NCBI GenBank assembly: GCA_022574595.1 | Contig: JACZRS010000016.1 | Location: 5,589-69,588, forward strand | Source of the DNA: Planctomycetota bacterium | Lineage (GTDB): Bacteria > Planctomycetota > Phycisphaerae > Phycisphaerales > SM1A02 | Reading direction: 5' to 3' | Length of the DNA stretch: 64,000 nt | Notes under the pieces: model-generated | What the model was told of the DNA's origin: nothing | The model's database searches: none | Seen by the model: the letters and a program-made list of their open reading frames with translations, nothing else | Translations under genes and position numbers: made by a program | Part shown: positions 1 through 64,000 of the stretch, piece by piece | Layout: every line of letters begins with the position of its first letter | How positions within the stretch are numbered: position 1 is the first letter of the stretch

Positions 1-1
1 A

Positions 2-916
2 ATGACGAACGGAAGCGTGTCAGCGGCGATGGCAACTGGGGCTTTATCCGTTGCGATCGTTTTGTTGTTGACCACGTGCGGGCAGGCTGATAAACCGGCG
101 CGCTCAGACAGCCGATCGGCATTCGCCTATGACCTTGCTCAGTCCCATCCCGACCAAGCGAGGCAAAGCGGCGATAATGTGCAGGCCGCTGAAGCCGACA
201 AGGCGGATGATATCGCAAAGGTGATCGATGAGTGGATGCCGCCGCAGCCGCCGGGTGCAACGGAGCGTGTTGTGGATCGGCAACGAATGGTCCAGCATCA
301 GATCGTTGACCCACCGGCCGGAAGAATACCGGTCAAGAACTATTCTGTGATCAAGGCGATGCGGACCGTACCTCGTCACGTGTTTGTCCCGGCCGATCTG
401 CGCAGCCGCGCTTACATCGACTCACCGCTACCGATCGGTAATGGACAGACCATCTCACAGCCATACATCGTTGCGTATATGACGGAGTTGCTACAACTTG
501 ATCCTGCTGCCAAAGTGCTCGAGATCGGTACCGGTTCAGGGTATCAAGCGGCCGTTCTCGCGCAGCTAACGCCGAACGTCTATACGATCGAAATCATTTC
601 CCCGCTCGCTAAGACAGCAAACAAGAGCTTGACAGAGCAAGGCTATAAGCAAGTGAAAACGAAACAAGGCGATGGGTATTTTGGGTGGGAGGAGCACGCG
701 CCGTTTGACGCCATCATCGTGACCGCGGCTGCAGGTCATATTCCACCACCGCTTTGGCAGCAGCTAAAACCCGGCGGGCGAATGGTTGTCCCCATCGGCG
801 GCGCCTATGAGGTCCAGCGCCTGCTTGTCGTTGAAAAGACAGAGGAAGGCAAGCGTCGCTCGAAATCGGTCATGGCAGTTCGATTCGTGCCACTGACCCG
901 TTCAACGGAGAAATAG
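2..916 (+). CDS. pcm: protein-L-isoaspartate O-methyltransferase with an N-terminal hydrophobic/linker extension; ATG is at nt 2, so the true start may lie left of the window
   Basis: SAM-binding motif VLEIGTGSGYQAAVLA and the PCMT C-terminal signature DAIIVTAAAGHIPPPLWQQLKPGGRMVVPIG are present in the translation. Confidence 0.75.
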   Translation: MTNGSVSAAMATGALSVAIVLLLTTCGQADKPARSDSRSAFAYDLAQSHPDQARQSGDNVQAAEADKADDIAKVIDEWMPPQPPGATERVVDRQRMVQHQIVDPPAGRIPVKNYSVIKAMRTVPRHVFVPADLRSRAYIDSPLPIGNGQTISQPYIVAYMTELLQLDPAAKVLEIGTGSGYQAAVLAQLTPNVYTIEIISPLAKTANKSLTEQGYKQVKTKQGDGYFGWEEHAPFDAIIVTAAAGHIPPPLWQQLKPGGRMVVPIGGAYEVQRLLVVEKTEEGKRRSKSVMAVRFVPLTRSTEK

Positions 917-921
917 CCGAC

Positions 922-3399
922 ATGGAGCGGTCCGCGGTGCGCCCAGTTTCCATAATACCATTGTGGCGTTTGATCTGGATCGTTGCCTGTGTTTCTGCAG
1001 GCCTGCTTGGCTTCGAAATCTCGCTGATGCGAATTTTGCTTGTCGCAAGCTGGCATCACTTTGCATTCCTTGTGATTGGTGTCGCATTGTTGGGTTTCGG
1101 AGCCAGCGGTACCGTCTTATGTATCTTTCGTGAATGGCTAATGAAACGCGGTGAAGCAGCGCTGTTTGTGTTGACGATCCTCACCGCCATGTCAATGCCC
1201 ATCTGCATGGCGCTGGCGCAGCAGATACCCATCGAGGCGAGATTTGTGCCAACGCTACTGTTGCAACAGCTCGGCAACTGGGTGTTATACTGGCTCGTTT
1301 TGGCAGTGCCGTTTCTGTTGGGAAGCGCGGCGATCGGGCTGGCGTTGATGCTCGCAGCGGATCGAGTTGCGTTGGTGTACGCAGCCAATCTTGCCGGAAG
1401 TGGTGTCGGCGCTGTGCTGGTCACGGCAGCGATGTATTACGTGCCGCCGCCGTGGCTCCCCTTGCTCATGTGTCTATTGGCGATCCCGGGTGTCTTGGCG
1501 GTGCGCTGCGGCAGCTTGGGGCTTCGGATCGGTGCGATGGTGACGGCAATCGCCTGCTTGACCTTGTGGCTTTGGGTTGACCCACCACAGATCCGCAGCG
1601 ATCCATTTAAGTATCTGGCTCACGTGCGACAGCTTGAACAGCAACACGTCGTTCGTCGCCTTGCTGCGGAGTTCAGTCCGCGCAGCACGATCGAGATCTA
1701 CCGCGGTGATGTGTTTCACGAATTCAACTTCTTGTCCATCGATGCCGTTGTGCCCGAGGTTGATGTCATTCTCATGGACGGTCACTTAGCCGGTTCGATG
1801 CTTCGTGTTGACCGAGTCAATGCCGGTGATGTGGTCGAGCATACCATGATGTCCGTACCGTATGCTCTCCTGCCCCAGCAGCCACGTGTTTTGCTGTTGG
1901 GCGAGGTCGGCGGAGGCAACGTCTGGCTCGCACAACGGCACGGCGCCGCGTCAATCCAACTTATCCAGCCCGATCAGGCATTGTTGCGTCTCTTAAATGG
2001 TCCGCTGCGCCACGACACAGGCAGGTTTCTTGCACTGCCCACGGTTGAAGTGTTCACCGCTGATCCCAGACATTTCGTTGAACATACCTCGTCGCAGTTC
2101 GATCTTATTCAACTTGTCAGCATGGAGTCAATGACGGCCGGCTCCGGAGGCATCGGGGGTCTCGCCGAAAACTACCTTATCACTGTCGAGGGACTTACCT
2201 CATCGTTGCGCGCGCTTACTGAACAGGGCGTGCTTTCGGTGTGTCGGGGTATCCAGGACCCACCGCGCGATAACCTCAAAATACTTACCACGCTCGTTGT
2301 GGCACTGCGCCGGCTCGGAATTTCACATCCCCAAGATCACATCGTAATCGTCCGTGACTTTCTGGCGGTTTGTACGCTTGTCAAACGTACGCCCTGGTCG
2401 CCTCAGCAGATCGAGACGGTTCGGGATCTCTGCTCGCAGCGCGATTTGACACCGGTCTGGTTCACGGGTATTCGTGACAACGAACTGAATTATCCAGACG
2501 AAATGCCGGGTCCTTCGGGCGCGTTGGGCGACTGGTACCACGAAGCTGCCCGGCAACTGTTCTCGATTGACAACGCATCTGCCTTCATTGACGACTGGAT
2601 GTTCGACATCCGCCCGACGACCGACTCCAGGCCGTTCTTCCTGGACTTCAGTAAATTGCGATCGCTTGGCGCGTTGCGGAAGGCGTACGGCGACATGTGG
2701 CTTACCCGCGCGGAACTTGCATACTTGTTCGTGCTCAGCGCAGCCGCCTTGGTTGCAATGGTCAGCGTGCTGTTGACCATCGTACCGCTGCTCCTGCTGC
2801 GATCGATCAGGCGATCATCAGGGAAAAGGGCAACCGCCGCGTATTTCGGGGCCATCGGCCTGGGATATCTGATGCTGGAGATGGTTGTGCTGTCAGCATT
2901 GACGCACTTGATCGGAGACCCCATCCACGCCGCCGCACTAACCATCGCCACGTTTTTGCTGTTCTCCGGTCTGGGGAGCATGCTCTCGCAGAGGTTCATC
3001 GTGCGATCGAGCCCAATAGTGAGCTGGTTGATCGTTGCTCTGGTCATCTTTGGGACTGTCGATCTCTTAGTGATCCTGCCCGTTGTTAATAGCTGGGCGG
3101 GCGCGTTCTCTTTCACAACGCGGTGTGCTCTAGGTGTACTGCCGGTCGCTCCATTGGCGTTTCTGATGGGTTTTCCGATGCCAAGCGGTCTGTACCGGCT
3201 TAATCGCGCCGCACCCAAGCTCATTCCCTGGGCGTGGGGCATCAACGGCTTCGCCTCGGTGCTCGCACCACCTTTGGCCATCGCTCTGGCCATGACCTGG
3301 AGCTATCACATCACCGCCAGCATCGCACTCCTTATGTATGTCGCTGCTACATTGCTGCTCCCGCGCTTGCCAGCTATGCAAGATGCTTCCGCTTCGTAA
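922..3399 (+). CDS. polytopic membrane protein with a central spermidine-synthase-like (aminopropyltransferase-fold) domain
   Basis: TM-rich N- and C-terminal thirds; central VLLLGEVGGGNVWLAQRHG ... FDLIQL block resembles the PABS fold; starts 6 nt after the pcm stop, so an operon is likely. Confidence 0.55.
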   Translation: MERSAVRPVSIIPLWRLIWIVACVSAGLLGFEISLMRILLVASWHHFAFLVIGVALLGFGASGTVLCIFREWLMKRGEAALFVLTILTAMSMPICMALAQQIPIEARFVPTLLLQQLGNWVLYWLVLAVPFLLGSAAIGLALMLAADRVALVYAANLAGSGVGAVLVTAAMYYVPPPWLPLLMCLLAIPGVLAVRCGSLGLRIGAMVTAIACLTLWLWVDPPQIRSDPFKYLAHVRQLEQQHVVRRLAAEFSPRSTIEIYRGDVFHEFNFLSIDAVVPEVDVILMDGHLAGSMLRVDRVNAGDVVEHTMMSVPYALLPQQPRVLLLGEVGGGNVWLAQRHGAASIQLIQPDQALLRLLNGPLRHDTGRFLALPTVEVFTADPRHFVEHTSSQFDLIQLVSMESMTAGSGGIGGLAENYLITVEGLTSSLRALTEQGVLSVCRGIQDPPRDNLKILTTLVVALRRLGISHPQDHIVIVRDFLAVCTLVKRTPWSPQQIETVRDLCSQRDLTPVWFTGIRDNELNYPDEMPGPSGALGDWYHEAARQLFSIDNASAFIDDWMFDIRPTTDSRPFFLDFSKLRSLGALRKAYGDMWLTRAELAYLFVLSAAALVAMVSVLLTIVPLLLLRSIRRSSGKRATAAYFGAIGLGYLMLEMVVLSALTHLIGDPIHAAALTIATFLLFSGLGSMLSQRFIVRSSPIVSWLIVALVIFGTVDLLVILPVVNSWAGAFSFTTRCALGVLPVAPLAFLMGFPMPSGLYRLNRAAPKLIPWAWGINGFASVLAPPLAIALAMTWSYHITASIALLMYVAATLLLPRLPAMQDASAS

Positions 3400-4055
3400 T
3401 CCGTTATAGGAAGGCGAAAACCGCATCCAGGCGTTTACTGAAGGACTGGAATAACGAATGCGAGCTAATTCTTGGTGGTAATTGGTCAAAGGAGTAGGTG
3501 ATCCGGGATGTAAGTCTGGCCATTCTTAACGTCGCCGTACTGTCTAAAACCTCGGCCGAAATAGCACCAAGCCACGCTAGCCTAAACCTCCAAGATGTGA
3601 CGACTTACAGATCGACCGAATTTTTATACAGTACGCGTCTGGTTAGTCGTCAATCACATCAAAGGACGCTATTTGGCTCGCAATGCGGACAAGCTGTGAT
3701 TTTCTCAAGACGAGAGTTATCGGTCCATGCTGTGCACAGTGAGGCATTTCACAAGCAAACCGCTTGTTTTTCCCGATGGCTTGGCAGACCCTTAGCTACG
3801 AATGGTGGATACGACGATGGCAGTCAAGCCTCAGGCAAAGCAATGGATCATTCGAGAGCAGATCATCGAGGACCCAGTTTCTGGACTGACTTTCCAATTC
3901 GAGGTGATGCCCAAGGGTGATGCCCGCTTGTACGTTTACGGGGATCTCCCGTTTGGGAACAGAGAATTCATCTTCGACAGCAAAGGAAAAGAGGCCGGTG
4001 CAGGCACTGCTATCACCGGTCTCTGTCGACCATCTTGGTTGCATATGTGTGAGCC

Positions 4056-4364
4056 TTAGGCGACCTTCTCGTTACACCTCGGTAGGCTGTTGTGGAGATT
4101 CTTGTACTCCTCCAAAAGTTCCTTCTCCCGTGCAACCGCAGATGACGTGATCTCCACGTTGAATGCAGTGGCATTCTTCGTGCAAGGGCCTTCGCGCCCC
4201 TCCCTATGATCCGTCAGTCGGGAGCGAATCGTCACTTCACCGCCTTGCGCACGGCCAAAGTAGATAATCGTCTCTCCTTCATAGAGCGAGTAGACGCCTG
4301 CCTCAGCGGCAACCTCCTTGATGTTGGCATCCGTGAACTGAATTTTGTCGGCTGTTATTGTCAT
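4056..4364 (-). CDS. small hypothetical protein (~103 aa)
   Basis: AGGAG lies 8 nt upstream of the ATG (MTITADKIQF...); the ORF-track N-terminal extension to 4475 is probably not translated; sits in a low-GC pocket. Confidence 0.3.
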   Translation of the reverse strand: MTITADKIQFTDANIKEVAAEAGVYSLYEGETIIYFGRAQGGEVTIRSRLTDHREGREGPCTKNATAFNVEITSSAVAREKELLEEYKNLHNSLPRCNEKVA

Positions 4365-4722
4365 GAGACTTACTCCTGTGTGAACGGTTACAATTCTGCC
4401 GTGAAACGATGCGGTGCATGGTACGGCGCCACAAGTAACAGTGCAAAAGGTCGCGGTTGTTCCCAGTGTTTTCAACAGTCCGGGTTCGACTACAGACGTT
4501 CCTATTGATCATCCGCTAAGACTTGGAGGAATTCTCGCAATGAAGAATAACTGTAAGTCTTTGCACAATAAGCAGTTCGGAGTTTTCGCCACGGAGAGGC
4601 ATATCAAAATGCAAATTCCGACGCGCGGATGCAAGTAAAGTACGCAATTACATTGAGCCCAATGCTCTGCATCTAAGTATAAGGATGCGTCCAGCTGCCA
4701 ATGGTGTTTAGTGCACCGAGGA

Positions 4723-4747
4723 CTACGTCCGAGAAGGGGCATTATGT
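4723..4747 (+). repeat. 25-nt exact direct repeat, copy A (CTACGTCCGAGAAGGGGCATTATGT)
   Basis: identical 25-mer recurs at 7112-7136; contains a GAAGGGG-N4-ATG arrangement. Confidence 0.8.
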
Positions 4748-4899
4748 CGCGGGGGTACTGCGAGCGAAGCAAGTGGATCGGCGGACTTCTTAAAGTCTAC
4801 CTAGCGGCGGTAATAATTTCTCGGCAAAATATTTCTCTCTCCGAGCTTGACCTTTGTACCAGCGCATACTATGGTACACAAAGTATGCGAGGCAAGACT

Positions 4900-5262
4900 A
4901 TGCGAATTGAACGTGAGATGATGCGGGGAGCGGGGCCCGTGGCGGTGCTTAAGCTCTTGGAGCCGGCGGAGATGTATGGGTACGAACTAGTGCGGGCCCT
5001 AGACGAGAGATCCGAAGGGGTCCTGGGGATGGGTCAGTCGACGCTTTACCCTATGCTCTACAACCTAGAGGCGAAGGGGCTGATTGCGTCACGATGGCTA
5101 GATAGCGACAATGGCCGCCCGCGCAAGTACTACCGCCTCACCCGCAAGGGACAAAAACGTCTGGCACACGATATCGCCCAGTGGCGGGCGCTGGTTAACG
5201 CGATGTCGGCGTTGGGTATCGTGCCCCAGCCGCAGACACGTTGTGAGGGAGTTACAACGTGA
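4900..5262 (+). CDS. PadR-family transcriptional regulator
   Basis: winged-helix PadR signature YGYELVRAL...STLYPMLYNLEAKGLI...RKYYRLTRKG; GAGG sits 7 nt before the ATG at 4900; the ORF-track start at 4711 is probably an artefactual extension. Confidence 0.8.
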   Translation: MRIEREMMRGAGPVAVLKLLEPAEMYGYELVRALDERSEGVLGMGQSTLYPMLYNLEAKGLIASRWLDSDNGRPRKYYRLTRKGQKRLAHDIAQWRALVNAMSALGIVPQPQTRCEGVTT

Positions 5263-6998
5263 CCCCAAGACGCCGCATCTGGCTGGATAAACTGATTGAA
5301 GAGAGCGAGCTGCCAACAGAATTGAGCGGGCTTGTTCGCGACATAGTGCAGCGTACGCATCTGTGGCGAGGTGAGAAGGCCGACGTCGCTGCCGAGCTCA
5401 TCTCGCATTTCCGGGATGGCCTCGAATTCGGCCGGACGTCCGAGGACTTGGCCCGATTGTTCGGCGACGCGAAACAGGCCGCCCGGCTCATCCGGCGGGC
5501 GCGCAAGCGGCAGCGACGGCTGCCGTGGCGGATCGTCCACCGTGGCTTACAGGCGACGGCGGTTGTCTTCGGTCTCTACCTGCTCGGCATCGTGTATTTC
5601 ATGCTGGGGCAGCCCGATCCCAAAGTGGACTATGTGGCATTGCTCAACGTCAAGTCGGCGGCCGTACCCGAGCACGAACGTGCCTGGCCTATGTACCGCG
5701 CTGCGCTACTCGCGCTTGGTGAGCCGCTGATGCACAACAGTCCCCGTCCCGGCGAGGATGACTGGGATGAAGTGGGGTCATACCTCCGAAAACACGTCGA
5801 CGTATTTGCGGATGTGCGCCGCGCAGCCGCCCGTCCGGATCTGGGTTTTGTCATCGGCTTCGAGCGCGATGAGCAAGACTTCGAACTGTGGCCTGACCTC
5901 GTCCCGACTATGAAGGACGGTCCGCTCGACTACTCGCTGTTCGCCATACTGCTGCCGCATCTTGCCGAAATGCGGCGCCTCGCCAGGCTCCTGGCGCTCG
6001 ACGCACACCGTGCAGCGGCCGAAAGCGACATCGACACCGCGCTGGCGGACATAGAAGCGATGCTCGGTATCGCCAGCCACGTCCGTGAGGCCCCAATTCT
6101 CATCAACGACCTCGTCGGAAACGCGGTCGCATCGCTCGCCATGGATACCAACGGTGAGCTGCTCGCGACCTATCCCGATGCATTCGACGACGATCAGCTT
6201 CGCCACCTTGCACACCGACTGAGCGTGATCGAGCCACTCTTCGGTGTGCGCTTCGACGGGGAGCGGTTCGGTTGGCGCGATCTCGTACAGCGCATCTACA
6301 CTGACGACGGTGATGGCGACGGTCGGCTGACAACCCGGGGCGTTACGGCGATGGAATATCTCGTCACCTTCCCGGGTACGACCATGTCGCCGCGCAAGGG
6401 CGGCACGGCAATCGTCGCCGGACCGTTGCTGCTGGCTACTGTGATGTCGCGCCGGGAGGCTTTGGAGCTGCACGAGCGCCTACTGGTGCAGTACGAGGTC
6501 GCGGCGGAGCGTCCAATGTGGGAATGGGGCTCGGGCCCGGGATTCGAGGCGGACAACCAGATTGCGAAGTGGAAGAGTTCGAAGCTGGACTCTGTCCGCT
6601 ACTTCCCACTCGTCCAGCTCATGCCCGGCCTCAGCCATGCAGCTAGGGTAAAGAAATACGGCCTCGCCCGACGTGATGCCTTGCTCGTCGCGATCGCGCT
6701 GGAGCTCGACCGTCGTCGGCGTGGAACGTGGGCGTCTAATTTAGACGATCTAGTGCCAGACTTGCTACCCACTGTTCCGCTTGATCAATTCAACGGCCGG
6801 CCGATCCGCTACGCGCTGGTCGACGGCACCCCGGTTGTCTACTCCGTGGGCAATGACCGGGACGATGACGGTGGGCGACGCTACGAGCTTGGCGGCAGCG
6901 CATGGAGCAACTCGGCCGGCGTTTGGACCGTTGACACGAATGCTACCAACGTCGTCGATGCCGATTGGGTGCTTTGGCCACCGGGTCGAGACAAGTAA
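5259..6998 (+). CDS. PadR-associated membrane signalling protein: N-terminal HAAS/DUF1700-like helical domain, one TM segment, and a ~450-aa extracytoplasmic domain of unknown function
   Basis: N-terminus LDKLIEESELPTELSGLVRDIVQ...ELISHFRDGLEFGRTSEDLARLFGD fits the DUF1700/HAAS pattern; single TM (AVVFGLYLLGIVYFML); GTG start overlaps the padR stop, suggesting translational coupling. Confidence 0.5.
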   Translation: MTPRRRIWLDKLIEESELPTELSGLVRDIVQRTHLWRGEKADVAAELISHFRDGLEFGRTSEDLARLFGDAKQAARLIRRARKRQRRLPWRIVHRGLQATAVVFGLYLLGIVYFMLGQPDPKVDYVALLNVKSAAVPEHERAWPMYRAALLALGEPLMHNSPRPGEDDWDEVGSYLRKHVDVFADVRRAAARPDLGFVIGFERDEQDFELWPDLVPTMKDGPLDYSLFAILLPHLAEMRRLARLLALDAHRAAAESDIDTALADIEAMLGIASHVREAPILINDLVGNAVASLAMDTNGELLATYPDAFDDDQLRHLAHRLSVIEPLFGVRFDGERFGWRDLVQRIYTDDGDGDGRLTTRGVTAMEYLVTFPGTTMSPRKGGTAIVAGPLLLATVMSRREALELHERLLVQYEVAAERPMWEWGSGPGFEADNQIAKWKSSKLDSVRYFPLVQLMPGLSHAARVKKYGLARRDALLVAIALELDRRRRGTWASNLDDLVPDLLPTVPLDQFNGRPIRYALVDGTPVVYSVGNDRDDDGGRRYELGGSAWSNSAGVWTVDTNATNVVDADWVLWPPGRDK

Positions 6999-7111
6999 TA
7001 CTCTGCTAGTGTGCCCGAGTCGTAGACCGTCGGATGAGTTTTGGAACACTACTGCATGTCAAGTTCATTGACCGGGAGGAGTGCCGAGCTAGGACAATGT
7101 GATGGCTGCAG

Positions 7112-7136
7112 CTACGTCCGAGAAGGGGCATTATGT
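7112..7136 (+). repeat. 25-nt exact direct repeat, copy B
   Basis: identical to 4723-4747; followed by a 21-codon ORF. Confidence 0.8.
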
Positions 7137-7333
7137 TATGGGAATGTGGATTGGCCGCTGCCGGGTTGGCGAAATATAGAGCCGAAAAGATCACTTGATG
7201 AGCTTGTAAGAATTTTGAAACCAGTCGCGATCGCAGAGATCGGCTAGGAGGACTTCTTCGATCCTACCGAACGGCCGCTTGATTTTCTCTGCCGAATTCT
7301 GATATTCTATCTGCGCTTGCCGAAAATCAAAAT

Positions 7334-7371
7334 CGGATAATTATCCGCGAACCGTCGAATGTTGGTATAAT
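7334..7371 (+). promoter_or_regulatory. candidate promoter: extended -10 (TGgTATAAT, 7363-7371) with the palindrome CGGATAATTATCCG over the -35 region
   Basis: read directly from sequence; would give a transcript start near 7378, upstream of the tRNA-like element. Confidence 0.3.
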
Positions 7372-7436
7372 GTTAGCATAGTTTGTAAAGACAAAACCGC
7401 GTTTACGCGGCAATAATCAGGGTTTTGCAGCCATTT

Positions 7437-7485
7437 GGGGTGTTCGACACGCAGGGGGTCACTGGTTCGAGTCCAGTACGGCCCA
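7437..7485 (+). ncRNA. tRNA-like minihelix with acceptor stem and T-arm only (tmRNA-TLD-like); alternatively a 3' tRNA/tmRNA fragment left as an att remnant
   Basis: canonical T-arm ACTGG-TTCGAGT-CCAGT (G53, T54 T55 C56, C61); 3' acceptor ACGGCCC plus discriminator A pairs 6 of 7 with 5' GGGGTGT; the 5' end carries the tmRNA-like GGGG-NN-UUCGAC signature; no anticodon arm fits. Confidence 0.35.
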
Positions 7486-7491
7486 TTAATC

Positions 7492-7529
7492 GCAAACCCT
7501 CGCAAGCGCAGGGTTTGTTAGATTTTGTG
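7492..7529 (+). terminator. rho-independent terminator after the tRNA-like element
   Basis: GCAAACCCT-cgcaagcgc-AGGGTTTGT stem-loop followed by TAGATTTTGTG. Confidence 0.45.
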
Positions 7530-7650
7530 ATGGAATTGATCGCGGCTTTACAACTCTTGGCGCATTCCGCATGGCTGGTTATTCCCACCCGGATCTTCGC
7601 AAAGCCTCAGGTCCGGCTTACTTGATACCATGATGCCTTGTTGCCATTTT

Positions 7651-9180
7651 TCAAAACACTTTGCGTCGTCTTGCGGGTGGGATGTCTAATTGCTGGCGAT
7701 ATTTAACGACTGTTCGCCTCGCAATTTCTATGCCGTGCTTTTTCAGTTCATCGGATAATGCTGCATCTGACCATGGGCTGGATTTGTCTTCGCCATCTAT
7801 AATTTCTTTTAACTTCGCTTTGACAGCTTCCCACGATAGATCTTCACCACTATCAGTTGCGGTTCCGCCAGAGAAGAATTTACGGAGTGCTACTTGCCCG
7901 CGCGGAGTTTGCATCCACTTATCAGAAACTGCTCGGCTAACTGTTGCAACATGTATTCCAAGTTGGTCGGCTACATCAATCATGGGTAACGGCTTTAGGT
8001 GTTGTGGGCCGTGGTCAAAATAATCTCGTTGTCGCGTCAGAACAACATTAACCACACGAAGCAAAGTATTTTTCCGCTGGTTTATCGATTCAATTAACCA
8101 CTGTGCGTTACGAACATTATTTGTAACGAACGCGCGCGTTGCTTTCTCAACGGTCTTGTCCTTGGCCATGGTCTGGTATTGCCTGGAAATTCGCAGCGAA
8201 GGCAAAACACCATCACACAAAGCAGCTACGTATATGTCAGCTTCTTCATCATAATCAACTAGAACATCAGGAATGATCGGTGGAACATCCTCATCAACAA
8301 CATCTCGGCCTGGGCTTAAATTCAGTTTGTGCATCAACTCCATGGCAATTTGTATGTCCTGGATTGATACGTTCTTCTTCTGGGCAATCTTGGGCAAACG
8401 ATTCTGAAGTAAATCATCGTAGTGATCTGCTATCAATTCACGCACTTCTTGCCAAGTTGGGTCGTGACCTGGTTCAGATAGGAAGCGATCGACTTGCAGC
8501 AACATACATTCCTGATGATTCCGCGCCCCGACGCCGGGCGGATCGAGTCGCTCTTGAATTTCCTTCAGCGCATTTTCCAGCAATTCTAAAGTAAATTCCT
8601 GTCCGGGCACATTTTTACTTTGTTCGAGAATTGTCTCAAGATCCCCGTCAAGCAAACCATCATCATTTATATATGTAATCAACAATTCCCCAGCACTTGT
8701 TATGTCACTTTCAACTTCTGCAAATGTCCATTGATGAGATAATTGTTCCGCTAATCTTTCACCACGTGCGGGCATATTTGCAAAGGCATCCATCTTGCGG
8801 TCGCGCTCGCCATCATTTCTTGCTCGTGAAAATGTGCCTGATGAGTATTGATTATCAAAGGCATCTTGATAGCCGGATTCTAATTCACCAAGACGCTCCC
8901 AATCATCGGCAGTATCTTTACCATCTTCTCCTACTACCAGTTCGCGCTGCTCTAAGCTTTCTGCATTGTCATCGTCTGTCGTGCTTGGAGCATCCGAATC
9001 AGCTTCATGCTCAATCTGCTCGAGCGCGATGTTGGATTCCAATTCCTGATCAATGCGTTCCTGCAATGCCAGCATAGGCATCTGCAGAATCTCCATGGAT
9101 TGGATCATGCGCGGTGACAGCTTCATGTGCTGCCCCATTTGCATTTGTTGGCTGGTTTCGAATCGCATATGCACTACCAA
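7651..9180 (-). CDS. rpoN: RNA polymerase sigma-54 factor
   Basis: Gln/Met-rich region I; C-terminal RpoN box [12 protein letters not shown]. Confidence 0.9.
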
Positions 9181-9290
9181 AGAAGAATAATCAGGAAACT
9201 AAACAGTCCAAGCATTAATGGTAAATATTTCTATTATGTAATGATATCGGCTTTGGCACACATAAAGCATATTAATCGAGTAAAACGTCA

Positions 9291-9932
9291 CTACTTGTGT
9301 GGGCTCATGGGCTGGCGGCCTTGGATGGCATCGGTAAGCACTGCACTATTGGCGTATTCGAGCTGCGAACCGGCAGGCAACCCCCTGGCTAAACGCGTCA
9401 CGGTCACATCACGATCCGTTAGCTGGTCGGCCAAATATAAAGCTGTGGAGTCACCTTCCATGTTGGGATTTAGTCCAAGAATTACTTCTTTAATTTTAAC
9501 ACCGCGACAATTGTTCGATGGATCATCTATGCGTGAAATTAATGATTGAATGGTTAACGATTCCGGTCCAATTCCGCCAAGCGGATCAAGCCGCCCCATT
9601 AAAACGTGATATACCCCTTTGAACGTTCCGGTTTGTTCAAAGCTAATCATGTCCTTTGGTTGCTCGACAACCATGACAGATGAAGCATCGCGATTCGGGG
9701 CGGCACAAATATGGCAAATCTGTTGATCGGTTAGATTGCTACATATTTGGCAGTGCTGAACATGAGTTTTAATATCTTTGATAGCAACACTTAAGCGCAT
9801 GGCATCTTCGGAAGTTGCTTTGAGCAAATGAAACGTCATGCGCTCAGCACTACGCCTGCCTATGCCCGGCAACTTTGCAAGCTCGTCAATTAATCGTTCA
9901 ACCGGTTCCGGATGCACATTACCGGATGTCAT
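9291..9932 (-). CDS. recR: recombination protein RecR
   Basis: C4 zinc finger CQICSNLTDQQICHIC; Toprim region; conserved dnaX-ybaB-recR order. Confidence 0.9.
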   Translation of the reverse strand: MTSGNVHPEPVERLIDELAKLPGIGRRSAERMTFHLLKATSEDAMRLSVAIKDIKTHVQHCQICSNLTDQQICHICAAPNRDASSVMVVEQPKDMISFEQTGTFKGVYHVLMGRLDPLGGIGPESLTIQSLISRIDDPSNNCRGVKIKEVILGLNPNMEGDSTALYLADQLTDRDVTVTRLARGLPAGSQLEYANSAVLTDAIQGRQPMSPHK

Positions 9933-10005
9933 TTTTTGTGAACTAGGTGTTGGAGAGACTTTAATCTCTGTTACATTTTCGGTGCTTTGCTCGATTGAAA
10001 TGCTC

Positions 10006-10383
10006 CTAAGAAATCAAACCACTAAGACCACCAGGTGGGAGTGGCAAACCTAAATCGCCCGCAGCGCTCGACATTTCCTGTTCGGCTAATTCACGAGCTT
10101 TTTCTAGTGCGGTGTTAACTGCTCCGGTAATTAATTCTTCAGCTATTACACAGTCATCCGGATTTGCAGCATCAGCAATTCCAGCAAATAAGGCTTGATC
10201 GATATGCAAACCAACAATCCGAAGCTGCCCATTCGCTGTAGCGCGTACTGCTCCACCACCGGTTTCCGCATCCACAGTCAGCTCGGCTAGTCGCTGCTTA
10301 ACTTCTTCCATCTTGGCCTTGATCTTTGGTAGATCCTTCATGATCCCAGCAAGGCCAGCCATACCTTTAAGATTATCAAACAT
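10006..10383 (-). CDS. ybaB: YbaB/EbfC nucleoid-associated protein
   Basis: MFDNLKGMAGLAGIMKDLPKIKAKMEEVKQRL... is the typical family N-terminus; synteny. Confidence 0.85.
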   Translation of the reverse strand: MFDNLKGMAGLAGIMKDLPKIKAKMEEVKQRLAELTVDAETGGGAVRATANGQLRIVGLHIDQALFAGIADAANPDDCVIAEELITGAVNTALEKARELAEQEMSSAAGDLGLPLPPGGLSGLIS

Positions 10384-10388
10384 GTTTA

Positions 10389-11810
10389 TTAACTCCCGGG
10401 ACTATCAGTTTGTTTAGGTGAAGTATGCACCGAATCGCAAACCGAAACAACATTTGCGTCAAAAATCTGAACAGCTTTTTGTATCAAAGGCATCTGCGCT
10501 GCATTTTTTAATTGTTCAGCCTTATTCGTTGGTTCATAACTACTTGATGGCTCCAGCCTTTGAGGCGCTGCGTCAGGCTTGGGTTCAACTACTGCTGAAG
10601 GAGCTTTTTCAATATTAGTTTCATGCTCCTTTGGCAGCGTAATTGTCACTGCTTCTTTCTTTTTTTTTACTTGAGAAGCTACAGGTTTTCTCGCAGGTGT
10701 GTTTCCCGCAAGCAGCGAAGCGATATCCGCAAGGTGTTCGCTCATTGCTAAACGAACCAGTGTCGCATCGAAAATTGCGCGTGCTGTTGATGAGCTTTTT
10801 ACATTTCGCGCAGCTGCATCACAGAGCGCGATCATGTGTACCAGGCCAGCCGTATCAAAGTTCTCTGTCTGTTTTATTGCGTTATCTCTAGCAGGTCCTG
10901 CTAGCGCAACCAGGTCAGTATCTTTGCCACAAGATGTAATCAGCATCAGGTCGCGCAAATGCTCAATAAGTGATTCGAGAGCTTGTTCAATACTCGATCC
11001 ACCTGCAAGTAAATCGGCACCTGATTTTAATGTCGCACTGGTATCGCTGTTGGTAATGGACGTTACCAAATTTGATACAAGCGTTTGATCGGGCAATCCT
11101 AACATTTGCTCTAAAAGTTCGCCCGTTAGAGTCTTATCCCCAGCTGCAAGCAAACGATCAAGAAGGCTAAGCGCATCGCGCATGGAACCTTGCCCAAGCC
11201 TGGCGATTTGAGTTATTACCTGTTCCTCAGCTGTCGCGCCTTCAGCTTCGATAATCATTGCAAGCTGTTTGCACATTTCACTCATCGCAAGTGGACGAAA
11301 ATCAAAGCGCTGACAGCGACTTTGAATCGTTGCCGGTACCTTTGTCACTTCAGTAGTACAAAGAATAAATTTCACATGTGCCGGCGGCTCTTCCATTGTT
11401 TTAAGAAGTGCGTTAAACGCCGGAGTCGTAAGCATGTGAACTTCGTCGATGATGTAGATTTTGTAAGGACATCGCGCGGGCGAAAGGCCAGCCCCGGCTA
11501 TTAAATCCTTTGCTTCGTTTATACCACGGTTAGATGCGCCGTCGATTTCGATTACATCCAGATCATCGCCGCGCATGATGGCATCTGATATTTCTTTGGC
11601 TTGCTCTAAGTCATCCGTGACGTTGAGTGCTTTGGCGAAAATGCGAGCCATGGAAGTCTTGCCCACACCGCGCGTGCCACAAAATAGATAAGCATGAGCC
11701 GCCCGACCTGCTTTGATGGAGTTCTCAAGCGTTCGGCAGATCGGCTCCTGACCGACAAGCTCATCAAATTCACGCGAGCGATATCGCCTTGCTAGAACCG
11801 TGTAGCTCAC
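10389..11810 (-). CDS. dnaX: DNA polymerase III subunit gamma/tau
   Basis: AAA+ motifs LFCGTRGVGKTSMARIFAKALN and IYIIDEVHML; contains an A9G run carrying an in-frame A-AAA-AAG heptamer (+10659-10668). Confidence 0.9.
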   Translation of the reverse strand: MSYTVLARRYRSREFDELVGQEPICRTLENSIKAGRAAHAYLFCGTRGVGKTSMARIFAKALNVTDDLEQAKEISDAIMRGDDLDVIEIDGASNRGINEAKDLIAGAGLSPARCPYKIYIIDEVHMLTTPAFNALLKTMEEPPAHVKFILCTTEVTKVPATIQSRCQRFDFRPLAMSEMCKQLAMIIEAEGATAEEQVITQIARLGQGSMRDALSLLDRLLAAGDKTLTGELLEQMLGLPDQTLVSNLVTSITNSDTSATLKSGADLLAGGSSIEQALESLIEHLRDLMLITSCGKDTDLVALAGPARDNAIKQTENFDTAGLVHMIALCDAAARNVKSSSTARAIFDATLVRLAMSEHLADIASLLAGNTPARKPVASQVKKKKEAVTITLPKEHETNIEKAPSAVVEPKPDAAPQRLEPSSSYEPTNKAEQLKNAAQMPLIQKAVQIFDANVVSVCDSVHTSPKQTDSPGS

Positions 11811-11874
11811 CTTCTCTCCTTGCCTTTCTAGGCGAGAAATACTGTATGAGTGTTATTACAACAATATACATTCT

Positions 11875-12000
11875 AGGTGCCAAGAATGACGGCCAGGCGG
11901 CCGAAGGCTCGGACAACGCCGCTTATGGCTGCTGCGATCAAGCTCTGACCAGGTTCACAGGCCACCCGTCCAATGGGCCCGACCGTCATTCTTGGCACCT
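11875..12000 (-). ncRNA. ffs: candidate signal recognition particle RNA (4.5S/ffs-like)
   Basis: perfect 18-bp terminal stem (11875-11892 with 11983-12000) enclosing ~90 nt; minus-strand core AACCUGGUCAG-AGC-UUGA-UCGCAGCAGCCAUAAG aligns with E. coli 4.5S domain IV ACCAGGUCAGGUCC-GGAA-GGAAGCAGCCAAGG; lies immediately upstream of dnaX as in Bacillus. Confidence 0.5.
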
Positions 12001-12049
12001 TTACGCAGAGTATCTTAACCAAAGCCTCGAGCGTGGTACACTTAGGGTA

Positions 12050-13318
12050 ATGACTGACCAAGAAATACCTCAGGATATGGACCATTCAGGGCAGATACCG
12101 GCAGAGCAGATTCCCCACGAACCAACGCCTGCTGATTTGCCAACTCTGGTAAAACAGCCTCTGCAGGAGCGGAGCGAGCGCGTCCTGATGCGCGCTATAC
12201 GCCTGATTTTTATGGTTCTGCTTGCAGTGGTGAGTCTTCTGACGATTGTCGGGCCAGTTACAGAACCGCTTGGAGGTGGAGGAGAATCAAAGTTCAGTGC
12301 CCTCGAATTTGTAATACTGCTCTTAGCTGTATTTGGGTTCGGTGTGCTGATTCTTATAGTTGATTGGCTAACACCTAACAAAAAGCTCGGAGCTGTCTTT
12401 GGCGTTTATCTTGGAATTGTCGCAGGCCTATTAGGAGCTTTGGCAGTAGGCGCACTAATAGACTTGGTCGCAGCTTCGTGGGACATAACCGGAGCTAAAC
12501 AAGAGGCATATATTGGATTAATCAAAATCACAGTTGGCATCGCACTTTGCTATCTTGCAGTATCTATCGTTATTACAACTAAAGACGATTTTCGTTTGAT
12601 TATTCCCTATGTAGAATTCGCAAAGCAAGTGCGTGGGGTGAGGCCTTTGCTGCTGGATACTTCTGCACTAATCGACGGTCGAATTGAAGGGCTGGGCGAT
12701 ACGGGATTTTTAGCTTCGCCATTAGTTCTTCCGCGCTTTGTTGTGGATGAATTGCAAACTCTCTCAGATTCAGGCGACAAACTCAAACGGGCGCGCGGTA
12801 GGCGTGGCCTGAATATGATCAGCAAACTCCAGAGTAATCCCCATATCGATATTTCAATGGATGCATCAGAAGTTACCGGCGGCTCAGTCGACCACATGCT
12901 TCTGGAACTGGCAGGACAACAGAACATGCGCATCCTTACCACCGACTATAATCTGGATAAAGTTGCGCACATTCGTGGTGTTGCTGTACTTAATATCAAT
13001 GAACTAGCAAACTCACTTAAACCTCAAGTTATCCCCGGCGAATCTTTCCCAATAGAAATCGTAAAGCGCGGAGAAGCCGCAAGCCAAGGTGTGGGCTATC
13101 TACCTGATGGAACAATGGTTGTTGTAGAAGATGCAGCTGAAAGCGTGGGTTTAGAAGTAGATGTAATGGTCACGAATTCGCTGCAAACGAGCGCAGGGCG
13201 CATGATCTTCGGCCGAGTCGCAGATGGCAGCACAGCACGACCATCCAACCAATCCCAAAGCATGGCCCACGCAGCAACCCACCAACCACGCACCCCGCCA
13301 CGGGCTGGACAAGGTTAG
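12050..13318 (+). CDS. membrane-anchored PIN + TRAM domain protein (YacL-like)
   Basis: N-terminal TM helices; PIN-like LLLDTSALIDGRIEGL; C-terminal TRAM-like GESFPIEIVKRGEAASQGVGYLPDGTMVVVE; the ORF-track start at 11789 overlaps dnaX and the SRP RNA and is rejected. Confidence 0.6.
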   Translation: MTDQEIPQDMDHSGQIPAEQIPHEPTPADLPTLVKQPLQERSERVLMRAIRLIFMVLLAVVSLLTIVGPVTEPLGGGGESKFSALEFVILLLAVFGFGVLILIVDWLTPNKKLGAVFGVYLGIVAGLLGALAVGALIDLVAASWDITGAKQEAYIGLIKITVGIALCYLAVSIVITTKDDFRLIIPYVEFAKQVRGVRPLLLDTSALIDGRIEGLGDTGFLASPLVLPRFVVDELQTLSDSGDKLKRARGRRGLNMISKLQSNPHIDISMDASEVTGGSVDHMLLELAGQQNMRILTTDYNLDKVAHIRGVAVLNINELANSLKPQVIPGESFPIEIVKRGEAASQGVGYLPDGTMVVVEDAAESVGLEVDVMVTNSLQTSAGRMIFGRVADGSTARPSNQSQSMAHAATHQPRTPPRAGQG

Positions 13319-13510
13319 AGCGTAGACGATGCTTAGTACTGGCTAGGCATAAGTTTAATTCCAGGAACTAAAGAATAAGAGCAAGTCGCTTGTATTTACT
13401 GAGCCGTTTACATCGAGATCTGCCAGGCAGCAACTATCGCATTGGCCCCATTCGGATAGCAATTGGATTAGGTCAGCTTCGTTAATAATGCCATCACGGT
13501 GTAAAATGTA

Positions 13511-15229
13511 TTACGGACACGGCCCCCAGTTGGCTAGGAGGATGAGAAGATCGCTCGTGCTTACGATGCCATCGCCGTCGAAATCAGGCGGGCCTTCGGG
13601 ATCAAAGCCCCACCAGCCTAGTAGGATCAACAAATCGCTGGTGCCAACGATACCATCTGCGTGCAAATCCCAGGGGCAAGTCTTGTTATGAAACTCATAT
13701 GCACCCATATCCACAATCGGCGGATCGCCGTTGCCGGTGTCTCTCGTAGCAGGGTCATCAACGAAACGTAGATTGCCGTCGAGATCGGTGTCGATTCCCT
13801 TCGGTACCGATGTGTTGTCTGCTGCATCGATACAGGGTGAGCCGGGTAACAATCGAAGATTTCCGTTCGCAGCACTGACAAACAGTGGATCTGCGTTGAT
13901 ATTACCACTGCCTGGCCATCCATCTTGCACACAACTGTAAGTTACTGTTGTTGTAGAGTTACCGTAATTTGATATCTCTGGGGATGTATTGTTGAACATG
14001 ATGCAGTTGACCAGCGAGGGATTGCTGTCGATGTTGAACAACCCGCCAGCTATCAAGCCTTCATTGTTGCTAAGCGTACAATTGATGAGAATTGGGTTAC
14101 TGTTAATTATGTTGTACATTACACCACCCCATGTCTCGGCGACGTTATCGTTGAACTTGCAGTTGATGATCGTGGGACTACTATTCGAGTTGTACATCCC
14201 GCCAGCCCAATTATTGGTTGAGTTTGCGCTAAACGTGCAGTTGACAATCGTTGGGCTACATACGTGTGAGTTGGCCATTCCGCCACCTATGTAAGCAATG
14301 TTTGCAAGGAACGCACAGTTGGTAACCGTCGGGTTGCTGCCGGAGTTGTTACTCATCCCACCGCCAGAGATTTCGGCTGAATTTCCGCTGAATTCACAGT
14401 TGCTAATAGTCGGGCTACTGACGTAGTTGTATAATCCTCCGCCTTCGCCATCGGCAGAATTACCACTAAACGTGCAATCGCTAATAGTCGGGTTACTGTG
14501 CAGGCGGTTGTACATCCCGCCGCCTATGTGCGCAATGTTTGTGTTGAACGTACAACTATTCATGGTCGGGCTGCCTTCAAGGTTGTAGATTCCGCCGCCT
14601 CTTTCCGCACTGTTTGTGGTGAATGTACAGTTGATTACCATCGGGTACCCTTGTTTATTGTACATTCCCGCTCCGAAAGCGTGTGAGAAATCCCCTTCAG
14701 CTTTGCCGGCAGTGATGATGAATCCATCAATGACAGCGCTATTGTCAGTAAAGCTACTAGTAACCACGTGATTGCTATTCTCATCATTGTTCTTGAAATC
14801 TACTTCATCATCGCCCAGTAGATCACCGCTGAGAATTGTTTCATATAACTCGATATCGCGATCATCTGGATCGGCTGCCCCGATGCCTGCATAGCCACCT
14901 AATAGAGATACGCCGTTTATTAGTTGGAATGTTCCTTCCCGGTTGCCATCACCTTTGGGATTGTTTTCACTGCGATCAGGCTTATATTCGCCTTGAGCAG
15001 TGCGAATCTCATTTACGCTATTTTCTGGTTCTACTGCAAACAACAGTGCATCTTGCAGAAAGCGGTATGCGGTCTCCCAAGAAAGGCCATCCCCGCCTGC
15101 TGGTGCATCGTCATCAACGTGAAGCACAATTTCGCCTACAGGACTCCCATTGCAATTCCCACTGAACCCGGCCATCAAAGAACACACTGCAAACGCAACG
15201 ATTCCAAACTGTCGTAACTTAATTACCAC
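13511..15229 (-). CDS. secreted right-handed parallel beta-helix repeat protein with the dockerin-like ANWGPCP C-terminal module
   Basis: signal peptide; VDDDAPAGGDGLSWETAYRFLQDAL beta-helix cap; >10 repeats of NCTFxxNxAxxGGGMYN; C-terminus CPWDLHADGIVGTSDLL...DFDGDGIVSTSDLLILLANWGPCP. Confidence 0.6.
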   Translation of the reverse strand: MVIKLRQFGIVAFAVCSLMAGFSGNCNGSPVGEIVLHVDDDAPAGGDGLSWETAYRFLQDALLFAVEPENSVNEIRTAQGEYKPDRSENNPKGDGNREGTFQLINGVSLLGGYAGIGAADPDDRDIELYETILSGDLLGDDEVDFKNNDENSNHVVTSSFTDNSAVIDGFIITAGKAEGDFSHAFGAGMYNKQGYPMVINCTFTTNSAERGGGIYNLEGSPTMNSCTFNTNIAHIGGGMYNRLHSNPTISDCTFSGNSADGEGGGLYNYVSSPTISNCEFSGNSAEISGGGMSNNSGSNPTVTNCAFLANIAYIGGGMANSHVCSPTIVNCTFSANSTNNWAGGMYNSNSSPTIINCKFNDNVAETWGGVMYNIINSNPILINCTLSNNEGLIAGGLFNIDSNPSLVNCIMFNNTSPEISNYGNSTTTVTYSCVQDGWPGSGNINADPLFVSAANGNLRLLPGSPCIDAADNTSVPKGIDTDLDGNLRFVDDPATRDTGNGDPPIVDMGAYEFHNKTCPWDLHADGIVGTSDLLILLGWWGFDPEGPPDFDGDGIVSTSDLLILLANWGPCP

Positions 15230-15526
15230 AACGACCTCCCTGCACTACTGCGCAAGAGAAAGACATAAGGCTGCGCTACGTATTACTTTGGACGACACAG
15301 TCCATACCGATAGCGAACTAGCCTCTTTGCGAAACACAAACACAAATTGTCAATCGAAAAGGTAAAATAATGTTGCCGGAGAACCCGGCGGATAAGTGCA
15401 ATACAAGTATAAAAATAGTCCCAATTCGATCACAGCGGTATATCTACCGCCGCCAGAAGCCTACCTCGACAATACCAAAGTGGCAAGCGAAAGTCCGAAA
15501 ATAATCAAGCTTTTAGCCTCCAAGAC

Positions 15527-17107
15527 TCATTCCCACTCAATTGTCGCTGGTGGTTTGCTGGAAATGTCGTACACCACGCGGTTTACGCCTCGCACTTCGT
15601 TGATGATGCGGTTGCTAACTGTTGCGAGCACATCGTAGGGAATACGCGCCCAATCTGCGGTCATGAAATCCTGTGTTTCGACTGCTCGAACAGCTATTAC
15701 TGATTGATATGATCTGCCATCACCCATCACCCCAACTGTCTGAATTGGTAATAGCACAGCAAAAACCTGGTCTGTGCTGCGATACAAATTGTTGGCGATG
15801 ATTTCCTCTAGCAGGATTTCATCACAATCACGGAGCAATTCCAATCGTTCATCAGTAATCTCGCCAATTATTCGAACCGCAAGTCCAGGGCCGGGAAATG
15901 GATGACGCCAAACTATGTGTGGCGGTAAGCCCAGCACATCACCAAGCTGTCTTACTTCATCCTTAAACAAATTTCGCAAGGGTTCTATAAGTTCAAAGCC
16001 GAGATCTTTGGGTAGACCACCGACGTTGTGATGCAGTTTAATATTTGCCGACACACCCGCCATGCCGTGGCCTGATTCGATCACATCGGGGTAGAGAGTG
16101 CCTTGCGCCAGGAACTTGACTTCCTCGCCAAGAGATTCCGCTGCTTCTTTGAAAACCTCAATAAAGCGATGGCCGATCTTCAAGCGTTTTTCCTGCGGAT
16201 CGGTAACGCCTTTTAGATCACTAAGAAACTCTTTGCTCGCATCAACTACTCTAAGGTCCGCTTTGAAATGATCTCGGAAAGTTGCTTCGACTAGTTGGCG
16301 TTCATTTTTTCGCAGCAAACCGTTATCAACAAAGATGCAGGTGAGCTGGTCACCGATAGCCCTTGCGAGTAGTGCTGCTACTACTGAAGAATCAACGCCG
16401 CCGCTTAGTCCGCAGATCACTCTGCCATTTCCAACTTTGTCTTTCACTTTTTGGCATTGAGTTTCGACAAAATCGGCCATGCTCCACGTGCCGGAACATT
16501 TACAAATCTCATAAATGAAATTGCGTAGTAAGTTCACACCATGTGGTGTATGGGTTACCTCAGGATGAAACTGTACGCCGTAGAATTTGACGGTCTTATG
16601 GCGAACCGCAGCGTGTGGACAGTTTGGAGTGCTTGCTATGGTGTCGAAATGCTCGGCAATGTCCGCCACGTTATCACCATGGCTGGCCCATACGGTTGTG
16701 TTGGTTGGAATATCCGCAAAGAGTCCATCGTGGTCGGATATGGTTAACTTTGCGCGGCCGAATTCTCGCGCCTCAGCCGCCGCCACCTCACAGCCGAGCA
16801 ATTGGCAACCGAGTTGCATGCCGTAGCAAATGCCTAATACGGGTATTTTCAGGTCAAAAAGTTTGTCATCGCAGCGCGGCGCCTGGCTCTCTGAGACACT
16901 CGCAGGCCCTCCGGAAAGAATTAGTCCTTTAGGATTTAGGGCCTTTAATTGGTCGATAGACGTATCTGGAGCCACTAGCAGGCTGAACGCACCCGCTTCT
17001 CGAACCCTTCTGGCTATTAACTGGGCATATTGTCCGCCGAAGTCGAGAACTACAATAACCTCAGCATGCGGTGGGATTTCCGCTGTGTCGAACATAGATC
17101 GTGGCAT
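15527..17107 (-). CDS. guaA: GMP synthase (glutamine-hydrolysing)
   Basis: GATase CYGMQL; PP-loop [10 protein letters not shown]; conserved C-terminal dimerisation region. Confidence 0.9.
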
Positions 17108-17228
17108 GAAGGAAGATCCGGTGGGAAAACCCTACTCTAGCACGTTAAAGCCCAATGAACCATCTGCCCTCAAAAGGCAGGCGATTGAGGCTTTGCCCTT
17201 ATGCGGATTCGGCCATATCCTCAAACTG

Positions 17229-17597
17229 ATGTTTTCCCTGCGTTTTCTCATTCCAATATGTGCCTTATTATTGATGTCGAGTTGCGCTTCGCCAACTGCA
17301 GGAGGCTTTGATGCCGCGAGTCCTGGTGCTAGATCTAAGGCAATTCAGACAGCAGCTATAACAGGTGACCGCAGCGCCATACCAAGGATTGTCGAACAAT
17401 TGGATTCTGATGACCCTGCGATAAGAATGTTAGCAATAGAAAGCTTGAAGCGACTTACCGGAGAAACTTACGGATATAAACATTATGATCCAGTCTATGT
17501 ACGCAATGAGGCAATCGCCAAATGGGTCAAGGCTGTAGAGTCCGGATCGGTACCTCAATTGGCTCGTTCACCTGCTGCTTTTAGAGATGCTCCATGA
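17229..17597 (+). CDS. HEAT-repeat lipoprotein
   Basis: lipobox ALLLMSSC; HEAT-like DPAIRMLAIESL; the ORF-track start at 16830 lies antisense inside guaA and is rejected. Confidence 0.45.
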   Translation: MFSLRFLIPICALLLMSSCASPTAGGFDAASPGARSKAIQTAAITGDRSAIPRIVEQLDSDDPAIRMLAIESLKRLTGETYGYKHYDPVYVRNEAIAKWVKAVESGSVPQLARSPAAFRDAP

Positions 17598-18061
17598 CCG
17601 CAATACAAACTAATCCTGTTGTACGACTTGAGATTGCAAGCCAGCCTGAGCTATTGGCAGGTGCACGAGCGCTTATTGCAGCCATGGCCCAGCGCTGCGG
17701 CTTTAACGAAATTATGTGTGGCCAAATTAGCCTTGCTGTGGATGAAGCTCTTTGCAACATCATCAAGCATGGTTACAACTGTCGTGAAGATGAACGAATA
17801 TGGATCAGCATTTCCATCACTGAAACAGAGCCAAAGTCAATCAAGATAATCATTGAGGACACTGCAGATCAGATTGAAGTATCCGAAATACGATCACGAG
17901 ACCTAGATGATGTCAGGCCTGGTGGACTTGGCGTACACATCATCAAAGAAATCATGGATGTAGTAGAATACGAGCATCGCCAACCGCGCGGAATGCGCCT
18001 AACCCTTATTAAGACTAACAAGCCTTCTCAAGCAAGAGAGAACAAAGAGCAGAAAACATGA
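17594..18061 (+). CDS. HATPase_c anti-sigma regulatory factor (RsbW-like Ser kinase)
   Basis: ISLAVDEALCNIIKHGY and GGLGVHIIKEIMD motifs; overlaps the upstream gene by 4 nt. Confidence 0.6.
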   Translation: MTAIQTNPVVRLEIASQPELLAGARALIAAMAQRCGFNEIMCGQISLAVDEALCNIIKHGYNCREDERIWISISITETEPKSIKIIIEDTADQIEVSEIRSRDLDDVRPGGLGVHIIKEIMDVVEYEHRQPRGMRLTLIKTNKPSQARENKEQKT

Positions 18062-18405
18062 GCAATACTCAGCAATTAGAGATCTTTATTGAATCAGAAG
18101 GTGATGCCAAAATTGTCCGTCCCGTTGGTGACATTGATCTCAGTGGTGCGCCAGCGTTGCGTCAACAGATCTCCCAAGCCCAGCAGGAACATCCCACACG
18201 GCTCATAGTGGATCTGTCAGGCGTGCCCTATATGGATAGCTCGGGCCTTGCTACGCTTGTTGAAGCTATGCAAATTGCCCGCCGCAATGATGCTTTGCTA
18301 ATTATCTGCTCATTACAGGACAAAGTTCGTTCGATATTTGAAATCGCTCGACTTGATATGGTATTTAAGATCGCCCAAAGCCGAGAAGATGCGATTTCCA
18401 TGTAA
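18058..18405 (+). CDS. STAS-domain anti-sigma-factor antagonist (RsbV/MlaB-like)
   Basis: LIVDLSGVPYMDSSGLATLVEAM STAS core with the phosphorylatable Ser. Confidence 0.7.
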   Translation: MSNTQQLEIFIESEGDAKIVRPVGDIDLSGAPALRQQISQAQQEHPTRLIVDLSGVPYMDSSGLATLVEAMQIARRNDALLIICSLQDKVRSIFEIARLDMVFKIAQSREDAISM

Positions 18406-18457
18406 TTACTAATAACCAAGAAGATCACAATTCGAAGTTTAAGCTGGATAACTAGTT

Positions 18458-19297
18458 GTGACTGAATCAGCTAAAGAACAAAAACCATCAATCCCAATGC
18501 GCCTGCTAGAACAATGGGGCGATCTGTGGATGCGCACCTTCGACCTTATAGGTGGAGTTTGTTACTTGATTAAAGATGTTGCAATATGGCTTAGAAAAGC
18601 ATTATTCACCAAGCAAGTCAGATTCGGCAGAACCGCACTAGTTACACAATTAGTCCGCACCGGCGTCAAATCTGTAGGCATCGTAATGCTGGTTAGCGGA
18701 TGTATCGGATTCATACTGGCATTGCAGATGAGCCCGCCGCTGGCAAATTTCGGCCAAACCGACAAGATCGCAAACATCGTCGGCGTAGCCATCTTGCGCG
18801 AATTAGGGCCACTCATTGCCGCAATCGTTATGACGGGTTTTGCCGGAGCATCCATCGCAGCTGAACTGGGAACAATGGTAGTGGGAGAAGAAATCGAAGC
18901 CCTCGAAGCCCACGCGCTTAACCCTATAAGATTTCTGGTTGTACCACGCATTTTAGCTACGATCATCGCACTCGTTCTTATCACGGTAATTGGTGATTTA
19001 ACCGGCATATTCTTCGGCGGAGTGATGACGATCGGTTTCCTTGATGTTTCATACGAGCTGTATGTCGCAAATACACTTCAGCAACTTGTGCTAAGCGATT
19101 TCACGACCGGCTTAATTAAAGCCAGTGTATTCGGGCTGATACTTAGCTCCATAGCTTGCTATAACGGCCTAAGTGTGACAGGTGGCGCAGCAGGTGTAGG
19201 CAGAGCAACAACAAGCACAGTAGTCCAGGCCATCGTCGCCATCATTATCGCAGACTTCATATTCACCGCGATTTTCTTCAGCCTCGGCTGGACGTAA
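18458..19297 (+). CDS. mlaE: MlaE-family ABC transporter permease
   Basis: MlaE/Ttg2B topology and conserved VRTGVKS...ALQ motif; no mlaF or mlaD follows it. Confidence 0.7.
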   Translation: MTESAKEQKPSIPMRLLEQWGDLWMRTFDLIGGVCYLIKDVAIWLRKALFTKQVRFGRTALVTQLVRTGVKSVGIVMLVSGCIGFILALQMSPPLANFGQTDKIANIVGVAILRELGPLIAAIVMTGFAGASIAAELGTMVVGEEIEALEAHALNPIRFLVVPRILATIIALVLITVIGDLTGIFFGGVMTIGFLDVSYELYVANTLQQLVLSDFTTGLIKASVFGLILSSIACYNGLSVTGGAAGVGRATTSTVVQAIVAIIIADFIFTAIFFSLGWT

Positions 19298-19513
19298 GTG
19301 GCATTAACTTTTGGATAAGCAGTCCTACCCATGCGGCGATCCCAGCAAAATAACCGGCGCGGCCCGCTTCAACGGGCTGCACAATAATGGCCATCCACCT
19401 TGCGAGCCGGGCCGTCTTAAGGCCGGGAGTGCCTTGTACTCAAAACCTTCTTTAATCCGCAAATTTTTATTGACCAATCCGCCCATCCATGTTCCAATAG
19501 TTGTATCGACTGA

Positions 19514-19717
19514 GTTATCAACTCACGCGGCATACCAGATGTCTGCGAGTCGCCCTGCCCTTGGGATCTTAATGCTGATGGTTCGGTAGGAACTGCGGAC
19601 CTCCTAATCATATTCGCGCAATGGGGTACAGATGGCCCCGCTGACTTCGACGAAAGCGGCGCTGTCGGAACCAGTGATCTACTAATCCTCTTCGCCAATT
19701 GGGGCCCGTGTCCGTAG
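19514..19717 (+). pseudogene. orphan fragment encoding only the dockerin-like C-terminal module (no start codon, no passenger domain)
   Basis: an in-frame TGA at 19511-19513 is followed by VINSRGIPDVCESPCPWDLNADGSVGTADLLIIFAQWGTDGPADFDESGAVGTSDLLILFANWGPCP*; the frame differs from ORF 19311-19589. Confidence 0.5.
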
Positions 19718-19743
19718 AAGAATGTACTAACACGAAAACACCC

Positions 19744-19859
19744 CACCTAGCTAACCAATTAGCGATTTGCATTGTTTAGTTGGCCTCTGAGTCGTTTAAT
19801 TAACGCAACGCTAGAAAATGCGAGCTACGCCCGTGTTTTTCGTGCAGGAATGGATGCTA
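19744..19859 (+). repeat. 116-nt direct repeat, copy 1
   Basis: about 83 % identical to 20183-20298; both copies begin ~30 nt after a stop codon. Confidence 0.7.
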
Positions 19860-19923
19860 GTGGGTGGTGGTTCCAGCGCTGGGCAGTGGGTTGGATTGCA
19901 ATGTGAGGTATAATCGCACAAAG

Positions 19924-20154
19924 ATGCTTGAAGCTGCCATCATCATTGCGTTGATTATCGTCGTCACGGCTACCGTCACAGTTGCGACTGCAGAAACATT
20001 CCGGTATTACCACTGTCCTGAATGTCGCAAGTATTGGGCATTGCGGAAAACAGGGAAAACCAAAGAAGGCCCCTCTCGGCGAAAGAAGGAGGAGTGGAGT
20101 TGTCGTTTCTGTGGTTTAACGGTGTGGAGAGACGAACGCCTTTTAGGTGCATAA
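19924..20154 (+). CDS. small membrane-anchored zinc-ribbon protein (~76 aa)
   Basis: one TM helix (LEAAIIIALIIVVTATVTVATA) then CPEC...CRFC; TATAAT sits 11 nt upstream of the ATG, suggesting a near-leaderless transcript. Confidence 0.4.
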   Translation: MLEAAIIIALIIVVTATVTVATAETFRYYHCPECRKYWALRKTGKTKEGPSRRKKEEWSCRFCGLTVWRDERLLGA

Positions 20155-20182
20155 GCCGCGCGATACTTTCAATATGCCGAGC

Positions 20183-20298
20183 CACCTAGCTACCCCTTTA
20201 GCGATTTGCCATTCCTAGACGGCCTCTGAGTCGTTTAATTGGTTCGACGCTAGAAAATGCGAGCTACACCGGACTTTTTCGTGCTGGAATGGATGCTA
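20183..20298 (+). repeat. 116-nt direct repeat, copy 2
   Basis: see copy 1. Confidence 0.7.
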
Positions 20299-20477
20299 AA
20301 GCAGGCAGGAATACCACAGAAACCATCAAATCATAACACTTGCTGAGAAACCTTCCAGTTAATGGTCTGGCGCGTTAGGATATTGGCGGTTGCCTGGGTG
20401 ACACTTGTCCACAGGGCCGACCACAGACTTGTTGCAGGTGCTACCTCTTCGCGACCTTTATCTTTCAAGGAGGCCCA

Positions 20478-21176
20478 ATGATGTACGCATACTCAGTCTC
20501 AACAAAAAGCTCAGTCGTCGTCGCCGCCGTAATCGCGCTTGTAGTGGTCATAAGCGGGCAGCGCGCCCAGGCCCAGCCCGGCACGGTGCTGTCCCACCAG
20601 AAGATCAGCGACACCCAGGGCTGCTTCACCGGCATCCTGGATGATCTCGACAACTTCGGCGTCTCGGTGGCCTCGCTGGGTGATCTCGACGGCGACGGCG
20701 TGGGCGACTTGGCCGTGGGGGCATACGCGGATGACGAAGGGGGCGGCGGCAATAACAACCGCGGCGCGGTGTGGATCCTGTTCCTCAACACCGACGGAAC
20801 GGTCAAATCCCACCAGAAGATCAGCGACACCCAAGGCGGCTTCAGCGGCGCGCTGGACGATTTCGATTACTTCGGCTGGTCGGTGGCTTCGCTGGGTGAT
20901 CTGGACGGCGATGGCGTGGGCGACCTGGCCGTGGGGGCACGTGGCGACGACGACGGGGGCGGGGACCGTGGTGCGGTGTGGATTCTGTTCCTTGATGGTG
21001 ATCTGCAGACTCCTTGCCCTTGGGATCTTGACAAGAGCGGATCCGTTGGCACAAGCGACCTTCTTGCACTCTTTGCACAATGGGGTACCGCAGGAGATGC
21101 AGACTTTGATGGCGATGGTGTTGTCAATACAGTCGATCTGCTCATCCTCTTCGCCAACTGGGGGCCGTGTCCGTAA
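20478..21176 (+). CDS. secreted FG-GAP (integrin-alpha-like) repeat protein with the dockerin-like ANWGPCP C-terminal module
   Basis: signal peptide; two FGxSVASLGDLDGDGVGDLAVGA FG-GAP repeats; C-terminal CPWDLDKSGSVGTSDLLALFAQWGT...DLLILFANWGPCP. Confidence 0.65.
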   Translation: MMYAYSVSTKSSVVVAAVIALVVVISGQRAQAQPGTVLSHQKISDTQGCFTGILDDLDNFGVSVASLGDLDGDGVGDLAVGAYADDEGGGGNNNRGAVWILFLNTDGTVKSHQKISDTQGGFSGALDDFDYFGWSVASLGDLDGDGVGDLAVGARGDDDGGGDRGAVWILFLDGDLQTPCPWDLDKSGSVGTSDLLALFAQWGTAGDADFDGDGVVNTVDLLILFANWGPCP

Positions 21177-21190
21177 AGTAGCTGCTCACT

Positions 21191-21868
21191 ATGAAGCAAT
21201 TCGCGACTACATTTACATTAATTGTTTTCGTATCACTCGTATTGGCCGGTTGCAAAGTATCTTCGCCGACGGTACACAGTGTTCCGAATAGCCAGCACGA
21301 TCACACTCGTGATGACGCTGATTCGATCTTGCACACACACGAGACATTGCCAGTTCTCTCCAATTGGTGTGATGATTGTAATTTCGGCTATGTCGCGGGG
21401 CAACGAATTTCTTCCAAGGTGCTATTTGAAACGCTCGACGCTCACGGCCACGATGTGAACATTGACGCAATGACCTGCGCGTCTTGCCTTACCGCGTTGC
21501 CTGTGGGCGGCTATTGCGAATCACACCGAATAGGATTCGTCGATAGCAAAGCGTACTTCTCACGCCTGACATACTCGCTAGCTAAAGGAGGCGAGGCTCG
21601 AAATGTTTCAAGCCTTACCTGCACCACTTGCCGCGCTAATGCTCAGGAACACGGGTGGTGCGCCGCATGCCAGATTGGAATGGTGGGCAACGTAGCATTC
21701 AAGAATCGAAATGAATACACAAATGCCGTTGAGCAGTTTTCAATCCTCAAGTCTGCAATAGACAAGACAGGTGACTGTGAGATGTGTGCCAGCGCCATGA
21801 TCCTCGACAGTAGGTGTCCCCTATGCAAGATAAGCTATCAAGATGGACAGCCGATCGCCAATCCCTGA
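21191..21868 (+). CDS. cysteine-rich lipoprotein with six CxxC motifs in a repeated zinc-ribbon-like arrangement
   Basis: lipobox LVLAGC; CDDC, CASC, CTTC, CAAC, CEMC, CPLC; three repeats of CxxC-x8-12-(Y/W/R)C-xx-(H/C)-x-I-(G/S); His-rich N-terminal segment. Confidence 0.5.
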   Translation: MKQFATTFTLIVFVSLVLAGCKVSSPTVHSVPNSQHDHTRDDADSILHTHETLPVLSNWCDDCNFGYVAGQRISSKVLFETLDAHGHDVNIDAMTCASCLTALPVGGYCESHRIGFVDSKAYFSRLTYSLAKGGEARNVSSLTCTTCRANAQEHGWCAACQIGMVGNVAFKNRNEYTNAVEQFSILKSAIDKTGDCEMCASAMILDSRCPLCKISYQDGQPIANP

Positions 21869-22004
21869 CGGCCAAGGATTTCACATGAAACGCCTTTGAG
21901 AATAAAAAAAAAGAAAAAATTACGCAATAATCTTGCAAGTAATAAACTTTTATGGGACATTGTCTATGGCCTAACAAGGCCACCAAATCAAATATAGCCC
22001 ATTC

Positions 22005-22697
22005 GTGGGCTTAGAGGAGTACATCATGCGTTTTTTCAGCCACTCGTTCTGCCGCTCGTTTTTCGCTATTGCGATTGTCGCATCCGCTGCCCCGATCGCG
22101 CTGGCTGGCTCTCATTCCTGGGATATAGTCGAGATTTTCAGCAATGCCGATGGATCCATCCAGTTCATTGAGATGATGGAAACCAACGCAATGCCAAATG
22201 AGATAAACTTGGCAGGCAAGCAGGTCACAAGCAATGCGAATGCCTTTACATTCCCCAGCAACCTTATACCACCCACTACAAACAAGCACTTGCTCCTGGC
22301 TACCGCAGATTTTGCTGCACTGCCTGGTGCGCCTACACCCGACTACATAATCAAAGCTGGCTTCTTTAATCCTAATGGCGATACTCTCATGTATCACACC
22401 TATGACATCTTCAGCTTTGGTCATGACGTATTACCGACTGATTGCATCAACTCACTAAATGGTGATGGTACAACTGGCGTTAACAATCCGGAGAATTACC
22501 AGGATGTTAAAGGAACGGTTGATGCCTGTCCTCCTTGCCCCTGGGATCTTGATGGCACAGGATCCGTCGGCACAGGCGATCTTCTTGAACTCTTCGCACA
22601 ATGGGGTACAGCAGGACCAGCCGACTTCGACGAAAGCGGTGCCGTCGGTACAAATGATCTACTAATCCTCTTCGCTAATTGGGGGCCGTGTAAATAA
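22005..22697 (+). CDS. secreted protein of unknown function with the dockerin-like ANWGPC C-terminal module
   Basis: signal peptide (AIAIVASAAPIALAGS); C-terminal CPPCPWDLDGTGSVGTGDLLELFAQWGTAGPADFDESGAVGTNDLLILFANWGPCK. Confidence 0.55.
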   Translation: MGLEEYIMRFFSHSFCRSFFAIAIVASAAPIALAGSHSWDIVEIFSNADGSIQFIEMMETNAMPNEINLAGKQVTSNANAFTFPSNLIPPTTNKHLLLATADFAALPGAPTPDYIIKAGFFNPNGDTLMYHTYDIFSFGHDVLPTDCINSLNGDGTTGVNNPENYQDVKGTVDACPPCPWDLDGTGSVGTGDLLELFAQWGTAGPADFDESGAVGTNDLLILFANWGPCK

Positions 22698-23031
22698 ATG
22701 AAGGCATCATGGCATCATTGCATCGAGTAAGCCGGACCTGAGGCTTTGTGAAGGTCCGGGTATGAACGACGAGTCATGAGCGGTGCGCCATAAAAGCACC
22801 AAGGCATCATGGCATCGTGGCACTGTGGATTAATGAGCCGTACCGATTACACCTGTCCCGATTCCATCGGGTTCGGTATCGGGATCGGGAATTTCGCTCA
22901 TGATATTTTCATAATTCCTCAGCAATCCCCTTGAGCCTAAACGAATTAGCATATTGTGAAGAGCTATATGTTGCTTTCCGTCAAAGCGGGGTGAAATCCC
23001 TATATCCAATAAAGTTTGATTCGATAGAGAA

Positions 23032-23054
23032 GAGAAGGTGTCTGACACCTTCTC
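23032..23054. repeat. palindrome GAGAAGGTGTC-T-GACACCTTCTC, copy 1, ~15 nt upstream of the RBS of gene 23069-23992
   Basis: 11-bp arms around a single central nt; the 19-nt core recurs at 58634-58652. Confidence 0.7.
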
Positions 23055-23068
23055 CTACCCCTGGAGGC

Positions 23069-23992
23069 ATGGATCATGAAACCACAGGCGTTGGAGCAGG
23101 CGTTCATGCAACTCCCGCGTGCTTCATCGGCGGCACTGCAGGGATATACTGGAATAATCCTGATCCTGATGAAGGATCGCTGCTAGATAAAGGCAGCTTT
23201 GCAACTTGGCAAGCAACAGGTATCAGTGATAGTGGGGGAATAGTTGGCTCTGTTTTTGACCCCGGACCCGATTCGGCTGCATATTGGCCAGATGTAACTG
23301 CCGCGCCAGTTGATATCGGATCAATAGTAGATGGAAATGGCGCTTCATACGCTCAGCGTATAAATAATAGAAATCCTGCAACTGAAGTCATAGCGGCTGT
23401 GGGTTGGAATACTGATTCAATAGGTGTAGCATTGCTGTGGGAATGTACAGGTAACTGTTCGGACCCACTTATGAACAACTGGTCATTTGAAATTCTCGAT
23501 CAGATTTTGTCAACTAACTGTACAGATTGGGATTTACGCCGCGCCTATGATGTAAAAGATGAGACTAGGATCATCGGCTGGGGGAGAAAGTTTGGCCAAC
23601 CCAACACAGAAAATGCTGTAATTCTTGTGCCCCTCGAGTTTTGCTGCATAGCTGACTTAGATGGCAACGGAACTGTCTCGACAAACGACCTGCTCATTCT
23701 CTTCGCCAATTGGGGGCCGTGCCCCGTTTCGCATGGGCCTTGCTGTGCCGACCTGAACAGTGACGGTACGGTGAACACGGAAGACTTACTGATTCTGCAA
23801 GCCAACTGGGGACCGTGCGGCGGTGAATCAGCCGGAGGCGGAGGCGGTGGATCGCCTTCACTTCAGGCAGCGGTCCAGCAATTAGGGTTTCCATCTGTGG
23901 CAGCCCATCAGGCGTGGCTGGCCCAGGCCGGTGAGATGGAAGCATACGTATCTACGTATGTACTCATCACGATTCTTCAAGACCAGGAGTAA
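23069..23992 (+). CDS. hypothetical protein with two tandem half-dockerin repeats (each ...DLLIL.ANWGPC), a Gly-rich linker and a C-terminal tail
   Basis: GGAGG RBS before the ATG at 23069; CIADLDGNGTVSTNDLLILFANWGPCPVSHGPCCADLNSDGTVNTEDLLILQANWGPC; no obvious signal peptide. Confidence 0.4.
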   Translation: MDHETTGVGAGVHATPACFIGGTAGIYWNNPDPDEGSLLDKGSFATWQATGISDSGGIVGSVFDPGPDSAAYWPDVTAAPVDIGSIVDGNGASYAQRINNRNPATEVIAAVGWNTDSIGVALLWECTGNCSDPLMNNWSFEILDQILSTNCTDWDLRRAYDVKDETRIIGWGRKFGQPNTENAVILVPLEFCCIADLDGNGTVSTNDLLILFANWGPCPVSHGPCCADLNSDGTVNTEDLLILQANWGPCGGESAGGGGGGSPSLQAAVQQLGFPSVAAHQAWLAQAGEMEAYVSTYVLITILQDQE

Positions 23993-24032
23993 TCACCACT
24001 GAGCCTATTGATAGGCTTGTTTTTGGCTTCCA

Positions 24033-24064
24033 GGAGCCTCGCAGGGAGGCGAGGCTCCTTTTTT
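24033..24064 (+). terminator. rho-independent terminator
   Basis: GGAGCCTCGC-agggag-GCGAGGCTCC followed by TTTTTT; preceded by a second small hairpin plus T5 at 24002-24025. Confidence 0.7.
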
Positions 24065-24144
24065 CAGTAATTTTGAGATTTTTCATACAAAGCGCGCAGG
24101 ATTTGACAAGAAACGGCGTATAGACCAGTGGAAGTAGAATTAAT

Positions 24145-25803
24145 TTGATTGGCGAGGTATTTGATATGTTCAAAATACGTAAGCGAAACAGCAAGCGAGC
24201 CGGGGCGTTCCCGCCCCGAGTCTCACACAAATTAAGTGCAAGCGTCGCACCCCACTCACTCGCCTTGGGGACAAGGCGGCTCGCCGCCACTTTTCTTGCT
24301 TGTATATGCGTTTGTTCTCTACCCGCAACAGCTCAGTGTCTGCCCGAGGAGCTGCAAAAATTAACAGCATCCGATCCGAGTCTTGGCGACCACTTTGGAA
24401 CTTCTGTTCTAATTCACGGCGATTTGGCAATTGTCGGGGCCGCCAGTGCAAATATTAATCCGCTTACTGCTGGTGCTGCATATACGTATCGCAAGGATCC
24501 CATTACAAACCAATGGATACAGGAGCAAAAAGTATTTTCAGATGATGGTACTTCTTGGGATGGATTTGCACTGTCCATGGCCATCAATCCTGTTGACCCC
24601 AATGTGATAATAATTGGAGCTTGGGCGGAAGATGATGCTCCTGATTGCAAGAGCATATCCTGTCAATCAGGGGCAGCCTATATCTTCCGTTTCGATCCCG
24701 ATCTGGGCCTTTGGATCCAGGAGCAAAAGCTCACCGCTTCCGATGCTGACAGCCAGGATTACTTCGGTTGGGCGGTTTCGATCTGGGGAGATGTTGCAAT
24801 CATTGGAGCTAGACTCGATGAGGATTCGCATCAAGGTAGTGGTTCAGCTTATGTCTTTCGCTATAACTCTAATTCGGGTATTTGGTATGAACAGCAAAAA
24901 CTGATTCCACCAGATCCGGGTGCGCTAGGCACATCTATCTCCCTTAAAGATAATGTTGTTCTAATCGGTGCTTCTGCAGATCAGGAATTCGGACTTGGAT
25001 CAGGTGCAGCTTACATTTACCGCATGGATCCTGACACCCAAATCTGGGCGCTGGAGCAAAAACTTGTGCCAAATGATCCTGTGATAGGAGCTTCATTCGG
25101 TTGGTCTGCTTCTTTGGACGGTAACACAGCCCTCATCGCAGCACCGGGAGCGGATGGCAAACAGTTCCTTGAAGGAGCGGCGTATGTATTTACCTATAAC
25201 GGCCAGCAATGGACACAACAACAAAAACTATTTGCTTCGGATGGCGAACCACTCGATACATTCGGCAGAACAGTCTCCCTAGCAGGTAACGCAGCAGTAG
25301 TTGCTGCTATCTTAGATGAGGTTGATGGACAGACCGTAGGTTCAACTTACATATTCACTTTCGATTCCCAAGAATGGAACGAAACCGCCAAGCTCTATGC
25401 ATCTGATTCTGGGAGATCCGAAGCCTTTGCCTTTGGCACACACGCAGCCACCGATGGCGAGAACGTTATAGTCGGAGCCAACTTCGCGTTCATTGATGGC
25501 CACAACGAAGCAGGAGCTGCATACATCTTCGGCGGACTAGGTGATTGCAACAACAACGGCATAATCGATATCTGCGATATCGCAGATGGCAACGCAACCG
25601 ACAAGAACAACAACGGCTTACCTGATGAGTGCGATCAACCACCTTGTCCATGGGATATGGACAACACCGGCAGCGTCGGCGTCGGCGACCTACTCATGAT
25701 GTTCGCACAATGGGGAACCCCCGGCCCAGCAGATTTTAACAACGACGGCATAGTCAATACATCAGACCTGCTAATCCTCCTAGCTAACTGGGGGCCGTGC
25801 TGA
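24145..25803 (+). CDS. secreted FG-GAP-like beta-propeller repeat protein with the dockerin-like ANWGPC C-terminal module; possible Tat signal
   Basis: TRRLAATFLAC twin-arginine-like signal; at least 7 repeats of FGxSVxxxGDxAxIGA...GAAYxF; C-terminal PPCPWDMDNTGSVGVGDLLMMFAQWGTPGPADFNNDGIVNTSDLLILLANWGPC. Confidence 0.6.
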   Translation: MIGEVFDMFKIRKRNSKRAGAFPPRVSHKLSASVAPHSLALGTRRLAATFLACICVCSLPATAQCLPEELQKLTASDPSLGDHFGTSVLIHGDLAIVGAASANINPLTAGAAYTYRKDPITNQWIQEQKVFSDDGTSWDGFALSMAINPVDPNVIIIGAWAEDDAPDCKSISCQSGAAYIFRFDPDLGLWIQEQKLTASDADSQDYFGWAVSIWGDVAIIGARLDEDSHQGSGSAYVFRYNSNSGIWYEQQKLIPPDPGALGTSISLKDNVVLIGASADQEFGLGSGAAYIYRMDPDTQIWALEQKLVPNDPVIGASFGWSASLDGNTALIAAPGADGKQFLEGAAYVFTYNGQQWTQQQKLFASDGEPLDTFGRTVSLAGNAAVVAAILDEVDGQTVGSTYIFTFDSQEWNETAKLYASDSGRSEAFAFGTHAATDGENVIVGANFAFIDGHNEAGAAYIFGGLGDCNNNGIIDICDIADGNATDKNNNGLPDECDQPPCPWDMDNTGSVGVGDLLMMFAQWGTPGPADFNNDGIVNTSDLLILLANWGPC

Positions 25804-25850
25804 GTTGAAAGTAACCACGCACTAAAGCTTGAAACATAGTATTAAGAAAA

Positions 25851-25878
25851 GGCCGCTTCCGATTGGAAGCGGCCTTAT
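25851..25878. terminator. bidirectional rho-independent terminator between convergent genes
   Basis: perfect 10-bp stem GGCCGCTTCC-gatt-GGAAGCGGCC with A/T runs on both sides. Confidence 0.65.
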
Positions 25879-25902
25879 AATAATTCAAAACTACTAGCGG
25901 TG

Positions 25903-28900
25903 TTACTTGTCGCTATTGGGTTCAAAGAACCTAAACGGGAAAGCGCCTCCGCCACCAATATCATCGGTGTTGTAAATGTAATCTGCATCAAGCGACTTGG
26001 TAATTCGAACTTTCGCCTCACTTAGATGTGCGATGGTGTAAGGATCGACTGTGCGTCCACCATTATTAAGTAGATGCTCAATCTTATCGTTTAGCTCACG
26101 AAGTTTGAAGGTGCTGAGGTTGGCGATGGGTTGAGCGGTTGCGCCAAAGCCTTCATCCAGCATGCTTAGATCAATTAGCCTATTTAAGTGTTCACGCTGC
26201 AAATTACGCCTCAAACTTGAGATCATGGGTTTACGCACGGTGAAACTACTGTCGGGCACGATATCCAATTCTGACCAAATAGCATCAGAAATACCAAAGA
26301 TCACCTCCGGCAATGTCACGGCATCTTCATCTGATGGGATTCTAAATTCCGTGTCATATATGCGGTTAAGCGTAGTTGGATTCATTAACAAAGTTAAGGC
26401 AACGGACTGTATTGACTTAATGCGATCATGCACGGGCCAGGTTGGATCTTCAAAGATCGCCCTGAAGCCACCTTCATCCCACCATTTGTCAACAGTCATC
26501 TTGGCTAAGAGTTCAGAATTCAAACCGTAAGCTTCATCCTTAAAAGCGTTGTCAATAACGAATTGCAATGCGCGACGCTGCTTGGCAGTTTCAACTGGAA
26601 CGACTGGATCGCGCTCACCAGGATCACCTTTACGATCACGATTGACGTATGAGCTACCAAGCCAATTTGCTGCTATTGCGATCGAACCGAAATGCCTTCC
26701 CAGCAGGATTTCATAGGCTTCACGCGCCTTGGCCCAACTGTCACCATCTTTTACGATCTTCTCAAGGATTCTTGTACGAAGATGCTGGGCTATTCTCATC
26801 TGAGAATCAGCATAATCCAGCGGATCCGAACCGTAATCAAATCTACGTGCCAATGGATCTGGACCCCAAGTATCTTCATCAGTTGCGTATGGAAGATTCT
26901 TTTCTGATACACGCTTAAGGATTGGTTTTAGATCCTTGTCAAAGGTGTAACCATACTCGATAGCCCAATAGTCGTAATCGCCTATTGTTACCATGGTGTA
27001 ATCACCTTGCACCGGACCATCATTGAAATTTATATTGATGGGGTTGTAATCCATCACCGAAGCGGTCTGGGCTTTACCCTTAAACTCTTCAGTGTTGATT
27101 TCCTGGATGGAATGGATACTTGAAGCTTTGAAATTGTGACGAAGTCCCAGCGTGTGACCAACTTCATGCATAATAACATCTTTTAGCAATGGGCCTATGA
27201 ATGATTCAGGAACTCCATCAAGAAGTTGGACTTCATCCTTCTTTTTTTCGTCCTTCTTCTTGTCGTCCTTTTCAGCGTCCTCATCATCATCCTCATCCTC
27301 ATTCTCATCGTCTTTGCCTTCACCATCGTCATCTTCATCGTCATCGTCATCTTGTTCCTGAGCAAGCTCAGCGAACCAAGATGGATCAAGGCGATACAAA
27401 GCAATATCCATAGACTTTGCCATGGCTTGCATACAAGCACCGTTTACCTGACTAACTTGGCCATACAATCCATCAAACTGATCATCGCCGAGCAATGTGT
27501 GGTCTACGCTAGCGGCTGGATGCCCACTAAACTCGTTGGAACTGCGCATCGCTCTCTTCATAGCAAGTTCACGAACAACGCCTGACCGCTCTGCTGGTGA
27601 GGCTAGTAGAACGCGCGGATCCCACTGCGGATTATTTTCAAGCCAGGCATAAGTCTGCGGACCGAAGCCTTCCATGGCAATTTCCGGCATTAGCTTCTTC
27701 CAAGTACGCGCCCAACTTGTAATAAACCCTTCATCCATCACAATGTCAGCATCAAAGATCTGGCCAGTTCTCGGATCAACTCTGCTTGGGCCTATTGCGA
27801 ATCCCATTCCTGCGTTGGTCCATAGAACAAAGTTATAGCGCGCATCTTCCGGATCTTTTTCCATATGCGCTTTGCTTCGTGCATCCTGTTGATAAACCTC
27901 AATAGCGTTTATGATACCGATCTTCTCAAATGCCTTGTTCCATTCCAACACACCTTCACGCACCCAACGTCGGTAACGAACTGGAAGAGTGTGCTCGAGA
28001 TAGAAAATTATTGGCTCTTTGGGAGGGCTTAATCGCAGCTTGGTATCTGCTTTTTCAAGCATCCATCGATTTACGTAGCGGACCCAAGGCGTATCAGCAC
28101 CGGGATTGCCGAGATCGCGATGAGTAGTAGTAAAATAGCCAATCCTTGCATCGGCTTTGCGCGACTTGTAACCAGTTTTGTTGGGAATAACGCTTATTGA
28201 ATAATGTATGGTTCCAAATCTTCCGCCACTTAAAGGCAGCTCAAAAGCAATCTCTACATTCTTGGGAAAAGCCTTGGCCTTGGCGATAGTTACTAAATTT
28301 CGGTTTGCGCCCGATAGTATGCGGCTACCAAAGAATTTAGAGCCTTGGCCAATTAGAAGCGCATCCATATCGATAACCGGTCCACCTTTCTTGCCTTTGG
28401 CAATTATTGGCACATCAAGTAGGACGCGATCGGTAAAGACGCGTTCTTTACCTTTTCTAGATTCAAGATCGCCGGTAGTTCTTACTGAAAAGTTTGGCTG
28501 AATCAACGCTATGCGCTTGTCATACTTTTTCCATTTGACGTATTGCGCACCAAACTGAACGCCAGCTGTGGGGATACCTCCGGATACCGTATAGGCAATA
28601 AACAGCAGTTGCTTCTCAAAGTTGCTGGGCAATTCCGCAAGCATTTGCCCGTCTTTCTTGCGTATCCAAAGCGTATAGAGGCTCGCTTGACCGTCGGCTG
28701 TCGATACAACCTTTGTGTAGTCCTTGGCTACATCTTCAAACTTTGGCAGTTCCCCTTTTTTCGAGCTTTTTGCATCAGCCATTTTCTTCATTTGTTCTTT
28801 AATATCTGGAGGCGCACCTCGTTGGCTCATGGCTGAGGTGGTGATCGCTCCAGCAGCTGCAAACGCTATTAACGTGCTTGCTCGACTCCCCAAGATAATA

Positions 28901-28944
28901 CGTTTAATTTTATTGCTCATTGACTTCATGGGAGGCTCCTCCAT
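25903..28944 (-). CDS. secreted zinc metalloprotease (metzincin-like HEVGHTLGLRH motif; resembles the DUF4953/DUF5117 zinc-protease architecture) with a poly-acidic/basic low-complexity linker
   Basis: signal peptide; HEVGHTLGLRHNF zinc-binding motif; DDDDDEDDDGEGKDDENEDEDDDEDAEKDDKKKDEKKKDE insert. Confidence 0.6.
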   Translation of the reverse strand: MEEPPMKSMSNKIKRIILGSRASTLIAFAAAGAITTSAMSQRGAPPDIKEQMKKMADAKSSKKGELPKFEDVAKDYTKVVSTADGQASLYTLWIRKKDGQMLAELPSNFEKQLLFIAYTVSGGIPTAGVQFGAQYVKWKKYDKRIALIQPNFSVRTTGDLESRKGKERVFTDRVLLDVPIIAKGKKGGPVIDMDALLIGQGSKFFGSRILSGANRNLVTIAKAKAFPKNVEIAFELPLSGGRFGTIHYSISVIPNKTGYKSRKADARIGYFTTTHRDLGNPGADTPWVRYVNRWMLEKADTKLRLSPPKEPIIFYLEHTLPVRYRRWVREGVLEWNKAFEKIGIINAIEVYQQDARSKAHMEKDPEDARYNFVLWTNAGMGFAIGPSRVDPRTGQIFDADIVMDEGFITSWARTWKKLMPEIAMEGFGPQTYAWLENNPQWDPRVLLASPAERSGVVRELAMKRAMRSSNEFSGHPAASVDHTLLGDDQFDGLYGQVSQVNGACMQAMAKSMDIALYRLDPSWFAELAQEQDDDDDEDDDGEGKDDENEDEDDDEDAEKDDKKKDEKKKDEVQLLDGVPESFIGPLLKDVIMHEVGHTLGLRHNFKASSIHSIQEINTEEFKGKAQTASVMDYNPININFNDGPVQGDYTMVTIGDYDYWAIEYGYTFDKDLKPILKRVSEKNLPYATDEDTWGPDPLARRFDYGSDPLDYADSQMRIAQHLRTRILEKIVKDGDSWAKAREAYEILLGRHFGSIAIAANWLGSSYVNRDRKGDPGERDPVVPVETAKQRRALQFVIDNAFKDEAYGLNSELLAKMTVDKWWDEGGFRAIFEDPTWPVHDRIKSIQSVALTLLMNPTTLNRIYDTEFRIPSDEDAVTLPEVIFGISDAIWSELDIVPDSSFTVRKPMISSLRRNLQREHLNRLIDLSMLDEGFGATAQPIANLSTFKLRELNDKIEHLLNNGGRTVDPYTIAHLSEAKVRITKSLDADYIYNTDDIGGGGAFPFRFFEPNSDK

Positions 28945-29341
28945 CGGATATTTCTAGAAGCTATGTCGCAGTTAGATGAGCTATTTGATTCGAACTGAGA
29001 CGGGCGTATTCAGAGAACGGGTAACTTGTAACATAACATAAGCATATCAAAGTACTTAATGTGCGTATGAAACCTAGGCCTTGCGGCATGGCATATGCCA
29101 AATATACACGAAGAACCCCATGCGTACACCTACTTTTTGAGGCAGAATGGGTATGTCGAAGGAATAGATTGGTTTGTCAGAGTCATGGTATGAGGTTATC
29201 TGCCATGCTGAAAAGGCGTTATCTAGCTAATCTACCTGTTTCTCCTAATTTCTGCGTGTTTTGCCAGGGTTTTTTGGCTACTTTTATAGGTAATGCCTGT
29301 ATATTTAGCCTACGCTGGTTTCTGGCGGAAGTGCAGTATAA

Positions 29342-31111
29342 GTGCCACATAATGAAATAAAGCTATTAGGAGTGTTCCAAATGCGAATGAGCGTTGGCCT
29401 TATCGGCCTGATTTTGACGGGGGGTTCCTTAGGTTATGTTACAATTGTGGATGCAAACCAAGAGGAAGATTTAGCTAAAATACGCTGGTCTGCGGATATA
29501 CGAGCCAAGCTCGCAAGCGATCTAGCCAAGCAGGTTATTACAACGCCGCAAGATGAACTAATCCCTATCAATATTGAGCTTCAAGATCAGGTTAATCAGA
29601 ACCTAATCGAAGCTAATTCTAATATCCTCGATAAAGCACAAAGACGAGCGGCTGTGATTGCTTTACTAAAAGACCATGCTCAGCTAACCCAGCAAGGTCT
29701 AATTGCAATGCTCAACCAAGAACAAGCTTTGGGCACGGTCAGCCAGCGACTTCGTACCCTGTGGATTGCAAATGTAGTTGCAACCGAGGCCACCCCTGCT
29801 GCAATTTACCGAATTGCCCAGCGAGAGGATATTGCTCTAATCACTATTGATCAGCGATTAGGTAGTGAAATATTCCCAGTTGAACCATTAATCGATAAAG
29901 ATAACGGCAAAGGAGGTGGTGGTGGCAATTCGGGAGGCGATCCACTTACAGGAGCTACAATCGAGTGTGGTGTTCAAAGAATGAGAGCGCCCGAAGTTTG
30001 GAGCGACTTCGGCCTGACTGGTGAAGGCGTAGTCGTAGGCATAATTGATACAGGTTGTTGCATTACTCACCCTGATCTTGAAAACCAAATCTGGAATAAC
30101 CAGGGCGAAATCCCAAACAACGGCGTCGATGACGATCACAACGGTTATGTAGACGATGTTGTCGGATGGAATTTCCAATTTAATAACAATGACATTTCTG
30201 ATACGCACTCACATGGAACACACACCACTGGCAGCGTGGCTGGTGATGGCACAAACGGTAACGCAACAGGGTTGGCACCAGATGTTTCAATGATGATTCT
30301 CGAAATCTGGACTAGTTTCTCAGGCGAAAGCACAGTGTGGGAGGCTATGCAGTACTCTGTTGATAATGGTGCAGATATTATCTCAGTAAGCCTTGGTTGG
30401 CCTCATTTTGCCAATCCAAATAGACAAATGTGGCGCAACATCTGCATTAATACTATTGCAAGCGGTGTTGTTGTTATTTATGCAGCAGGTAACGAAGGTC
30501 TATGCTGCAACTCGCCGCCCGATGAGATTCGAACACCTGGAGATGTACCGGAAATTATTACGGTTGGTGCAACCAATTGCAATGATAATATCGCTGGCTT
30601 TAGTAGTAAAGGACCGGTGACTTGGGAGAACATTTCCCCTTGGTTTGATTGTGCTTATCAACCCGGATGCATGAAGCCAACTATTTCTGCACCTGGTGTC
30701 AATACACTCTCGACTTTAAACAATTGTTCAGGCTATACCACCATGAGCGGTACCTCCATGGCAACTCCACATGTTGCTGGCGCTGTAGCTCTAATGCTCC
30801 AGGCAAATCCCAATTTAGATCACGATGCAATTAAAACAATACTTATGGACACATCTGTTGACTTAGGCACACCAGGCATGGACAACACATATGGTGCAGG
30901 CCGAGTTGATGTTTATGAAGCTGTGCTGGCATCATTTCCTGTTAATGAAGCTGATCTTGATGGCGATGGAGTGGTTAGCACAGCCGATATACTTATTCTG
31001 TTTGCCAGTTGGGGACCATGTGCTGATTGTGGCAACTGCCCAGCGGATTTCGACGGGAATTGTGCAGTTGATACTACTGACTTGCTTTTCCTATTCGCAC
31101 ATTGGGGTTAA
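29342..31111 (+). CDS. subtilisin-like serine peptidase (S8) with a variant dockerin-like C-terminal module
   Basis: catalytic triad motifs VGIIDTG (Asp), HGTHTTG (His), MSGTSMATPHVAG (Ser); C-terminal DLDGDGVVSTADILILFASWGPC...DFDGNCAVDTTDLLFLFAHWG. Confidence 0.8.
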   Translation: MPHNEIKLLGVFQMRMSVGLIGLILTGGSLGYVTIVDANQEEDLAKIRWSADIRAKLASDLAKQVITTPQDELIPINIELQDQVNQNLIEANSNILDKAQRRAAVIALLKDHAQLTQQGLIAMLNQEQALGTVSQRLRTLWIANVVATEATPAAIYRIAQREDIALITIDQRLGSEIFPVEPLIDKDNGKGGGGGNSGGDPLTGATIECGVQRMRAPEVWSDFGLTGEGVVVGIIDTGCCITHPDLENQIWNNQGEIPNNGVDDDHNGYVDDVVGWNFQFNNNDISDTHSHGTHTTGSVAGDGTNGNATGLAPDVSMMILEIWTSFSGESTVWEAMQYSVDNGADIISVSLGWPHFANPNRQMWRNICINTIASGVVVIYAAGNEGLCCNSPPDEIRTPGDVPEIITVGATNCNDNIAGFSSKGPVTWENISPWFDCAYQPGCMKPTISAPGVNTLSTLNNCSGYTTMSGTSMATPHVAGAVALMLQANPNLDHDAIKTILMDTSVDLGTPGMDNTYGAGRVDVYEAVLASFPVNEADLDGDGVVSTADILILFASWGPCADCGNCPADFDGNCAVDTTDLLFLFAHWG

Positions 31112-31157
31112 AGAGTACCAACTAGAGATTCAATTTATTACAGCTTAAAAAATAAGC

Positions 31158-31190
31158 AAAGCCCCGAAAGCAATTTCGGGGCTTTGTTTT
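31158..31190. terminator. bidirectional rho-independent terminator
   Basis: AAAGCCCCGAAA-gcaa-TTTCGGGGCTTT followed by GTTTT; sits between convergent genes. Confidence 0.7.
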
Positions 31191-31211
31191 AAGGTTAAAC
31201 AATCGCGGTGA

Positions 31212-32789
31212 TTAGTTATTTGATCCTTCACTCGAAATCATGCTATCAAGCATAGTGCCGATCAATGCAGTCATTTCAGCAGATTGCGTGCTGGCGCTGC
31301 CATTGGCACTTGGAGAACCACTTATAACCATGACCTTTGGCGTAATATTGATGCCTCGTTCACCAACGATTTTAAGTAATTCAATAAGAGCAGCATTGCC
31401 CTTTCCGATCTGCTCAGCAATAACTCTGTACGCTTCCGCTTGTGCTTCAGATTTTATTCGTATTGCCTCTGCTTCTGCATCTGCAACGATTATGACCTTT
31501 TCTTTATCTGCTTGAGCAATTTGAACTTCGTACTGAGCTGTTGCCAATCGTTTTTCTTCTTCAGCTTCCTGTTCAGTACGCGTCAATGCTTTTCTCTGCT
31601 CTGCTGCGAGTTGCTGCTGCACAAATGTCTTGACTTCTTCATCAGCAATTTGCCTATCTGTTAGCGTCTTGAGCAGATTGTCGAGCGATCCATCCTCAGC
31701 CACACCGGCGATTCGAACGGCGGTGACGGTTACCCCGACCTTGGCCATCTCCTCGACCAGCATCGCCAGTGACTGCGACTCCTGGAGCGACCGCTGGTTG
31801 ACGTAGTCCAAGGCCTTCACCGCCTCGGCGTTGTTGCGAAAGATCGCGCGGACAGCGGAGTTCAGACGTTCACGCAGTTTCTCCCCGTCATCCTCGAAGA
31901 TGGCGACCACGAGCGGCGCGTCGGCAGGTTTGATCTCGTACTCCACGCGCACGTCCACGGGGAAGTCAAACCCATCGGAGGTACGGACGGGAATCTCCCT
32001 TTGCTCGGCTCCTGTGCCGCGTCCTGTGTAACTGATCACCCATTTGGCCGTCGAGATCATCGTTACTTCGTAAGCCTTGGTGTTCAGATAGTACTTCGCG
32101 ACTCCCAGCGGCTCGCGCCAGATACCGCGCTGACCCTTTTCGACCACTTCAGTGGGTGTTTCGGCTTCGCCCGAAAGAACCTCGCCGACATTGGACTTAA
32201 TAACACCTACTGTAGCTTTCTTTACGTTGGTTACGGGCACGATTTCATGTGTAAAAAGCATGGGATTTATACGGTGAGTTCCGGGTTTTAGTACCGATGT
32301 TTGTGGGCCCTTGTAGCCTTTACCTTTGGTTAGAAAGTAATGCGCATCTCCTGCCATTTTACCCCGATCAGCATCATCCCATTCCGGAGCATAGATTTCA
32401 CCCTTGGGAAGAGGCAGTCCATCACTTGCGGTTAGCAGAGCTATTTGACCTTCTTTGATTACAATAACATATGGCGTTTCAATTTCATAAATAAACGGCC
32501 ATAACCATGGATGCCAGCCGGGTGGGAGAATATCAGCTTGTGGCCCCATTTCGCCTTCTGTGGCAATGATTTTACCTGGTGGCAAAGACCCGCCGCCAAC
32601 TGTGCGAATTACAACACCAGTCTGGGCGTCGCCTACATATCTAAAAGAGCTAAGGACAAACGATACTAAAATTACAGCTAAAGCAAGAATTCCACCTCCT
32701 ACTTTTAGGGCTGTTCCAGGTAATTTCATGGCACCTGTTACGATTGCAATTGCCAGAACCAGTCCTACGAACATTACTATTAGTGTCAT
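31212..32789 (-). CDS. flotillin-like SPFH/band-7 domain protein
   Basis: N-terminal TM segments; SPFH core; long Ala/Glu-rich coiled-coil C-terminus typical of flotillin/YqiK. Confidence 0.65.
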   Translation of the reverse strand: MTLIVMFVGLVLAIAIVTGAMKLPGTALKVGGGILALAVILVSFVLSSFRYVGDAQTGVVIRTVGGGSLPPGKIIATEGEMGPQADILPPGWHPWLWPFIYEIETPYVIVIKEGQIALLTASDGLPLPKGEIYAPEWDDADRGKMAGDAHYFLTKGKGYKGPQTSVLKPGTHRINPMLFTHEIVPVTNVKKATVGVIKSNVGEVLSGEAETPTEVVEKGQRGIWREPLGVAKYYLNTKAYEVTMISTAKWVISYTGRGTGAEQREIPVRTSDGFDFPVDVRVEYEIKPADAPLVVAIFEDDGEKLRERLNSAVRAIFRNNAEAVKALDYVNQRSLQESQSLAMLVEEMAKVGVTVTAVRIAGVAEDGSLDNLLKTLTDRQIADEEVKTFVQQQLAAEQRKALTRTEQEAEEEKRLATAQYEVQIAQADKEKVIIVADAEAEAIRIKSEAQAEAYRVIAEQIGKGNAALIELLKIVGERGINITPKVMVISGSPSANGSASTQSAEMTALIGTMLDSMISSEGSNN

Positions 32790-32964
32790 GGCCCACTCCT
32801 TTTTGTTTTTAATAACATTAACTGCGCACCCACAAACAGCGCATCGAACTATTACTGGTAGCTACTTTACATTACTAGTGATAATAGGCTCGATATTGTC
32901 AACCTATCATGTCCTTTGCAACTTATTCCAAGACATGAAAACTATGTTTTAGGTTACTAAGGCC

Positions 32965-33991
32965 TCATTTAGGAGCTTTGGCGTTCTTACCTCGTGCTTT
33001 AAGGCTCTTGGCCAAATTGCCTAGATCCTTAGCATCAATTTTCTTGGACACTTCCTTGATCAGCTTGGTAAATACCTCAATCTCTTGATCGGTGAATGGA
33101 TAACCAAGATTCTTGCCATTCATACGGTAGCTATCAGCTATGGTTTTTCCCTGGGAATCTAGGACTGCGAACCATGGGATACCGCCTTCCTTACCCTTTG
33201 TTAGCCGCTCGTGCAATACTTTACCCTGCAATGTACGGTCAACGTCAATTTTTACTGATACAAAATTTTTCGCAAATATCTTTGTAACCTCAGTGTCGGC
33301 CATCCAATCCTCAAAGCGATGACACCAAAAACACCATGGAGCGCCAAAGTGAACAAATACCATTTTGTTCTGTTTCCTCGCCTGATTAATAGCTGTGGCA
33401 AGTAACGATTCTGCATCTAGGTAGGGAGCCTGATTCTGGCTAAGAAAGTTAAGAACACTAATTGGATCATGTTCTGTTTTACCTTCGATCTTTGATTCTA
33501 ATGAGCCAGTTTCCTGGTTTGCAATAACTTGCCCATCAGCATCGAGGATTGTGAGAAAAGGTAAGCCGTTGGCTTTTGGATCAACTTTGTATTCTTCAGC
33601 AATGTCCAGATTCTTATCAAATCTACCTACATCTATCAGCACTAGATCATATTCATACAATAGCTTTTTGCGTACATCTTTATCTTTTCCAAATGTTTCA
33701 TGAAGCAGGCGACACCAGCCGCACCAATTGGCGCCCCCATTGGATAAGTACGCGCCTGTTTTCCTTCTTGGCTTTGGCTAATGCATCATTGATTACCTTG
33801 CGCGCATCTGCGGACTCATCATAAATATCCTTGCGCTGTTTCTTTACCTGTTTTTGTGTTGCCTTTTCTTTAGTTGCTTGACGTGCAGGCTTGGTATCAG
33901 TCTGCTCCTGAGCAATGCTTGTCGAGCTAAAGCTCATGGACACGATGATAATACTGGCGAACAATAGGGATTTCATGACTTGTCCTTTCAA
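32965..33991 (-). pseudogene. secreted tandem thioredoxin-fold protein disrupted by a +1 frameshift in a C5/G5 homopolymer (or an assembly error)
   Basis: ORF 33698-33991 gives signal peptide ...RRVLIQWG; the next frame continues ANWCGWCRLLHETFGKDKDVRKKLLYEYDLVLIDVG..., joining ORF 32965-33660, which holds a second FGAPWCFWCH domain; the frames meet at the CCCCC run 33734-33738. Confidence 0.5.
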
Positions 33992-34072
33992 TCAATGCAC
34001 ATATTAAGCACACGCTATATCCGAGCATTATATCAGAGGAAATGGATTCGTAAGCATAAATCCCATTAGCTC

Positions 34073-34465
34073 TCAATTATCTTTGCAGCACGTCCCACGC
34101 CACCACAGCCAGGCTACTTCATAATCTGGACATAATCCCAGAAGTTCTTTGACATTTTCATTTACGGCATGGATTTCGCATAGCATCGGCTTCATCACGC
34201 TTGTGCTTTTCGGTGGGTGCTGTAAGTCAGCAAACTGCTGCCCTGAATATGTCTGCTCAGCGCGTTGTTCATACTGCTTAGCTTCCTTGCTGCAAATTGC
34301 TGGGGCATTGGCCTCAGGCATATTGGCATAACGCGAAAGTAGATAATCAAGGATCTTTATACGGATATGACACAGCCAGACCGAATCCCCCGATTCCTCC
34401 CCAATCATGCGCAGAAGCTCAGCTCGACGTTGACACCAATCTTGAATTCGTGTGGTAATTACCAT
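34073..34465 (-). CDS. hypothetical protein
   Basis: ORF only; no recognised motif. Confidence 0.25.
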   Translation of the reverse strand: MVITTRIQDWCQRRAELLRMIGEESGDSVWLCHIRIKILDYLLSRYANMPEANAPAICSKEAKQYEQRAEQTYSGQQFADLQHPPKSTSVMKPMLCEIHAVNENVKELLGLCPDYEVAWLWWRGTCCKDN

Positions 34466-34603
34466 CTAAGAATCCTGAAAAGGCTGCATCATTTAACTCA
34501 TAGTTTAACTAACATCATAGCTACAGGCTATTTCATAAACGGTGAAAATCAATTAAAAAACAGCGATGTAAAACCCTGGGCTTTGGGATAGTAAAAATAC
34601 AAC

Positions 34604-35647
34604 TTACTTTTGCGCGCCAGCTTCGATGGGTTCTTGTTCCATTGCGGCGGTGTATTTTCCATGCCTTGCTGCGCCGTTACATTTAGCACGGTGGCGGAAC
34701 GCTTGCTGGGCTTTTTCGATATTTGCTGCTTCACCACGCCAGGCTTTTAGTGGGGGTTCCTGCAAAGCTCGACCATAGGAAAAACTAAGCTGCCACGGAT
34801 GATTTACATCCATTGCGTTCATTGCGTTTAAGTTTGCAGTTGCGATTTCGTTACTTTGCCCGCCTGATAGGAAAACAATACCGGGAACCGCAGCTGGCAC
34901 TGTGTTATTAAAGCAATCCACGGTTAGCTCAGCAACTTCTTCCGCCCCCGCTTGCTGCGAACAATCTTTACCCGATAGCACCATGTTTGGTTTAAGCAGA
35001 ATTCCCTCAAGCATTACATTCTGATCGTACAGTGCTTGAAATACACAATTTAGTGTAGCTTCAGTTACGTGATAGCATTGCTCTATCGTATGCTCGCCAT
35101 CCATTAAAACTTCAGGCTCAACGATCGGCACTAGACCCGCTTCTTGTGATAGCGCCGCATATCGTGCTAATGCATGTGCATTAGCATCAATGCAGTATTG
35201 GCTGGGAATATCTTCTCCGATGGTAATTACCGCCCGCCATTTTGTGAATCGCGCTCCTAAATCGTAATACTCATTAAGCCGCTCGCGCAAACCATCAAGA
35301 CCTTCGGTTACTTTTTCACCCGTAGCGCCTGCTAAATCCTTTGCACCTTTATCAACTTTTATGCCAGGGATGATATTCTGCTTTTGCAATAGCTCGACAA
35401 ATGTTGTTCCATCGTCCGCCTTCTGGCGAAGTGTTTCATCGAAAAGAATCACACCACTTATAAATTCGTTTATGCCCGGAGTGGTAAACAGCAGTTGTCT
35501 GTACGTCCGCCGATTTTCCTCAGTCGACTCAACATCAATGCTGGTAAAACGCTTCTTAATTGTCGGAGAACTCTCATCAGCTGCGAGTATTCCCTTACCT
35601 TCCGCAACTATGGCGTTTGCGATATTATGGAGATCTTGTTCGTCCAT
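34604..35647 (-). CDS. fba: class I fructose-bisphosphate aldolase
   Basis: GKGILAADES signature and the Schiff-base Lys region LEGILLKPNMV. Confidence 0.85.
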   Translation of the reverse strand: MDEQDLHNIANAIVAEGKGILAADESSPTIKKRFTSIDVESTEENRRTYRQLLFTTPGINEFISGVILFDETLRQKADDGTTFVELLQKQNIIPGIKVDKGAKDLAGATGEKVTEGLDGLRERLNEYYDLGARFTKWRAVITIGEDIPSQYCIDANAHALARYAALSQEAGLVPIVEPEVLMDGEHTIEQCYHVTEATLNCVFQALYDQNVMLEGILLKPNMVLSGKDCSQQAGAEEVAELTVDCFNNTVPAAVPGIVFLSGGQSNEIATANLNAMNAMDVNHPWQLSFSYGRALQEPPLKAWRGEAANIEKAQQAFRHRAKCNGAARHGKYTAAMEQEPIEAGAQK

Positions 35648-35779
35648 AGCAGTTCCTTTAAAATAAACCCACCCTTACAGTCATATTTTAGCAGATATAG
35701 GCCATTCCGCCAAGCTCATTAGCTATTTGTCCAAGCCCATTGCCCGGCCCTAGTTTCCCTACGATTTCAAGATAAAAAA

Positions 35780-35807
35780 ATCCCTACCGAATAAAGTCGA
35801 TAGGGAT
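35780..35807 (-). terminator. rho-independent terminator for the PEP-CTERM gene (also usable bidirectionally)
   Basis: ATCCCTACCGA-ataaag-TCGATAGGGAT hairpin flanked by A7 and A5 runs. Confidence 0.55.
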
Positions 35808-35848
35808 GAAAAAGTAATCCGAATTGGCTCGAAAGATCGTTTTTGAAG

Positions 35849-36376
35849 TTAAGCTGCTCTACGGCGTCGATGTCTTGTGAGTAATCCCAACATAGCCAAA
35901 CCGGCAAACGCACCGGGTGCTGGTATCAAGCTGCCAGCAAGCATCACCTGAGTATTGCCTGATGCAAGATCAATGAGTGTAGTGAAGACACCGGTGCCAG
36001 TCACGTTTGCAAAGATTCCTGTGCCGCTAGTGATTTCGAACAGTCCAGAAGATGAAGCAAACTCAGAATCTAAGTCAACAAATAGGGTGCCATTCAATTC
36101 GCCGAAAAGAATTCCGTCTATAGCGCCAATCGTAAAGAAACCTGAGATATCAAAGGGATTATCCTCGCCAACAACCGTAATCTCAGCAAAGAATGTCAAC
36201 AGACCAAGATCAGGCTCTTGAAAATTCACATTTGTATCAAGAGTTATTGAATCACCCTCAATACTCGCTGTTCCTTCTGCGCTTGCCATGAACGGCCCCA
36301 TGACGCCAGCAGTTGCTGTTTGCGTAGATACAAGAATTGTAATTGCACTCAGGAGTCCAATTAGTGTCCTATTCAT
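35849..36376 (-). CDS. PEP-CTERM sorting-signal protein (putative exosortase substrate)
   Basis: signal peptide; C-terminal IPAPGAFAGLAMLGLLTRHRRRRAA (P-x-P, then a TM helix, then an Arg cluster). Confidence 0.55.
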   Translation of the reverse strand: MNRTLIGLLSAITILVSTQTATAGVMGPFMASAEGTASIEGDSITLDTNVNFQEPDLGLLTFFAEITVVGEDNPFDISGFFTIGAIDGILFGELNGTLFVDLDSEFASSSGLFEITSGTGIFANVTGTGVFTTLIDLASGNTQVMLAGSLIPAPGAFAGLAMLGLLTRHRRRRAA

Positions 36377-36707
36377 TTTTACTGTCCTGCTTTCTCTCTT
36401 TTTCTCTCACTCTTGCTAACCGAAGCATAGCGCTGCCTCTATAGCAATTTTTCCCCTCATTCCAAGCACCTTCCGCTTTGCATAATTCTGCTTACCGCAG
36501 CCCGTACCAGCAAGAGAGTACTATCAATTTATTCTACTCTTATAAGTTACCTCAGAATCTAGCTTTATTTCATTGAAAAATCGCAAATAATAGATTTGTT
36601 TTTAGAGTCTTGGCAATTATGGGACATAAAGCCCAGTAACTCACAAGACATGATACGGTTTACATCACCTCCCAAAGACGTTTTTGCTCGATAACCCCTA
36701 TTTACCC

Positions 36708-38312
36708 CTAAAACCCAACAGCCTGACCATCGGCTCGGCCATCACTTGCCGCAAAGTAGCCGCCTGACAATTTATAAATGGCTTGGCCCCTTCCATAGAA
36801 TTCTTCAGGCTGGGCTGCGATTTTTATATCGTGTCCTCGACTGCTTAGTTCCTCATATACCTCAGCATCAAAGCCCGGCTCAATCGCAACAAATAAACCC
36901 TTATCTACACGCCAGCGCGGTCCATCAAGCGCAGCCTGGGGATTCTGTTTGTAATCCTCCAAACGTATCACAACCTGTGCATGTCCTTGAGGTTGCATGA
37001 AACCCCCCATTACCCCAAAGCTCATGACAGGTTCCGTTTCGCCGCTGGCAGTGTGCTCAGTAATAAATCCTGGGATAATTGTGTGGTATGGCCGTTTGCT
37101 TGGGCCTGCGGCATTCGGATGCCCCTCAACAAGCGAGAAGCACCCACCTCTATTTTGTAAAGCAATGCCTGTATCTGGAACAACAATACCACTGCCAAAG
37201 CCGGTGTAGTTTGACTGTATGTAGGAAACCATATTGCCCTGCGAATCCGCGGTTGTTAGATACACCGTACCGCCCGGCTTGGGTGAACCATGCTTGGGAT
37301 CCTTAGCTTGTATCAAGTCAATTAACTTTGCTCTTTGCTTTAGGTACTCATCATCAAGTAAATGCTCAACATCTACATCCATCCAATCTGGATCAGCGAT
37401 ATACCTATGCGCATCCGCAAAGGCTAACTTCATTGCTTCAATTTGTAGATGCAAAGAATCAGCTGAATCGACGCGCATTTGACTCATTGGGAAATGCTTA
37501 AGAATTCCCAGCATCATTAGTGCAGCAAGCCCCTGCCCATTTGGTGGTATTTCGTGAAGCGTAATGCTGCGATAATCCATTGATATTGGCCGAACCCATT
37601 GCGGTTGGTGTGAAGCAAGATCCTCCTTAGTAATCAATCCGCCGGTTTGCTTGGCGTGATGGGCAATACGATCTGCAAGATCCCCTTCATAGAAACTCTT
37701 GCCCTTTGTTTGTGCGATTTGCTCTAAGGTATTTGCATGATCGTTACTCTTGAAAATCTCCCCGGCCTTTGGTGCTTTACCATTTGGACAGAATACTCTT
37801 TGGTATTCCTCGAACTGCGAATACTTATTCTGACCAAGCCCCCAGTAATAAGCTGTTTGGCGCGAAACCAAGTAACCATTTCTTGCATATTCAATCGCAG
37901 GCTCACAGAGTTTATGAAAAGGTAATGAGCCGAAACGCTCAGATAGTGTTGCCCAAGCTGAGACAGCTCCGCCAACCGTTACCGCATCCCAACCCAGTAA
38001 TGGAACAGCATCAAGGCCATCAAATCGATCGAGTGTTAATGCTGCGGGTGACTTGCCCGATGCGTTTAAGCCATGCAAACCCCCACCCGCCCAAACCAGT
38101 GCAAAGGCATCAGAGCCAATTCCATTGCTAGTGGGTTCGAGTACGGTAAGCGAGATTGCAGTCGCAACTGCTGCATCAATCGCGTTACCCCCATCAAGCA
38201 ACATCCGAAGCCCCGCCTGCGCAGCAAGCGGTTGAGAAGTAGCAACAACATTTTCCGCAAGAACAGCTTCGCGCTGAGATGGATAAGGTAAGGACCAGTC
38301 AAAGTCAATCAT
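36708..38312 (-). CDS. ggt: gamma-glutamyltransferase
   Basis: N-terminal GGNAIDAAVA motif and the Thr-nucleophile region GGTVYLTTADSQGNMVS. Confidence 0.85.
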   Translation of the reverse strand: MIDFDWSLPYPSQREAVLAENVVATSQPLAAQAGLRMLLDGGNAIDAAVATAISLTVLEPTSNGIGSDAFALVWAGGGLHGLNASGKSPAALTLDRFDGLDAVPLLGWDAVTVGGAVSAWATLSERFGSLPFHKLCEPAIEYARNGYLVSRQTAYYWGLGQNKYSQFEEYQRVFCPNGKAPKAGEIFKSNDHANTLEQIAQTKGKSFYEGDLADRIAHHAKQTGGLITKEDLASHQPQWVRPISMDYRSITLHEIPPNGQGLAALMMLGILKHFPMSQMRVDSADSLHLQIEAMKLAFADAHRYIADPDWMDVDVEHLLDDEYLKQRAKLIDLIQAKDPKHGSPKPGGTVYLTTADSQGNMVSYIQSNYTGFGSGIVVPDTGIALQNRGGCFSLVEGHPNAAGPSKRPYHTIIPGFITEHTASGETEPVMSFGVMGGFMQPQGHAQVVIRLEDYKQNPQAALDGPRWRVDKGLFVAIEPGFDAEVYEELSSRGHDIKIAAQPEEFYGRGQAIYKLSGGYFAASDGRADGQAVGF

Positions 38313-38654
38313 GCAAGTATTTTAGCATCACAATAGCTAAACGCCATTTCGCATATCAATCCCCTCCCCGACGCCAATGGATAGCAATCCATTGGGTTTC
38401 CCATAGAGTTGATATGTATTGCATGGCGCAATGGGCAGCACTTGGTATACGAGCGCGAACCGGGTTGACACAACCCGGCTCGCTGTAGCATAAATATCCG
38501 CTACAATCACGTAGTGAACAAGATCGAGAGACTTGATCACATACCCGATCGCTGAACAGCTCAAATGTAACGGCACGAAAGAACGTTGCATATAACAACT
38601 TGAGCGGAATGTCTGAATGTACTGGAGAGCATAACGACACAGGAGTAGCGTGCT

Positions 38655-38852
38655 ATGACGAAGGCTGAAACGAACATCGCCATGGTAGTCCTAATGATAG
38701 GAGGTCCTATCGTCGGAGGCCTTGTCGTTCGTGGGGAGACCGACAACCCCGTGCTGATGCTCGTAGGAGTTGTTATTGCGTTCGGGTCGTGGGTGATCGC
38801 CATCACCTTGGGCAAGAAGAAGCCGACGGATAGCAATGGGGGAAACGAATGA
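38655..38852 (+). CDS. small hydrophobic protein (65 aa, 2 TM)
   Basis: ORF plus hydrophobicity only. Confidence 0.25.
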   Translation: MTKAETNIAMVVLMIGGPIVGGLVVRGETDNPVLMLVGVVIAFGSWVIAITLGKKKPTDSNGGNE

Positions 38853-38977
38853 CAAATGAAGAGCAGGGACAGTAGGGTTGCGCGGAGCGCGTTCGGAGTA
38901 CCACCGCACTGAATAGTCTACAATGTCTGTATAGTCCACATGTTTCTAGTAGAACTGCTTATTGTCCTGCTTCTATA

Positions 38978-39024
38978 TATTAGGGACAGTCACCTATTAA
39001 TTAAATAGGTGACTGTCCCTAATA
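38978..39024. repeat. perfect 21-bp inverted repeat (TATTAGGGACAGTCACCTATT / AATAGGTGACTGTCCCTAATA) with a 5-nt spacer, located between convergent genes
   Basis: read directly; flanked by AT-rich sequence; candidate bidirectional terminator or protein-binding site. Confidence 0.6.
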
Positions 39025-39073
39025 TAATATCGCTTTGTCATGGCCTACTGGCAAACCAGGCTAAACCTTTGCA

Positions 39074-40189
39074 TCAGACAGGAAATCGAGGCTGCGGCGA
39101 GGCCTTGTTGCTCTCTTCTTGTATTGCTTCCATCATCGGTTTGAGTTCCTCTAGAATTTTCTTACTTCGCTCTGCCGAAACAGGCTCTGTTGTTGTTTGC
39201 GGTACGAATCGCCCCCAATGCTTGATCCACAGTTCTTTAATTAGTGATTGTTCATTCGGTTCGGCTTGAGAAGATTCTTTGCGCTCCTCCACTAACTCTT
39301 TCAGAGCTTGGTGCATCGTATCTCGCTTTACAAAGCTCTGATCCTCTTTCAAAACAAGTGGTGCGAGTTGCTCGTGAAGTTTGTCACCGGAACAGAATAT
39401 GTAAGCGAAGGGTGTATAGTAGAGATATTCAACATCTACGGCATTCGTCGGTTTGGTTCCTAGAATCCCATGGCTCATACCGATGCAGAACAGCATCTGC
39501 ACACGTAGACAGTGAAATGCATACGGGGCAAACTCATTGATAGACACGTAATCATTGACACTCCAGCGGTGATGAATCCAATCTCGGATGTAAGGCTTGC
39601 ATTGGAGATAGACAAGAAATAAATCTAATAAACGAATCTGGGAATCTTGTTCTGCCAACATGTTATCTACAAACATCTTGAGATCTTCTAGTGAACGGAT
39701 CCTCATAGGCGGCTTTGGCAGATTCTTCTTCGTTCCCTCGAGGTCGAATGATTGTATAGTCTGACGCCAGCGAACTGCAAAATCACGATCGGCTTGAGTG
39801 ATTTCTCCTGCTCGCCAACGCAGCACAGCTTCATTCTCTGGCTGAACAGGTATGAAGTTACCCTTCTTTCCATCTTTAGAAATAACTTCCCGCGCTCCTC
39901 CTACCAATGGACGCCGATCCATATTGATTTTAATTCCAAGGAGATTATGAATACAAATCGGTTGGTAGTGAATATTAGTGATCGAGTCACTCGGCATCAC
40001 CTTGTTAGCTAATTCAGCCACTTTTTTCTTTGAGGCATCCGGGTCGTCTTTAATGAGCGCTAAGTCTGCGAGTATTTCGTATAGAAGTACTGGAGGATAT
40101 ACAGTGTGAAAATAACGACTGACCTCGTAGATTGACTGCTGCCCAAGCGACTGGATGGCAGATTTGTCGAAAATGATGGACGGACCCAC
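39074..40189 (-). CDS. hypothetical protein in an AT-rich segment; the N-terminus IIFDKSAIQSL is weakly PIN-like
   Basis: 371-aa ORF; GC clearly below the neighbouring genes; no solid motif. Confidence 0.35.
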   Translation of the reverse strand: MGPSIIFDKSAIQSLGQQSIYEVSRYFHTVYPPVLLYEILADLALIKDDPDASKKKVAELANKVMPSDSITNIHYQPICIHNLLGIKINMDRRPLVGGAREVISKDGKKGNFIPVQPENEAVLRWRAGEITQADRDFAVRWRQTIQSFDLEGTKKNLPKPPMRIRSLEDLKMFVDNMLAEQDSQIRLLDLFLVYLQCKPYIRDWIHHRWSVNDYVSINEFAPYAFHCLRVQMLFCIGMSHGILGTKPTNAVDVEYLYYTPFAYIFCSGDKLHEQLAPLVLKEDQSFVKRDTMHQALKELVEERKESSQAEPNEQSLIKELWIKHWGRFVPQTTTEPVSAERSKKILEELKPMMEAIQEESNKASPQPRFPV

Positions 40190-40218
40190 ACTTACTCCTA
40201 AATACCCACGCTAAAGCT

Positions 40219-42552
40219 GTGATCCAGCAACATAAGAAATTAGATGTCATAATTTTAGTGCCCGAGTCGGTGATCGGCAAATCCGCTACAATTACCGCTA
40301 TGAGTACGGTCGAATCGGAATCTATAATAATAAGCGACGAACAAGAAACACGCATCCTTGAAACGGTCAAACAATTCTGGGGGTTTGATGGTTTGTGGCC
40401 ATTGCAGCGCCAAGCTATTCAAGCTGGTTTACAACAACGCGATTCGATGGTGGTCATGCCTACCGGCGGCGGCAAGTCGTTGTGTTATCAGATACCGCCA
40501 ATCCTGCAGCAGCGCACGGATATAGTAGTCTCCCCTTTGATCTCGCTAATGAAGGATCAAGTAGACGGCCTCAAAGCATGTGGCTATCCGGCTGAGGCGA
40601 TCCATAGCCATCTTGATGAATCCCAAAGAGATGTCGTCTTTGATCGGCTAAACGCTGGCCAAGTGCGATTACTGTTTGTTTCACCTGAACGGTTAATCAG
40701 GTCATCCTTCATGAGTTTAGTCAAGCGGTTAGGCGTAACATCCTTTGCCATTGACGAAGCGCATTGTATTAGTCATTGGGGCCATAGCTTTAGGCCTGAG
40801 TATCGACAACTTTCATTGCTCAAAGAGCGATTCGGTAAGGTGAGCGTTCATGCATATACCGCCACTGCCACGCCGCGCGTTCGTCAAGATATAATCGAGC
40901 AATTGCATCTAGATGATCCTGATGTTCTAGTAGGGAACTTTGATCGGGAGAATTTAGTTTATCGCATCCTGCCTCGTGTTGATTTGTACGCACAGGTTAT
41001 TGAGGTAATTCGCAGACATCCACAGGAAGCAGTGATCGTATATTGCATCTCGCGCAATGACACGGAAAGATTGGCTTCGGTACTAAGCGCTAATGGGATC
41101 AACGCAGCTGCATACCACGCGGGTATGACTCCCACTCAACGTCGCAAAACACAAGACAAGTTTGCTGTGGATCGCCTGGATGTGATCGTCGCTACAGTCG
41201 CTTTTGGGATGGGGATAGACCGATCCAATGTGAGATGTGTAATTCACGCGGCAATGCCCAAATCGATCGAACATTATCAGCAGGAAACGGGGCGTGCGGG
41301 GCGAGATGGCCTCGAAGCTGAATGTGTGATGCTATATTCCGCAGCCGATTTTCTGAAGTGGACACGCTTGTTTGAACGCAGTGCTGAAGAAGCTGAGGAT
41401 GAAGATGCTATTACGATTGTCAAAGCTCAGTCTGAGCTTTTGAGGCATATGCAGGGATTGTGCAGCACGATTCAATGTCGCCATCGTGCCCTATCTCAGT
41501 ACTTTGGTCAGGAATACCAATCAACCGATTGCAAAGCCTGCGATGTTTGCCTTGGGGAATCTGAGGCCATGGCCGATTCCACAATCATTGCGCGCAAGAT
41601 TCTCTCTTGTGTTGCAAGATTAGGGCTGATGAACCAAGCTATGGGGGTTACGCATGTATCAAGCATCTTGCGGGGAGCGAATACTGAGGCGATCCGTAAT
41701 TGGAGGCACGATCAACTCAGCACTTATGGATTGCTCAGCGATTTTACTGAAAAGATTGTTACGAATTTCATTTATCAATTAATTGATTTGAGATTGATTC
41801 GTCAAACCAGCGGTGATCGGCCGGTGCTTGGGCTTGCTGAGAAGGCGCATCCGGTGCTGCGTGGTGAAGAAGAGATTGCATTGGTTGATCCACTGCATGG
41901 TGTTGTCGCGAAGCCGCGAGCGGCGGAGGTTTCCTGGGAAGGTGTTGATCGCGAGCTGTTTGAACATCTACGCCTATTGCGAAAAGAAATCGCACAGGAA
42001 CGCTCGGTTCCTGCGTTTGTAATATTCGGCGACAAAACACTGCGATCCATGGCTAGTATTCGCCCTACCAATCAACAAACATTACGACAGGTCCATGGCG
42101 TAGGCGAAAAGAAACTTGCCGATCCAGGGCCGGAATTCCTGTCAGCGATTATTGAATATTGCTCAGAAAACAATTTAGAAACAGATCAGGATGAGGATGA
42201 CTCAACTGAGCTTCAAATTGTCGTACCTAAGTTTACGAAGCCGAACCCGCAGCGCGATAAGGCAATGAAGATGTTTGCACTGGGCGCAGCGATAAATGTC
42301 GTTGCAACGGAAATTCAAAGAGCTCCGGGCACAGTGTCCGGCTACCTGGAATATTTTATCGAAGATCACAAACTCAAAAGCGTCGATTCATGGGTCGATG
42401 AGCCCACCTATAACAAAGTTTCAGCAGCAATTGATGCAGTGGGAATGGACGCACTAAGTCCAATCTTTAAGCATCTAAAGGAAGAAATTCCCTACGACAC
42501 AATCCGCATAGTCGCAGCGCATCTACGAGTTAGATGCGAAGCCGAAATTTAA
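40219..42552 (+). CDS. recQ: ATP-dependent DNA helicase RecQ (true start possibly the ATG at 40300)
   Basis: helicase motifs PTGGGKSLCYQIP, DEAHCISHWGHSFRPEY and GRAGRDG; zinc-binding Cys cluster; HRDC-like region. Confidence 0.85.
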   Translation: MIQQHKKLDVIILVPESVIGKSATITAMSTVESESIIISDEQETRILETVKQFWGFDGLWPLQRQAIQAGLQQRDSMVVMPTGGGKSLCYQIPPILQQRTDIVVSPLISLMKDQVDGLKACGYPAEAIHSHLDESQRDVVFDRLNAGQVRLLFVSPERLIRSSFMSLVKRLGVTSFAIDEAHCISHWGHSFRPEYRQLSLLKERFGKVSVHAYTATATPRVRQDIIEQLHLDDPDVLVGNFDRENLVYRILPRVDLYAQVIEVIRRHPQEAVIVYCISRNDTERLASVLSANGINAAAYHAGMTPTQRRKTQDKFAVDRLDVIVATVAFGMGIDRSNVRCVIHAAMPKSIEHYQQETGRAGRDGLEAECVMLYSAADFLKWTRLFERSAEEAEDEDAITIVKAQSELLRHMQGLCSTIQCRHRALSQYFGQEYQSTDCKACDVCLGESEAMADSTIIARKILSCVARLGLMNQAMGVTHVSSILRGANTEAIRNWRHDQLSTYGLLSDFTEKIVTNFIYQLIDLRLIRQTSGDRPVLGLAEKAHPVLRGEEEIALVDPLHGVVAKPRAAEVSWEGVDRELFEHLRLLRKEIAQERSVPAFVIFGDKTLRSMASIRPTNQQTLRQVHGVGEKKLADPGPEFLSAIIEYCSENNLETDQDEDDSTELQIVVPKFTKPNPQRDKAMKMFALGAAINVVATEIQRAPGTVSGYLEYFIEDHKLKSVDSWVDEPTYNKVSAAIDAVGMDALSPIFKHLKEEIPYDTIRIVAAHLRVRCEAEI

Positions 42553-43182
42553 GAAGCCTTTGCAGAATAATCAGCAGTTACCAATAGACATAAAAAAGGC
42601 TTCCGCGAATTGCGAAAGCCTTATTTGGCAGTCCAAGGATCTGGACACGTCACCCCAATTGCCCTAAAAGGGCAGCGAAGGTACGTGACCTTCACCTTGA
42701 CGCTTGCCACGAACTAAAAGCACCCGAAGGTACTTTCGTTCTAACTGATCGTGAAACGTATCCGCGACCAGTAACTTTTGACGTGATTGCAAATCTGCCA
42801 CGTACGAGACGTTCCCAACCACGTCCGCTATGGTGAAGTTCAAACCCTCGCTTGCTCCGCACCAAAGGATTGGCGATTAACTGTAATGGGCAACCTGGAT
42901 CGGAAACATCAAGTCGGTCGAGACCTCCTGTCCGCAACCGCCGATGGTTAATCCAAGACAGCAATGCACCCGAAGCGTTTCCTCAGAAACGTTCCGCCGG
43001 GCTTATACCCGGGATCAACTTGTTCATGTCGCCTAGCTCTTCGCATCTCGGGGTAGAGTTGCGTTCGCAAAATCCGACACAAAGTCGCCGAACGTATGAA
43101 AATCTAGCGAATGCTTCTAACCTTGCAAGTGTTGTAAGAAATTGTGGAAGAGCGGTGTGAAAACTGTTTAATAAAACAGAAA

Positions 43183-44355
43183 TCACAGGCCTTGGCTTAT
43201 CCAACCACCACATATGACCACTTCTTCGTCATAGCACACAACAGCTTGACCTGGCGCAACTGCAAACTGCGGCTCATCAAACTGCACTTCCAAATCACCT
43301 GCCTCAGAATTATGGATTTGCCTCATATTTGCCGGTACTGGCTGTGCGTTATAGCGGATCTTCACAGTACATTTAATCCACTCATCATCTACCGGCTCAA
43401 TAAACCAATTACACTCTGTGGCCAAGCAGCCAATCGAGTCGAGATCTTCGCGCTCACCAACTGTTATTTGATTTGACTGTGGATCCTTGCTTACTACATA
43501 TAAAGGATAGCCCGCTGCGATGGCTAAGCCGCGCCTTTGCCCAACTGTAAAATGTTGATGGCCGGGATGCTCACCTATTTGATTGCCCTTGGTATCAACA
43601 ATCGTGCCCGCAGTTACAGCTTCAGGTGTACGCCGTTTCACTAACCCTGCATAATCATTATCCGGTACAAAACAAATTTCCTGCGAGTCCGGCTTATCAA
43701 ACACCGGCAAATCAAACTCCTTAGCTAATCGGCGAACATCACTCTTTTGATACCCACCAATCGGAAGCAGCATTTCGCCAAGCCTATCTTGCGGCGAACC
43801 AAAAAGAACGTAGCTTTGATCCTTATCCTTATCTACTGCTTGCATTAGCTTTGGGTGATGCGGATCACTACGATCAATTTGTGCGTAATGACCGGATGCA
43901 ACAAACTCTGCACCAAGCTGCTTGGCGTAAGTGTGAAGTTTGCCGAACTTCAGCCAATCGTTGCAGCGAACGCAAGGGTTTGGCGTTCTCCCCGCATTAT
44001 ACTCATCCACGAAATAATCAATGATGCGCCCAAAGTCTTTCTTGAAATTGCAAACATAAAAAGGGATATCCAAACGTGCAGCTACCAATCGTGCATCCGC
44101 TGCATCATTAATGGAACAACATCCCTGATGTCCAATTTTCAGCTTGACTGTATTGCAAGCTTGTTCATCATCAGGCAACAATTCATCAAGCGTTTCACCC
44201 GGCGAACCAAGCCGCATGAAACAGCCAATGACTTCATGCCCCTGACGCTTCAATAGCGCAGCAGCAACGGACGAATCCACACCGCCCGACATAGCTACAA
44301 GAATTTTCGTAAGTTTTATAGCCATCGCCAGATTGTAGGTAAGCATATGGCTCAA
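43183..44355 (-). CDS. mnmA: tRNA 2-thiouridine(34) synthase
   Basis: PP-loop [10 protein letters not shown]; conserved Cys residues; C-terminal beta-barrel region. Confidence 0.9.
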   Translation of the reverse strand: MSHMLTYNLAMAIKLTKILVAMSGGVDSSVAAALLKRQGHEVIGCFMRLGSPGETLDELLPDDEQACNTVKLKIGHQGCCSINDAADARLVAARLDIPFYVCNFKKDFGRIIDYFVDEYNAGRTPNPCVRCNDWLKFGKLHTYAKQLGAEFVASGHYAQIDRSDPHHPKLMQAVDKDKDQSYVLFGSPQDRLGEMLLPIGGYQKSDVRRLAKEFDLPVFDKPDSQEICFVPDNDYAGLVKRRTPEAVTAGTIVDTKGNQIGEHPGHQHFTVGQRRGLAIAAGYPLYVVSKDPQSNQITVGEREDLDSIGCLATECNWFIEPVDDEWIKCTVKIRYNAQPVPANMRQIHNSEAGDLEVQFDEPQFAVAPGQAVVCYDEEVVICGGWISQGL

Positions 44356-44540
44356 ACGAAATAAGCAGATTAACCTTTATATAAACTTACAATGCACTAG
44401 TTAAAAACGCTCTGCGGCGATTAAACAGCGTGATAAACCGCGAGACAGAGCCCGCCTACAATAGATACAGGGCTTCTCGCGACTCTGGCAAACGCCCCAG
44501 AAGCGTGTTATGCTGACATAAGATCAAAGTAACGCACATT

Positions 44541-44999
44541 TTGCGGATCGAGCTAATTATGGTTGTTGAGGTGAAGAGAATGCAATGCAAACGCGGGATA
44601 GGCGTATTCCAGTGGAATACTGGTGGCTGGTTTGGCACACAGGTAGGTTCAACGTGCTGGCTCTTCTTTGCTGCGATTGCATTTCTCAGACAGTCTCCGC
44701 CACTCGCGGCCTTGCTGTTTGGATGCTTTGGCTTAGCCAACCTTGTCGGCACACTTATTTGGACGGGCAGAGGTAAGCTTGACCCCTATCGAGCTATTCA
44801 AGTCCTACTGCTGATCATCTTAGTATTCACTACGATCGCAATGGTGTCTGCAGATTGGCTCGGATTTATGAAAGAACTCGATCAACGGGTCAAGAATCCC
44901 AGACTTCTATACCTCGTGTTGCTGATATTTCCAGCGTTAATGACGATGTTTCACTTCCAGAATAAAGTGAAGTCGAGAGAGACAGAAACGAACTCATGA
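44541..44999 (+). CDS. hypothetical membrane protein
   Basis: four predicted TM segments; no motif. Confidence 0.35.
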   Translation: MRIELIMVVEVKRMQCKRGIGVFQWNTGGWFGTQVGSTCWLFFAAIAFLRQSPPLAALLFGCFGLANLVGTLIWTGRGKLDPYRAIQVLLLIILVFTTIAMVSADWLGFMKELDQRVKNPRLLYLVLLIFPALMTMFHFQNKVKSRETETNS

Positions 45000-45305
45000 C
45001 AAGTCAATGTACCTGACCACAAAACTGCCGCTTTGGGCAGATGAGTTCAAGCGGTTCCATGCGTCCGTAGGTCGCGTTGACTGAACTATCCAGATCGAGG
45101 ATCAACATCTTCATCGGACGGCCTTGGCGAGAGAGTAATGAGCGTGAAGTTCATCTTTAGATAGCCACGTACGGGCTGGGAAGCCCATGCCAGTAGGAAT
45201 AAAGCCACATACGGGCGAGATCCCGATGAAATCTGGATGCTACTGGAACTGGTTACAACCTGTCTATTAGACGATAGCGCCAACTACTTCCGCTAAATTC
45301 CGGGG

Positions 45306-46271
45306 GTGATTTATGCTGGGATTGATGAAGCGGGCTATGGGCCTATGCTGGGACCGCTGTGCATTGGTTGCACTGCGTTTGCTATTGATGCGGCCGATCA
45401 CTCACAAGGCGTGCCCAATCTGTGGCGAACACTTAGCCGCGCAGTTTGCAAAAACGTGCGTGACAAGAAACACCGCATCGCTATTGATGATTCCAAGAAA
45501 CTTAAAGGTGCAAAGTCTGCAACAAGTCATCCACTAACACGACTTGAGCGTGGCGTGCTTTCGTTCTTACTTACTAAAAGTGAATTACCTACCACAGATC
45601 AAGAGTTCTTTGAACGTTTAGCAATCGCTAGCCCCAACGAGCCGTGGTATGATTCAACTACTTTATTACCACTTGCTAACGATCCCAATCAGCTTCGCGT
45701 TTCATGTGCACGATTATCACATACCTTTTATAATGCTGGCGTTCGCTGCGAAGCTATGAAATGTGCGGTTATTGATGCGGGCGAATTCAATCGACAAATC
45801 AGCCAAATGCACAATAAAGCCAGCGTGAATATTTGCTGTATCATGCGCTTCATCAACGGGCTTTGGAAGCGTTGGCCAAGTGATGATCTTCGGATTGTTG
45901 TAGATCGCCAGGGCGGCAGAACGCGCTATCTAGAGATCCTGCAATTGAGCTTTGAAGATGCACAAATTCGCATACTTGGGGAATCTCCAAGCGAGAGCCG
46001 TTACCAGCTTTGCTGTGGCAGAAATACCATGAAGCTCAGCTTCCTGCGTGAGGCAGAATCGCAGCATCTTCCGGTTGCGTTGGCGTCGATGATCGCAAAA
46101 TACGTCAGAGAGCTGCGAATGCTGCGCTTAAATCGCTTCTTTCAGGAGCAAATGCCTGCTCTTGCCCCAACTGCTGGATATGTGAAGGACGCTCGCCGAT
46201 ATCTGGCTCAGATCGAGCCGGTCATTGATCGCTTGGGCCTTAAGCGATCTGAGCTGATCCGAACGGTTTGA
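45306..46271 (+). CDS. rnhB: ribonuclease HII-like protein with a C-terminal extension
   Basis: GIDEAGYGPMLGPL and IAIDDSKKL motifs (the RNase HII active-site DEDD region). Confidence 0.65.
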   Translation: MIYAGIDEAGYGPMLGPLCIGCTAFAIDAADHSQGVPNLWRTLSRAVCKNVRDKKHRIAIDDSKKLKGAKSATSHPLTRLERGVLSFLLTKSELPTTDQEFFERLAIASPNEPWYDSTTLLPLANDPNQLRVSCARLSHTFYNAGVRCEAMKCAVIDAGEFNRQISQMHNKASVNICCIMRFINGLWKRWPSDDLRIVVDRQGGRTRYLEILQLSFEDAQIRILGESPSESRYQLCCGRNTMKLSFLREAESQHLPVALASMIAKYVRELRMLRLNRFFQEQMPALAPTAGYVKDARRYLAQIEPVIDRLGLKRSELIRTV

Positions 46272-46320
46272 TCGGTCAAAATCGCCCAGCTATGGTTTGG
46301 GTCTTCTGAGGCCTGAGGCG

Positions 46321-46348
46321 TTGACTTGAGGTAATGATGCTCTACAAT
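46321..46348 (+). promoter_or_regulatory. sigma-70-type promoter (TTGACT - 16 nt - TACAAT) driving a ~320-nt leader of the fusA-like gene
   Basis: read directly from sequence. Confidence 0.4.
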
Positions 46349-46677
46349 CTATCTGCCCCCAGTTCTAACGATTTTGGGGGTTGTTGTTCGAAGTAAGCAT
46401 TCTTCTTCTATATAGCCAGCCTTTAGTGGCTAGCAGCTTAAGGAGTCGACCGTTGCTTGAAGAAGCTGAGGAAGCCCACTTACGCTAAAAGGTCCCCGGG
46501 CCTGGCGTGAGTCGGGCAAATTACGTGGGACCGAAACCCCCTGCTGACCGTTCGGTGAAAAGGCCAGGGGAATCGGCCTATAACTGCAAACATTCCACGG
46601 GCCGCCATTGGTTGGTCGTCCGGTGTGTGTGATTCAACTAATAGAGCGAAGCTCTAAGCTTCGCAGGTGTAATTAAG

Positions 46678-48792
46678 ATGACTGTTGACCTTGAGAGAGT
46701 TAGAAACATCGGTATCTGTGCTCACATTGATGCGGGCAAGACTACTGTAACTGAGCGCGTACTCTTTTATACAGGTCGCAGCTACAAGATTGGCGAGGTC
46801 CACGAAGGTACAGCCACCATGGACTTCCTAGCTGAAGAGCAAGAGCGTGGCATAACTATTCAGGCTGCTGCTACGACTTGCCCCTGGGAATACAATGGCC
46901 ATACCTACACAATCAACCTCATCGACACGCCAGGCCACGTCGATTTTACTATCGAAGTTGAACGCTCGCTTCGTGTTCTCGACGGTGCAGTAGCGATCTT
47001 TGATGGCAAGGAAGGCGTTGAAGCTCAATCTGAAACAGTTTGGCGACAAGCGGATCGCTACGAAGTTCCACGCATCTGCTTCATCAATAAAATGGACAAG
47101 ATTGGTGCCGACTTTGAGTTCAGCTTTAAGTCAATAAGAGAACGACTAGGTGCACATCCGATTGCGGTACAGTTGCCGATTGGATCAGGTAACGATTTTG
47201 AAGGCATCATCGATCTTGTAGAGATGAAGGCTTATTACTTTGATGCAGGCGAAATGGGCGCAATCGTTGAGCAGCGACCAATACCCGAAGAATTAGTCGA
47301 AACCGCAACGCTTTGGCGTCACCAACTTGTCGAGCAAGCTGCGGACCTAGATGAATCTCTAACCGAGCAATACATCGAAGATGAATACTCAATCAAACCC
47401 GAGCAAATCAAAGCAGCCTTGCGCATTGGAACCAGGGAACTTCGATGCACACCGGTTTTCTGTGGGGCTGCATTAAAAAATATCGGTATCCAGCGCGTAC
47501 TAAACGGCGTAATCGATTACTTGCCAAACCCAACCGAAGTTAAAGAAATCCAAGGTATTCACCCTCGTAAAGAAGGCGAAATAGTTACTCGCCCGCCATC
47601 AGAAGACGCACCTTTTTCAGCATTAGTATTTAAGGTCGTGTCAGATACGCATGGCGAGCTATCTTACATGCGTGTTTACTCAGGCAAGCTAACTAAAGGC
47701 ACGCGCCTACTTAATTCCAACGTAAACAAAAAAGAAAACGTATCACGCATCTTCGAAATGCACGCAAAAGACCGTCAACCACTTGATTCGGTTGGAGCAG
47801 GACAAATTGTCGCAGTAATCGGTCTGAAACATTCCGCAACAGGTGACACTCTTTGTGATATTGATAAGCCAATCATTTTAGAGCGAATACATTTCCCAGA
47901 TCCGGTTATCACTATGTCCATCGAGCCGCAAACAAACGATGACAAAAAGAAACTCTCTGACGCTATGGCCGTTATACACCGCGAGGATCCCTCATTCCAG
48001 TTCAGTTTTAACGAAGAAACTGGCGAAACAGTTATCGCAGGTATGGGCGAGCTGCATCTTGAAATCGTTAAAAATAAACTCATGCGCGATCGCAAGATCG
48101 CAGTAAACGTTGGCACTCCACGCGTTAGTTATCGTGAAACTGTAACGGGGGCAGCCAACGATGTTCGAGGCAAGTTTGTGAAACAAACAGGCGGCCGAGG
48201 ACAGTTCGGGGATGTAGTAATCAATGTCCGCCACATTACTAAGGATGAGGCTGCTGAACAAGAGATTCAAATGGTTGATGGGGTGGCGTTTGTAGACAAA
48301 ATTTCAGGCGGCGCAATTCCAAGAGAGTACATTCCATCTGTTCGCACTGGTATTCGTAATGCAGCAAAGTCAGGAATCCTGGGCGGATATCCTGTGGTTA
48401 ATATCCTTGTTGAACTTGTTGATGGATCGCATCATGAGGTCGATTCCAGCCAGATCGCGTTTGAACAAGCAGGTGCCCTGGCATTTCGAGAAGGCTGCAC
48501 ACGAGCTAGAATCGCACTTTTAGAGCCGATCATGAAAGTTGTGATCTTAACTCCCGATGAATATTTCGGACCCGTCAGTGGCGATCTGGCCTCCAGGCGT
48601 GGCCAGATCGTTGAAACTGATTTGCGCGGAAACCTAAGGGTAATTACTGCGGACGTCCCGTTATCAGAGATGTTCGGCTACACAACTATCCTTCGGGGTA
48701 TTACACAAGGGCGTGCGTCCAGCTCCATGGAACCCAGCAAGTACCGGTTAATGCCGGATCGTCTTCGCGATGAAATTCTGGCGCGTACGTAA
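46678..48792 (+). CDS. fusA: elongation factor G (stand-alone paralogue, not in an rpsL-rpsG operon)
   Basis: G-domain motifs [24 protein letters not shown]; domains III-V. Confidence 0.9.
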
Positions 48793-48851
48793 TAATCAAC
48801 ATCAGTCGCAGATACTCTATGCGATGAAGGGGGATTTGCAGGCCAGCTATC

Positions 48852-50306
48852 GTGTCAAAAAGCCCCGATACAAGTCAAGTTCTATTTAAGCGTGAGTACG
48901 AACGCGAACTCGAGACGTGGTTGCACCGACGTTTCGGCTACCTTTGCATGGTATTTGTTGCACTTGGCTTTTTACAGCTTGTTGTAAGTCTCATCGAAAT
49001 GTTCGGCGACAATCTGGGGGGGGCAATTCTAACAGCTTTGCGCAGTGGCGGATTACTCTGCATTGTTGCGTATTATTTCTTACAAAGAGAACAATATGAA
49101 ACTCGAGATGCAGTACTGCGCGGTTTAGCGCGGATGATTCTCGCGCTAGGTGGACTCTCACTTGCAGGTTGGCTTGCTGCAGATCAGCTGGGCTTAACCA
49201 CTGTCTCTAGTGTTTTATTGTCAATCTTCTTTCTGCACATAACTTCGTGCCTGTTCTTGCCTTGGACTCCCGGAGAATCTCTTAGACCAATCTTACCCCT
49301 GCTTGGCATTTGGATTATTTTCAAGTTATTGTTTAGCGCAAGTGATCCTACAGCAATAGGGTTGATGATAATAATTAGTCCCGCAATTCTATTGCCCGGC
49401 CTACTAATTTGTGGCTGGCGCTTACGCTCACATAGCAAACAGTTTCGCAGCACAATGCTGGGCAAACACTTCAAGACACTTCGCCAGGAATTTACCAAAG
49501 CCCGTGGTATTCACGAATCAATGTTTCCTGATGAATATGATGATGGCTATGTACGAATGCAGTACAAATACATTCCTATGCGCGAACTTGGGGGTGACTT
49601 CCTGCATGTACACATCGGTGCAGAAGGACTTGTGCATCTGACACTACTAGATGTAACAGGACACGGCCTGCCCGCAACGCTTTCGGTTAATCGCATTTAC
49701 GGAGAACTAGAGAGAATTCGAGCAGAATTGCCCCGTGCAAAACCTGCTGATGTCATTCGCCTTCTCAATCGCTACATGAACCTTACAATGTCTAAACACA
49801 ACATTTACGCCACTGCTATTGTTCTGCAGCTTGATCCTTACGGTGGTGAGATTACTTGGGCCAGTGCTGGCCACCCCCCCGCTTTTCTGCGCGGCGTAAA
49901 TGGAACAGTAAAATCGCTTCCAGCAACCGGTGTTGTTCTAGGTGCTCTGCCTGATGAGGATTTTGAAATCGATGAAAAAACCATGGAGTTATCACCAGGC
50001 GATATGATTCTGGCATATACAGATGGTGCGTTTGAAGTAAGAGATCGCAAGGGACAACAATTAGGGCTTGATGGTTTGCGAGATCTCTTGCATAAACAAC
50101 CACAATCAGGAAATTGGCCGCAGTTTATCTGCTCATCAGTGGAAAAGTATAAAGCAGGTAGAACAGAAGATGATGTGCTTGTGACAGCTTTAACCTACAT
50201 ATCACAGCGCCTGCAAACCAAATCCGCACCTGCTCCAGAGATAGAAGTAGAAGCAAATATCAGCTCTGCAGCTAGCTCTTTAAAACTTACATCTCCTGAT
50301 GTGTAA
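48852..50306 (+). CDS. membrane-anchored PP2C-family (SpoIIE/RsbU-like) serine phosphatase
   Basis: N-terminal TM domain; PPM motifs GGDFLHV, LLDVTGHG, AYTDG. Confidence 0.65.
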   Translation: MSKSPDTSQVLFKREYERELETWLHRRFGYLCMVFVALGFLQLVVSLIEMFGDNLGGAILTALRSGGLLCIVAYYFLQREQYETRDAVLRGLARMILALGGLSLAGWLAADQLGLTTVSSVLLSIFFLHITSCLFLPWTPGESLRPILPLLGIWIIFKLLFSASDPTAIGLMIIISPAILLPGLLICGWRLRSHSKQFRSTMLGKHFKTLRQEFTKARGIHESMFPDEYDDGYVRMQYKYIPMRELGGDFLHVHIGAEGLVHLTLLDVTGHGLPATLSVNRIYGELERIRAELPRAKPADVIRLLNRYMNLTMSKHNIYATAIVLQLDPYGGEITWASAGHPPAFLRGVNGTVKSLPATGVVLGALPDEDFEIDEKTMELSPGDMILAYTDGAFEVRDRKGQQLGLDGLRDLLHKQPQSGNWPQFICSSVEKYKAGRTEDDVLVTALTYISQRLQTKSAPAPEIEVEANISSAASSLKLTSPDV

Positions 50307-51438
50307 TACGCTTTTCACTATGCCCAGCGATAAATCAGATACCTACTACATGAACATAGCAGCCAAGTTGGCGCTACTAGGCCATGGCGGCGCTGAACCA
50401 AACCCAATGGTGGGCTGCGTGATTGTTTCAAAATCCGGGCAAATTGTAGGAAGGGGATTTCATAAAATTTGTGGCCAGCCACACGCAGAAATTAATGCGC
50501 TTGAAAATGCTGGCGATCGCGCTAGAAGCGCAACTGTTTATGTAACGCTCGAGCCTTGTAACCACCATGGTCGAACTGCACCTTGCTCTGAAGCATTAAT
50601 TAGTGCGCGTATTGGAAAACTCGTTTATGCTCGAACAGATCCAACTGGAGATGCCGCTGCTGGAGCAAACCTCATTAAAGAAGCTGGTATTGAGGTTCAG
50701 CTTTATAGCGATTGTCAGCCGGCAATCAAAGTAAGTGAGCCATTTGTTTACAGAGTTAAAACGGGTTTGCCTTGGATAATTGCAAAGTGGGCTCAAACTA
50801 TTGATGGCAAAATTGCAACGCGAAATGGTAATAGTCAGTGGCTAAGCAATCAGCGAAGCCGAAATATGGTTCACAGACAGCGCGGCAGAGTCGATGCAAT
50901 TCTCACAGGTATCGGTACTGTCCAGGCTGATGATCCACTACTTACAGCCAGAAACGTGCGTTTGCGCAGAATAGCAAAACGAATTGTAATTGATCCACAT
51001 CTAAAAATTTCTGTTGATGCCAAGCTAGTTACTACAACTTCCCAGGCTCCCACAATCATAGTGTGCGACCAGTCAGAAATTAACACTCAGCAAAGCAAAG
51101 TCAATGAGCTTCAGACTTTGGGTGTGGAAGTCATTGGAGCAACGACAACCGATGGTCGCTTCGATTTGATTGCTGTATTAACCATGCTCACAGCCAAACA
51201 CGAAATTTCAACCATGCTCGTTGAAGCTGGGCCACGTTTGCTTGGTGATCTATTTAAGCATCATCTAATTAACGAGGCTTGGGTGTTTATTGCGCCAATT
51301 CTGTTCGCGGATGAAAAGGCGCTGTCATCCGCAACCGGCCACATTGTTAGCGAAGTAACAGACGGCACAAAGTTATCTCTTGAGGATGTGCGTGTTCGAG
51401 GAGATGATGTAATGATTCGCTACGGCGTGGATTCTTGA
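50299..51438 (+). CDS. ribD: bifunctional riboflavin biosynthesis deaminase/reductase
   Basis: HAEINAL...PCNHHGRTAPC deaminase zinc motif; C-terminal reductase domain. Confidence 0.85.
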   Translation: MCNTLFTMPSDKSDTYYMNIAAKLALLGHGGAEPNPMVGCVIVSKSGQIVGRGFHKICGQPHAEINALENAGDRARSATVYVTLEPCNHHGRTAPCSEALISARIGKLVYARTDPTGDAAAGANLIKEAGIEVQLYSDCQPAIKVSEPFVYRVKTGLPWIIAKWAQTIDGKIATRNGNSQWLSNQRSRNMVHRQRGRVDAILTGIGTVQADDPLLTARNVRLRRIAKRIVIDPHLKISVDAKLVTTTSQAPTIIVCDQSEINTQQSKVNELQTLGVEVIGATTTDGRFDLIAVLTMLTAKHEISTMLVEAGPRLLGDLFKHHLINEAWVFIAPILFADEKALSSATGHIVSEVTDGTKLSLEDVRVRGDDVMIRYGVDS

Positions 51439-52811
51439 GATTGAGGTTTAATGCCGTAATCCTCAGGCGTTAAGCGCAGCTCTAAACTGCTTGGGAAAAC
51501 TCGCAGCACATTGTCACCGTTTTCAAAAGCCCATTTCTTGGTATCGCGATCTCTTACGATTCGAACAGTATCCATAGGAAAAGAATCAAACCCAATAAAC
51601 TTAACCGTAGCAACCTGTAAATCACCTGGATATTGTTCGATTCGAATTTCTGGGGCTTTTAGGCTGGTCATATTATCTAGAAATTTATTTACATAATGGG
51701 CTGGCACATTTACGTGATGCTGAGGTGCAGTCCATCGCTCAAGGACTCGCTCAAGTCGCAACATCCCTTGAGGTGTATTAATTTCTATAGCTTTTATATT
51801 AACAGGCAGGATTCCTGATGCTGTTCGCGCAACCAGAGTACTTGCGTTTCTAAATATCCCGCGCAGCATCTTTTCTGGCAAAATAAACACCACACCTTGA
51901 TCTTGCATCATTCCGAAGCGATCACCTGAACCAATCCCCTTTGATGTGCCGAGTAGTAGAGTTTCCTGCTTGGTTGTTTTGACTATTTTAGTACCTTCAG
52001 AGGTAACTTCAGTCCAACTCACAACCACTGATCCAGTAGGATCAGCTAATCCAAATTCAGATAAACTGCCGGGTTGATCTGCAATAAACCCACCCGACTT
52101 AGCAGTTGTCAATGCTCGAAAAAGCTCGTCCATGGCAACATCATCAAGCCGAGTTTTGACAGGCGTATTCATCTTCCACTGTTTTTTATCTCTAATAAGC
52201 TCCACTTGACTATTGCCAAGATTTACGATTATCTTGTCAGAGTTGACTGATGCGTTTGTGAAAATTGTGCGGTCACGCCACTCTTTGGGGTTCGCTTCGA
52301 CTGCTCTTTCGTATAAATCTCCTGTTGCGATATAAACTGGTTCCTGGCCGGCAATTCGAACATACCATCGCCCCGCAACACCGCGTCGACCAAATTGCAA
52401 TTTAAGTTGCCCATCCGCCCACTCATAAATTAATTCCGCAAGCGCTGGACTAAGTGATAATTCTTTTGTCGCCAGGTTTCCAGTTTGCTGCGAGGAAGGT
52501 ATTACATCGGAAACCATTACCTGGTCAGGTAAAACCAATAGTTGGCGCATCGAAAACCGATCCATCTTAAATGCAAATGGTTCACTTTGTGCCCAACCTT
52601 TATCAGTTCGACTAAAGACAATTGGCTCAGCATCGCTGCGCTTAAGCGTGATTTTATTGATATCATCCCTAGGAAACTGCTCAGGCGTTAGTAATGGAAT
52701 CACACCATTAGTTTTTTTATCGTCTTTTTGATCACTATTATGTGTAACAATCGCAGCCGCTGCACTAAGTACTGCCAGAACAAATACAACTATGGTTGAT
52801 TTATAATTCAT
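51420..52811 (-). CDS. DUF4340-like periplasmic protein (fourth gene of the gld-like ABC operon)
   Basis: signal-anchor; position downstream of the GldG-like gene; no catalytic motif. Confidence 0.45.
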   Translation of the reverse strand: MNYKSTIVVFVLAVLSAAAAIVTHNSDQKDDKKTNGVIPLLTPEQFPRDDINKITLKRSDAEPIVFSRTDKGWAQSEPFAFKMDRFSMRQLLVLPDQVMVSDVIPSSQQTGNLATKELSLSPALAELIYEWADGQLKLQFGRRGVAGRWYVRIAGQEPVYIATGDLYERAVEANPKEWRDRTIFTNASVNSDKIIVNLGNSQVELIRDKKQWKMNTPVKTRLDDVAMDELFRALTTAKSGGFIADQPGSLSEFGLADPTGSVVVSWTEVTSEGTKIVKTTKQETLLLGTSKGIGSGDRFGMMQDQGVVFILPEKMLRGIFRNASTLVARTASGILPVNIKAIEINTPQGMLRLERVLERWTAPQHHVNVPAHYVNKFLDNMTSLKAPEIRIEQYPGDLQVATVKFIGFDSFPMDTVRIVRDRDTKKWAFENGDNVLRVFPSSLELRLTPEDYGIKPQSQESTP

Positions 52812-52814
52812 TAC

Positions 52815-54917
52815 TTAACTTCGCTGCCTGACCATCCAAACCAAGCTGCCAAGTAATAAAGCCGCACATGGCAGAAACACCACCGTAATCCATCTCCACC
52901 ATATTTTAACGCCCTGTGTTATTCCGCTTAGTGTTTGTATCTGTTGGCTTATTGCGCTGGGGGCAATCATTTCATCGTGGCCGGACAGCCACGCAACACT
53001 TGCAAGTAATAATTCATAATTGCCCGGGTACACCAGAGCCACGCGCCCTCCCCCCATGTCATTAACAACATCCGAGCGGTTACTAAGCAGCCAACCAGAT
53101 GAACCAATTACAACAAATCGTTGGGTGTTACGCGTCACAGGATTATTTCGCTGGGTTGTTGCAATTACTGTTATATCTTCAGCGAAGAATTGGCTTTCAT
53201 TTGGTTTATCAACAGTAGATGGATCAATAGCCCAATCATCTTCAAGCCAACGATTTTCTTGCGCTTTCACTACTGCGGCTTTGCTATACTCAATTCCAAT
53301 TGGTCCGCTGGTGGCTTTAGTTATTGCAAGTGGCAAATCAAGGGATGTCACCAAACCATGGGCCGCAGCGGAAACTGGATGCTCAGATTCAAACTCCGTG
53401 ATTCTAGCAGTTCGTAAATTAATCGCTTGGCCTGATTGATCGATCTGCTTCTCGAATATAACCCTTGATGTATCTACTTCGACCCCCATTGCCAAAGCAA
53501 CAGTTTGCCAAGGGTCGCGTTGGTTAAATTTGTGCATGCCACTGGGAGCTACATTCAGCATCACCATCTCACCATCAACAATAAGTTGCTTGACCGAATC
53601 AATGAGTGCATGTTCTTCATTGCTTGGGACAAAGCTTGTGCGCAGTGGAATCGGTGGTGGTACAACAATCCAAACTACCGCTTGGCCAACTTTCGCTGTT
53701 GGCCTATCTCCTAGAGTGACGATCCATTCCTTAATATCAAACCGCGACGCTTTTAGGATACTAGCTGGGCCTACAAGATCGATATTCAGCTTCCGCCTCT
53801 GCAATAATGATTGTTTCTCTGCGTGAACAAAGACAACAAGAGGCATGGGGTTTACAAGTAGCGATCGCATAGCCGCAGCAATAATTTGCTCGCCTCGAAA
53901 ACGTTGATCAAAAGTAATACCTGTTTGATTGCGCCGCTGCACCTGAGGGAATATCTGCCCGGATGGAATCAGGGCTGCACCTTCCGGGCCAATTACGATG
54001 GCTGCTTCACCACGCTCAATTTGATGTCCAATTGTCCCAATCTCAAGCTCAGGTAGAAATTTAATTGGATCGGCAATTTCAATTAACTTATGGGCTAATC
54101 GTTCATATTGACCATTTGTGCTATTGGCTAGCTCCTTTATGGATGGATCAACATTGGGATACGCCCGCCATTTCGCAAATAGCTGCTCGATCCCCATCAA
54201 TTCATCCGCCCAAACCGATAGCGCCCCAACAAGAATGCTTCTAGCCGTTTCATAATCGCGTATCGGCCTCGTCTCATCTTCACGCAAGGCCTTGTCCAAC
54301 TCCTGCTTGATTTGCGCAATCTGTTGTGTGCGCAATGAAAAGCCTCCAAGGAGCTGCTGAAAATCATTATATATCGGGTCGTCGGCAGAAAGATTCAGTC
54401 TGAGATCAACTAACTGCCCGGACCTTTGCTCTACAAATAACTCATAATCTTTAACAGCTTCTATACCCGGAGCTAGAGCTGCGTTATACGCATCAATTTT
54501 ATCACTATAAATTAAGCGCAAATGTGCTAACAGAGATTCATATTCATCCAGCGTATCCGCATTCGTCGGATCAATATGTACCGCAGTAATATGTTCTGAA
54601 GAGTCCGTAAATCGCCTTAACACTTCATCGACTTGTCGCTTCATAGCTCGATCAGCATTCGCTTCAACTAGAATCACCGCAATGGTCCAATCTTCACCAG
54701 AAGAATCAATTTCATCAAGTAATTGCTGTGTTTGCGGGCTTAGAGCGTAAGCGCGAGTCTTAGTCGCATCTAACATTGTGCGAAACTGCGGCCTTTGACT
54801 GAAGAAATTAACAACTACTACAAGCACAACAATGCTGGCCATAAACACCAGTAAATTTAGCGCTAATCCCGCTTGACGCAAAGCTAAATCTTTATTTGTG
54901 CCTGGGTGTTTAGTCAT
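52815..54917 (-). CDS. GldG-like ABC-transport auxiliary component
   Basis: N- and C-terminal TM anchors with a large periplasmic domain; operon context with the ABC-2 permease and ATPase genes. Confidence 0.55.
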   Translation of the reverse strand: MTKHPGTNKDLALRQAGLALNLLVFMASIVVLVVVVNFFSQRPQFRTMLDATKTRAYALSPQTQQLLDEIDSSGEDWTIAVILVEANADRAMKRQVDEVLRRFTDSSEHITAVHIDPTNADTLDEYESLLAHLRLIYSDKIDAYNAALAPGIEAVKDYELFVEQRSGQLVDLRLNLSADDPIYNDFQQLLGGFSLRTQQIAQIKQELDKALREDETRPIRDYETARSILVGALSVWADELMGIEQLFAKWRAYPNVDPSIKELANSTNGQYERLAHKLIEIADPIKFLPELEIGTIGHQIERGEAAIVIGPEGAALIPSGQIFPQVQRRNQTGITFDQRFRGEQIIAAAMRSLLVNPMPLVVFVHAEKQSLLQRRKLNIDLVGPASILKASRFDIKEWIVTLGDRPTAKVGQAVVWIVVPPPIPLRTSFVPSNEEHALIDSVKQLIVDGEMVMLNVAPSGMHKFNQRDPWQTVALAMGVEVDTSRVIFEKQIDQSGQAINLRTARITEFESEHPVSAAAHGLVTSLDLPLAITKATSGPIGIEYSKAAVVKAQENRWLEDDWAIDPSTVDKPNESQFFAEDITVIATTQRNNPVTRNTQRFVVIGSSGWLLSNRSDVVNDMGGGRVALVYPGNYELLLASVAWLSGHDEMIAPSAISQQIQTLSGITQGVKIWWRWITVVFLPCAALLLGSLVWMVRQRS

Positions 54918-55630
54918 CGCAATCTTCTGATCTCCAATGATTTAACTGCTGCGATTAAAAACACAACTGTAAGAGAAAGGAAATACACTATATTAGATGT
55001 GTCAATTAGCCCAATCCCAAAATCACGAAGTCGAATGTCCGGATCAAGGGAAATAACTATCTGAGCCCAATCTTCCCCAAGCCTGGCTGGAAGCAATTTT
55101 GTCCCGACAGTCAAGCCCATCCAGAAGAATACCGCTAATAAAAACGCAACAACCTGGCTTGAGGTTAAGGTTGATGCCAATATCCCAGCTGCTAAGTAGG
55201 CACTACCTGCTAACAACACACCTAAGTATCCACAAAGAAGTTCGCCATAATCAGGCCTGCCATAAATCTCCAGCGCAAAAGCATAAATCGCAGTCGGCAG
55301 CAAAATCACAACAAGAAAACCTAGCGCGCCGAAGAATTTACCCACCACTACCTGCCGTTCATTTACAGGTGTTGTCATTAATGCTTCATAAGTACCGCTG
55401 CGGAATTCTTCACTAAATGTTCGCATGGCAATTGCTGGACATATAAAGAGTAACACCCACGTAATGACCTCAAATGTTGGGCGAAGCGATGCGGTTTGCC
55501 CTTGATCAAACCCGCCGAACGAAAACAGAAAACCAGTTATTACCAGAAACAGCGCAGAGATAACATAACCACCCGGCGAAAGTAAATATGCAGGTAGTTC
55601 GCGCGCAGCAATCGTAATGGTTCTGCTCAC
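54914..55630 (-). CDS. ABC-2 type transporter permease (GldF-like)
   Basis: six TM segments; overlapping stop and start with its neighbours. Confidence 0.6.
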   Translation of the reverse strand: MSRTITIAARELPAYLLSPGGYVISALFLVITGFLFSFGGFDQGQTASLRPTFEVITWVLLFICPAIAMRTFSEEFRSGTYEALMTTPVNERQVVVGKFFGALGFLVVILLPTAIYAFALEIYGRPDYGELLCGYLGVLLAGSAYLAAGILASTLTSSQVVAFLLAVFFWMGLTVGTKLLPARLGEDWAQIVISLDPDIRLRDFGIGLIDTSNIVYFLSLTVVFLIAAVKSLEIRRLR

Positions 55631-56598
55631 GAATGAACCCTCTTTTTATTTCCATCAGTCGCTACAGCTTGCGGTTCAGAAATCATCCTAAGGAACAAAT
55701 GCTCCAGCGATGGCGCTTCACGATGAATCTCCCTTACCAAACAGCCCTCCTCAGACAGCTTGCTACTTATTGCTTCACGCAGATCACCCGCACCGTCGCG
55801 CGCACTAAGCGTCAGCCGATGCCAACCATCATCTGTCAGCCTCACGGATATTTCCGCAATGCCGTTAATTGCATTTAGATATTGACTAGCTTGCGAGGAA
55901 TCAGTTTCTACCACATATTGCGATTTGCCCGCCGCCTTGGTTCGAAGCTCTTCGATGGTGCCGGCTGCTTGAATCTTCCCAGCCGCAATCATGATGATGC
56001 GATCGCAAGTTAGCTCCACCTCGGGCAAAATATGGCTGGAAAGCAAAATCGTGTGCTGCCCCGCCAATTCACGAATCAGCCCTCGAACTTCTCTAATCTG
56101 GCTCGGATCCAATCCCGAAGTGGGTTCATCTAAAATCAATACCTCTGGCGAATGTAGTATCGCAGACGCCAACCCCACACGCTGGCGATAGCCTTTAGAA
56201 AGTTGCCCAATGGTTTTGCGTTTCACATCATCAATCCAGCATCTCGTCATAGCATGAGCGATTGCGTCCCGTCTTTTTGCCCGTTTCAGTCCATATAGAC
56301 CCGCCCTAAACTTCAAATACTCACCCACCCTCATCTCAGGATAACTCGCAGCGGACTCTGGCAAATATCCAATTCGGCTACGGACTTTGATCGATTCCCT
56401 AACCACATCCAGGCCATCCACTTCAACTCGACCTGCTGTAGGACGCAGAAAACCACATATCATGCGAATTGTCGTAGTCTTGCCTGCCCCATTGGGTCCA
56501 AGAAAACCCACAACTTGCCCTTTGGGTATATTCAAATCAATCGAATCTACCGCGGTGGTTTTGCCGAACTTCTTAGTGAGGCGGTGGGCTGATATCAT
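55627..56598 (-). CDS. ABC transporter ATP-binding protein (GldA-like)
   Basis: Walker A GPNGAGKTT; ABC signature LSKGYRQRV; Walker B ILILDEP. Confidence 0.85.
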   Translation of the reverse strand: MISAHRLTKKFGKTTAVDSIDLNIPKGQVVGFLGPNGAGKTTTIRMICGFLRPTAGRVEVDGLDVVRESIKVRSRIGYLPESAASYPEMRVGEYLKFRAGLYGLKRAKRRDAIAHAMTRCWIDDVKRKTIGQLSKGYRQRVGLASAILHSPEVLILDEPTSGLDPSQIREVRGLIRELAGQHTILLSSHILPEVELTCDRIIMIAAGKIQAAGTIEELRTKAAGKSQYVVETDSSQASQYLNAINGIAEISVRLTDDGWHRLTLSARDGAGDLREAISSKLSEEGCLVREIHREAPSLEHLFLRMISEPQAVATDGNKKRVHS

Positions 56599-56846
56599 GC
56601 CAATGCGACTGTACTACAACCAGTTTCCAAAGCCGGTGGCCAATACAATCCACCAAGCGTTACATAAACAGGTCGGATTCTTCTGTACCCCCAGGCGTGA
56701 TTTGTTCATTCTCCGTCTGGACCCAATCTTGTCAAGAAGCCGACATATCACTTCATCGGTAATAATAGCGGTTTACCAGTTGGAATCGTACGCCATTGGT
56801 AGTAAACTAGCTCGTTTATCAAAGGGGATGTCTTCGTTAACTGCCA

Positions 56847-58550
56847 ATGACTAAAAGTCGTCCAAGGCTGATACTTTTGCCCGGTGACTCGCCCATCGAC
56901 CCACACCTGTTGGAATCGTTGCGGTCTGTCTTTAAGATCGCTATTGCCAAGGATCATGCCCATGCCAACCAGCTAGCCAAGAAAGATCCCAAAGCGTTGG
57001 TTCTCTCCTCATCTTCGCAGCTTCGTTCAATTATTGGCTCTGCCGATGCGGAAGATGCCCACGCCTCCACTCAAGACCTAGGCGACGGCATGGGAGTAGT
57101 AAGCCAAGATGGTGAGCTGAAATGGACCAATTCACGACTTAAACAATTCAGCCAACAAGTCCGCCATAAGTTTTCCGAATTATGCTGCGAATCCATCGAG
57201 CTGTTTAACGAAGCAAGGAATTTTGATGATCAAGATGCTGAAAGTAACAACTCTCATCGATTCTCATTCCAGGCCGACTCAAGGCATTATGAACTAGTGG
57301 TGTCTCCTGCCTCTTCAAGTCTGGCAAAACCCGAACAAGTAGATTCAGTAATCGGTGTACTTTGGGATGTAACTGCAAGTAGGCGCATACTTGACAAGCT
57401 CGATGCAGTAGACGCTGGAGGATCAGATTTACTCCGCTTTGAACCGGAAATGATCACAAAGCTAAACGCTGCGGAACGGTTAAAAATCCTTGAACAAAAA
57501 ATTGCTCTACAAATTAAAGAACTACTAGGTTTTGATAGTTTTCAAATTCGCTTGATTGATCGCGAAACCAATCGACTCGAACTTGTCATGTTTGAGGGAA
57601 TTGCACCGGAAAGAATCGGCGAGGCTATCTATCCCGAATTACAAGGTAACGGAATCACCGGCCACGTCGCAGCTTCAGGGCAAAGCTACATCTGCACCGA
57701 TGTAAAGGTTGACCCGCTATACCGCGAAGGCCTCGATGATGCAGCAAGCTCGCTCACAGTGCCCTTAAGGCTGCATGATAAAGTCATTGGGGTTTTTAAT
57801 ATCGAATCCGATCGCACAGATCGATTTGATGAAAATGATAGGAGATTCGCCACACTCTTTGGACGCTACGTTGCCATGGCCATGAACATTTTAGATCTGC
57901 TCGTTGCTGAACGATACACCACTAATGAACAAATGTCGCGCACAGTTCTAGGCGAACTGGCAGATCCGATCGCTGAAATAAACGATCAAGCACTCGCTAT
58001 GAGGAAAACTGGAGCAAGTATTGATACGCTTAACTCCGGCTTAGATCACATTATTGATGCCACCGGCCGAATACTACGAAAAGTCGAATCCTGCACTTCT
58101 GGTCCACGCACTATCTTAGGAGCTGAACATGAGCTGCAATGGGGTGAGCCTGATCCACAAATGAAGGGCAAGCGAATTCTTGTCGCAGATGATGATAAAA
58201 CTATCCGCACATCAGTAGAAGCACTACTAACACATAAAGGGTGCAGCGTAATTGTTTGTGAAGATGGCACTCAAACTTTAGAAAGACTTAAAGAAGCAGA
58301 TGATGCTAAGACAGGTTTCGATCTTGTTATCTCCGACATAAAAATGCCAGGCCACAGCGGTTATGAAGTGTTCGTCTTATCAAAAGAGCTTTCACCCGAT
58401 ACACCGGTAATCCTAATGACCGGCTTCGGCTACGACCCCCACCACTCCATAGTCCGCGCCTCCCAACAAGGCTTACAGTCATTTCTATTCAAACCCTTCA
58501 AAGCCACACAACTTATAGAGGAAGTTAAGAAGGCGCTGGTAGACGCGTAA
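56847..58550 (+). CDS. GAF-domain response regulator (C-terminal receiver domain)
   Basis: central GAF-like region (GITGHVAASGQSYICTD...VIGVFNIESD); C-terminal REC domain ILVADDD...DLVISDIKMPG...K. Confidence 0.6.
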   Translation: MTKSRPRLILLPGDSPIDPHLLESLRSVFKIAIAKDHAHANQLAKKDPKALVLSSSSQLRSIIGSADAEDAHASTQDLGDGMGVVSQDGELKWTNSRLKQFSQQVRHKFSELCCESIELFNEARNFDDQDAESNNSHRFSFQADSRHYELVVSPASSSLAKPEQVDSVIGVLWDVTASRRILDKLDAVDAGGSDLLRFEPEMITKLNAAERLKILEQKIALQIKELLGFDSFQIRLIDRETNRLELVMFEGIAPERIGEAIYPELQGNGITGHVAASGQSYICTDVKVDPLYREGLDDAASSLTVPLRLHDKVIGVFNIESDRTDRFDENDRRFATLFGRYVAMAMNILDLLVAERYTTNEQMSRTVLGELADPIAEINDQALAMRKTGASIDTLNSGLDHIIDATGRILRKVESCTSGPRTILGAEHELQWGEPDPQMKGKRILVADDDKTIRTSVEALLTHKGCSVIVCEDGTQTLERLKEADDAKTGFDLVISDIKMPGHSGYEVFVLSKELSPDTPVILMTGFGYDPHHSIVRASQQGLQSFLFKPFKATQLIEEVKKALVDA

Positions 58551-58633
58551 TAGCTTCGCATTGATCGCAAACAAACCAATCGACGCCCCCAGATAGCAAT
58601 CAGTGAGGTTTACTTCAACGACTGCAAAAAGGC

Positions 58634-58652
58634 GAAGGTGTCTGACACCTTC
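58634..58652. repeat. palindrome GAAGGTGTC-T-GACACCTTC, copy 2, flanked by 37-nt direct repeats (58568-58604 and 58676-58712) and a tandem CACCTTCACCTTGCC x2
   Basis: read directly from sequence. Confidence 0.7.
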
Positions 58653-58926
58653 ACCTTGCCCACCTTCACCTTGCCCAAACAAACCAATCGACGCCCGCGG
58701 ATAGCAATCCGTAGGATCTTCATTATTATTGCCTCTCTCCATTTTCTATGGCTCGTTCACAGGTTCGCAAGAGTAGGTAGTATGTGTATTCGATACACTA
58801 GTAAGTAAGTAGATGATTACTCGTCCAACAGTGAGTGACAGTCCGGTATGCCACTGATGGAAAATCGGACGTGTATAAACTCCACTACAATTCAGGCTTA
58901 GCATTGACCTCGAGACCTGATTTTAG

Positions 58927-59679
58927 ATGAGTTTGTTGACAAAGTCTTTTAAGGCCTGGAAAGGAAAAGCTCAAATGCGATCCGATATTCTTGTTCATTG
59001 GACTGGAAAGGACATTAAGCTAGATAAATCTGGGCTACAGGATAAAGATCGAGAGGGTTATATCAGTCGATTGCGCAGCATCCTTGAGAACGGTTTCTGG
59101 ATGACCACACCCAACGAACGAATTGAAGGGAACAATGGGGCATGGATCAAGTATGAAGCATCCATGACTTGCTTCACGGAGATCCGTTTGTCGCAGACGA
59201 CTTTGCACTCTAAGCAGTACGGCCTTTTGGGTGTCGGCGTGTCACGGCAGTTTGTGCTTGACCGCAGAGGTGGGCCAGTACATTACGTGCGTAACCACAA
59301 AGACGAGTCCATAGTCGGCAACGTCCAAGCAATCCTTGATGACCTGCAGGGTGATGTACGTAATTATTTCGCGATAAATACGGCCTTCATGAAGGCCATG
59401 TCTGACACCAATGAGGACAATTTCAAGTACTTGGAAGAACAGGAGTGGAGAATCGTCCAAACGAACTCTCAAGTGAATGCGGGGAAAATTATCCCTAGCG
59501 ACGGTTCCCAACCAGCATACTGGATTCCAATACAGATCGACGATGTCCGTATCGTTGTATTCCCAGACGACAAGACGCTCACCATGGCAAGAAGTGATCC
59601 TACCATAAAAGATTTGTTCCAAGATCCTTCAAATTCAAATGTGATACTTCTTACGCTGGAAGAGTGCGAGCATTTCTAG
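58927..59679 (+). CDS. hypothetical protein, possibly related to abortive-infection proteins (weak resemblance); isolated single gene in a low-GC pocket
   Basis: 250-aa ORF; GC below the flanks; no verified motif. Confidence 0.3.
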   Translation: MSLLTKSFKAWKGKAQMRSDILVHWTGKDIKLDKSGLQDKDREGYISRLRSILENGFWMTTPNERIEGNNGAWIKYEASMTCFTEIRLSQTTLHSKQYGLLGVGVSRQFVLDRRGGPVHYVRNHKDESIVGNVQAILDDLQGDVRNYFAINTAFMKAMSDTNEDNFKYLEEQEWRIVQTNSQVNAGKIIPSDGSQPAYWIPIQIDDVRIVVFPDDKTLTMARSDPTIKDLFQDPSNSNVILLTLEECEHF

Positions 59680-60092
59680 CAGAGAATTGCGTGCCACGGG
59701 TTCACGCGGCGCGGAAACTTGTGTCTTATACAAGTAATTTAACACTTCAAGACACTGGTTTCGCAAAGCCGGAACCAGTGGTACCGTGGACAAGGGGGAA
59801 TTGTGCAATGGGTGCCATGCACAGCGAGTCTGCGAGACGTGCGTGCGATTTTTATGACAAACTTCCTATCGCACTGACGACTCCGCTGCGCTTCGCTGTC
59901 AGTGGCACCCTTCTTGATTCTTGAGAACCCCGGAATCAGTGTTACCGGAAGAATTCTGCGCACAAAACAATTTTCACCCATTAGCCCCCGGCTTTGCCGG
60001 GTTCGCGCGGAGGATTTGTGCGGATACGATTAAACACGTTCGATCCCGGGTGAAACCCGGGGCTAATGGCTTGAGCAAGATGCCTTGGTTTT

Positions 60093-61421
60093 TCAGGAAG
60101 TAACCAATACACGATCGCCTATGTCGCGGCGGTAGAATGCGCCGTCGAAGTGGATCTGCTCACACGCTACGTTGGCTAAATCTCGGGCAGCCTGGAGGTC
60201 TGCGGCTAGTGCGGTTACTCCCAGCACTCGACCACCATTTGTTACAAGCGCACCATCATCCCTGATCTTTGTGCCTGCATGGAAAACTTTGACTATCTCA
60301 TCATCGCTTCCCATTGCTTCTGCCTCTTCTATGCCGGTAATCACTTTGCCAGTTTGATATTTACCCGGATAACCCTCGCTGCACATGACCACACAGCATG
60401 CGGTACGCGGATCAAATTCGATATTGATATTGTCAAGATCGCCGGTGCAGGTGGCCCAAAGGATTTCAAATAAATCACCTTTAAGTCGGGCCATCAATGT
60501 TTGACATTCCGGATCACCAAAACGGCAATTGAACTCCAGAACCTTGGGGCCGGCTGGTGTGAGCATAATTCCAGCATAAAGAACTCCACAGTATTGGATT
60601 GCTTCCCGTTTGAGTGCATCAACGGTGGGTACGATTATTTCTCGTTGAATTATGGCCATGGTTTCATGGTCGAGGATTGGTGTTGGACAATACGCACCCA
60701 TGCCACCGGTATTTGGTCCGGTATCCCCCTCGCCGAGTTGTTTGTGGTCCTGGCATGGATCGAGAAGCCAAATCGAAGAGCCATCGACGAGTGCAAGCAC
60801 GCTTACTTCCTGGCCGGAGAGTTTTTCTTCGATGATGATATGTTTGCCGGCATCGCCAAACTCGCGATTGGCCATGATTCGGTTAACCGCATCCATGGCT
60901 TGATCACGAGTATCACAAACTATCACACCCTTACCTGCTGCTAGTCCCGATGCTTTAACCACACAAGGTTCTTCGTGCGCATCTACATAATGTCTAGCCG
61001 GCTGAAGATCCTTGAATGTGCGTCCTTCGGCTTTGGGAATTGCTACCTGCTTCATGAGTTCTCTGGCAAAAGCTTTATTTGCTTCGATTTGAGCAGCATT
61101 TTTATTTGGGCCGAACACCATTCGCGTTTCGGTGGTCAATGCATCCACTATGCCCTTTGCCAAGGGCACTTCCGGGCCAACAACGACCAGATGTATGTCA
61201 TTCTGCTCACACCAGTGCTGCATTTGCCAGACGTCAGACATATCCATAGCCCTGGGGCATGGTTTGCCGAGCTTATCCAAAGCTGCATTGCCAGGATTAG
61301 CAAGCCACAAATCTCCCAAACGTGGTGATTGGCACAGTTTCCATGCAAGTGCATGTTCGCGACCACCACCGCCTATAAGCAGGACGTTTCCGTGTTCCGG
61401 ACAGCTAAGGTGACTTGGCAT
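60093..61421 (-). CDS. purD: phosphoribosylamine--glycine ligase
   Basis: ATP-grasp motifs and conserved PurD N- and C-terminal domains. Confidence 0.9.
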   Translation of the reverse strand: MPSHLSCPEHGNVLLIGGGGREHALAWKLCQSPRLGDLWLANPGNAALDKLGKPCPRAMDMSDVWQMQHWCEQNDIHLVVVGPEVPLAKGIVDALTTETRMVFGPNKNAAQIEANKAFARELMKQVAIPKAEGRTFKDLQPARHYVDAHEEPCVVKASGLAAGKGVIVCDTRDQAMDAVNRIMANREFGDAGKHIIIEEKLSGQEVSVLALVDGSSIWLLDPCQDHKQLGEGDTGPNTGGMGAYCPTPILDHETMAIIQREIIVPTVDALKREAIQYCGVLYAGIMLTPAGPKVLEFNCRFGDPECQTLMARLKGDLFEILWATCTGDLDNINIEFDPRTACCVVMCSEGYPGKYQTGKVITGIEEAEAMGSDDEIVKVFHAGTKIRDDGALVTNGGRVLGVTALAADLQAARDLANVACEQIHFDGAFYRRDIGDRVLVTS

Positions 61422-61548
61422 AGCGCCAGTCTAGCGAACGATAAGCCTTAGGCTACACCCCAGATCAGATACATGAACAAAAAGGTATCAAGCTTGCAGC
61501 GTATGTGGTCTGGCGAGATTTTTTCTGCATTTGGTTTGATGTGCAAGA

Positions 61549-61842
61549 TTGATCTACCAACGAAAATTGCCGAATAAGAAAATCATTGGTTTTTTCGCAT
61601 CCTTAGTCGAGCTTCCTGCGGAGGCAAGGCAAACCACGATGAATTATGTGAGCACTACATTGGGTAGAAAGATAAGCAAAGCCGTCAAGGGTACACCCGC
61701 CAAGCACGCCAAAGGGCGAGCTACGGGATCAATAGCGCTCACAGAGTCCATGCTGCTGGAAAGAGCATCCAGATCAATCCGCTTGCGAGATGGAGGAGAG
61801 TTCACAAGCGGATCTCGTCGTGGTCCAGGAAGCAATCGCTAA
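61549..61842 (+). CDS. small basic hypothetical protein
   Basis: ORF only. Confidence 0.2.
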   Translation: MIYQRKLPNKKIIGFFASLVELPAEARQTTMNYVSTTLGRKISKAVKGTPAKHAKGRATGSIALTESMLLERASRSIRLRDGGEFTSGSRRGPGSNR

Positions 61843-61868
61843 AAAACACGAGTTAGAACTGGTGTATT

Positions 61869-63989
61869 TCAGGATTTCCCGCCCTTGCGGGTCTTTCCTG
61901 TAATACCAGCCCGGGACCGAGCTGCTCCGGGAGTGGGCTTTGGTGCCTTTACTTCATCACGGCTGATGAGGCGGTTGGACCCATAATTGGGCATAGCGTT
62001 AAGTTCTGCAATTTGATCCCTTAGGTTTGCCGCCTTCTCAAATTCCAAGGCTTCAGCCGCCTCTAGCATTTCACCTTCGAGCAAGTTTATAAGCTCGTCG
62101 CGATCATAACGCTCTTGCTTGGCATCAAGGCCGACCGCTGTTCTTGCGATTCGCTGAGCTGCAAGCTCCTTCTCAAGGCCTCGATGGATCCCCTTGACGA
62201 TTGTCGTGGCGGTAATTCCGTGCTTTTTGTTGTAGGCTTCTTGCTTGGCTCTACGCCTATCTGTTTCGTCGATGGCTCCCTGCATCTGAGTCGTTACCTT
62301 GTCGCCATACATTATGACCAGCGCGTTTACGTTGCGAGCTGCCCGCCCCATGGTTTGAATCAAGCTGGTTTCGCTGCGCAGGAAGCCTGCTTTATCTGCA
62401 TCAACAATGCATACAAGAGAAACCTCCGGCAAATCCAATCCTTCACGAAGCAGATTCACACCAACGAGCACATCAAAAACACCCTGGCGTAATTCACGCA
62501 ATATCTCAACACGCTCAAGAGTATCGATTTCGCTGTGCAGATATCGCACTTTAATTCCATGATCGTGGAGGTAATTCGTGAGATCCTCAGCTAAGCGTTT
62601 TGTCAGGACGGTAATGAGTACACGCTCACCTTGGGCTGCCCTAATCTCGCTCTGTTTGATAATGTCAGTAACTTGACCCTCAGCAGGCTTCACCTCAATT
62701 CGAGGATCTAGCAGTCCAGTAGGGCGAATGACTTGCTCAACTATCTCACCTTCTGATCGCTCAAGCTCATAGGGGCTGGGCGTAGCCGAGACGTACACAA
62801 CCTGTGAGACGAATTCTTCAAATTCATCAAAACGTAGCGGTCGATTATCTAGTGCACTTGGCAGACGAAAACCATGGTCTACAAGAACTTGCTTGCGGCT
62901 GCGATCTCCGTTGTACATAGCACGTATCTGCGGAATCGTAACATGAGATTCATCAATGAATACCAACCAGTCATCGGGATCAACCCCCGGAATGTAATGG
63001 AAGTAATCCAGTAGTGCGTAGGGCTTCGCGCCCGGAGCCCGGCCATCCAGATGCCTGGAATAATTCTCGATCCCCGAGCAATAGCCTACTTCTTCAATCA
63101 TTTCCAGATCGTACTTTGTTCTGGCAAGCAAACGCTGGGCTTCGAGCAACTTACCCTCATGGCGAAGCTGCATAACCCGCTCATCAAGCTCAGCTTTGAT
63201 GCTGGCGATGCTTTCTTCGAGCCTATCCTGCGGCATTACATAGTGAACGGCTGGAAAGAGAAATATCTGTTTTTCCTGGGCAAGAACTTCGCCGGTTGTA
63301 GGGTGAATGAGTTCGAGTCTTTCAATATCTTCGCCAAAGAGTTCAATGCGTATTGCGAATTGTTCGTAAGCTGGGAATACTTCGATAATATCGCCGCGCA
63401 CACGAAATTGTCCGCGCTTAAATTCAATTTCATTACGGGAATATTGCATTTCAGCCATGGCAAGCAAGAGTTTGCGTCTATCTATGGTTTGCCCGACTCT
63501 GAGAGCTAAGACGTTCTGGCCATAGTCTTTGGGCGAACCAAGACCAAATATGCAGCTAACCGAAGCAACGATGATTACATCCTTGCGCGACAGCAGATGG
63601 CTTGTTGCTGCTAAGCGAAGTCGATCAAGATCATCATTACGCGAGGCATCTTTTTCAATATAAATATCACGCTGCGGGATGTACGCTTCGGGTTGGTAGT
63701 AATCGTAGTAACTGACAAAGTAGCTAACGGCATTGTCGGGAAACAGCTCGTTAAACTCTTCATAAAGCTGGGCAGCTAGAGTTTTATTGTGGCTGATTAT
63801 CAGCGAAGGTTTCTGCACTCGTTCTATGACGTTGGCAATCGTAAAAGTCTTGCCCGTACCAGTAGCTCCAAGCAAAGTTTGGCAAGCGCGTTTAGCATTG
63901 ATCCCCTCAACAAGTTGATCTATTGCTGCGGGTTGATCGCCTGTGGGCTTAAAGTCACTGACAATGCGAAATGGGCAAGGGCGATTCAT
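61869..63989 (-). CDS. uvrB: excinuclease ABC subunit B
   Basis: Walker [11 protein letters not shown]; helicase motifs; C-terminal UvrB-UvrC interaction helix. Confidence 0.9.
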
Positions 63990-64000
63990 ACGATTATTGT

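Follow-up and report, generated by a model that had tools for sequence, protein, structure and literature searches.

Alignment to intact tRNA genes identifies the element at 7444-7485 on the plus strand of the window (the whole 64-kb stretch of DNA that was analysed) as the leftover 3' part of a tRNA-Val(GAC) gene, running from the anticodon loop to the 3' end. It is probably not a gene of its own but the scar of foreign DNA that integrated into this tRNA-Val(GAC) gene by site-specific recombination. In a first-pass annotation the locus had been presented as a self-contained small-RNA gene that encodes a tRNA-like minihelix with a tmRNA-like 5' signature. This discovery claim does not stand: there is no covariance-model or ARAGORN call, the 3:70 pair is G-C, a tag frame is lacking, and both the proposed 5' strand and the promoter are found at chance level. 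The junction 7443/7444 would instead be the base-exact end of a putative segment, at least 13 kb long, that an uncultured Phycisphaerae-type planctomycete acquired horizontally and, if the integration reading is true, tRNA-Val(GAC) is an integration target in this lineage. The coordinates of all features are collected in Table 1.

Table 1. Features of the window, of the sequence upstream of it (contig L123) and of the integrated element in locus L026
Feature	Position	Strand	Evidence
Window
Distal part of putative island	1-7443		GC, GC3, repeats, no synteny
Repeat copies	4725-4747; 7114-7227		Repeat search
Palindrome CGGATAATTATCCG	7334-7347		Sequence; hairpin scan lists minus-strand hairpin
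Extended -10-like motif TGGTATAAT	7363-7371	+	Sequence
GGGGTGT, claimed 5' acceptor strand	7437-7443	+	Sequence; pairing test
tRNA-Val(GAC) 3' fragment, positions 32-73	7444-7485	+	Alignment A1
Anticodon loop TCGACAC	7444-7450	+	Alignment A1
Anticodon GAC	7446-7448	+	Alignment A1
Anticodon stem, 3' strand GCAGG	7451-7455	+	Alignment A1
Variable loop GGGTC	7456-7460	+	Alignment A1
T arm ACTGG-TTCGAGT-CCAGT	7461-7477	+	Sequence
3' acceptor strand ACGGCCC	7478-7484	+	Sequence
Discriminator A (A73)	7485	+	Sequence
Terminator-like hairpin (7493-7517) and U-rich tail (7518-7529)	7493-7529	+	Fold
Core chromosome adjoining fragment; rpoN (7651-9126), then recR, ybaB, dnaX	7530-9126	-	Pfam, synteny
Conserved post-rpoN motif TCGCGGCTTTACA, 13 nt	7540-7552		Common to relatives just after rpoN
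L123 (position = window + 5608)
Repeat copies	160-194; 1849-2023; 3073-3248; 5160-5381		Repeat search
L026
Tyrosine integrase (PF00589/PF13102), overlaps 3' end of tRNA-Val(CAC)	2393-3730	-	Pfam
Rep ORF2/G2P-like protein	4259-5470		Pfam
Orphan tRNA 3' fragment from T loop	6162-6183	same orientation as tRNA	Sequence

The element corresponds to positions 32-73 of tRNA-Val(GAC)

An alignment of the window fragment with 11 intact tRNA-Val(GAC) genes from Planctomycetota and Acidimicrobiia (alignment A1) needed no gaps and matched the element to their positions 32-73. Invariant columns were found from the GACA of the anticodon loop and from GGTC to A73. Read in order, the fragment is TCGACAC-GCAGG-GGGTC-ACTGG-TTCGAGT-CCAGT-ACGGCCC-A. 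The T arm, the 3' acceptor strand with its terminal A and the GGGGTGT upstream are thus all present as the first-pass annotation had quoted them. Its statement that neither a D arm nor an anticodon arm can be fitted holds for the 5' half, which is absent, but not for the anticodon loop and the 3' strand of the anticodon stem, which are present. No counterpart of the tRNA 5' half (acceptor 5' strand, D arm and 5' strand of the anticodon stem) was seen upstream of 7444 in alignment A1. The expected 5' strand of the anticodon stem is CCTGC and the window has GGTGT at this place; the 5' half of a tRNA-Val gene reads GGGCCGTTAGCTCAG... At its 3' end the fragment does not encode CCA and is followed by ATT, both of which are also seen in several planctomycete tRNA-Val genes. 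A tRNA lacking the D arm and starting at 7420 (GGGTTTT) was rejected, as only three of the five anticodon-stem pairs are possible and no detector called it.

One genome per species was scanned with the 3' 21 nt of the fragment (GGTTCGAGTCCAGTACGGCCC). At least 118 loci were recovered, and ARAGORN, run on these loci, identified nearly all as intact tRNA-Val or tRNA-Lys genes. Among the matches listed, about 110 intact tRNA-Val or tRNA-Lys genes are identical to the fragment over these 21 nt; the tRNA-Val genes (anticodon GAC, CAC or TAC) belong to Planctomycetota, Verrucomicrobiota and Actinomycetota, the tRNA-Lys genes to Elusimicrobiota, Acidobacteriota and Thermodesulfobacteriota. An intact tRNA elsewhere with an identical 3' end, which the first-pass annotation had regarded as incompatible with its reading, is found across genomes, dozens of intact tRNA-Val genes among the matches listed having the 3' 26-30 nt of the fragment in common. 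Within the 64-kb window there was no second copy of the fragment when up to three mismatches were allowed, and a JGI metagenome scan with a 33-mer of the fragment gave no match. A scan of viral contigs gave one match, an intact tRNA-Val(GAC) on a provirus-type contig and not an attP fragment.

U is the almost universal base at tRNA position 33. The window fragment carries C at this position (7445), as do many tRNA-Val(GAC) genes of Phycisphaerae, Planctomycetaceae and Acidimicrobiia, with the loop TCGACAC or CCGACAC (loci L010, L014, L024, L042, L050, L068, L080 and L083). The tRNA-Val(GAC) genes of Pirellulaceae have T33 (TTGACAT).

The fragment lies at a boundary of synteny, composition and repeat content

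On its 3' side the fragment adjoins core chromosome. The rpoN-recR-ybaB-dnaX block next to it has GC3 values of 0.36-0.47, and the order guaA..dnaX-ybaB-recR-rpoN is the same in relatives from Phycisphaerales/Planctomycetota (RpoN identity 67-76%). Synteny with the Phycisphaerales relatives extends from guaA to rpoN and ends at most ~100 nt from the fragment; the 13-nt motif just after rpoN is common to relatives, which places core DNA up to ~100 nt from the fragment. To the left of this short motif no similarity was detected in the rpoN loci of six relatives, and the region downstream of rpoN is different in every relative examined. None of the six has any tRNA, and hence no tRNA-Val, beside rpoN, and no empty site is documented among these loci.

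The relatives carry, after rpoN, a unit GCGCGACCACTGGTCGCGGCTTTACA (a hairpin plus GGCTTTACA) in one to three tandem copies (L127 5999-6100, L132 4506-4640, L133 1591-1640). The window keeps only half of it, TCGCGGCTTTACA. This unit might be an rpoN 3' element or a terminator.

The 5' side is different. Its GC content is 57% (1-7000) versus 47% for 7651-64000, where 7-kb windows range from 45 to 51%, and gene GC3 is 0.62-0.73 on the 5' side versus 0.36-0.52 on the 3' side (7651-64000). No synteny with the relatives was found on the 5' side of the fragment. A dispersed intergenic repeat is present in at least six copies in the 13 kb of the 5' side and in none in the 56 kb of the 3' side. The putative island continues for at least 5.6 kb upstream of the window start and hence measures at least 13 kb in all. 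Within the window it encodes a PCMT methyltransferase, an 825-aa protein of unknown function, a PadR regulator and its 579-aa membrane-type partner; the 5.6 kb before the window start encode a PQQ-type dehydrogenase, a 189-aa protein of unknown function and an M29 peptidase. The PCMT, PadR, partner, dehydrogenase and peptidase genes have the look of ordinary cargo or chromosomal genes. The usual place of an integrase is beside the intact tRNA, on the end of the island opposite the fragment. No integrase or mobility gene was found among the ORFs of the readable 13 kb on the island side, and no tRNA in the window or in the 5.6 kb upstream of it. Four contigs of the same species (99.99% identical, found by exact-protein look-up) extend 5.6 kb past the window start and then run into the dispersed repeat.

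The repeat units reach about 220 nt, are 77-92% identical and contain a 21-nt core box (GTCCGAGAAGGGGCATTATGT). Three long same-species contigs end in or beside a copy. The exact box also occurs in seven JGI metagenome contigs with mostly unrelated flanks, one of which (L139) has the longer unit too. It could serve as a promoter or as a regulatory box, or else represent a small mobile repeat.

The PadR regulator and the 579-aa protein (4711-6998) have overlapping stop and start codons and are translationally coupled; the latter shows a weak N-terminal match to the HAAS domain. The pair recurs throughout Phycisphaerae, with 139 homologues at E<=1e-5, in neighbourhoods that vary by genome; L134 carries it at 6292-8396. 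In another genome, too, the pair is somewhat GC-richer than its surroundings, so that the composition step may in part be intrinsic to these genes. This weakens the composition argument a little, but not the GC3 contrast of the whole segment. Because homologues of the 579-aa protein are widespread in Phycisphaerae, best-match taxonomy yields no evidence of a foreign donor.

Integration into tRNA-Val(GAC) as the probable origin of the fragment

For islands in tRNA genes the published rule is that the island separates the tDNA from a 3' fragment, which has the same orientation and lies on the downstream side (PMC4383910). Among mapped islands, 3' fragments were present in 3760 of 3919 and anticodon-centred sites in 2083 of 3919; the crossover sublocations are the anticodon loop, the T loop and the T/acceptor junction (PMC4383910). 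The window agrees with this rule, with variable, higher-GC DNA 5' of the fragment and core DNA 3' of it. Islander criteria ask for an end fragment that reaches the tRNA 3' end, starts at a known crossover sublocation and overlaps no conserved CDS, with an island side unlike the core, an intact cognate tRNA gene upstream on the same replicon in matching orientation, and a tyrosine integrase gene in the interval. Here the fragment covers positions 32-73, up to A73, and starts with the first bases of the anticodon loop; it overlaps no conserved CDS, and its two flanks contrast in composition and synteny. Neither the cognate tRNA nor an integrase was found in the 13 kb readable on the island side.

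Foreign DNA would thus have integrated in the tRNA-Val(GAC) gene, parting its 5' half from its 3' part, with a tyrosine integrase as the likely agent and the crossover in the anticodon loop. The incoming attP, which would have carried its own copy of the tRNA 3' sequence, would have rebuilt a working tRNA gene at the near end. The original 3' part, together with its terminator and its old neighbours (rpoN), would then have ended up at the far end, on the downstream side of the rebuilt tRNA and with its orientation unchanged. We infer that the fragment was made by an integrase, and that this integrase and the intact tRNA-Val are to be sought beyond 13 kb upstream; an island at this site may be long, exceeding 13 kb, or old and decayed. 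Among the alternatives of the first-pass annotation, the one listed last, a displaced 3' part of a tRNA/ssrA target, comes closest. It is right in kind, but the target is tRNA-Val(GAC) rather than ssrA and the displaced piece measures 42 nt, not 49 nt.

A few comparable orphan fragments were found at other loci, and they begin at known crossover sublocations. Two of them (L100 and L028) begin at the very nucleotide of the anticodon loop where the window fragment begins; the orphans of L031, L081 and L026 (second match) begin at the T loop. L026, from a Planctomycetaceae MAG, contains a complete miniature integrated element (2360-6183, 3.7 kb in all) in which an intact tRNA-Val(CAC), the integrase, the Rep protein and the 3' fragment follow one another in this order.

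A pseudo-tRNA would account for the same 42 nt if its 5' half had been lost by deletion, by rearrangement or by illegitimate insertion of the higher-GC segment, no integrase being involved. That neither an integrase nor an intact partner tRNA was found within 13 kb speaks for such an origin, as does the variability downstream of rpoN, which marks this region as rearrangement-prone. We nevertheless consider it unlikely, because the break falls precisely on the 5' border of the anticodon loop, the commonest integrase sublocation (PMC4383910), and the independent orphans L100 and L028 share its start nucleotide. A random break is unlikely to fall at the edge of the anticodon loop, and luck would be needed.

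The chromosome OZ243946 (Acidimicrobiales) carries two tRNA-Val(CAC) 3' ends 3.6 kb apart (L074 4365-4440 and 7954-7974); one of the two genes is intact and the other is cut by the locus end. The orphan in L028 (290-310), a tRNA-Val(GAC)-type fragment from the anticodon loop, is located on the same chromosome. The downstream flanks of the OZ243946 copies are similar (ACCCGCA..CCCAGATCGAGGCG), and from its sequence the arrangement looks like tandem or repeated integration at tRNA-Val.

Logan contigs of two samples end inside the fragment, at the border of variable loop and T stem: L122 at GTCACTGG (window about 7459) and L143 at GGTCACTGG (equivalent to window about 7458). L143 represents a different strain, with indels in the spacer between rpoN and the fragment and a terminator hairpin that is remodelled but intact. 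These contig breaks indicate that the tRNA 3' sequence is repeated in the two samples; a duplicate within one genome need not follow, because tRNA-Val genes of other planctomycetes share the 30-mer.

Flanking signals and the small-RNA reading

The first-pass annotation had paired GGGGTGT with the 3' acceptor strand ACGGCCC. Six of the seven positions do pair, but with one G·G mismatch and one G·U, and the match is at chance level: about 20% of random sequences of the local composition contain a 7-mer as good within 40 nt upstream, and GGGTTTT at 7420 pairs equally well. Most likely GGGGTGT is nothing more than the island-side sequence that adjoins the crossover. The extended -10 motif is likewise present, but at chance count (TGNTATAAT occurs twice in the 64-kb window, with 2.06 occurrences expected) and with no -35 match; a promoter scan did not list it. 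The palindrome that had been described is present and lies beside the crossover, in the arm region of the island side. ORFs of 80 aa or more are absent from 7072-7650.

The hairpin of the proposed terminator proved to be real. It is followed by UUAGAUUUUGUG and has a folding energy of -16 kcal/mol (z = -3.4 versus shuffles); a simple terminator scan missed it, the stem being bulged and the U tract interrupted. The other strain, L143, retains the hairpin in spite of substitutions, one of which replaces both partners of an A-U pair by C-G, and has a better U tract. The hairpin begins 8 nt past A73, the distance expected of a native tRNA gene. We read it as the native terminator of the split tRNA-Val gene; it follows the fragment directly, where a native tRNA 3' flank would place it.

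An expressed small RNA of ~110-150 nt, extending from TGGTATAAT to the terminator and using the minihelix as a tRNA mimic or decoy, would bring together three features of one orientation, namely the -10-like motif, a leader rich in hairpins and a good terminator. The MFE fold indeed contains a 10-bp T-arm/acceptor minihelix (GGGUC-ACUGG/CCAGU-(AC)-GGCCC), and the terminator is conserved in the second strain. Such a gene is still very improbable. Its promoter does not rise above chance, the folds are ordinary in comparison with shuffles (50-mer, z = -1.3; putative 159-nt transcript, z = -1.9), and the terminator is accounted for by the ancestral tRNA gene. In addition, a related copy was found only within the same species, and no Rfam family matched. 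A role acquired later is just as doubtful: the fragment could have been co-opted, being transcribed from the TGGTATAAT at the island end, ended by the old tRNA terminator and processed as a CCA-tailed minihelix that acts as a regulator or decoy in the manner of a tRNA half. Putative targets of a decoy would be, for example, the CCA-adding enzyme, ValRS, EF-Tu or a tRNA-targeting toxin.

RNA gene models do not support a tRNA or tmRNA

ARAGORN, run on the whole 64-kb window, reported no tRNA, no tmRNA in standard or permuted form, and no tag. At gathering thresholds no Rfam family matched. When 7250-7600 was searched at E<=10, the only match was to the general tRNA family RF00005, which scored 16.4 bits (gathering score 29; E = 1) and passed over the D and anticodon arms; the tmRNA families gave no match at all. 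A complete cloverleaf above the model threshold, as required of a canonical tRNA, is therefore lacking, and the first-pass annotation was correct in not calling one. It was equally correct that an mRNA-like domain with a tag frame is absent, since only 17 nt separate GGGGTGT from the T arm.

The reading of GGGG-UG-UUCGAC as a tmRNA hallmark did not survive: junction sequence and the anticodon loop of tRNA-Val produce it by coincidence. UUCGAC belongs to the anticodon loop, and the 37 nt that follow equal tRNA-Val genes at every base. The G3·U70 pair that confers alanine identity and defines tmRNA is absent because, in the proposed pairing, 3:70 would be G-C (and 4:69 G·G). The T loop and acceptor of this sequence are found, among the loci listed, in tRNA-Val and tRNA-Lys genes and not in tmRNA genes. 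A tmRNA-derived element, whether a TLD-only molecule or an ssrA remnant that served as integration target, has the superficial GGGG..UUCGAC reading and the T arm in its favour and nothing else, and in view of the negative ARAGORN and Rfam searches and the G-C at 3:70 it can practically be dismissed.

Two cautions for sequence scans follow from this locus. A T arm and a 3' acceptor strand, joined by a chance 5' complement, can mimic a tRNA-like minihelix, and "UUCGAC" can be the anticodon loop of tRNA-Val and not a tmRNA signature.

Comparison with known systems

Examples of TLD-only tmRNAs are the mitochondrial tmRNAs of jakobids. The locus resembles the tmRNA TLD in its T arm, whose loop is GGTTCGA, in its G-rich 5' end and, in the earlier minihelix model, in the absence of a D or anticodon arm. 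It differs in lacking G3·U70, a D-loop analogue, the P2 helix, a tag frame and a model match, and from position 32 on its sequence is that of tRNA-Val.

The L026 element resembles the present locus in the 21-nt tRNA 3' end, in the phylum, in the logic of its orientation and in having an orphan fragment that ARAGORN does not call. It differs in that its fragment starts at the T loop rather than the anticodon loop, and in that the island, very small and complete, carries its integrase next to the tRNA.

The closest likeness is to the anticodon-loop (class 'A') scars collected by Islander; class 'A' was reportedly the designation given by Williams in 2002 to sites with an anticodon-loop crossover in tRNA genes. 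The present case differs from these scars in that no intact tRNA partner, integrase or mobility gene was found in the 13 kb available of its island side. Like them, the fragment runs from the anticodon loop to the discriminator base, lies outside any CDS and marks a sharp boundary of composition and synteny, with variable DNA 5' and the native terminator and core genes 3'. The feature adds one undescribed case to a thoroughly familiar kind, the displaced tDNA fragment.

Follow-up and report, generated by a model that had tools for sequence, protein, structure and literature searches.

The A9 run in the dnaX gene of a Planctomycetota, Phycisphaerae-like MAG is very likely a real and conserved slippage site, from which one gene would give both a short and a long DnaX. 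On the evidence of the sequences compared here, we infer that slippage occurs and is mainly transcriptional, and it is probable that the run serves recoding of the type described for Thermus thermophilus, as a conserved and selected site where gamma and tau part in dnaX. Slippage on poly-A in dnaX is known in Thermus and Escherichia coli and is apparently unreported for the Planctomycetota. For the window alone (the whole 64-kb stretch of DNA that was analysed), this is a well-supported yet unsurprising case of a known mechanism; none of the statistics drawn from the window by itself is significant, and the case for the run rests on the comparison with relatives, which takes it far beyond chance.

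The dnaX gene, its A9 run and the predicted products

The gene was identified by matches to Pfam PF13177, PF22608 and PF12169 and to NCBIfam TIGR02397 (dnaX_nterm, 372 bits), and by protein P0001, which is identical to the DnaX of the window and is annotated as DNA polymerase III subunit gamma/tau; the same protein is given by the A9 allele in three independent contigs/sources. Domains I-III end at about residue 362 (Pfam) and the run lies some 20 codons past domain III, at the boundary from which tau extends beyond gamma in E. coli as in Thermus (PMC5009743, PMC1088944). At the run the zero frame reads GTA AAA AAA AAG AAA GAA (V381 K382 K383 K384 K385 E386) and it remains continuous for 89 codons thereafter, so that this is not a two-ORF dnaX. 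A Pfam search found no domain in the tau-only C-terminus; the motif near its end (Table 1) is found again at the C-termini of relatives in the form P-[LIV]-[VI]-x-x-[AV]-x-[DE]-x-F-x-[AG]-x-[IV].

The first-pass annotation had claimed an A9 run with an in-phase A_AAA_AAG heptamer, and both are present on the minus strand in the dnaX frame, the heptamer being nt 1146-1152 of the gene with its first A in the third codon position. Its estimate that a -1 shift would terminate after about 13 codons, at about residue 380 of 473, was close; the -1 frame reads ERSSDNYAAKGA, which amounts to 12 sense codons past the heptamer, and then TGA, for a product of 396 aa. The zero-frame 395-aa ORF of one relative (L081/P0004) ends at the stop equivalent to this one. 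The +1 frame stops three codons past the heptamer (tail KKQ).

Under the favoured mechanism, RNA polymerase would slip on the T9 template and produce mRNAs with 8, 9, 10, 11 and more A's. Those with nine, or differing from nine by 3 A's, would be translated into the full-length, tau-like DnaX of 473 aa with its conserved C-terminal motif; an A10 mRNA would lead into the -1 frame and the 396-aa product, and an A8 or A11 mRNA into the +1 frame and a product of 387 or 388 aa, respectively. The junction peptides predicted for these shifted products are KKKERSSDNYAAKGA or KKRKKQ, the former within ...VKKKERSSDNYAAKGA from the A10 mRNA or from -1 PRF and the latter within ...VKKRKKQ from the A8 mRNA, a peptide which -1 PRF is unable to give. 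The expected masses are about 51 kDa for tau and about 42-43 kDa for gamma. Such short products would be gamma-like clamp-loader subunits, which retain domains I-III and are without the tau C-terminus, and both the production and the use of gamma are presumed here. Some of the 396-aa product may also come from ribosomal -1 frameshifting on the embedded A_AAA_AAG; the 6-bp hairpin that follows the heptamer is probably irrelevant.

Table 1. Features of the dnaX region, in window coordinates.
Feature	Coordinates	Strand	Description
dnaX CDS	10389..11810	minus	473 aa, GTG start; zero frame encodes tau-like DnaX (ORF list and translation)
A9 homopolymer (template T9), proposed slippage site	10660..10668	minus	codon 381 third base to codon 384 second base
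In-phase A_AAA_AAG, inside the run	10659..10665	minus	possible secondary -1 ribosomal frameshift site
6-bp hairpin GCAGUG-acaauua-CGCUGC	10634..10652	minus	6 nt past the heptamer; includes one U-G pair
+1-frame TGA	10646..10648	minus	would end 387-aa ...VKK-RKKQ (A8 mRNA) or 388-aa product (A11 mRNA)
Larger interrupted hairpin, 18 bp, 20-nt loop	10586..10645	minus	starts 14 nt past the heptamer; significance uncertain
-1-frame TGA	10621..10623	minus	would end 396-aa gamma-like product ...VKKK-ERSSDNYAAKGA, from A10 mRNA or -1 frameshifting
Tau-only C-terminal motif MPLIQKAVQIFDANVVSV	10440..10493	minus	residues 440-457; would be missing from gamma-like products

Conservation of the run and of stops in both shifted frames

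The first-pass annotation had made its proposal depend on the site being shared with related dnaX genes, and the run is indeed conserved in 19 of 23 Planctomycetota-labelled dnaX genome loci, where it is found as A7-A10 at this position; it is missing in the other four and hence is not universal. The three closest relatives (87-93% aa identity) carry A10, A10 and A11 at the same position as the A9 of the window, and across relatives the position is kept as A7-A12. Of the closest metagenome loci, L084-L095, all have the run but one (11 of 12); a scan of metagenomes for nearer relatives found none above 61% identity. Runs of A9 or longer are concentrated among the more similar genes, with 30 of the 54 loci that are at least 42% identical carrying one as against 15 of 106 more distant loci, and an A/T run of at least nine falls within the 300-nt linker window in 17 of 26 loci. 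Together with codon bias and with stops in both shifted frames, these counts support the proposal of a programmed frameshift or slippage site from which a gamma-like DnaX would be made. The heptamer itself fared less well, as its terminal G is specific to the window and the relatives, with longer pure A runs, read A_AAA_AAA.

Stops close by are enriched in 16 A9/A10 loci (Fisher p 8e-6 for the -1 frame, 1e-4 for the +1 frame and 1e-13 for both, the combined p-values treating loci as independent and ignoring phylogenetic kinship). Off-frame ORFs in the high-GC relatives are normally 40-100 codons long, yet near the run there are stops in both shifted frames. As frameshifting by -1 alone needs no stop in the +1 frame, this enrichment favours slippage of the Thermus type, and that runs of 9-12 are retained though seven A's suffice for ribosomal frameshifting also counts for transcriptional slippage. 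The A9 transcriptional slippage known from Thermus, which the first-pass annotation had listed last among its alternatives, is the best fit. The phase of the run is no guide here; A9/A10 runs of relatives occur in phases 0, 1 and 2, which agrees with ribosomal frameshifting as well, since any run of at least nine A's holds an in-phase A_AAA_AAA in every phase.

With T. thermophilus dnaX (Larsen et al., 2000, as described in PMC1088944 and PMC5009743) the gene has several features in common: a sense-strand A9 lies 3' of the part that gamma and tau share, a single ORF without interruption encodes tau, there is no evident RNA stimulator dedicated to the site, and stops lie near in both non-zero frames, so that any change in mRNA length that is not a multiple of three would lead to gamma. 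Nearby stops in both of these frames are given in PMC5009743 as the signature of the Thermus gene. The differences are that the window belongs to a Planctomycetota, Phycisphaerae-like MAG, in which the slippage site is a predicted one, that its -1 tail is longer (12 codons), that its run ends in G and thereby creates the E. coli heptamer, and that its tau is short (473 aa), with 89 residues past the site.

Ribosomal frameshifting and RNA structure

Programmed -1 ribosomal frameshifting of the E. coli type, in which transcription is faithful and the 396-aa gamma arises at A_AAA_AAG under stimulation by the hairpin that lies 6 nt 3' of it, is unlikely to be the main mechanism, although several of its components are in place. 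The -1 stop is close by, the 6-bp hairpin stands at the canonical 6-nt spacing and, within the window, it folds better than shuffled sequences (z of about -2.7 to -3.0). The E. coli type further supposes a single tRNA-Lys (anticodon UUU) that reads both AAA and AAG, which makes AAG shift-prone; no tRNA gene was found in the 64-kb window. In E. coli the in-phase A_AAA_AAG is the most shift-prone heptamer known (PMC5009743). That signals of this sort can evolve in the lineage follows from a genuine E. coli-like one elsewhere in the phylum: among the in-phase A7/A8 loci, L004-L006 have GGAG/GGAGG 11-14 nt upstream together with hairpins of -32 to -39 kcal/mol. The stem begins 6-7 nt past the run in L003 and L005.

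The stem-loop which the first-pass annotation had noted does exist at the 6-nt spacing. It is weak, at -6.6 to -7.6 kcal/mol, where the dnaX stimulator of E. coli reaches -19.7 under the same folding, and the segment has another, more stable fold with which it must compete. Conservation of the hairpin in relatives, as was suggested for a check, was not found: the stem is disrupted in L082, L083 and L081, and of its six pairs four are broken in one or more of the three close relatives compared. There is no covariation, 75% of cells are paired and every one of 500 shuffles does equally well. The 6-bp hairpin is thus probably not a functional stimulator. The larger interrupted hairpin, a competitor of the 6-bp one, is stronger in the window (-19.5 kcal/mol, z = -4.2) and shows two compensatory changes among four sequences with 78% of cells paired; however, 89 of 500 shuffles are as good, and it is missing from the folds of L083 and L081. 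Across the A9/A10 loci there is no consistent structure downstream of the run (mean z -0.45, n=29).

Other stimulators of the E. coli kind were sought with equally little result. In the window, as in L082 and L083, the 25 nt before the run hold no SD-like motif (GGAG, GAGG, AGGA, AGGG), and an Rfam scan of 10450-10800 at E up to 10 gave chance-level hits only, with none to RF00382; the E. coli element, used as a positive control, scored 96.8 bits (E = 1.8e-22). A scan of the whole window at the Rfam gathering threshold gave zero hits. A hairpin in the nascent RNA upstream, considered as a stimulator of slippage, was rejected, as the 45 nt 5' of the run hold no consistent structure in A9/A10 loci (mean z -0.37).

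The window and the E. coli -1 PRF element (RF00382) therefore share the gene and the boundary, the identical in-phase A_AAA_AAG, a hairpin that starts 6 nt downstream and a -1 frame that soon terminates. They differ in that the window is without the upstream SD-like stimulator and without a match to the family, that its hairpin of 6 bp is far weaker and is not conserved, and that it has A9 in place of A6 and a -1 tail of 12 codons in place of one. Ribosomal frameshifting, with a heptamer whose G is not conserved, would moreover leave unexplained why 9-12 A's are kept instead of seven and why +1-frame stops are enriched.

Codon choice, tract length and annotation

Less probable still is that there is no programmed recoding, and that the run does nothing but encode a Lys-rich KKK patch of the flexible linker in the locally preferred AAA, with slippage as noise and either a single DnaX or a gamma made by proteolysis. 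The KKK peptide is conserved among relatives and constraint at the protein level could contribute. Taken alone, the window also gives this explanation some room: two A9 runs were found in 64 kb against 1.49 expected, a number reached by 38 of 100 shuffles and thus unremarkable, the second (21904-21912) being intergenic; and stops are equally near in both shifted frames at 13% of dnaX codon positions (P = 0.13; gene 47% GC). The heptamer sequence AAAAAAG occurs 8 times in the window against 15 expected. Proteolytic gamma has a precedent in Caulobacter crescentus, where it is made by partial proteolysis of DnaX by ClpXP (PMC5009743; bioRxiv 10.1101/2022.11.10.516041). Two isoforms come from one gene there as well, but the process is post-translational, involves no slippery tract and cannot explain conservation of poly-A at the nucleotide level.

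It is at that level that the comparison speaks against mere coding of lysine. The run is retained in genomes of 63-73% GC whose Lys is otherwise AAG, so that AAG-biased relatives still write the patch wholly in A's. In the 15 loci of at least 60% GC the other Lys codons of dnaX are AAA in 32 cases and AAG in 132 (AAA 19.5%), and yet every one of these loci has an all-A run of at least nine; for a single locus the probability of this by chance is about 7e-3, and for all of them together it is 1e-32 on the assumption of independent loci, without regard to phylogenetic kinship. In 143 kb of flanking sequence there are no other A/T runs of at least nine, as against the 17 of 26 loci that have one in the 300-nt linker window. 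This argument from codon bias holds for the relatives and not for dnaX of the window, as the genome of the latter has a GC content of 47-48% and 11 of the 15 other Lys codons of the gene are AAA. Even so, the A9 of dnaX is the sole A/T run of at least eight in coding sequence of the window, and AAA-AAA dicodons are under-represented elsewhere in it (5 of 41 Lys-Lys pairs). With the stops in both shifted frames of high-GC relatives, these comparisons indicate that the conserved run is under selection on its nucleotides and not on Lys. A further difficulty for an explanation without recoding is posed by those relatives in which tau is out of frame.

In these loci tau lies in the +1 frame (L081, L164 (A11)) or in the -1 frame (L165, L139, L003, L005, L084), and the C-terminal tau motif itself was located in the shifted frame in L081 (+1) and in L003 and L005 (-1). 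Tract length also varies within one lineage in which the flanks are identical over 1,200 nt, with A10 in 41 contigs (tau in frame), A11 in 2 and A12 in 11, although errors in the sequencing or assembly of homopolymers could account for part of the variation between assemblies. Among the data sets with these lengths, SRR32607922 has A10, SRR29754135 A11 and SRR32607926 A12. The A12 contigs are drawn from several SRA projects, the contigs with variants are 18-30 kb long with several genes each, and the A11/A12 alleles (13 contigs) shift tau out of frame. Tau is essential in bacteria studied so far; A10, A11 and A12 can be tolerated only if expression already samples all frames, and where relatives have the tau C-terminus in a shifted frame, recoding is the one way for them to make this essential protein. 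Tau out of frame in both directions is the criterion by which transcriptional realignment has been inferred previously (Antonov et al., 2013, PMC3711429).

It is very improbable that the tract is mainly a hypermutable homopolymer at the DNA level (replication slippage, phase variation) or an assembly artefact, with the genotype setting the isoform, for although its length varies among close relatives (A9, A10, A10, A11) and among assemblies with identical flanks, and DNA polymerases also slip on poly-A tracts (PMC3711429), the A11/A12 genotypes would be lethal without slippage at the RNA or ribosome level, so that DNA variation presupposes recoding and does not replace it, and both the A9 allele, with the same protein in its three sources, and the multi-gene variant contigs speak against it. 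Tentatively, the planctomycete dnaX tract may be unstable at both the DNA and the RNA level, its DNA length drifting over A9-A12 and being tolerated through slippage of RNA polymerase over all three frames, in which case there would in effect be no constraint on the genomic frame of tau, and changes of a single base in tract length could readjust the gamma:tau ratio. Sister lineages appear to have swapped the long tract for an E. coli-like cassette (SD-like motif, A_AAA_AAA, strong hairpin); the phylum would thus have changed repeatedly from one mode of recoding, transcriptional or translational, to the other.

Genes of dnaX split into two ORFs, with tau made via recoding, were described by Antonov et al. 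(2013, PMC3711429) in 17 genes of 12 genera with A7-A10, the Chlorobi being named. In the main text of that paper a table that counts genomes is the one place where Planctomycetes appear, and the text of its supplement, as far as it is accessible, contains neither dnaX nor Planctomycetes. The poly-A at the gamma/tau junction is common to those genes and the window, and the arrangement is met in the seven relatives with tau in a shifted frame; the window differs in having tau in the zero frame.

The Planctomycetota offer a natural comparison set, in which long A-tracts without RNA structure stand beside in-phase A7 with E. coli-like stimulators, and which could serve the study of how one kind of recoding, transcriptional or ribosomal, comes to take the place of the other. 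The site adds to the evidence that bacteria repeatedly evolve production of both gamma and tau, and bears on why gamma is needed. Recognising it also corrects the annotation of dnaX across a phylum known largely from uncultured MAGs; at present annotation pipelines record the gene in some cases as one tau ORF and in others as a truncated dnaX next to an orphan ORF, about 150-160 aa long and without a Pfam hit (L081, L164, L168).

The dnaX site and its surroundings

Both Pfam and NCBIfam identify the product of the window gene, from a Phycisphaerae-like Planctomycetota MAG, as the DnaX gamma/tau subunit, whose domain III ends close to residue 362. At the site in the linker beyond this domain the zero frame, which also encodes tau (the full-length product), reads GTA AAA AAA AAG AAA GAA (V381-KKKK-E386). 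In the -1 frame, ERSSDNYAAKGA precedes a TGA stop (10623..10621), to give a product of 396 aa, and the +1 frame stops at a TGA at 10648..10646.

When considered by window statistics only, the site is unremarkable: A9 is found twice (1.49 expected), AAAAAAG eight times (15 expected), and stops this close or closer in both shifted frames occur at 13% of codon positions in the window dnaX, which is 47% GC. It is nevertheless the sole coding A/T run of at least 8 in the window, as the other A9 is intergenic, and among Lys-Lys pairs the AAA-AAA dicodon is otherwise under-represented (5 of 41). This second A9, AAAAAAAAAG, lies between the end of one ORF at 21868 and the start of another at 22005.

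Coordinates of features in the window and in dnaX loci of other genomes and metagenomes (L numbers)
Feature	Position	Strand	Detail
dnaX	10389..11810	minus	473 aa, GTG start
ybaB	10006-10383		follows dnaX
recR	9291-9932		after ybaB
rpoN	7651-9180		after recR
A9 run	10668..10660	minus	
A_AAA_AAG heptamer	10665..10659	minus	in phase
Hairpin GCAGUG/CGCUGC	10652..10634	minus	starts 6 nt past heptamer
Conserved tau C-terminal motif	10493-10440	minus	
Tau-only region, window	10389-10656	minus	89 aa
Tau-only region, relative	L081:4154-4660		compare also L083
Divergent ORF	11789-13318		upstream of dnaX
Second A9	21904-21912	plus	intergenic
Run	L164:1441-1451		A11
Run	L166, L167:2694-2703		A10
Run	L168:2694-2705		A12
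Run	L169-L171		A12
A7/A8 cassette	L003:4134-4200; L004:4158-4225; L005:4125-4195; L006:4134-4200		
SRP RNA gene	L003:2433-2531; L004:2762-2858; L005:2842-2940; L006:2701-2797		Rfam RF00169

Conservation of the run and selection on its nucleotides

All of the closest DnaX homologues carry KKK directly after domain III. Tau is in the zero frame in L082 (93% aa identity to the window, A10) and L083 (87%, A10), while in L081 (88%, A11) the zero frame reaches a stop after 10 codons, to give the annotated 395-aa protein P0004, and tau follows in the +1 frame as 167 aa ending ...MPLIQKAVQIFNADVVSV.... An A7-A10 run at residues ~373 to 419 was found in 19 of the 23 Planctomycetota-labelled genome loci in which the linker is covered, and likewise in 11 of the 12 closest metagenome loci. 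Runs of at least A9 are present in 30 of 54 loci at 42% or higher identity to the query compared with 15 of 106 more distant loci. Some non-planctomycete MAGs, too, have A9 or A10 at the same position after domain III (L027, L028, L030, L032, L044, L056, L061, L108, L121 and L153); Clostridia, Ignavibacteria, Chitinophagales/Bacteroidetes and Puniceicoccaceae are among them, and those metagenome loci that were examined have a stop only a few codons on in both shifted frames. This would fit a wide but patchy distribution of poly-A recoding in dnaX.

Comparison of high-GC relatives argues that selection at the run acts on the nucleotides. In the 15 loci of at least 60% GC with a run of at least A9, the other Lys codons of dnaX are 32 AAA and 132 AAG, so the probability of three AAA codons in succession is ~7e-3 per locus. 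Within the 300-nt linker window an A/T run of at least 9 was found in 17 of 26 loci, and there were no others in 143 kb of Planctomycetota loci. In high-GC relatives both shifted frames stop 0-12 codons from the run, whereas off-frame ORFs are normally 40-100 codons; the Fisher combined p-values for this enrichment (8e-6 for -1, 1e-4 for +1 and 1e-13 for both) ignore shared ancestry and are thus upper bounds on significance, the direction being unambiguous.

Transcriptional slippage and ribosomal frameshifting

Poly-A slippage is established for dnaX of Thermus thermophilus, where stops in both frames accompany an A9 run (PMC1088944, PMC5009743), and in sequence-level tests the window site agrees with this type. 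We consider that the window run probably works mainly in the same way, by transcriptional slippage, on account of its length and stops, the missing stimulators, the lack of a class-wide structure and the shifting of tau in two directions. Runs of 9-12 A's are maintained although 7 would suffice, and the +1-frame stop, for which -1 programmed ribosomal frameshifting has no need, is also conserved. No consistent structure was found in A9-A11 loci as a class, either downstream (mean z -0.45, n=29) or upstream (mean z -0.37) of the run. Tau is out of frame in relatives in the +1 (L081, L164) and -1 (L165, L139, L003, L005, L084) directions, and shifts in both directions are a criterion for inferring transcriptional realignment (Antonov et al., 2013; PMC3711429). 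Phase alone has no power against ribosomal frameshifting, since any run of at least A9 holds an in-phase A_AAA_AAA.

From the anatomy of the site and its comparison with relatives we infer two isoforms. RNA polymerase would slip on the T9 template tract, such that A9 mRNAs, or those with three A's more or fewer, encode the 473-aa tau with its conserved C-terminal motif, whilst A10 mRNAs would give a 396-aa product, A8 a 387-aa product and A11 a 388-aa product, these being gamma-like subunits of domains I-III only.

The 396-aa species may also receive a contribution from ribosomal -1 slippage on A_AAA_AAG. As the main mechanism, however, ribosomal frameshifting, as established in E. coli dnaX (PMC5009743), seems unlikely, as none of the E. 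coli-type stimulators is supported and the site departs from the E. coli element in three of four testable features. The hairpin folds at -6.6 to -7.6 kcal/mol (-19.7 for the authentic element under the same folding), is broken in relatives and shows no covariation. The 25 nt upstream contain no SD-like motif, and RF00382, the Rfam model of the E. coli element, gives no match at E up to 10 (96.8 bits at the E. coli site). The A9, heptamer, hairpin and shifted-frame stop described in the first-pass annotation are all present but the hairpin and E. coli-type specifics are unsupported. Its broader claim, a recoding site making gamma, is supported by conservation in relatives, the comparative test which it had named, and that the organism uses no programmed recoding is improbable.

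One lineage, 69% identical to the window DnaX and including loci L164 and L166-L171, has three run lengths within 1,200 nt of identical flanks: A10 (41 contigs, 606-aa protein, tau in zero frame), A11 (2 contigs, 406 aa, tau in +1) and A12 (11 contigs from several SRA projects, 404 aa, tau in -1). Either tract length is truly polymorphic here in an essential gene, or homopolymer assembly errors have recurred; barring such errors, genotypes in which tau is out of frame do persist and would therefore presuppose slippage at the RNA or ribosome level. For the window, primarily DNA-level or assembly variation of the run is very improbable. In gene calls the A11 and A12 forms appear as a truncated dnaX and an orphan ORF, which (153 aa; L164, L168, L170) has no Pfam match.

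Bioinformatic work has described two-ORF poly-A dnaX genes in 12 genera and names Chlorobi (PMC3711429); the window dnaX is not itself one of these. Among the papers searched, only Antonov et al. (2013) brings together dnaX, Planctomycetes and slippage, and there the phylum is found solely in a table of genome counts. Whilst the mechanism would not surprise a specialist, the conservation across the phylum, the presence of two architectures within it and the polymorphism in tract length merit a short study.

A contrasting subgroup and the tau region

In six Phycisphaerales loci (L002-L006, L084) the long run gives way, near the boundary of domain III, to an A7 or A8 whose first A is always at the third codon position, giving an in-phase A_AAA_AAA. 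Strong GC-rich hairpins (-32 to -39 kcal/mol, z -2.5 to -4.1) are present in L003-L006, the stem beginning 6-7 nt downstream of the run in L003 and L005, and GGAG or GGAGG lies 11-14 nt upstream in L002, L004, L005 and L006. Together these constitute the full E. coli-style three-part signal. RF00382 matches none of the six cassettes. The zero frame of L003, L005 and L084 ends 0-5 codons past the run, and their tau C-terminus is encoded in the -1 frame. The likeness of the window to this class is only superficial.

The short tau-only region of the window is without a segment of ~80 aa (...LWAQVCKIAA...KVDNL..K.FDG..L.LA...) that is found in L081, P0003/L083 and the homologous proteins P0005-P0007, where it separates the linker from the terminal MPLIQKAVQIF motif. 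It is also missing from L082 and the more distant P0019, P0054 and P0099, a pattern suggestive of a lineage-specific internal deletion of a tau C-terminal domain; no Pfam family covers the tau C-terminal region in either version. No tRNA gene, and no Rfam family at gathering score, was found in the 64 kb window. An SRP RNA gene lies just upstream of dnaX in several Phycisphaerales relatives, and in L165 and L166 the upstream neighbour has PIN and/or TRAM Pfam matches.

Follow-up and report, generated by a model that had tools for sequence, protein, structure and literature searches.

A probable REP/RPE-like palindromic repeat element in genomes of Planctomycetota

Here we report a palindromic repeat element of 31–33 nt that constitutes a new family within a well-known class of bacterial repeats. 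It was found in the window (the whole 64,000-nt stretch of planctomycetotal DNA that was analysed) and in related genomes. The motif described in a first-pass annotation of this DNA is the loop and upper stem of the GC-rich hairpin formed by the element. A REP-like extragenic repeat had been one of the two explanations offered, and this reading was supported: the hairpin is dispersed in several Planctomycetota MAGs, its stem is preserved by compensatory changes, and the copies lie mostly after genes and in some cases in-frame within them. We consider it probable that the element is a REP/RPE-like palindromic element of a Planctomycetota clade, whose transcript forms a hairpin at the 3' end of mRNAs.

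Copies of the element in the window

The consensus (C-GACG-CCCAsGGAT-AGCA-ATCCsTGGG-yTTCT) consists of a conserved 5' tag, a stem of 9 bp that shows compensatory changes, a loop of 4 nt and a pyrimidine-rich tail. With filters off, the covariance model gave three matches in the whole window, at 38369, 58581 and 58689 (Table 1). Copy 58581 is without a hairpin in the minimum-energy fold, and none of the three window copies passed a simple terminator scan. Since copies 58581 and 58689 both lie within a 37-nt direct repeat (58568–58604 and 58676–58712; 92% identical, period 108 nt), they are not independent, and the window contains two loci rather than four.

Table 1. Copies of the element, related features and look-alike sites in the window
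Feature	Coordinates	Strand	Evidence and details
Intact element copy	38369..38400	+	Pattern match; covariance model 52.8 bits; RNA fold -14.3 kcal/mol, 9-bp stem
Tag of intact copy	38369-38373	+	CGACG
5' arm of intact copy	38374-38382	+	CCAATGGAT
Loop of intact copy	38383-38386	+	AGCA
3' arm of intact copy	38387-38395	+	ATCCATTGG
Tail of intact copy	38396-38400	+	GTTTC
Slightly degenerate element copy	58689..58720	+	Pattern match; covariance model 47 bits; fold -10 kcal/mol, one internal mismatch
Parts of copy 58689..58720			Tag CGACG; 5' arm CCCGCGGAT; loop AGCA; 3' arm ATCCGTAGG; tail ATCTT
Decayed element copy	58581..58612	+	Covariance model 42.8 bits; tag and loop kept; three stem pairs broken
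Tandem duplication behind copies 58581 and 58689	58568..58712	+	37-nt direct repeats
GAF and receiver-domain response-regulator gene	56847..58550	+	Pfam; 3' flank bears the element
Possible 5' half-copy relic (uncertain)	38818..38838	+	AGAAGCCGACGGATAGCAATG; 3-mismatch match to the 21-nt pattern
Look-alike, not a family member	13454..13463	+	Exact 10-mer only; covariance model negative
Look-alike, not a family member	7335..7346	+	GGATAATTATCC; GGAT/ATCC the sole common part; covariance model negative

The sequences given in the first-pass annotation were located as described, and three of its four listed copies belong to one family, the site at 13454 lying outside it. The exact 10-mer (GGATAGCAAT) does occur four times (0.08 expected from shuffles), but at 13454, 38379, 38828 and 58699; the occurrence at 38828 had been overlooked, and the listed site at 58591 carries one mismatch. 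The excess over shuffled sequence applies to the exact word; seven sites were counted against 4.76 expected when one mismatch was allowed, and GGAT-N4-ATCC alone is only weakly enriched (3 vs 0.94 expected). The association with CGACGCC was confirmed by the pattern CGACGCC-N4-GATAGCAATC, which is present at 38369, 58581 and 58689, always on the plus strand (3 vs 0.00 expected). CCAAT had been proposed as a further family feature and is dropped, the 6 nt 5' of the tag being merely C-rich in 44 copies. Site 13454, described as intergenic, is not cleanly so: antisense to it runs the remnant of a decayed dockerin-like ORF (13355-13462, minus strand, LLSEWGQC...). The overlooked exact 10-mer at 38828 is inside a 65-aa ORF (38655-38852). 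Site 13454 has neither the CGACGCC tag nor a 3' arm and does not fold. Site 7335, said to have the same architecture, reads CGGATAATTATCCG and shares GGAT/ATCC with the family, every other feature being absent.

Chance recurrence of a short word is practically negligible as an explanation of the family. Site 13454 is probably such a match, and the one-mismatch 10-mer is unenriched, but the counts of the exact word and of the 21-nt pattern, together with the dozens of copies known from related genomes, whose stems covary, speak against chance, which is already refuted for the three core copies. Among other known sequence classes, an Rfam search of the whole window returned zero families at the gathering score, a search with a lax E-value around the window copies and the array at locus L018 returned noise only, and a tRNA/tmRNA search found none. 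The literature search gave no paper with the exact element sequence.

Conservation, distribution and placement of the hairpin

The 21-nt pattern matched 67 loci in a scan of public genomes, which were strongly clustered in Planctomycetota MAGs, and 85 loci in a scan of public metagenomes. Further variants were recovered with a covariance model (R1), and 81 copies remained among the collected loci after removal of redundancy. The MAGs JADFNO, CBDUST and JAWXBB contain ~11, ~13 and ~12 exact copies of the pattern, respectively, so the short stem-loop is present at many unrelated loci of one genome, as is typical of REP-like repeats. The flanks of these copies are unrelated, which counts against common descent by segmental duplication of flanking DNA. 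Viral contigs yielded two pattern matches only, which do not form hairpins and are ascribed to chance. The copies are mostly singletons, with a few tail-to-tail pairs (L077, L128) and some head-to-tail arrays (L018, period ~114 nt; L106, period 40 nt; and the window).

Covariation analysis showed that 98.2% of the stem cells are paired and that four of the nine stem pairs have changed on both sides; stem position 5, for example, is CG in 23, GC in 16 and UA in 4 copies. None of 500 shuffles reached the observed values, and slid controls collapsed. The stem is thus kept by compensatory changes, as in REP-like repeats, and its variants (CAC/GTG, CAG/CTG, CAT/ATG, TAT/ATA, AAT/ATT) are found in lineages of 44-68% GC. 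The ratio of G-U to A-C in the stems is only 6:2 and does not establish strand-specific RNA selection.

The tag CGACG is present in 71 and the loop AGCA in 73 of the 81 non-redundant copies, an apparent invariance that is partly by construction because the seed pattern held CGACGCC and GATAGCAATC fixed during copy collection. The variants recovered by the covariance model have loops ACCA, TGCA and flipped TGCT, and their tags are also altered. The tag pairs partially with the tail (G-Y in 36/44, A-T in 33/44 and G-C in 30/44 copies), the C at tail position 4 (30/44) being among the paired positions, and 33/44 keep a C·T mismatch where tag and tail face each other.

The high counts of tag and loop, the retained mismatch, and the constancy of tag, GGAT/ATCC and AGCA in lineages of 44-68% GC, set against a covarying mid-stem, would suit an RNA or ssDNA hairpin whose tag, loop and upper stem are conserved because a specific protein recognises them. 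Such a protein could be an RNase, a domesticated HUH endonuclease or an RNA-binding protein, and the repeat would have a host function beyond that of a generic hairpin. We regard this as improbable: tag and loop were imposed by the seed pattern on most of the collected copies, the model-found variants depart from both, and no candidate protein emerged.

The placement of the copies was determined with our own crude codon-usage gene caller. Where both neighbours were called (n = 46), 24 copies are in sense orientation between co-directional genes, 11 lie between convergent genes, 8 are antisense between co-directional genes and 3 lie between divergent genes; the 24:8 ratio of sense to antisense has a two-sided binomial p of ~0.007. 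Copies lie a median of 27 nt after the stop codon of the upstream gene (32/41 within 55 nt), and many copies are found <60 nt before the next co-directional gene. A location downstream of ORFs and rarely between divergent genes is also that of REP-like repeats, copy 38369 being one of the three exceptions. A Pfam search of 90 genes neighbouring element copies yielded housekeeping families only, among the 25 families listed.

Copies were also found in-frame within genes encoding a class-I aminoacyl-tRNA synthetase, a class-V aminotransferase/cysteine desulfurase (Aminotran_5), LipB and a DsbD-like protein, and within uvrA, where a single gene contains four covariance-model matches. In the alignment of cysteine desulfurases, an insert of 10-12 aa (TPRDSNPWAS) is shared by the closest orthologues, becomes degraded in more distant ones and is missing at 66-75% identity. 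Such an in-frame palindromic insert that is absent from distant orthologues is RPE-like, although its size of ~33 nt is unlike that of RPEs.

Several of these properties would also be expected if the copies were plain intrinsic (Rho-independent) terminators, duplicated or converged, without involvement of mobile-element biology: a GC-rich 9-bp hairpin is followed by a T-rich tail (consensus TTTCT), some copies are textbook examples (e.g., at locus L003, ...CGTGGGTTTTTTT), most are in sense shortly past stop codons, and the tail-to-tail pairs at L077 and L128 lie between convergent genes. This explanation is nevertheless unlikely, because at least five T within 8 nt after the stem are found in 15/44 copies (34%) only, and the terminator scan rejected the window copies. 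The conserved C at tail position 4, which pairs with the tag, would be superfluous in a plain U-tract, and the tag and the loop are conserved although they are dispensable for termination. Moreover, the antisense copies between co-directional genes, the many copies shortly before the next co-directional gene and the several in-frame copies in essential genes, where termination would be harmful, are at odds with a terminator function.

According to the REP/RPE-like reading, which we prefer, the element behaves like a miniature element that has been copied to many unrelated sites, including in-frame intragenic sites, and survives mainly in sense orientation from a few to ~55 nt after stop codons. 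There it would be transcribed within the 3' end of the mRNA and fold into a stable, GC-rich stem-loop followed by pyrimidines, which most likely would serve as a 3'-exonuclease barrier and weak terminator.

Presumed spread of the element and relation to known repeats

Where related MAGs have the homologous site (flanks 85-100% identical), the element was nearly always present; no clean empty orthologous site and hence no recent insertion was seen among these sites, only tandem copy number varied, and mobility is deduced from the distribution only. A single-strand HUH/Y1-type enzyme is suspected as the copier. A six-frame scan of all collected loci and the window for the HUH...Y motif yielded one Y1_Tnp gene (L026, 4470-5105), which lies between 30-nt inverted repeats of its own rather than between copies of this element; these repeats occur nowhere else in the collected loci, and no transposase tied to the element was found among them. 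A RAYT enclosed by the inverted copies at L006 (6888+ and 7778-) was considered and rejected, as the enclosed gene encodes a prepilin-like protein, and each of the two copies belongs to the 3' end of one of a pair of convergent genes.

A wider reading is possible but doubtful: the element may be an RPE-like selfish hairpin found throughout Planctomycetota, with a putative conserved single-strand-specific enzyme or RNA-binding protein that reads its invariant tag, upper stem and loop. If true, this would reveal an unrecognised REP/transposase-type partnership in Planctomycetota, by which the element would be able to insert 11 codons into essential genes (e.g., uvrA) and could also furnish genes with stop codons and 3' ends. 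A cognate enzyme, if it exists, would provide a handle on the spread of REP-like elements that lack an obvious RAYT.

According to Di Nocera, De Gregorio & Rocco (2013; BMC Genomics 14:522, PMC3733652), tagged REPs have 8-9-bp stems with reported G-T pairs and 4-5-nt loops, and prefer unidirectional and convergent intergenic regions; that paper equates RPE-4 and RPE-6 with REPs of the CGTC-tagged super-family, and from Planctomycetes it reports GTAG families only (in R. baltica) and no CGTC REPs. The element resembles CGTC-tagged REPs in its palindromic unit of ~30 nt with a 9-bp stem, a 4-nt loop and a tetra- or pentanucleotide conserved at one end, in complementary stem changes that define sub-families, and in occasional G-T pairs. 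Positions downstream of ORFs in unidirectional or convergent regions, copies within genes, those for repair in particular (uvrA in the present case), and the lack of a detected dedicated transposase are further common traits. The element differs in that its tag is CGAC(G) and pairs partly with the 3' tail, whereas the CGTC tag (variants TGTC and CCTC) is terminal and unpaired; the GTAG tag is likewise absent from both ends of the consensus. Stem and loop lengths fit those of CGTC-tagged REPs, but the stem opens with CC/GG (CCC/GGG) instead of A-T pairs, the tail is yTTCT instead of CCA, and most copies stand alone or in head-to-tail arrays instead of forming head-to-head dimers.

The dispersed hairpins, their vertical inheritance and their long persistence at orthologous sites are shared with REPIN/RAYT systems (Bertels & Rainey 2011, PMC3116915). 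Neither the inverted dimers typical of REPINs nor a RAYT flanked by the element were seen in the collected loci. As regards its in-frame copies, the element is comparable to the Rickettsia palindromic elements (RPEs), which reportedly insert in-frame in protein-coding genes: a palindromic insert lengthens a tolerant loop by a short peptide and later decays. RPEs are known only from Rickettsia and measure ~100-150 nt, in contrast to the 31-33 nt (~11 codons) of the element. Repeated, sequence-conserved hairpins after genes are also known from terminator families, such as the mycobacterial TRIT motif and the DUS pairs in terminators of Neisseria, which are defined by their function in termination or DNA uptake; the element differs from these in its often poor U-tract and in its additional copies in antisense orientation and inside genes. 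Integron attC sites, CRISPR repeats and DNA-uptake sequences were rejected on the grounds of size, the absence of arrays beside cassettes or spacers, and structural covariation.

The family brings a little-studied phylum, in which the tag differs, into the picture of tagged REPs. It provides annotators of Planctomycetota MAGs with a defined repeat (a 31-33-nt consensus and a covariance model) and accounts for recurrent intergenic hairpins, some contig breaks, some extended or odd ORF calls, and the in-frame peptides RRPGIAIPG, TPRDSNPWAS and QGLLSLGVG in housekeeping proteins.

The ggt and response-regulator loci

Copy 38369 is antisense to ggt and located 57-88 nt upstream of its start; a 3'-end role is inapplicable to this copy because it lies between divergent genes. 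It is part of ~685 nt that are missing from L156, a locus with a 92%-identical ggt orthologue, whose 77-nt upstream region is without the element and has a conserved -10 region and leader. On the preferred reading, copy 38369 is intact and sits in an insertion upstream of ggt that is specific to this lineage. A role of the copy in the control of ggt is improbable. For the window, recognition of the family removes a candidate regulatory site from this gene.

The alternative offered in the first-pass annotation, a site for a dimeric regulator, would make the element the operator of a transcription factor that binds the GGAT-N4-ATCC half-sites and controls ggt and other genes. The palindromic sequence and the location of one copy ~65 nt before the start codon of ggt agree with this proposal, but we consider it very unlikely. 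The arms covary and keep their complementarity rather than their sequence, divergent regions contain only 3/46 copies while most lie past stop codons and some inside genes, the ggt copy is absent from the 92%-identical relative, and site 7335 is unrelated. The promoter location, half-site conservation and orthologous targets of an operator are therefore not found in the element. Promoters of the sigma-70, sigma-54 and ECF types were rejected by eye, as neither the spacing nor the hexamers are suitable; the promoter scan placed nothing on the motif.

At the response-regulator locus, copies 58581 and 58689 start 30 and 138 nt past the stop codon, respectively, in sense orientation. The element is found 16-50 nt after the stop codon in orthologues of 65-67% identity (window, L161 and L162/L163), and the downstream neighbour of the gene differs where known (window vs L161). 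The orthologous loci L161 and L162/L163 have an intact copy at the site that matches the decayed copy 58581. On the preferred reading, copies 58581 and 58689 together represent a single old copy, now duplicated and in decay, by which the 3' end of the GAF/response-regulator gene is marked.

The possible relic at 38818, which includes the exact 10-mer at 38828, lies at the 3' end of the 65-aa ORF mentioned above, where it reads ...PTDSNG...; it has no 3' arm, does not fold and is not matched by the covariance model. Its reading frame is the same as that of the intragenic TPRDSNPWAS copies.

Copies in the window and structure of the element

Three of the four intergenic motif copies listed in the first-pass annotation are a real finding and part of a clade-wide REP-like family. 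All sequences were present where that annotation had placed them, and the exact motif GGATAGCAAT occurs four times in the window (13454, 38379, 38828 and 58699; 0.08 expected); the copy listed at 58591 is a match with one mismatch, and the exact copy at 38828 had been overlooked. Neither the 10-mer by itself, if one mismatch is tolerated (7 matches; 4.76 expected), nor GGAT-N4-ATCC alone (3 matches; 0.94 expected) was enriched. The significant signal is the longer common string CGACGCC-N4-GATAGCAATC, found as three perfect matches, each on the forward strand (38369, 58581 and 58689), against 0.00 expected. A covariance model of the element, run on the window with filters off, matched at these three positions only. 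They represent two independent loci, because a single tandem duplication of a 37-nt unit comprises both 58581 and 58689.

The remaining listed copy, at 13454, falls outside the family: it has no tag, no 3′ arm and no fold, and it sits on the antisense strand of a decayed ORF remnant that resembles a dockerin. Dockerin-like repeats (D..DG.V...DLL.LL.NWGPC) are numerous at the C-termini of secreted proteins encoded at 19551-31023. The 38828 copy, inside a 65-aa ORF, corresponds to the 5′ half of the element alone and is possibly a relic. CGGATAATTATCCG at 7335, which had been linked to the motif, has no other family feature in common with it, and the proposal of a regulator-binding site does not hold.

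The consensus of the element is C-GACG-CCCAsGGAT-AGCA-ATCCsTGGG-yTTCT. In 44 copies, 98.2% of the cells of the 9-bp stem are paired, and four stem pairs are changed on both sides (at position 5, CG in 23, GC in 16 and UA in 4 copies); the observed covariation was reached in 0 of 500 shuffles, and slid-partner controls collapsed. Stems contain only six G-U against two A-C oppositions. The tag and the tail partly pair outside the stem (G-Y in 36/44, A-T in 33/44 and G-C in 30/44 copies, with a C·T mismatch conserved in 33/44), and the unit is therefore an interrupted palindrome ~31 nt long.

Distribution and placement of the family

A 21-nt pattern, CGACGCC-N4-GATAGCAATC, was scanned in one pass against 185,579 species-representative genomes and recovered 67 loci, with about 70 chance matches expected by arithmetic from the collection size. 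About 45 of these loci came from a handful of Planctomycetota metagenome-assembled genomes (MAGs; JADFNO, ~11; CBDUST, ~13; JAWXBB, ~12; JACZXL, 4; JADFGE, 3), and in all of these matches the four free bases and the bases that follow complete a perfect hairpin; the scattered matches from other phyla form none. The 85 loci recovered from metagenomes were divided in the same way; low-GC contigs (43-49% GC) carried copies like those of the window (CGACGCC-yATGGAT-AGCA-ATCCATrGG-GTTC), and the two matches in viral contigs were both due to chance. On the same loci, the covariance model R1 retrieved additional variants with the loops ACCA, TGCA and flipped TGCT, the upper stems GGGT/ACCC and the tags CAACG, GGACG and CGAAG. 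Once near-identical flanks had been removed, 81 copies were left, in which the near-invariance of tag (71/81) and loop (73/81) is partly by construction, both having been fixed in the seed pattern. No matching family was found in Rfam, and a literature search for the element's sequence found no paper containing it; the family appears to be undescribed as such.

The element is a hairpin repeat, dispersed and under structural constraint, that is biased towards the 3′ ends of genes, can sit in-frame within genes, and is old enough to be common to orthologous sites. Genes were called by codon usage, with long ORFs from the collected loci as the training set, a crude method above all at 60-68% GC. 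Where both neighbours of a copy had been called, its position was sense co-directional in 24, convergent in 11, antisense co-directional in 8 and divergent in 3 cases (sense versus antisense, two-sided binomial p ~0.007; convergent versus divergent, p ~0.06). For the 41 copies that follow a co-directional gene, the median distance from the stop codon was 27 nt, and 32 of them lay within 55 nt. The 25 Pfam families listed from 90 genes adjoining copies were all of the ordinary housekeeping kind, and no transposase was linked to the element.

Downstream of orthologues of the GAF/response-regulator gene that precedes the duplicated copies, a family copy lies 16-50 nt past the stop codon at 65% (L161) and 67% (L162/L163, contigs that end within the element) identity, and the next gene encodes YceI in L161 versus AbiGi in the window; the element is thus tied to the 3′ end of the gene preceding it. 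Orthologues at 57% identity, in which the next gene abuts, have no family copy. Homologous flank pairs among the collected loci were almost always filled, tandem copy number alone being variable, and a search of these flanks for an empty site found no clean one. Across L018, L106, L047/L115/L083 and L161 1920-1960, head-to-tail arrays differ in copy number between related contigs, one unit carries a flipped loop (TGCT), and tandem repeats of the tag alone (CCGGACGCCCCCC, three times) also occur; several contigs end within the element. The arrays, copy-number differences, flipped loop and tag-only repeats suggest that slippage or template switching takes place at the hairpin.

At the ggt locus, the distance from the upstream 371-aa gene to ggt is 77 nt in L156, a locus with a 92%-identical GGT, versus 761 nt in the window. 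The ~45 nt preceding the ggt start codon (TAAAATACTTGCATG and the sequence before it) are conserved between the two. The 38369 copy is therefore no conserved component of ggt control: it lies within the ~685 nt that are extra in the window, and a search of the 50 kb surrounding three ggt orthologues found no family copy. The copy lies at the ggt-proximal edge of the stretch lacking in L156 (38400-39060), which may be a small inserted module. The same stretch contains a membrane-protein ORF and a perfect inverted repeat (see table).

Fourteen copies lie within called ORFs, some because the ORF call was over-extended at its 5′ end, others as true in-frame insertions. Only one of the six frames of the element is closed, by the TAG of the loop, and the other five can be read through; inserted copies encode RRPGIAIPGLP, TPRDSNPWAS or QGLLSLGVG according to frame and strand. 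In an alignment of 17 cysteine desulfurase orthologues, a 10-12-residue insert is present in the closest relatives only, degenerating as distance grows, and orthologues of 66-75% identity lack it. The stop codon of a lipoprotein gene in L006 is the loop TAG of the element (...TDAHG*), a reading kept in L115 and L134. In-frame copies in housekeeping genes also occur in L022, L056, L011 and L058/L090. The in-frame insertions resemble the much longer Rickettsia palindromic elements.

Coordinates and properties of features associated with the hairpin family and of other features
Feature	Location	Strand	Remarks
Decayed dockerin-like extra copy	window 13355-13462	-	after stop of gene 13511-15229; contains the 13454 copy
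65-aa ORF	window 38655-38852		two-helix membrane protein
Perfect 23-nt inverted repeat	window 38976-38998 / 39004-39026
AbiGi-like gene (abortive-infection antitoxin family)	window 58927-59679		downstream of duplicated copies; other neighbours at orthologous response-regulator loci
Head-to-tail array	window		period 108 nt
Head-to-tail array	L018 5890-6270		period ~114 nt
Head-to-tail array	L106		period 40 nt
uvrA	L013 1-4605; L141 3790-9009		four model matches in one giant uvrA; RRPGIAIPGLP-type peptides
Class-I aminoacyl-tRNA synthetase			antisense copy KEAQGLLSLGVA
Class-V aminotransferase (cysteine desulfurase)			in-frame copy; peptide TTPRDSNPWAS
LipB			in-frame copy
DsbD-like protein			in-frame copy
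Lipoprotein gene	L006 6427-6903		signal peptide; LxGC lipobox
IS200-like Y1 transposase gene, 211 aa	L026 4433-5092		Pfam Y1_Tnp, E 1.5e-5; perfect 30-nt inverted repeats either side
Second repeat	window 22703-22790	+
Second repeat	window 7558-7645	-
Second repeat	L027 460-510, 588-621

Relation to known repeats and possible mode of action

The closest described kind of repeat is the tagged REPs (Di Nocera et al. 2013, PMC3733652), which have 8-9-bp stems and 4-5-nt loops. In common with them, the family has this stem and loop size and a conserved tag at one end, divides into sub-families by complementary changes in the stem, and includes G-T pairs. Both are found by preference 3′ of ORFs, in intergenic regions of the unidirectional or convergent type, and both have intragenic copies, among which those in replication and repair genes stand out in tagged REPs. 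As for the CGTC super-family, no dedicated transposase was found. From Planctomycetes, only GTAG families (R. baltica) were reported in that study. The present family fits neither super-family strictly: its tag is CGAC(G) and not CGTC or GTAG, its stem begins with C-G instead of A-T pairs, its tail is yTTCT instead of CCA, and most of its units occur singly or in head-to-tail arrays instead of head-to-head dimers.

Copies would arise by a REP-, RPE- or MITE-like copying process, for which a single-strand enzyme of the HUH/Y1 type would be the usual suspect. Less likely, and the most novel possibility, is that the tag, loop and upper stem are recognised by a dedicated enzyme or binding protein that is itself conserved. 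The Y1 transposase encoded in L026 was rejected as the element's transposase, its own inverted repeats being unrelated to the hairpin family; the gene is inserted between those of enoyl-CoA hydratase and 3-hydroxyacyl-CoA dehydrogenase. Copies kept past stop codons would work as RNA, forming a stable 3′ hairpin that may block exonucleases and terminate weakly. Several observations speak against a plain terminator: at least five T among the eight bases after the stem were found in only 15 of 44 copies, the window copies failed a terminator scan, some copies are antisense or intragenic, and tag and loop are conserved although termination needs neither.

Other features of the window

A stretch resembling a tRNA 3′ half (...GGTCACTGGTTCGAGTCCAGTACGGCCCA) lies at 7440-7520 (+), with no matching 5′ half and no tRNA detected by ARAGORN, and the GC content changes from ~0.56 to ~0.46 near position 8000 (1-8000 versus the rest); the two could mark an integration scar (att) or an island or assembly boundary. 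A second conserved repeat, AAGCCGGACCTGAGGCTTTGyGAAGrTCCGGGT..., with the hairpin CCGGACC/GGTCCGG, had no match in Rfam; its window copies are 81% alike, and it recurs with 90% likeness in a distant high-GC MAG. Direct repeats of GGCATCATGGCATC lie on either side of it in the window, and GGCATC-type repeats also occur 3′ of hairpin-family copies in L100, L112 and L135.

Follow-up and report, generated by a model that had tools for sequence, protein, structure and literature searches.

Introduction

An intramolecular clasp links positions -3 to -1 and the C-terminus in all intact dockerin structures examined by Slutzki et al. (2013, PMC3821032), none of these clasps being a disulfide. The known clasps are all of the non-covalent type, namely Trp-Pro, Trp-Tyr, Glu-Arg, and Tyr-Lys, and were described to stabilise the calcium-bound dockerin fold; cysteines or disulfides are not mentioned in this study (PMC3821032). 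For Phycisphaerae, a 'planctosome' was proposed, in which dockerin-bearing peptidases dock on cohesin-bearing proteins (Andrei et al. 2019, PMC6461901), the complex being anchored, according to this hypothesis, by a lamin-tail-domain protein featuring a cohesin (PMC6461901). The nearest curated model for the module analyzed here is NCBIfam NF041540 (dockerin_GC, 'GC-type dockerin domain-anchored protein'), which has a curated cutoff of 29 bits; a literature search on 'GC-type dockerin' returned no paper naming the family.

Copies of the dockerin-like module

In total, eight copies of a dockerin-like C-terminal module were identified in the window (the whole stretch of DNA analyzed, 64,000 nucleotides), six of them residing in intact genes and two representing non-coding remnants. 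Four cysteine positions were distinguished, with C1 located before loop 1 ('CPW'), C4 after helix 2 ('WGPC'), and C2 and C3 making up a second, optional pair; the subtypes C--C, -CC-, and CCCC are named by the positions occupied. The features of the region are as follows:

13358-13510, minus strand: module remnant, eighth copy (52.5 bits, E 2.9e-15, window profile)
13511-15229, minus strand: secreted repeat protein with a choice-of-anchor Q domain at residues 448-513 (NF041518, 31.6 bits) and a C--C module at 13514-13687 (100.9 bits, window profile)
19514-19717, plus strand: orphan module without start codon or passenger (118 bits, window profile)
20478-21176, plus strand: small FG-GAP repeat protein (PF01839, 52.3 bits) with signal peptide and a C--C module at 21006-21173
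21191-21868, plus strand: Cys-rich lipoprotein without module, lipobox LVLAGC, four CxxC...CxxC/H knuckles
22026-22697, plus strand: signal peptide, lamin-tail-like Ig sandwich (structure model), and a C--C module at 22527-22694
23069-23992, plus strand (gene 22931): internal CCCC dockerin at 23636-23833 (PF00404, 27.7 bits for the whole protein), followed by a tail of ~60 aa
24166-25803, plus strand: seven-blade FG-GAP_2 propeller (PF14312, 280.9 bits, 7 stretches) with signal peptide and a C--C module at 25636-25800 (110 bits, window profile)
29381-31111, plus strand: subtilisin-like S8 protease (PF00082, 193.8 bits) with a -CC- dockerin at 30935-31108

When the six-frame ORFs of the window were searched with a seven-copy profile, the copies achieved 88-118 bits (E 1e-26 to 1e-35) against a background of less than 6 bits, the sole exception being the new, eighth copy. 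Seven ORFs with the module had been listed in the earlier note; a regex census of the window found the module at all seven places, while 19514-19717 proved not to be a gene and the eighth copy had been missed. The latter (13358-13510) continues the frame of gene 13511-15229 immediately behind its TAA stop and reads CP, a stop, YILHRDGIINEADLIQLLSEWGQCDSCCLADLDVNGSVNTSDLLLFFSSWN, and a further stop. It resembles the trailing unit of what was once a tandem dockerin, cut off by a stop codon in place of the Trp of 'CPW'. For the orphan module at 19514-19717, an in-frame TGA is located 12 codons upstream of CPW and no usable start is present; this stretch contains no ORF of at least 40 aa, and gene callers skip the copy in the public contigs. 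Intact homologues possess an 'NGIPDxC' linker, and the likeness to it continues up to and through the stop, so that the orphan module represents what is left of the 3' end of a lost gene.

Pairwise identity among the five 'consensus' (C--C) copies ranged between 61% and 80% for protein and between 59% and 75% for DNA, with different codons being used at about half of the identical residues. The codon differences, together with the protein identity exceeding that of the DNA, indicate that the module copies are old paralogues under purifying selection. Recent duplication, gene conversion, and assembly duplication were ruled out as their origin by the many synonymous differences.

Regarding assembly contiguity, a segment of 241 bp (24539-24779) was found to be identical in two paralogous FG-GAP_2 genes. 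The window corresponds to one public scaffold left of this segment and to another scaffold of the same assembly to its right, and a further, independent k141 contig has its end at 24679 (24539+140). The segment 24539-24779 may be an assembly join, and one contiguous accessory region spanning 19.5-31.1 kb, as assumed previously, is doubtful because the window switches the public scaffold at this point.

Fold, calcium loops, and family membership

The AlphaFold (AF2) model of the module from gene 20478-21176 (pLDDT 95.1) shows two helices and a bridge from loop 1 to the C-terminal tail. Its best Foldseek match was the B. cellulosolvens dockerin 2y3n_B (TM 0.85/0.79, rmsd 1.2 A, 30% identity), followed by further cohesin-bound dockerins, including 2ozn_B. 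Both calcium loops and both helices were recognized in all eight copies, loop 1 being degraded only in the remnant 13358-13510. In all five C--C copies, loop 1 as well as loop 2 retains the pattern of calcium ligands, D-x-[DNH]-x-[DSTN]-G-x-[VIA]-x-x-x-D. The dockerin-like character with two calcium-loop repeats, as proposed in the earlier note, is thus supported by the fold match of the model as well as by Dockerin_1 and EF-hand matches.

Pfam Dockerin_1 (PF00404, gathering score 22.9 bits) matched six out of seven copies with 16.9-32.8 bits, the copy of the lamin-tail-like gene 22026-22697 matching EF-hand_6 only. Two out of seven reached the gathering score (the module of gene 22931 with 32.8 bits and the S8 module with 23.9 bits); four of the remaining five stayed below it with 16.9-21.2 bits. 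For NF041540, five window copies were scored between 16.6 and 21.5 bits and two copies gave no match, all of them being under the cutoff. NF041540 was, moreover, the only NCBIfam model matched by the window copies as well as by 10 relatives, which achieved 14.6-29.3 bits, the value of 29.3 being found only for one four-Cys member; none of the NCBIfam sorting-signal models was matched by the modules. The HMM check proposed beforehand therefore gave a mixed outcome, being positive with Dockerin_1 for two out of seven copies, below cutoff with NF041540, and negative for the sorting-signal models. A Cys at the start and Gly-x-Cys at the end, a criterion for NF041540 deduced from how the profile aligns and from what the family is called, are present in the five C--C copies and the CCCC copy, and absent in the S8 copy. 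The assumption of an existing but poorly characterised family was borne out, NF041540 being the sole and consistent NCBIfam relative. Within Pfam Dockerin_1 and NCBIfam NF041540, the module family forms a divergent branch. It varies a well-known fold in an expected way, with no new principle, and comprises thousands of proteins already modelled by curators.

Carrier genes and their passengers

The product of gene 13511-15229 features a hydrophobic N-terminus and a Chlam_PMP repeat of 18.5 bits, which is below the Pfam cutoff of 20.6 bits. The choice-of-anchor Q domain family is named for its occurrence upstream of alternative C-terminal anchors. The product of gene 22026-22697 belongs to a conserved family of ~225 aa with 541 homologues, and its passenger gave no Pfam match at E<=5. 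The best nine PDB matches of its model (pLDDT 91.8) were lamin tail domains (probability 0.95-1.0, TM 0.48-0.59, rmsd 4-5.6 A), and the dockerin 2y3n_B was also among the fold matches. An orthologue of this gene was located beside the lipoprotein 21191-21868 in seven out of seven genomes examined, with 37-47% identity; the lipoprotein is His-rich and was found fused to a thioredoxin-fold domain in one genome. For gene 23069-23992, no signal peptide was detected, and neither a hidden N-terminus nor a signal peptide was found in the other upstream frames. The S8 protease (29381-31111) features the linker 'WGPCADCGNCPADFDGNC' and the C-terminus WG.

HMM searches agreed with the view that the passenger domains are unrelated (FG-GAP, seven FG-GAP_2 stretches, Peptidase_S8, and choice-of-anchor Q with a sub-threshold Chlam_PMP). 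The module is located at the extreme C-terminus in five out of six intact window genes, and this position, together with the Pfam and NCBIfam domain matches, supports its description as a C-terminal unit that is portable between unrelated passengers.

Cysteine pairs and the proposed clasp

In raw co-occurrence counts ignoring kinship, C1 was associated with C4 (OR 77 and 41) and C2 with C3 (OR infinite and 825), and negative associations were found for C1 with C2 and for C3 with C4. Gain and loss of the cysteines thus occurs pairwise, C1 together with C4 and C2 together with C3. The co-occurrence of C1 and C4 predicts an N-to-C disulfide at the place where dockerins feature their non-covalent intramolecular clasp, so that the previously suggested Cys clamp gains support from these statistics and coincides in position with the classical non-covalent clasp.

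Other details of the earlier description had to be revised. The cysteines are not 'invariant', since the S8 module is devoid of both outer ones and the module of gene 22931 begins with CCIAD. Its 'reordered' S8 module is a complete two-repeat dockerin of the -CC- subtype, which is common elsewhere (26 out of 115 related C-terminal modules), and the 'half-modules' of gene 22931/23069 likewise represent a complete two-repeat dockerin, here of the CCCC subtype, also common elsewhere.

Spread, position, and export

At E<=1e-10, the module family includes 6,733 proteins of the representative set, and it is very large in Phycisphaerae-type Planctomycetota. The value of 38,014 proteins obtained at E<=1e-3 was rejected as an overstated family size, because it includes generic dockerin/EF-hand-like repeat proteins; the multi-copy top matches (e.g., P0121 with 18 stretches) are such proteins of another subtype. 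In other genomes, the module ends at most three residues before the stop in 115 out of 125 ORFs and is internal in the remaining 10, and tandem copies exist among the relatives. By a crude hydrophobicity heuristic (not SignalP), signal-peptide-like N-termini were assigned to 76 out of 96 module ORFs (79%) vs. 103 out of 576 other ORFs (18%; OR 17, p 6e-32), which is in line with the expected enrichment of carriers for signal peptides. Within the window, a hydrophobic N-terminus was recognized in five out of six genes.

Proposed function and alternative explanations

Taken together, we consider it fairly probable that the carriers are Sec-exported proteins with a Cys-clasped dockerin that docks to a receptor encoded elsewhere. 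These proteins of an uncultured planctomycete, most likely a member of the Phycisphaerae, would possess a C-terminal domain of 53-60 residues with dockerin fold, consisting of two putatively calcium-binding F-hand repeats, each composed of a loop and a helix. A C1-C4 disulfide would tie the N- and C-termini together as a covalent version of the classical clasp, and the second, optional pair C2-C3 would close the inter-repeat linker. The diverse passengers would then be docked in a calcium-dependent, non-covalent manner to a receptor that may be surface-located or part of a secreted complex and would be encoded elsewhere.

The module may instead operate without a protein receptor, serving as a calcium/disulfide-stabilised end-cap, mediating self-association, or binding a non-protein ligand such as cell-wall polysaccharide, exopolysaccharide, or mineral-bound calcium. 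Pfam Cohesin (PF00963) was found neither in the window ORFs of at least 150 aa (35 ORFs searched), in agreement with the earlier note, nor among the precomputed Pfam matches for ~100 genes (~100 kb) around module genes at nine other loci, and this result fits such a role, as do the many paralogues per genome (at least 5-10 loci per MAG recovered by one narrow DNA pattern). Dockerin-like modules without cohesins are reportedly present in many genomes, as Peer et al. are said to have described in 2009. However, the helix surface is conserved across unrelated passengers (T42 invariant; DLL-x-L-[FL]-A-N-W face), suggesting a shared binding surface, and the experimentally studied dockerin folds matching the model are all cohesin-bound; a function without protein receptor, including each of the ligands named, is therefore considered unlikely.

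A C-terminal sorting or secretion signal, comparable to the T9SS CTD, PEP-CTERM, or MYXO-CTERM and recognized by specialised machinery for export or attachment, would account for the extreme C-terminal position in the 115 ORFs mentioned above, for the signal-peptide enrichment of the carriers, and for the placement of the module directly after the choice-of-anchor Q domain in gene 13511-15229; the NCBI name of the nearest model ('domain-anchored protein') also points in this direction. Such a signal would possibly be removed or covalently attached via the terminal Cys. However, the module represents an autonomous dockerin fold with intact calcium loops, and neither a TM helix with basic tail nor a beta-sandwich CTD. 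The tandem copies, as well as the internal ones that have further sequence behind them (gene 23069-23992 and the 10 ORFs of other genomes), speak against a sorting signal that is cleaved off. Moreover, the modules matched no NCBIfam sorting-signal model, and no sortase- or exosortase-like gene was found in the window, which makes this explanation distinctly improbable. The PEP-CTERM substrate previously assigned to 35849-36376, and with it the coexistence of two sorting systems, did not hold for lack of a model match and of an exosortase in the window: the tail 'IPAPGAFAGLAMLGLLTRHRRRRAA' resembles the PEP-CTERM motif only, TIGR02595/PF07589 gave no match at E<=0.05 (NCBIfam) or E<=5 (Pfam), and MYXO-CTERM achieved 14.4 bits vs. 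a cutoff of 20.

It appears very unlikely that the Cys-clasped Phycisphaerae dockerins constitute a separate surface-display system with a non-cohesin receptor, for which the CxxC-rich lipoprotein 21191-21868 would be the candidate. Finally, a repeat arising as an artefact of low complexity, chance similarity, or assembly duplication can practically be dismissed, one suspicious assembly junction in the window being outweighed by the separation of profile scores from the background, the many synonymous differences between copies, the occurrence of the same genes in independent assemblies, and thousands of homologues.

Phycisphaerae planctomycetes are abundant degraders in marine and freshwater habitats, and the module tags at least thousands of secreted Phycisphaerae-type proteins. 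Most carriers are annotated as hypothetical, because their scores fall just under the curated thresholds; if NF041540 and Dockerin_1 were broadened, a large secretome would be annotated in a single step. A dockerin stapled by a natural disulfide, if confirmed, would provide a ready-to-use, stable tag for docking and allow the 'intramolecular clasp' idea to be tested.

Comparison with known systems

Similar to NF041540, the module represents a C-terminal domain on otherwise unrelated proteins, and the window modules align with that profile from the first Cys (position 1) to the final Trp (63 of 67), leaving space for the terminal G-x-C; however, the profile is ~12 positions longer than the window modules. 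With type I/II cellulosomal dockerins (PF00404; 2Y3N chain B, 1OHZ chain B), the modules share the predicted fold with duplicated calcium loop and helix, as well as the C-terminal location on secreted proteins, including an enzyme. In contrast to these, the modules are joined to propellers, a protease, a choice-of-anchor Q repeat protein, and a lamin-tail-like domain instead of glycoside hydrolases, the module termini are Cys-framed, no cohesin was found in the regions searched, the host is a Gram-negative-type planctomycete, and five out of seven copies are below the Pfam gathering score.

As in the hypothetical planctosome, a dockerin-bearing S8 protease and a lamin-tail-like protein are present in the window, but in this case, the lamin-tail-like protein is the bearer of a dockerin, and a cohesin was not seen. 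The C. perfringens NagH/NagJ pair (PDB 2OZN), a non-cellulosomal cohesin-dockerin system, likewise employs a dockerin fold in the assembly of secreted enzymes that are not cellulolytic, 2ozn_B being a structural match; unlike for the window modules, its partner is known to be a cohesin. The closest parallel to the proposed clasp is the Trp-Pro clasp of the R. flavefaciens ScaA dockerin, since the window modules feature a Trp on the N-terminal side (CPW) and a Pro on the C-terminal side (GPCP). Unlike the known non-covalent clasps, they also carry a Cys pair at the same places, which would make theirs a covalent one.

Module copies in the window

An earlier note had reported seven ORFs carrying the Cys-framed dockerin-like C-terminal module, one at 13511-15229 and six within 19514-31111. 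When all six reading frames of the window were scanned by regex, the two-repeat module appeared at these seven places and nowhere else, and a profile of the seven copies (alignment A1), run on the window ORFs, assigned them 88-118 bits, compared to less than 6 bits for background ORFs. All seven places were therefore confirmed; however, the one at 19514-19717 is not a gene. An eighth copy (52.5 bits) was identified in the profile search of the window.

Features of the window considered here
13358-13510 (-): eighth module copy, in frame with the repeat-protein gene 13511-15229 and directly past its TAA
13511-15229: choice-of-anchor Q protein (Pfam/NCBIfam), with a Chlam_PMP repeat at 18.5 bits (Pfam cutoff 20.6)
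19514-19717: orphan module
19864-20154 (+): 96-aa ORF encoding a transmembrane stretch as well as a zinc-ribbon-like motif (CxxC...CxxC)
20478-21176: FG-GAP protein (Pfam/NCBIfam), module at 21006-21173
21191-21868 (+): Cys-/His-rich lipoprotein with four CxxC...CxxC/H knuckles, a conserved DxHGH and the lipobox LVLAGC
22026-22697: lamin-tail-like dockerin protein (223 aa), passenger at 22026-22544 (+)
23069-23992: module gene, also labelled gene 22931
24166-25803: FG-GAP_2 protein with seven blades (Pfam/NCBIfam)
29381-31111: Peptidase_S8 protein (Pfam/NCBIfam), module at 30935-31108 (+)
35849-36376 (-): small secreted protein with the PEP-CTERM- or MYXO-CTERM-like tail 'IPAPGAFAGLAMLGLLTRHRRRRAA'

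At the junction of the choice-of-anchor Q gene and the eighth copy ('...ANWGPCP*YILHRDGIINEADLIQLLSEWGQCDSCCLADLDVNGSVNTSDLLLFFSSWN*'), the stop occupies the Trp position of a second 'CPW', aligned with the gene's own 'CPWDLHADG'. Judged by this sequence, the eighth copy and the preceding module look like a former tandem dockerin interrupted by a nonsense change. The orphan module features an in-frame TGA 12 codons 5' of CPW, offers no ORF of at least 40 aa from ATG, GTG or TTG, and was left out of public gene calls; up to and through the stop, it resembles the 'NGIPDxC' linker of intact homologues. Since both copies are non-genic, intact genes account for six of the eight modules, the other two being decaying remnants. 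The 96-aa ORF lies within the 1.2-kb 'empty' interval beside the orphan module and is likewise absent from public-contig gene calls. In a locus of another genome (L085, 8484-10315), a 506-aa gene shares its last 4 nt with a 104-aa ORF that encodes only the module; the frameshift, whether real or a long-read error, splits the module from its passenger and echoes the window remnants.

The five consensus copies share 61-80% protein identity and only 59-75% DNA identity, about half of the identical residues being encoded by different codons. These codon differences rule out a recent duplication or an artefact as the source of the copies, which are old paralogues under purifying selection.

Integrity of the region

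The ENA contig scaffold_15 (ERZ23499034) is identical to the window over 11191-24779 and then diverges into TPR and ASPIC genes. For scaffold_9, from the same assembly, identity covers 24539-42789, save three differences near 27.8 kb; it is only ~85-90% over 23836-24538, and the sequence further left is unrelated. Two paralogous FG-GAP_2 genes have the shared 241-bp segment (24539-24779) in identical form, and an independent k141 contig has its end at 24679, exactly 140 nt into this segment. As scaffold_15 matches to the left and scaffold_9 to the right of it, the window links the loci of two FG-GAP_2 paralogues. The repeat was the site of a mis-join, in the window or in the ENA scaffolds, or else of real recombination between paralogues. 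It may be that neither the S8 protease nor the metalloprotease is a neighbour of the 19.5-25.8 kb cluster. In scaffold_9, the next two genes, encoding a 733-aa FG-GAP_2 protein and an LVIVD protein, likewise end in the module.

Two other regions of the window were conspicuous. Positions 1-8000 (genes for PCMT, an 825-aa protein with a weak spermidine-synthase-like match, PadR and a 579-aa protein without assignment) have a G+C content of 0.55-0.57, compared to 0.44-0.50 in most of the remaining window, and an AbiGi-like protein (abortive-infection antitoxin family) is encoded amid housekeeping genes at 58927-59679 (+).

Fold and family assignment

An AlphaFold model of the module of the FG-GAP protein, built on a 127-sequence alignment, reached a pLDDT of 95.1, with helices at residues 16-24 and 42-50 and loop 1 bridged to the C-terminal tail. 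The first Foldseek match in the PDB was the Bacteroides cellulosolvens dockerin 2y3n_B (TM 0.85/0.79, rmsd 1.2 A, 30% identity), ahead of type II dockerins from C. thermocellum and the NagH dockerin from C. perfringens. According to this model, the module very probably adopts a dockerin fold. The Pfam Dockerin_1 gathering score was passed by the copies of gene 22931 and of the S8 protease, while four of the other five achieved 16.9-21.2 bits; for the lamin-tail-like copy, Pfam gave only a weak EF-hand_6 match. In NCBIfam, the only related model is NF041540, 'GC-type dockerin domain-anchored protein', a name for which no use was found in the literature. The alignment to this model begins at the first Cys, extends to the last Trp and scores 16.6-21.5 bits (cutoff 29), and ten relatives from other genomes scored 14.6-29.3 bits, one of them reaching the cutoff. 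These sub-cutoff scores for Dockerin_1 and NF041540 mark the module as a divergent and so far under-annotated branch of a family with an existing curated model. The dockerin-like identity proposed before is hence borne out by fold and family matches, and the guess of an existing family was also correct: the module is a real feature in a very large, already modelled family, whose members here are sub-threshold.

Cysteine pattern and predicted clasp

Four Cys positions were distinguished. C1 precedes loop 1 and C2 follows helix 1 (in 'WGxC'); C3 precedes loop 2 (in 'CPAD') and C4 follows helix 2 (in 'WGPC').

Presence or absence of C1-C4 in 110 C-terminal modules of other genomes and in 207 modules from protein matches, respectively
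Subtype -CC-: 62; 21
Subtype C--C: 14; 90
Subtype ----: 11; 1
Subtype CCCC: 10; 69
Subtype CCC-: 8; 7
Other/mixed: 5; 19

In statistics that ignore phylogeny, C1 co-occurred with C4 (OR 77 and 41 in the two samples) and C2 with C3 (OR infinite and 825), and the associations of C1 with C2 and of C3 with C4 were negative. On the basis of this co-occurrence, disulfides C1-C4 and C2-C3 are predicted, C2 and C3 being only a few residues apart. C4 plus C1 are equivalent to C2 plus C3 by the internal two-fold pseudo-symmetry of the domain, with which the modelled bridge between tail and loop 1 agrees.

Slutzki et al. 2013 (PMC3821032) described a non-covalent 'intramolecular clasp' in all intact dockerin structures examined, joining positions -3 to -1 to the C-terminus (Trp-Pro, Trp-Tyr, Glu-Arg, and Tyr-Lys in 2Y3N); its disruption destabilised the calcium form and weakened cohesin binding. 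The paper makes no mention of a cysteine clasp. As the 'CPW...WGPCP' of the window falls exactly at these positions, the outer pair C1/C4 is best read as a predicted covalent clasp.

Two supposed variants proved to be regular forms. The 'half-modules' of gene 22931 are one complete CCCC dockerin, and the 'reordered' S8 module is an ordinary -CC- form with a recurrent linker motif (WGxCxxCxxCPADxxxxC, end ...NWG; motif in 26/115 modules). This subtype packs four Cys into the linker and the second calcium loop and ends in NWG or HWG; the motif could form two local disulfides or a metal site.

Distribution and export

A word-indexed profile search yielded 2,128 clusters, the named ones being Planctomycetota or Phycisphaerales MAGs. 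The exhaustive search of 1.84 billion representatives recovered 38,014 proteins at E<=1e-3, a set contaminated with generic dockerin/EF-hand repeat proteins, and 6,733 at E<=1e-10. With one narrow DNA pattern, 134 sites were confirmed in species-representative genomes, nearly all in Phycisphaerae or Planctomycetota MAGs, several of which harbour at least 5-10 loci each. The module end was the last residue in 107 of 125 ORFs of these loci and at most three residues away in 8 further ones.

By a crude heuristic, 76/96 complete module ORFs were signal-peptide-like, compared to 103/576 of the remaining ORFs at these loci (OR 17, p 6e-32). A lack of such enrichment, which had been named beforehand as speaking against a sorting or anchoring tag, was thus not observed. 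In the window, five of the six intact module genes encode a signal-peptide-like hydrophobic N-terminus; for gene 22931 none was found, alternative frames included.

The lamin-tail-like protein and its lipoprotein neighbour

The 22026-22697 product belongs to a conserved family (~225 aa, 541 homologues, one being 100% identical: 'hypothetical protein IH984_13735 [Planctomycetes bacterium]'). Its passenger gave no Pfam match; the model of the protein (pLDDT 91.8) contains an Ig-like sandwich, for which eukaryotic lamin tail domains take the first nine places among the PDB matches, at probabilities of 0.95-1.0 and a TM of only 0.48-0.59. Two intergenic clusters of 8-nt periodic direct repeats (GGCATCAT-like; 22690-22733 and 22790-22833) lie ~92 nt apart at the 3' side of this gene.

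The lipoprotein gene and the lamin-tail-like dockerin gene are adjacent in 7/7 genomes inspected (the window plus six others, L029 and L086-L090), with 37-47% identity, and represent a conserved gene pair. In one genome (L088), the lipoprotein homologue is fused to an AhpC-TSA/T4_deiodinase thioredoxin-fold domain. The lipoprotein is a candidate receptor or folding helper.

Partner, mechanism and comparison with the planctosome

Pfam analysis of the window ORFs of at least 150 aa confirmed that no cohesin is recognisable in the window, and none was present among the precomputed Pfam matches around module genes at nine other loci. Exported passengers would dock calcium-dependently via the module, and their receptor would be encoded elsewhere; we consider this scheme reasonably probable and give a docking function of the module even chances. 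That the module is a partner-less stabilising or ligand-binding cap appears unlikely. A true sorting signal is quite improbable, being opposed by internal and tandem copies and by the autonomous fold. The small secreted protein at 35849-36376, previously regarded as a PEP-CTERM substrate, passes no PEP-CTERM or MYXO-CTERM model, and no exosortase was found in the window.

The sole published framework is the 'planctosome' proposed as a hypothesis for Phycisphaerae (PMC6461901), in which cohesin proteins serve as docking sites for peptidases with dockerins, the complex being anchored by a lamin-tail-domain protein. The dockerin-bearing S8 protease and the lamin-tail-like dockerin protein of the window fit this proposal in theme rather than in detail.
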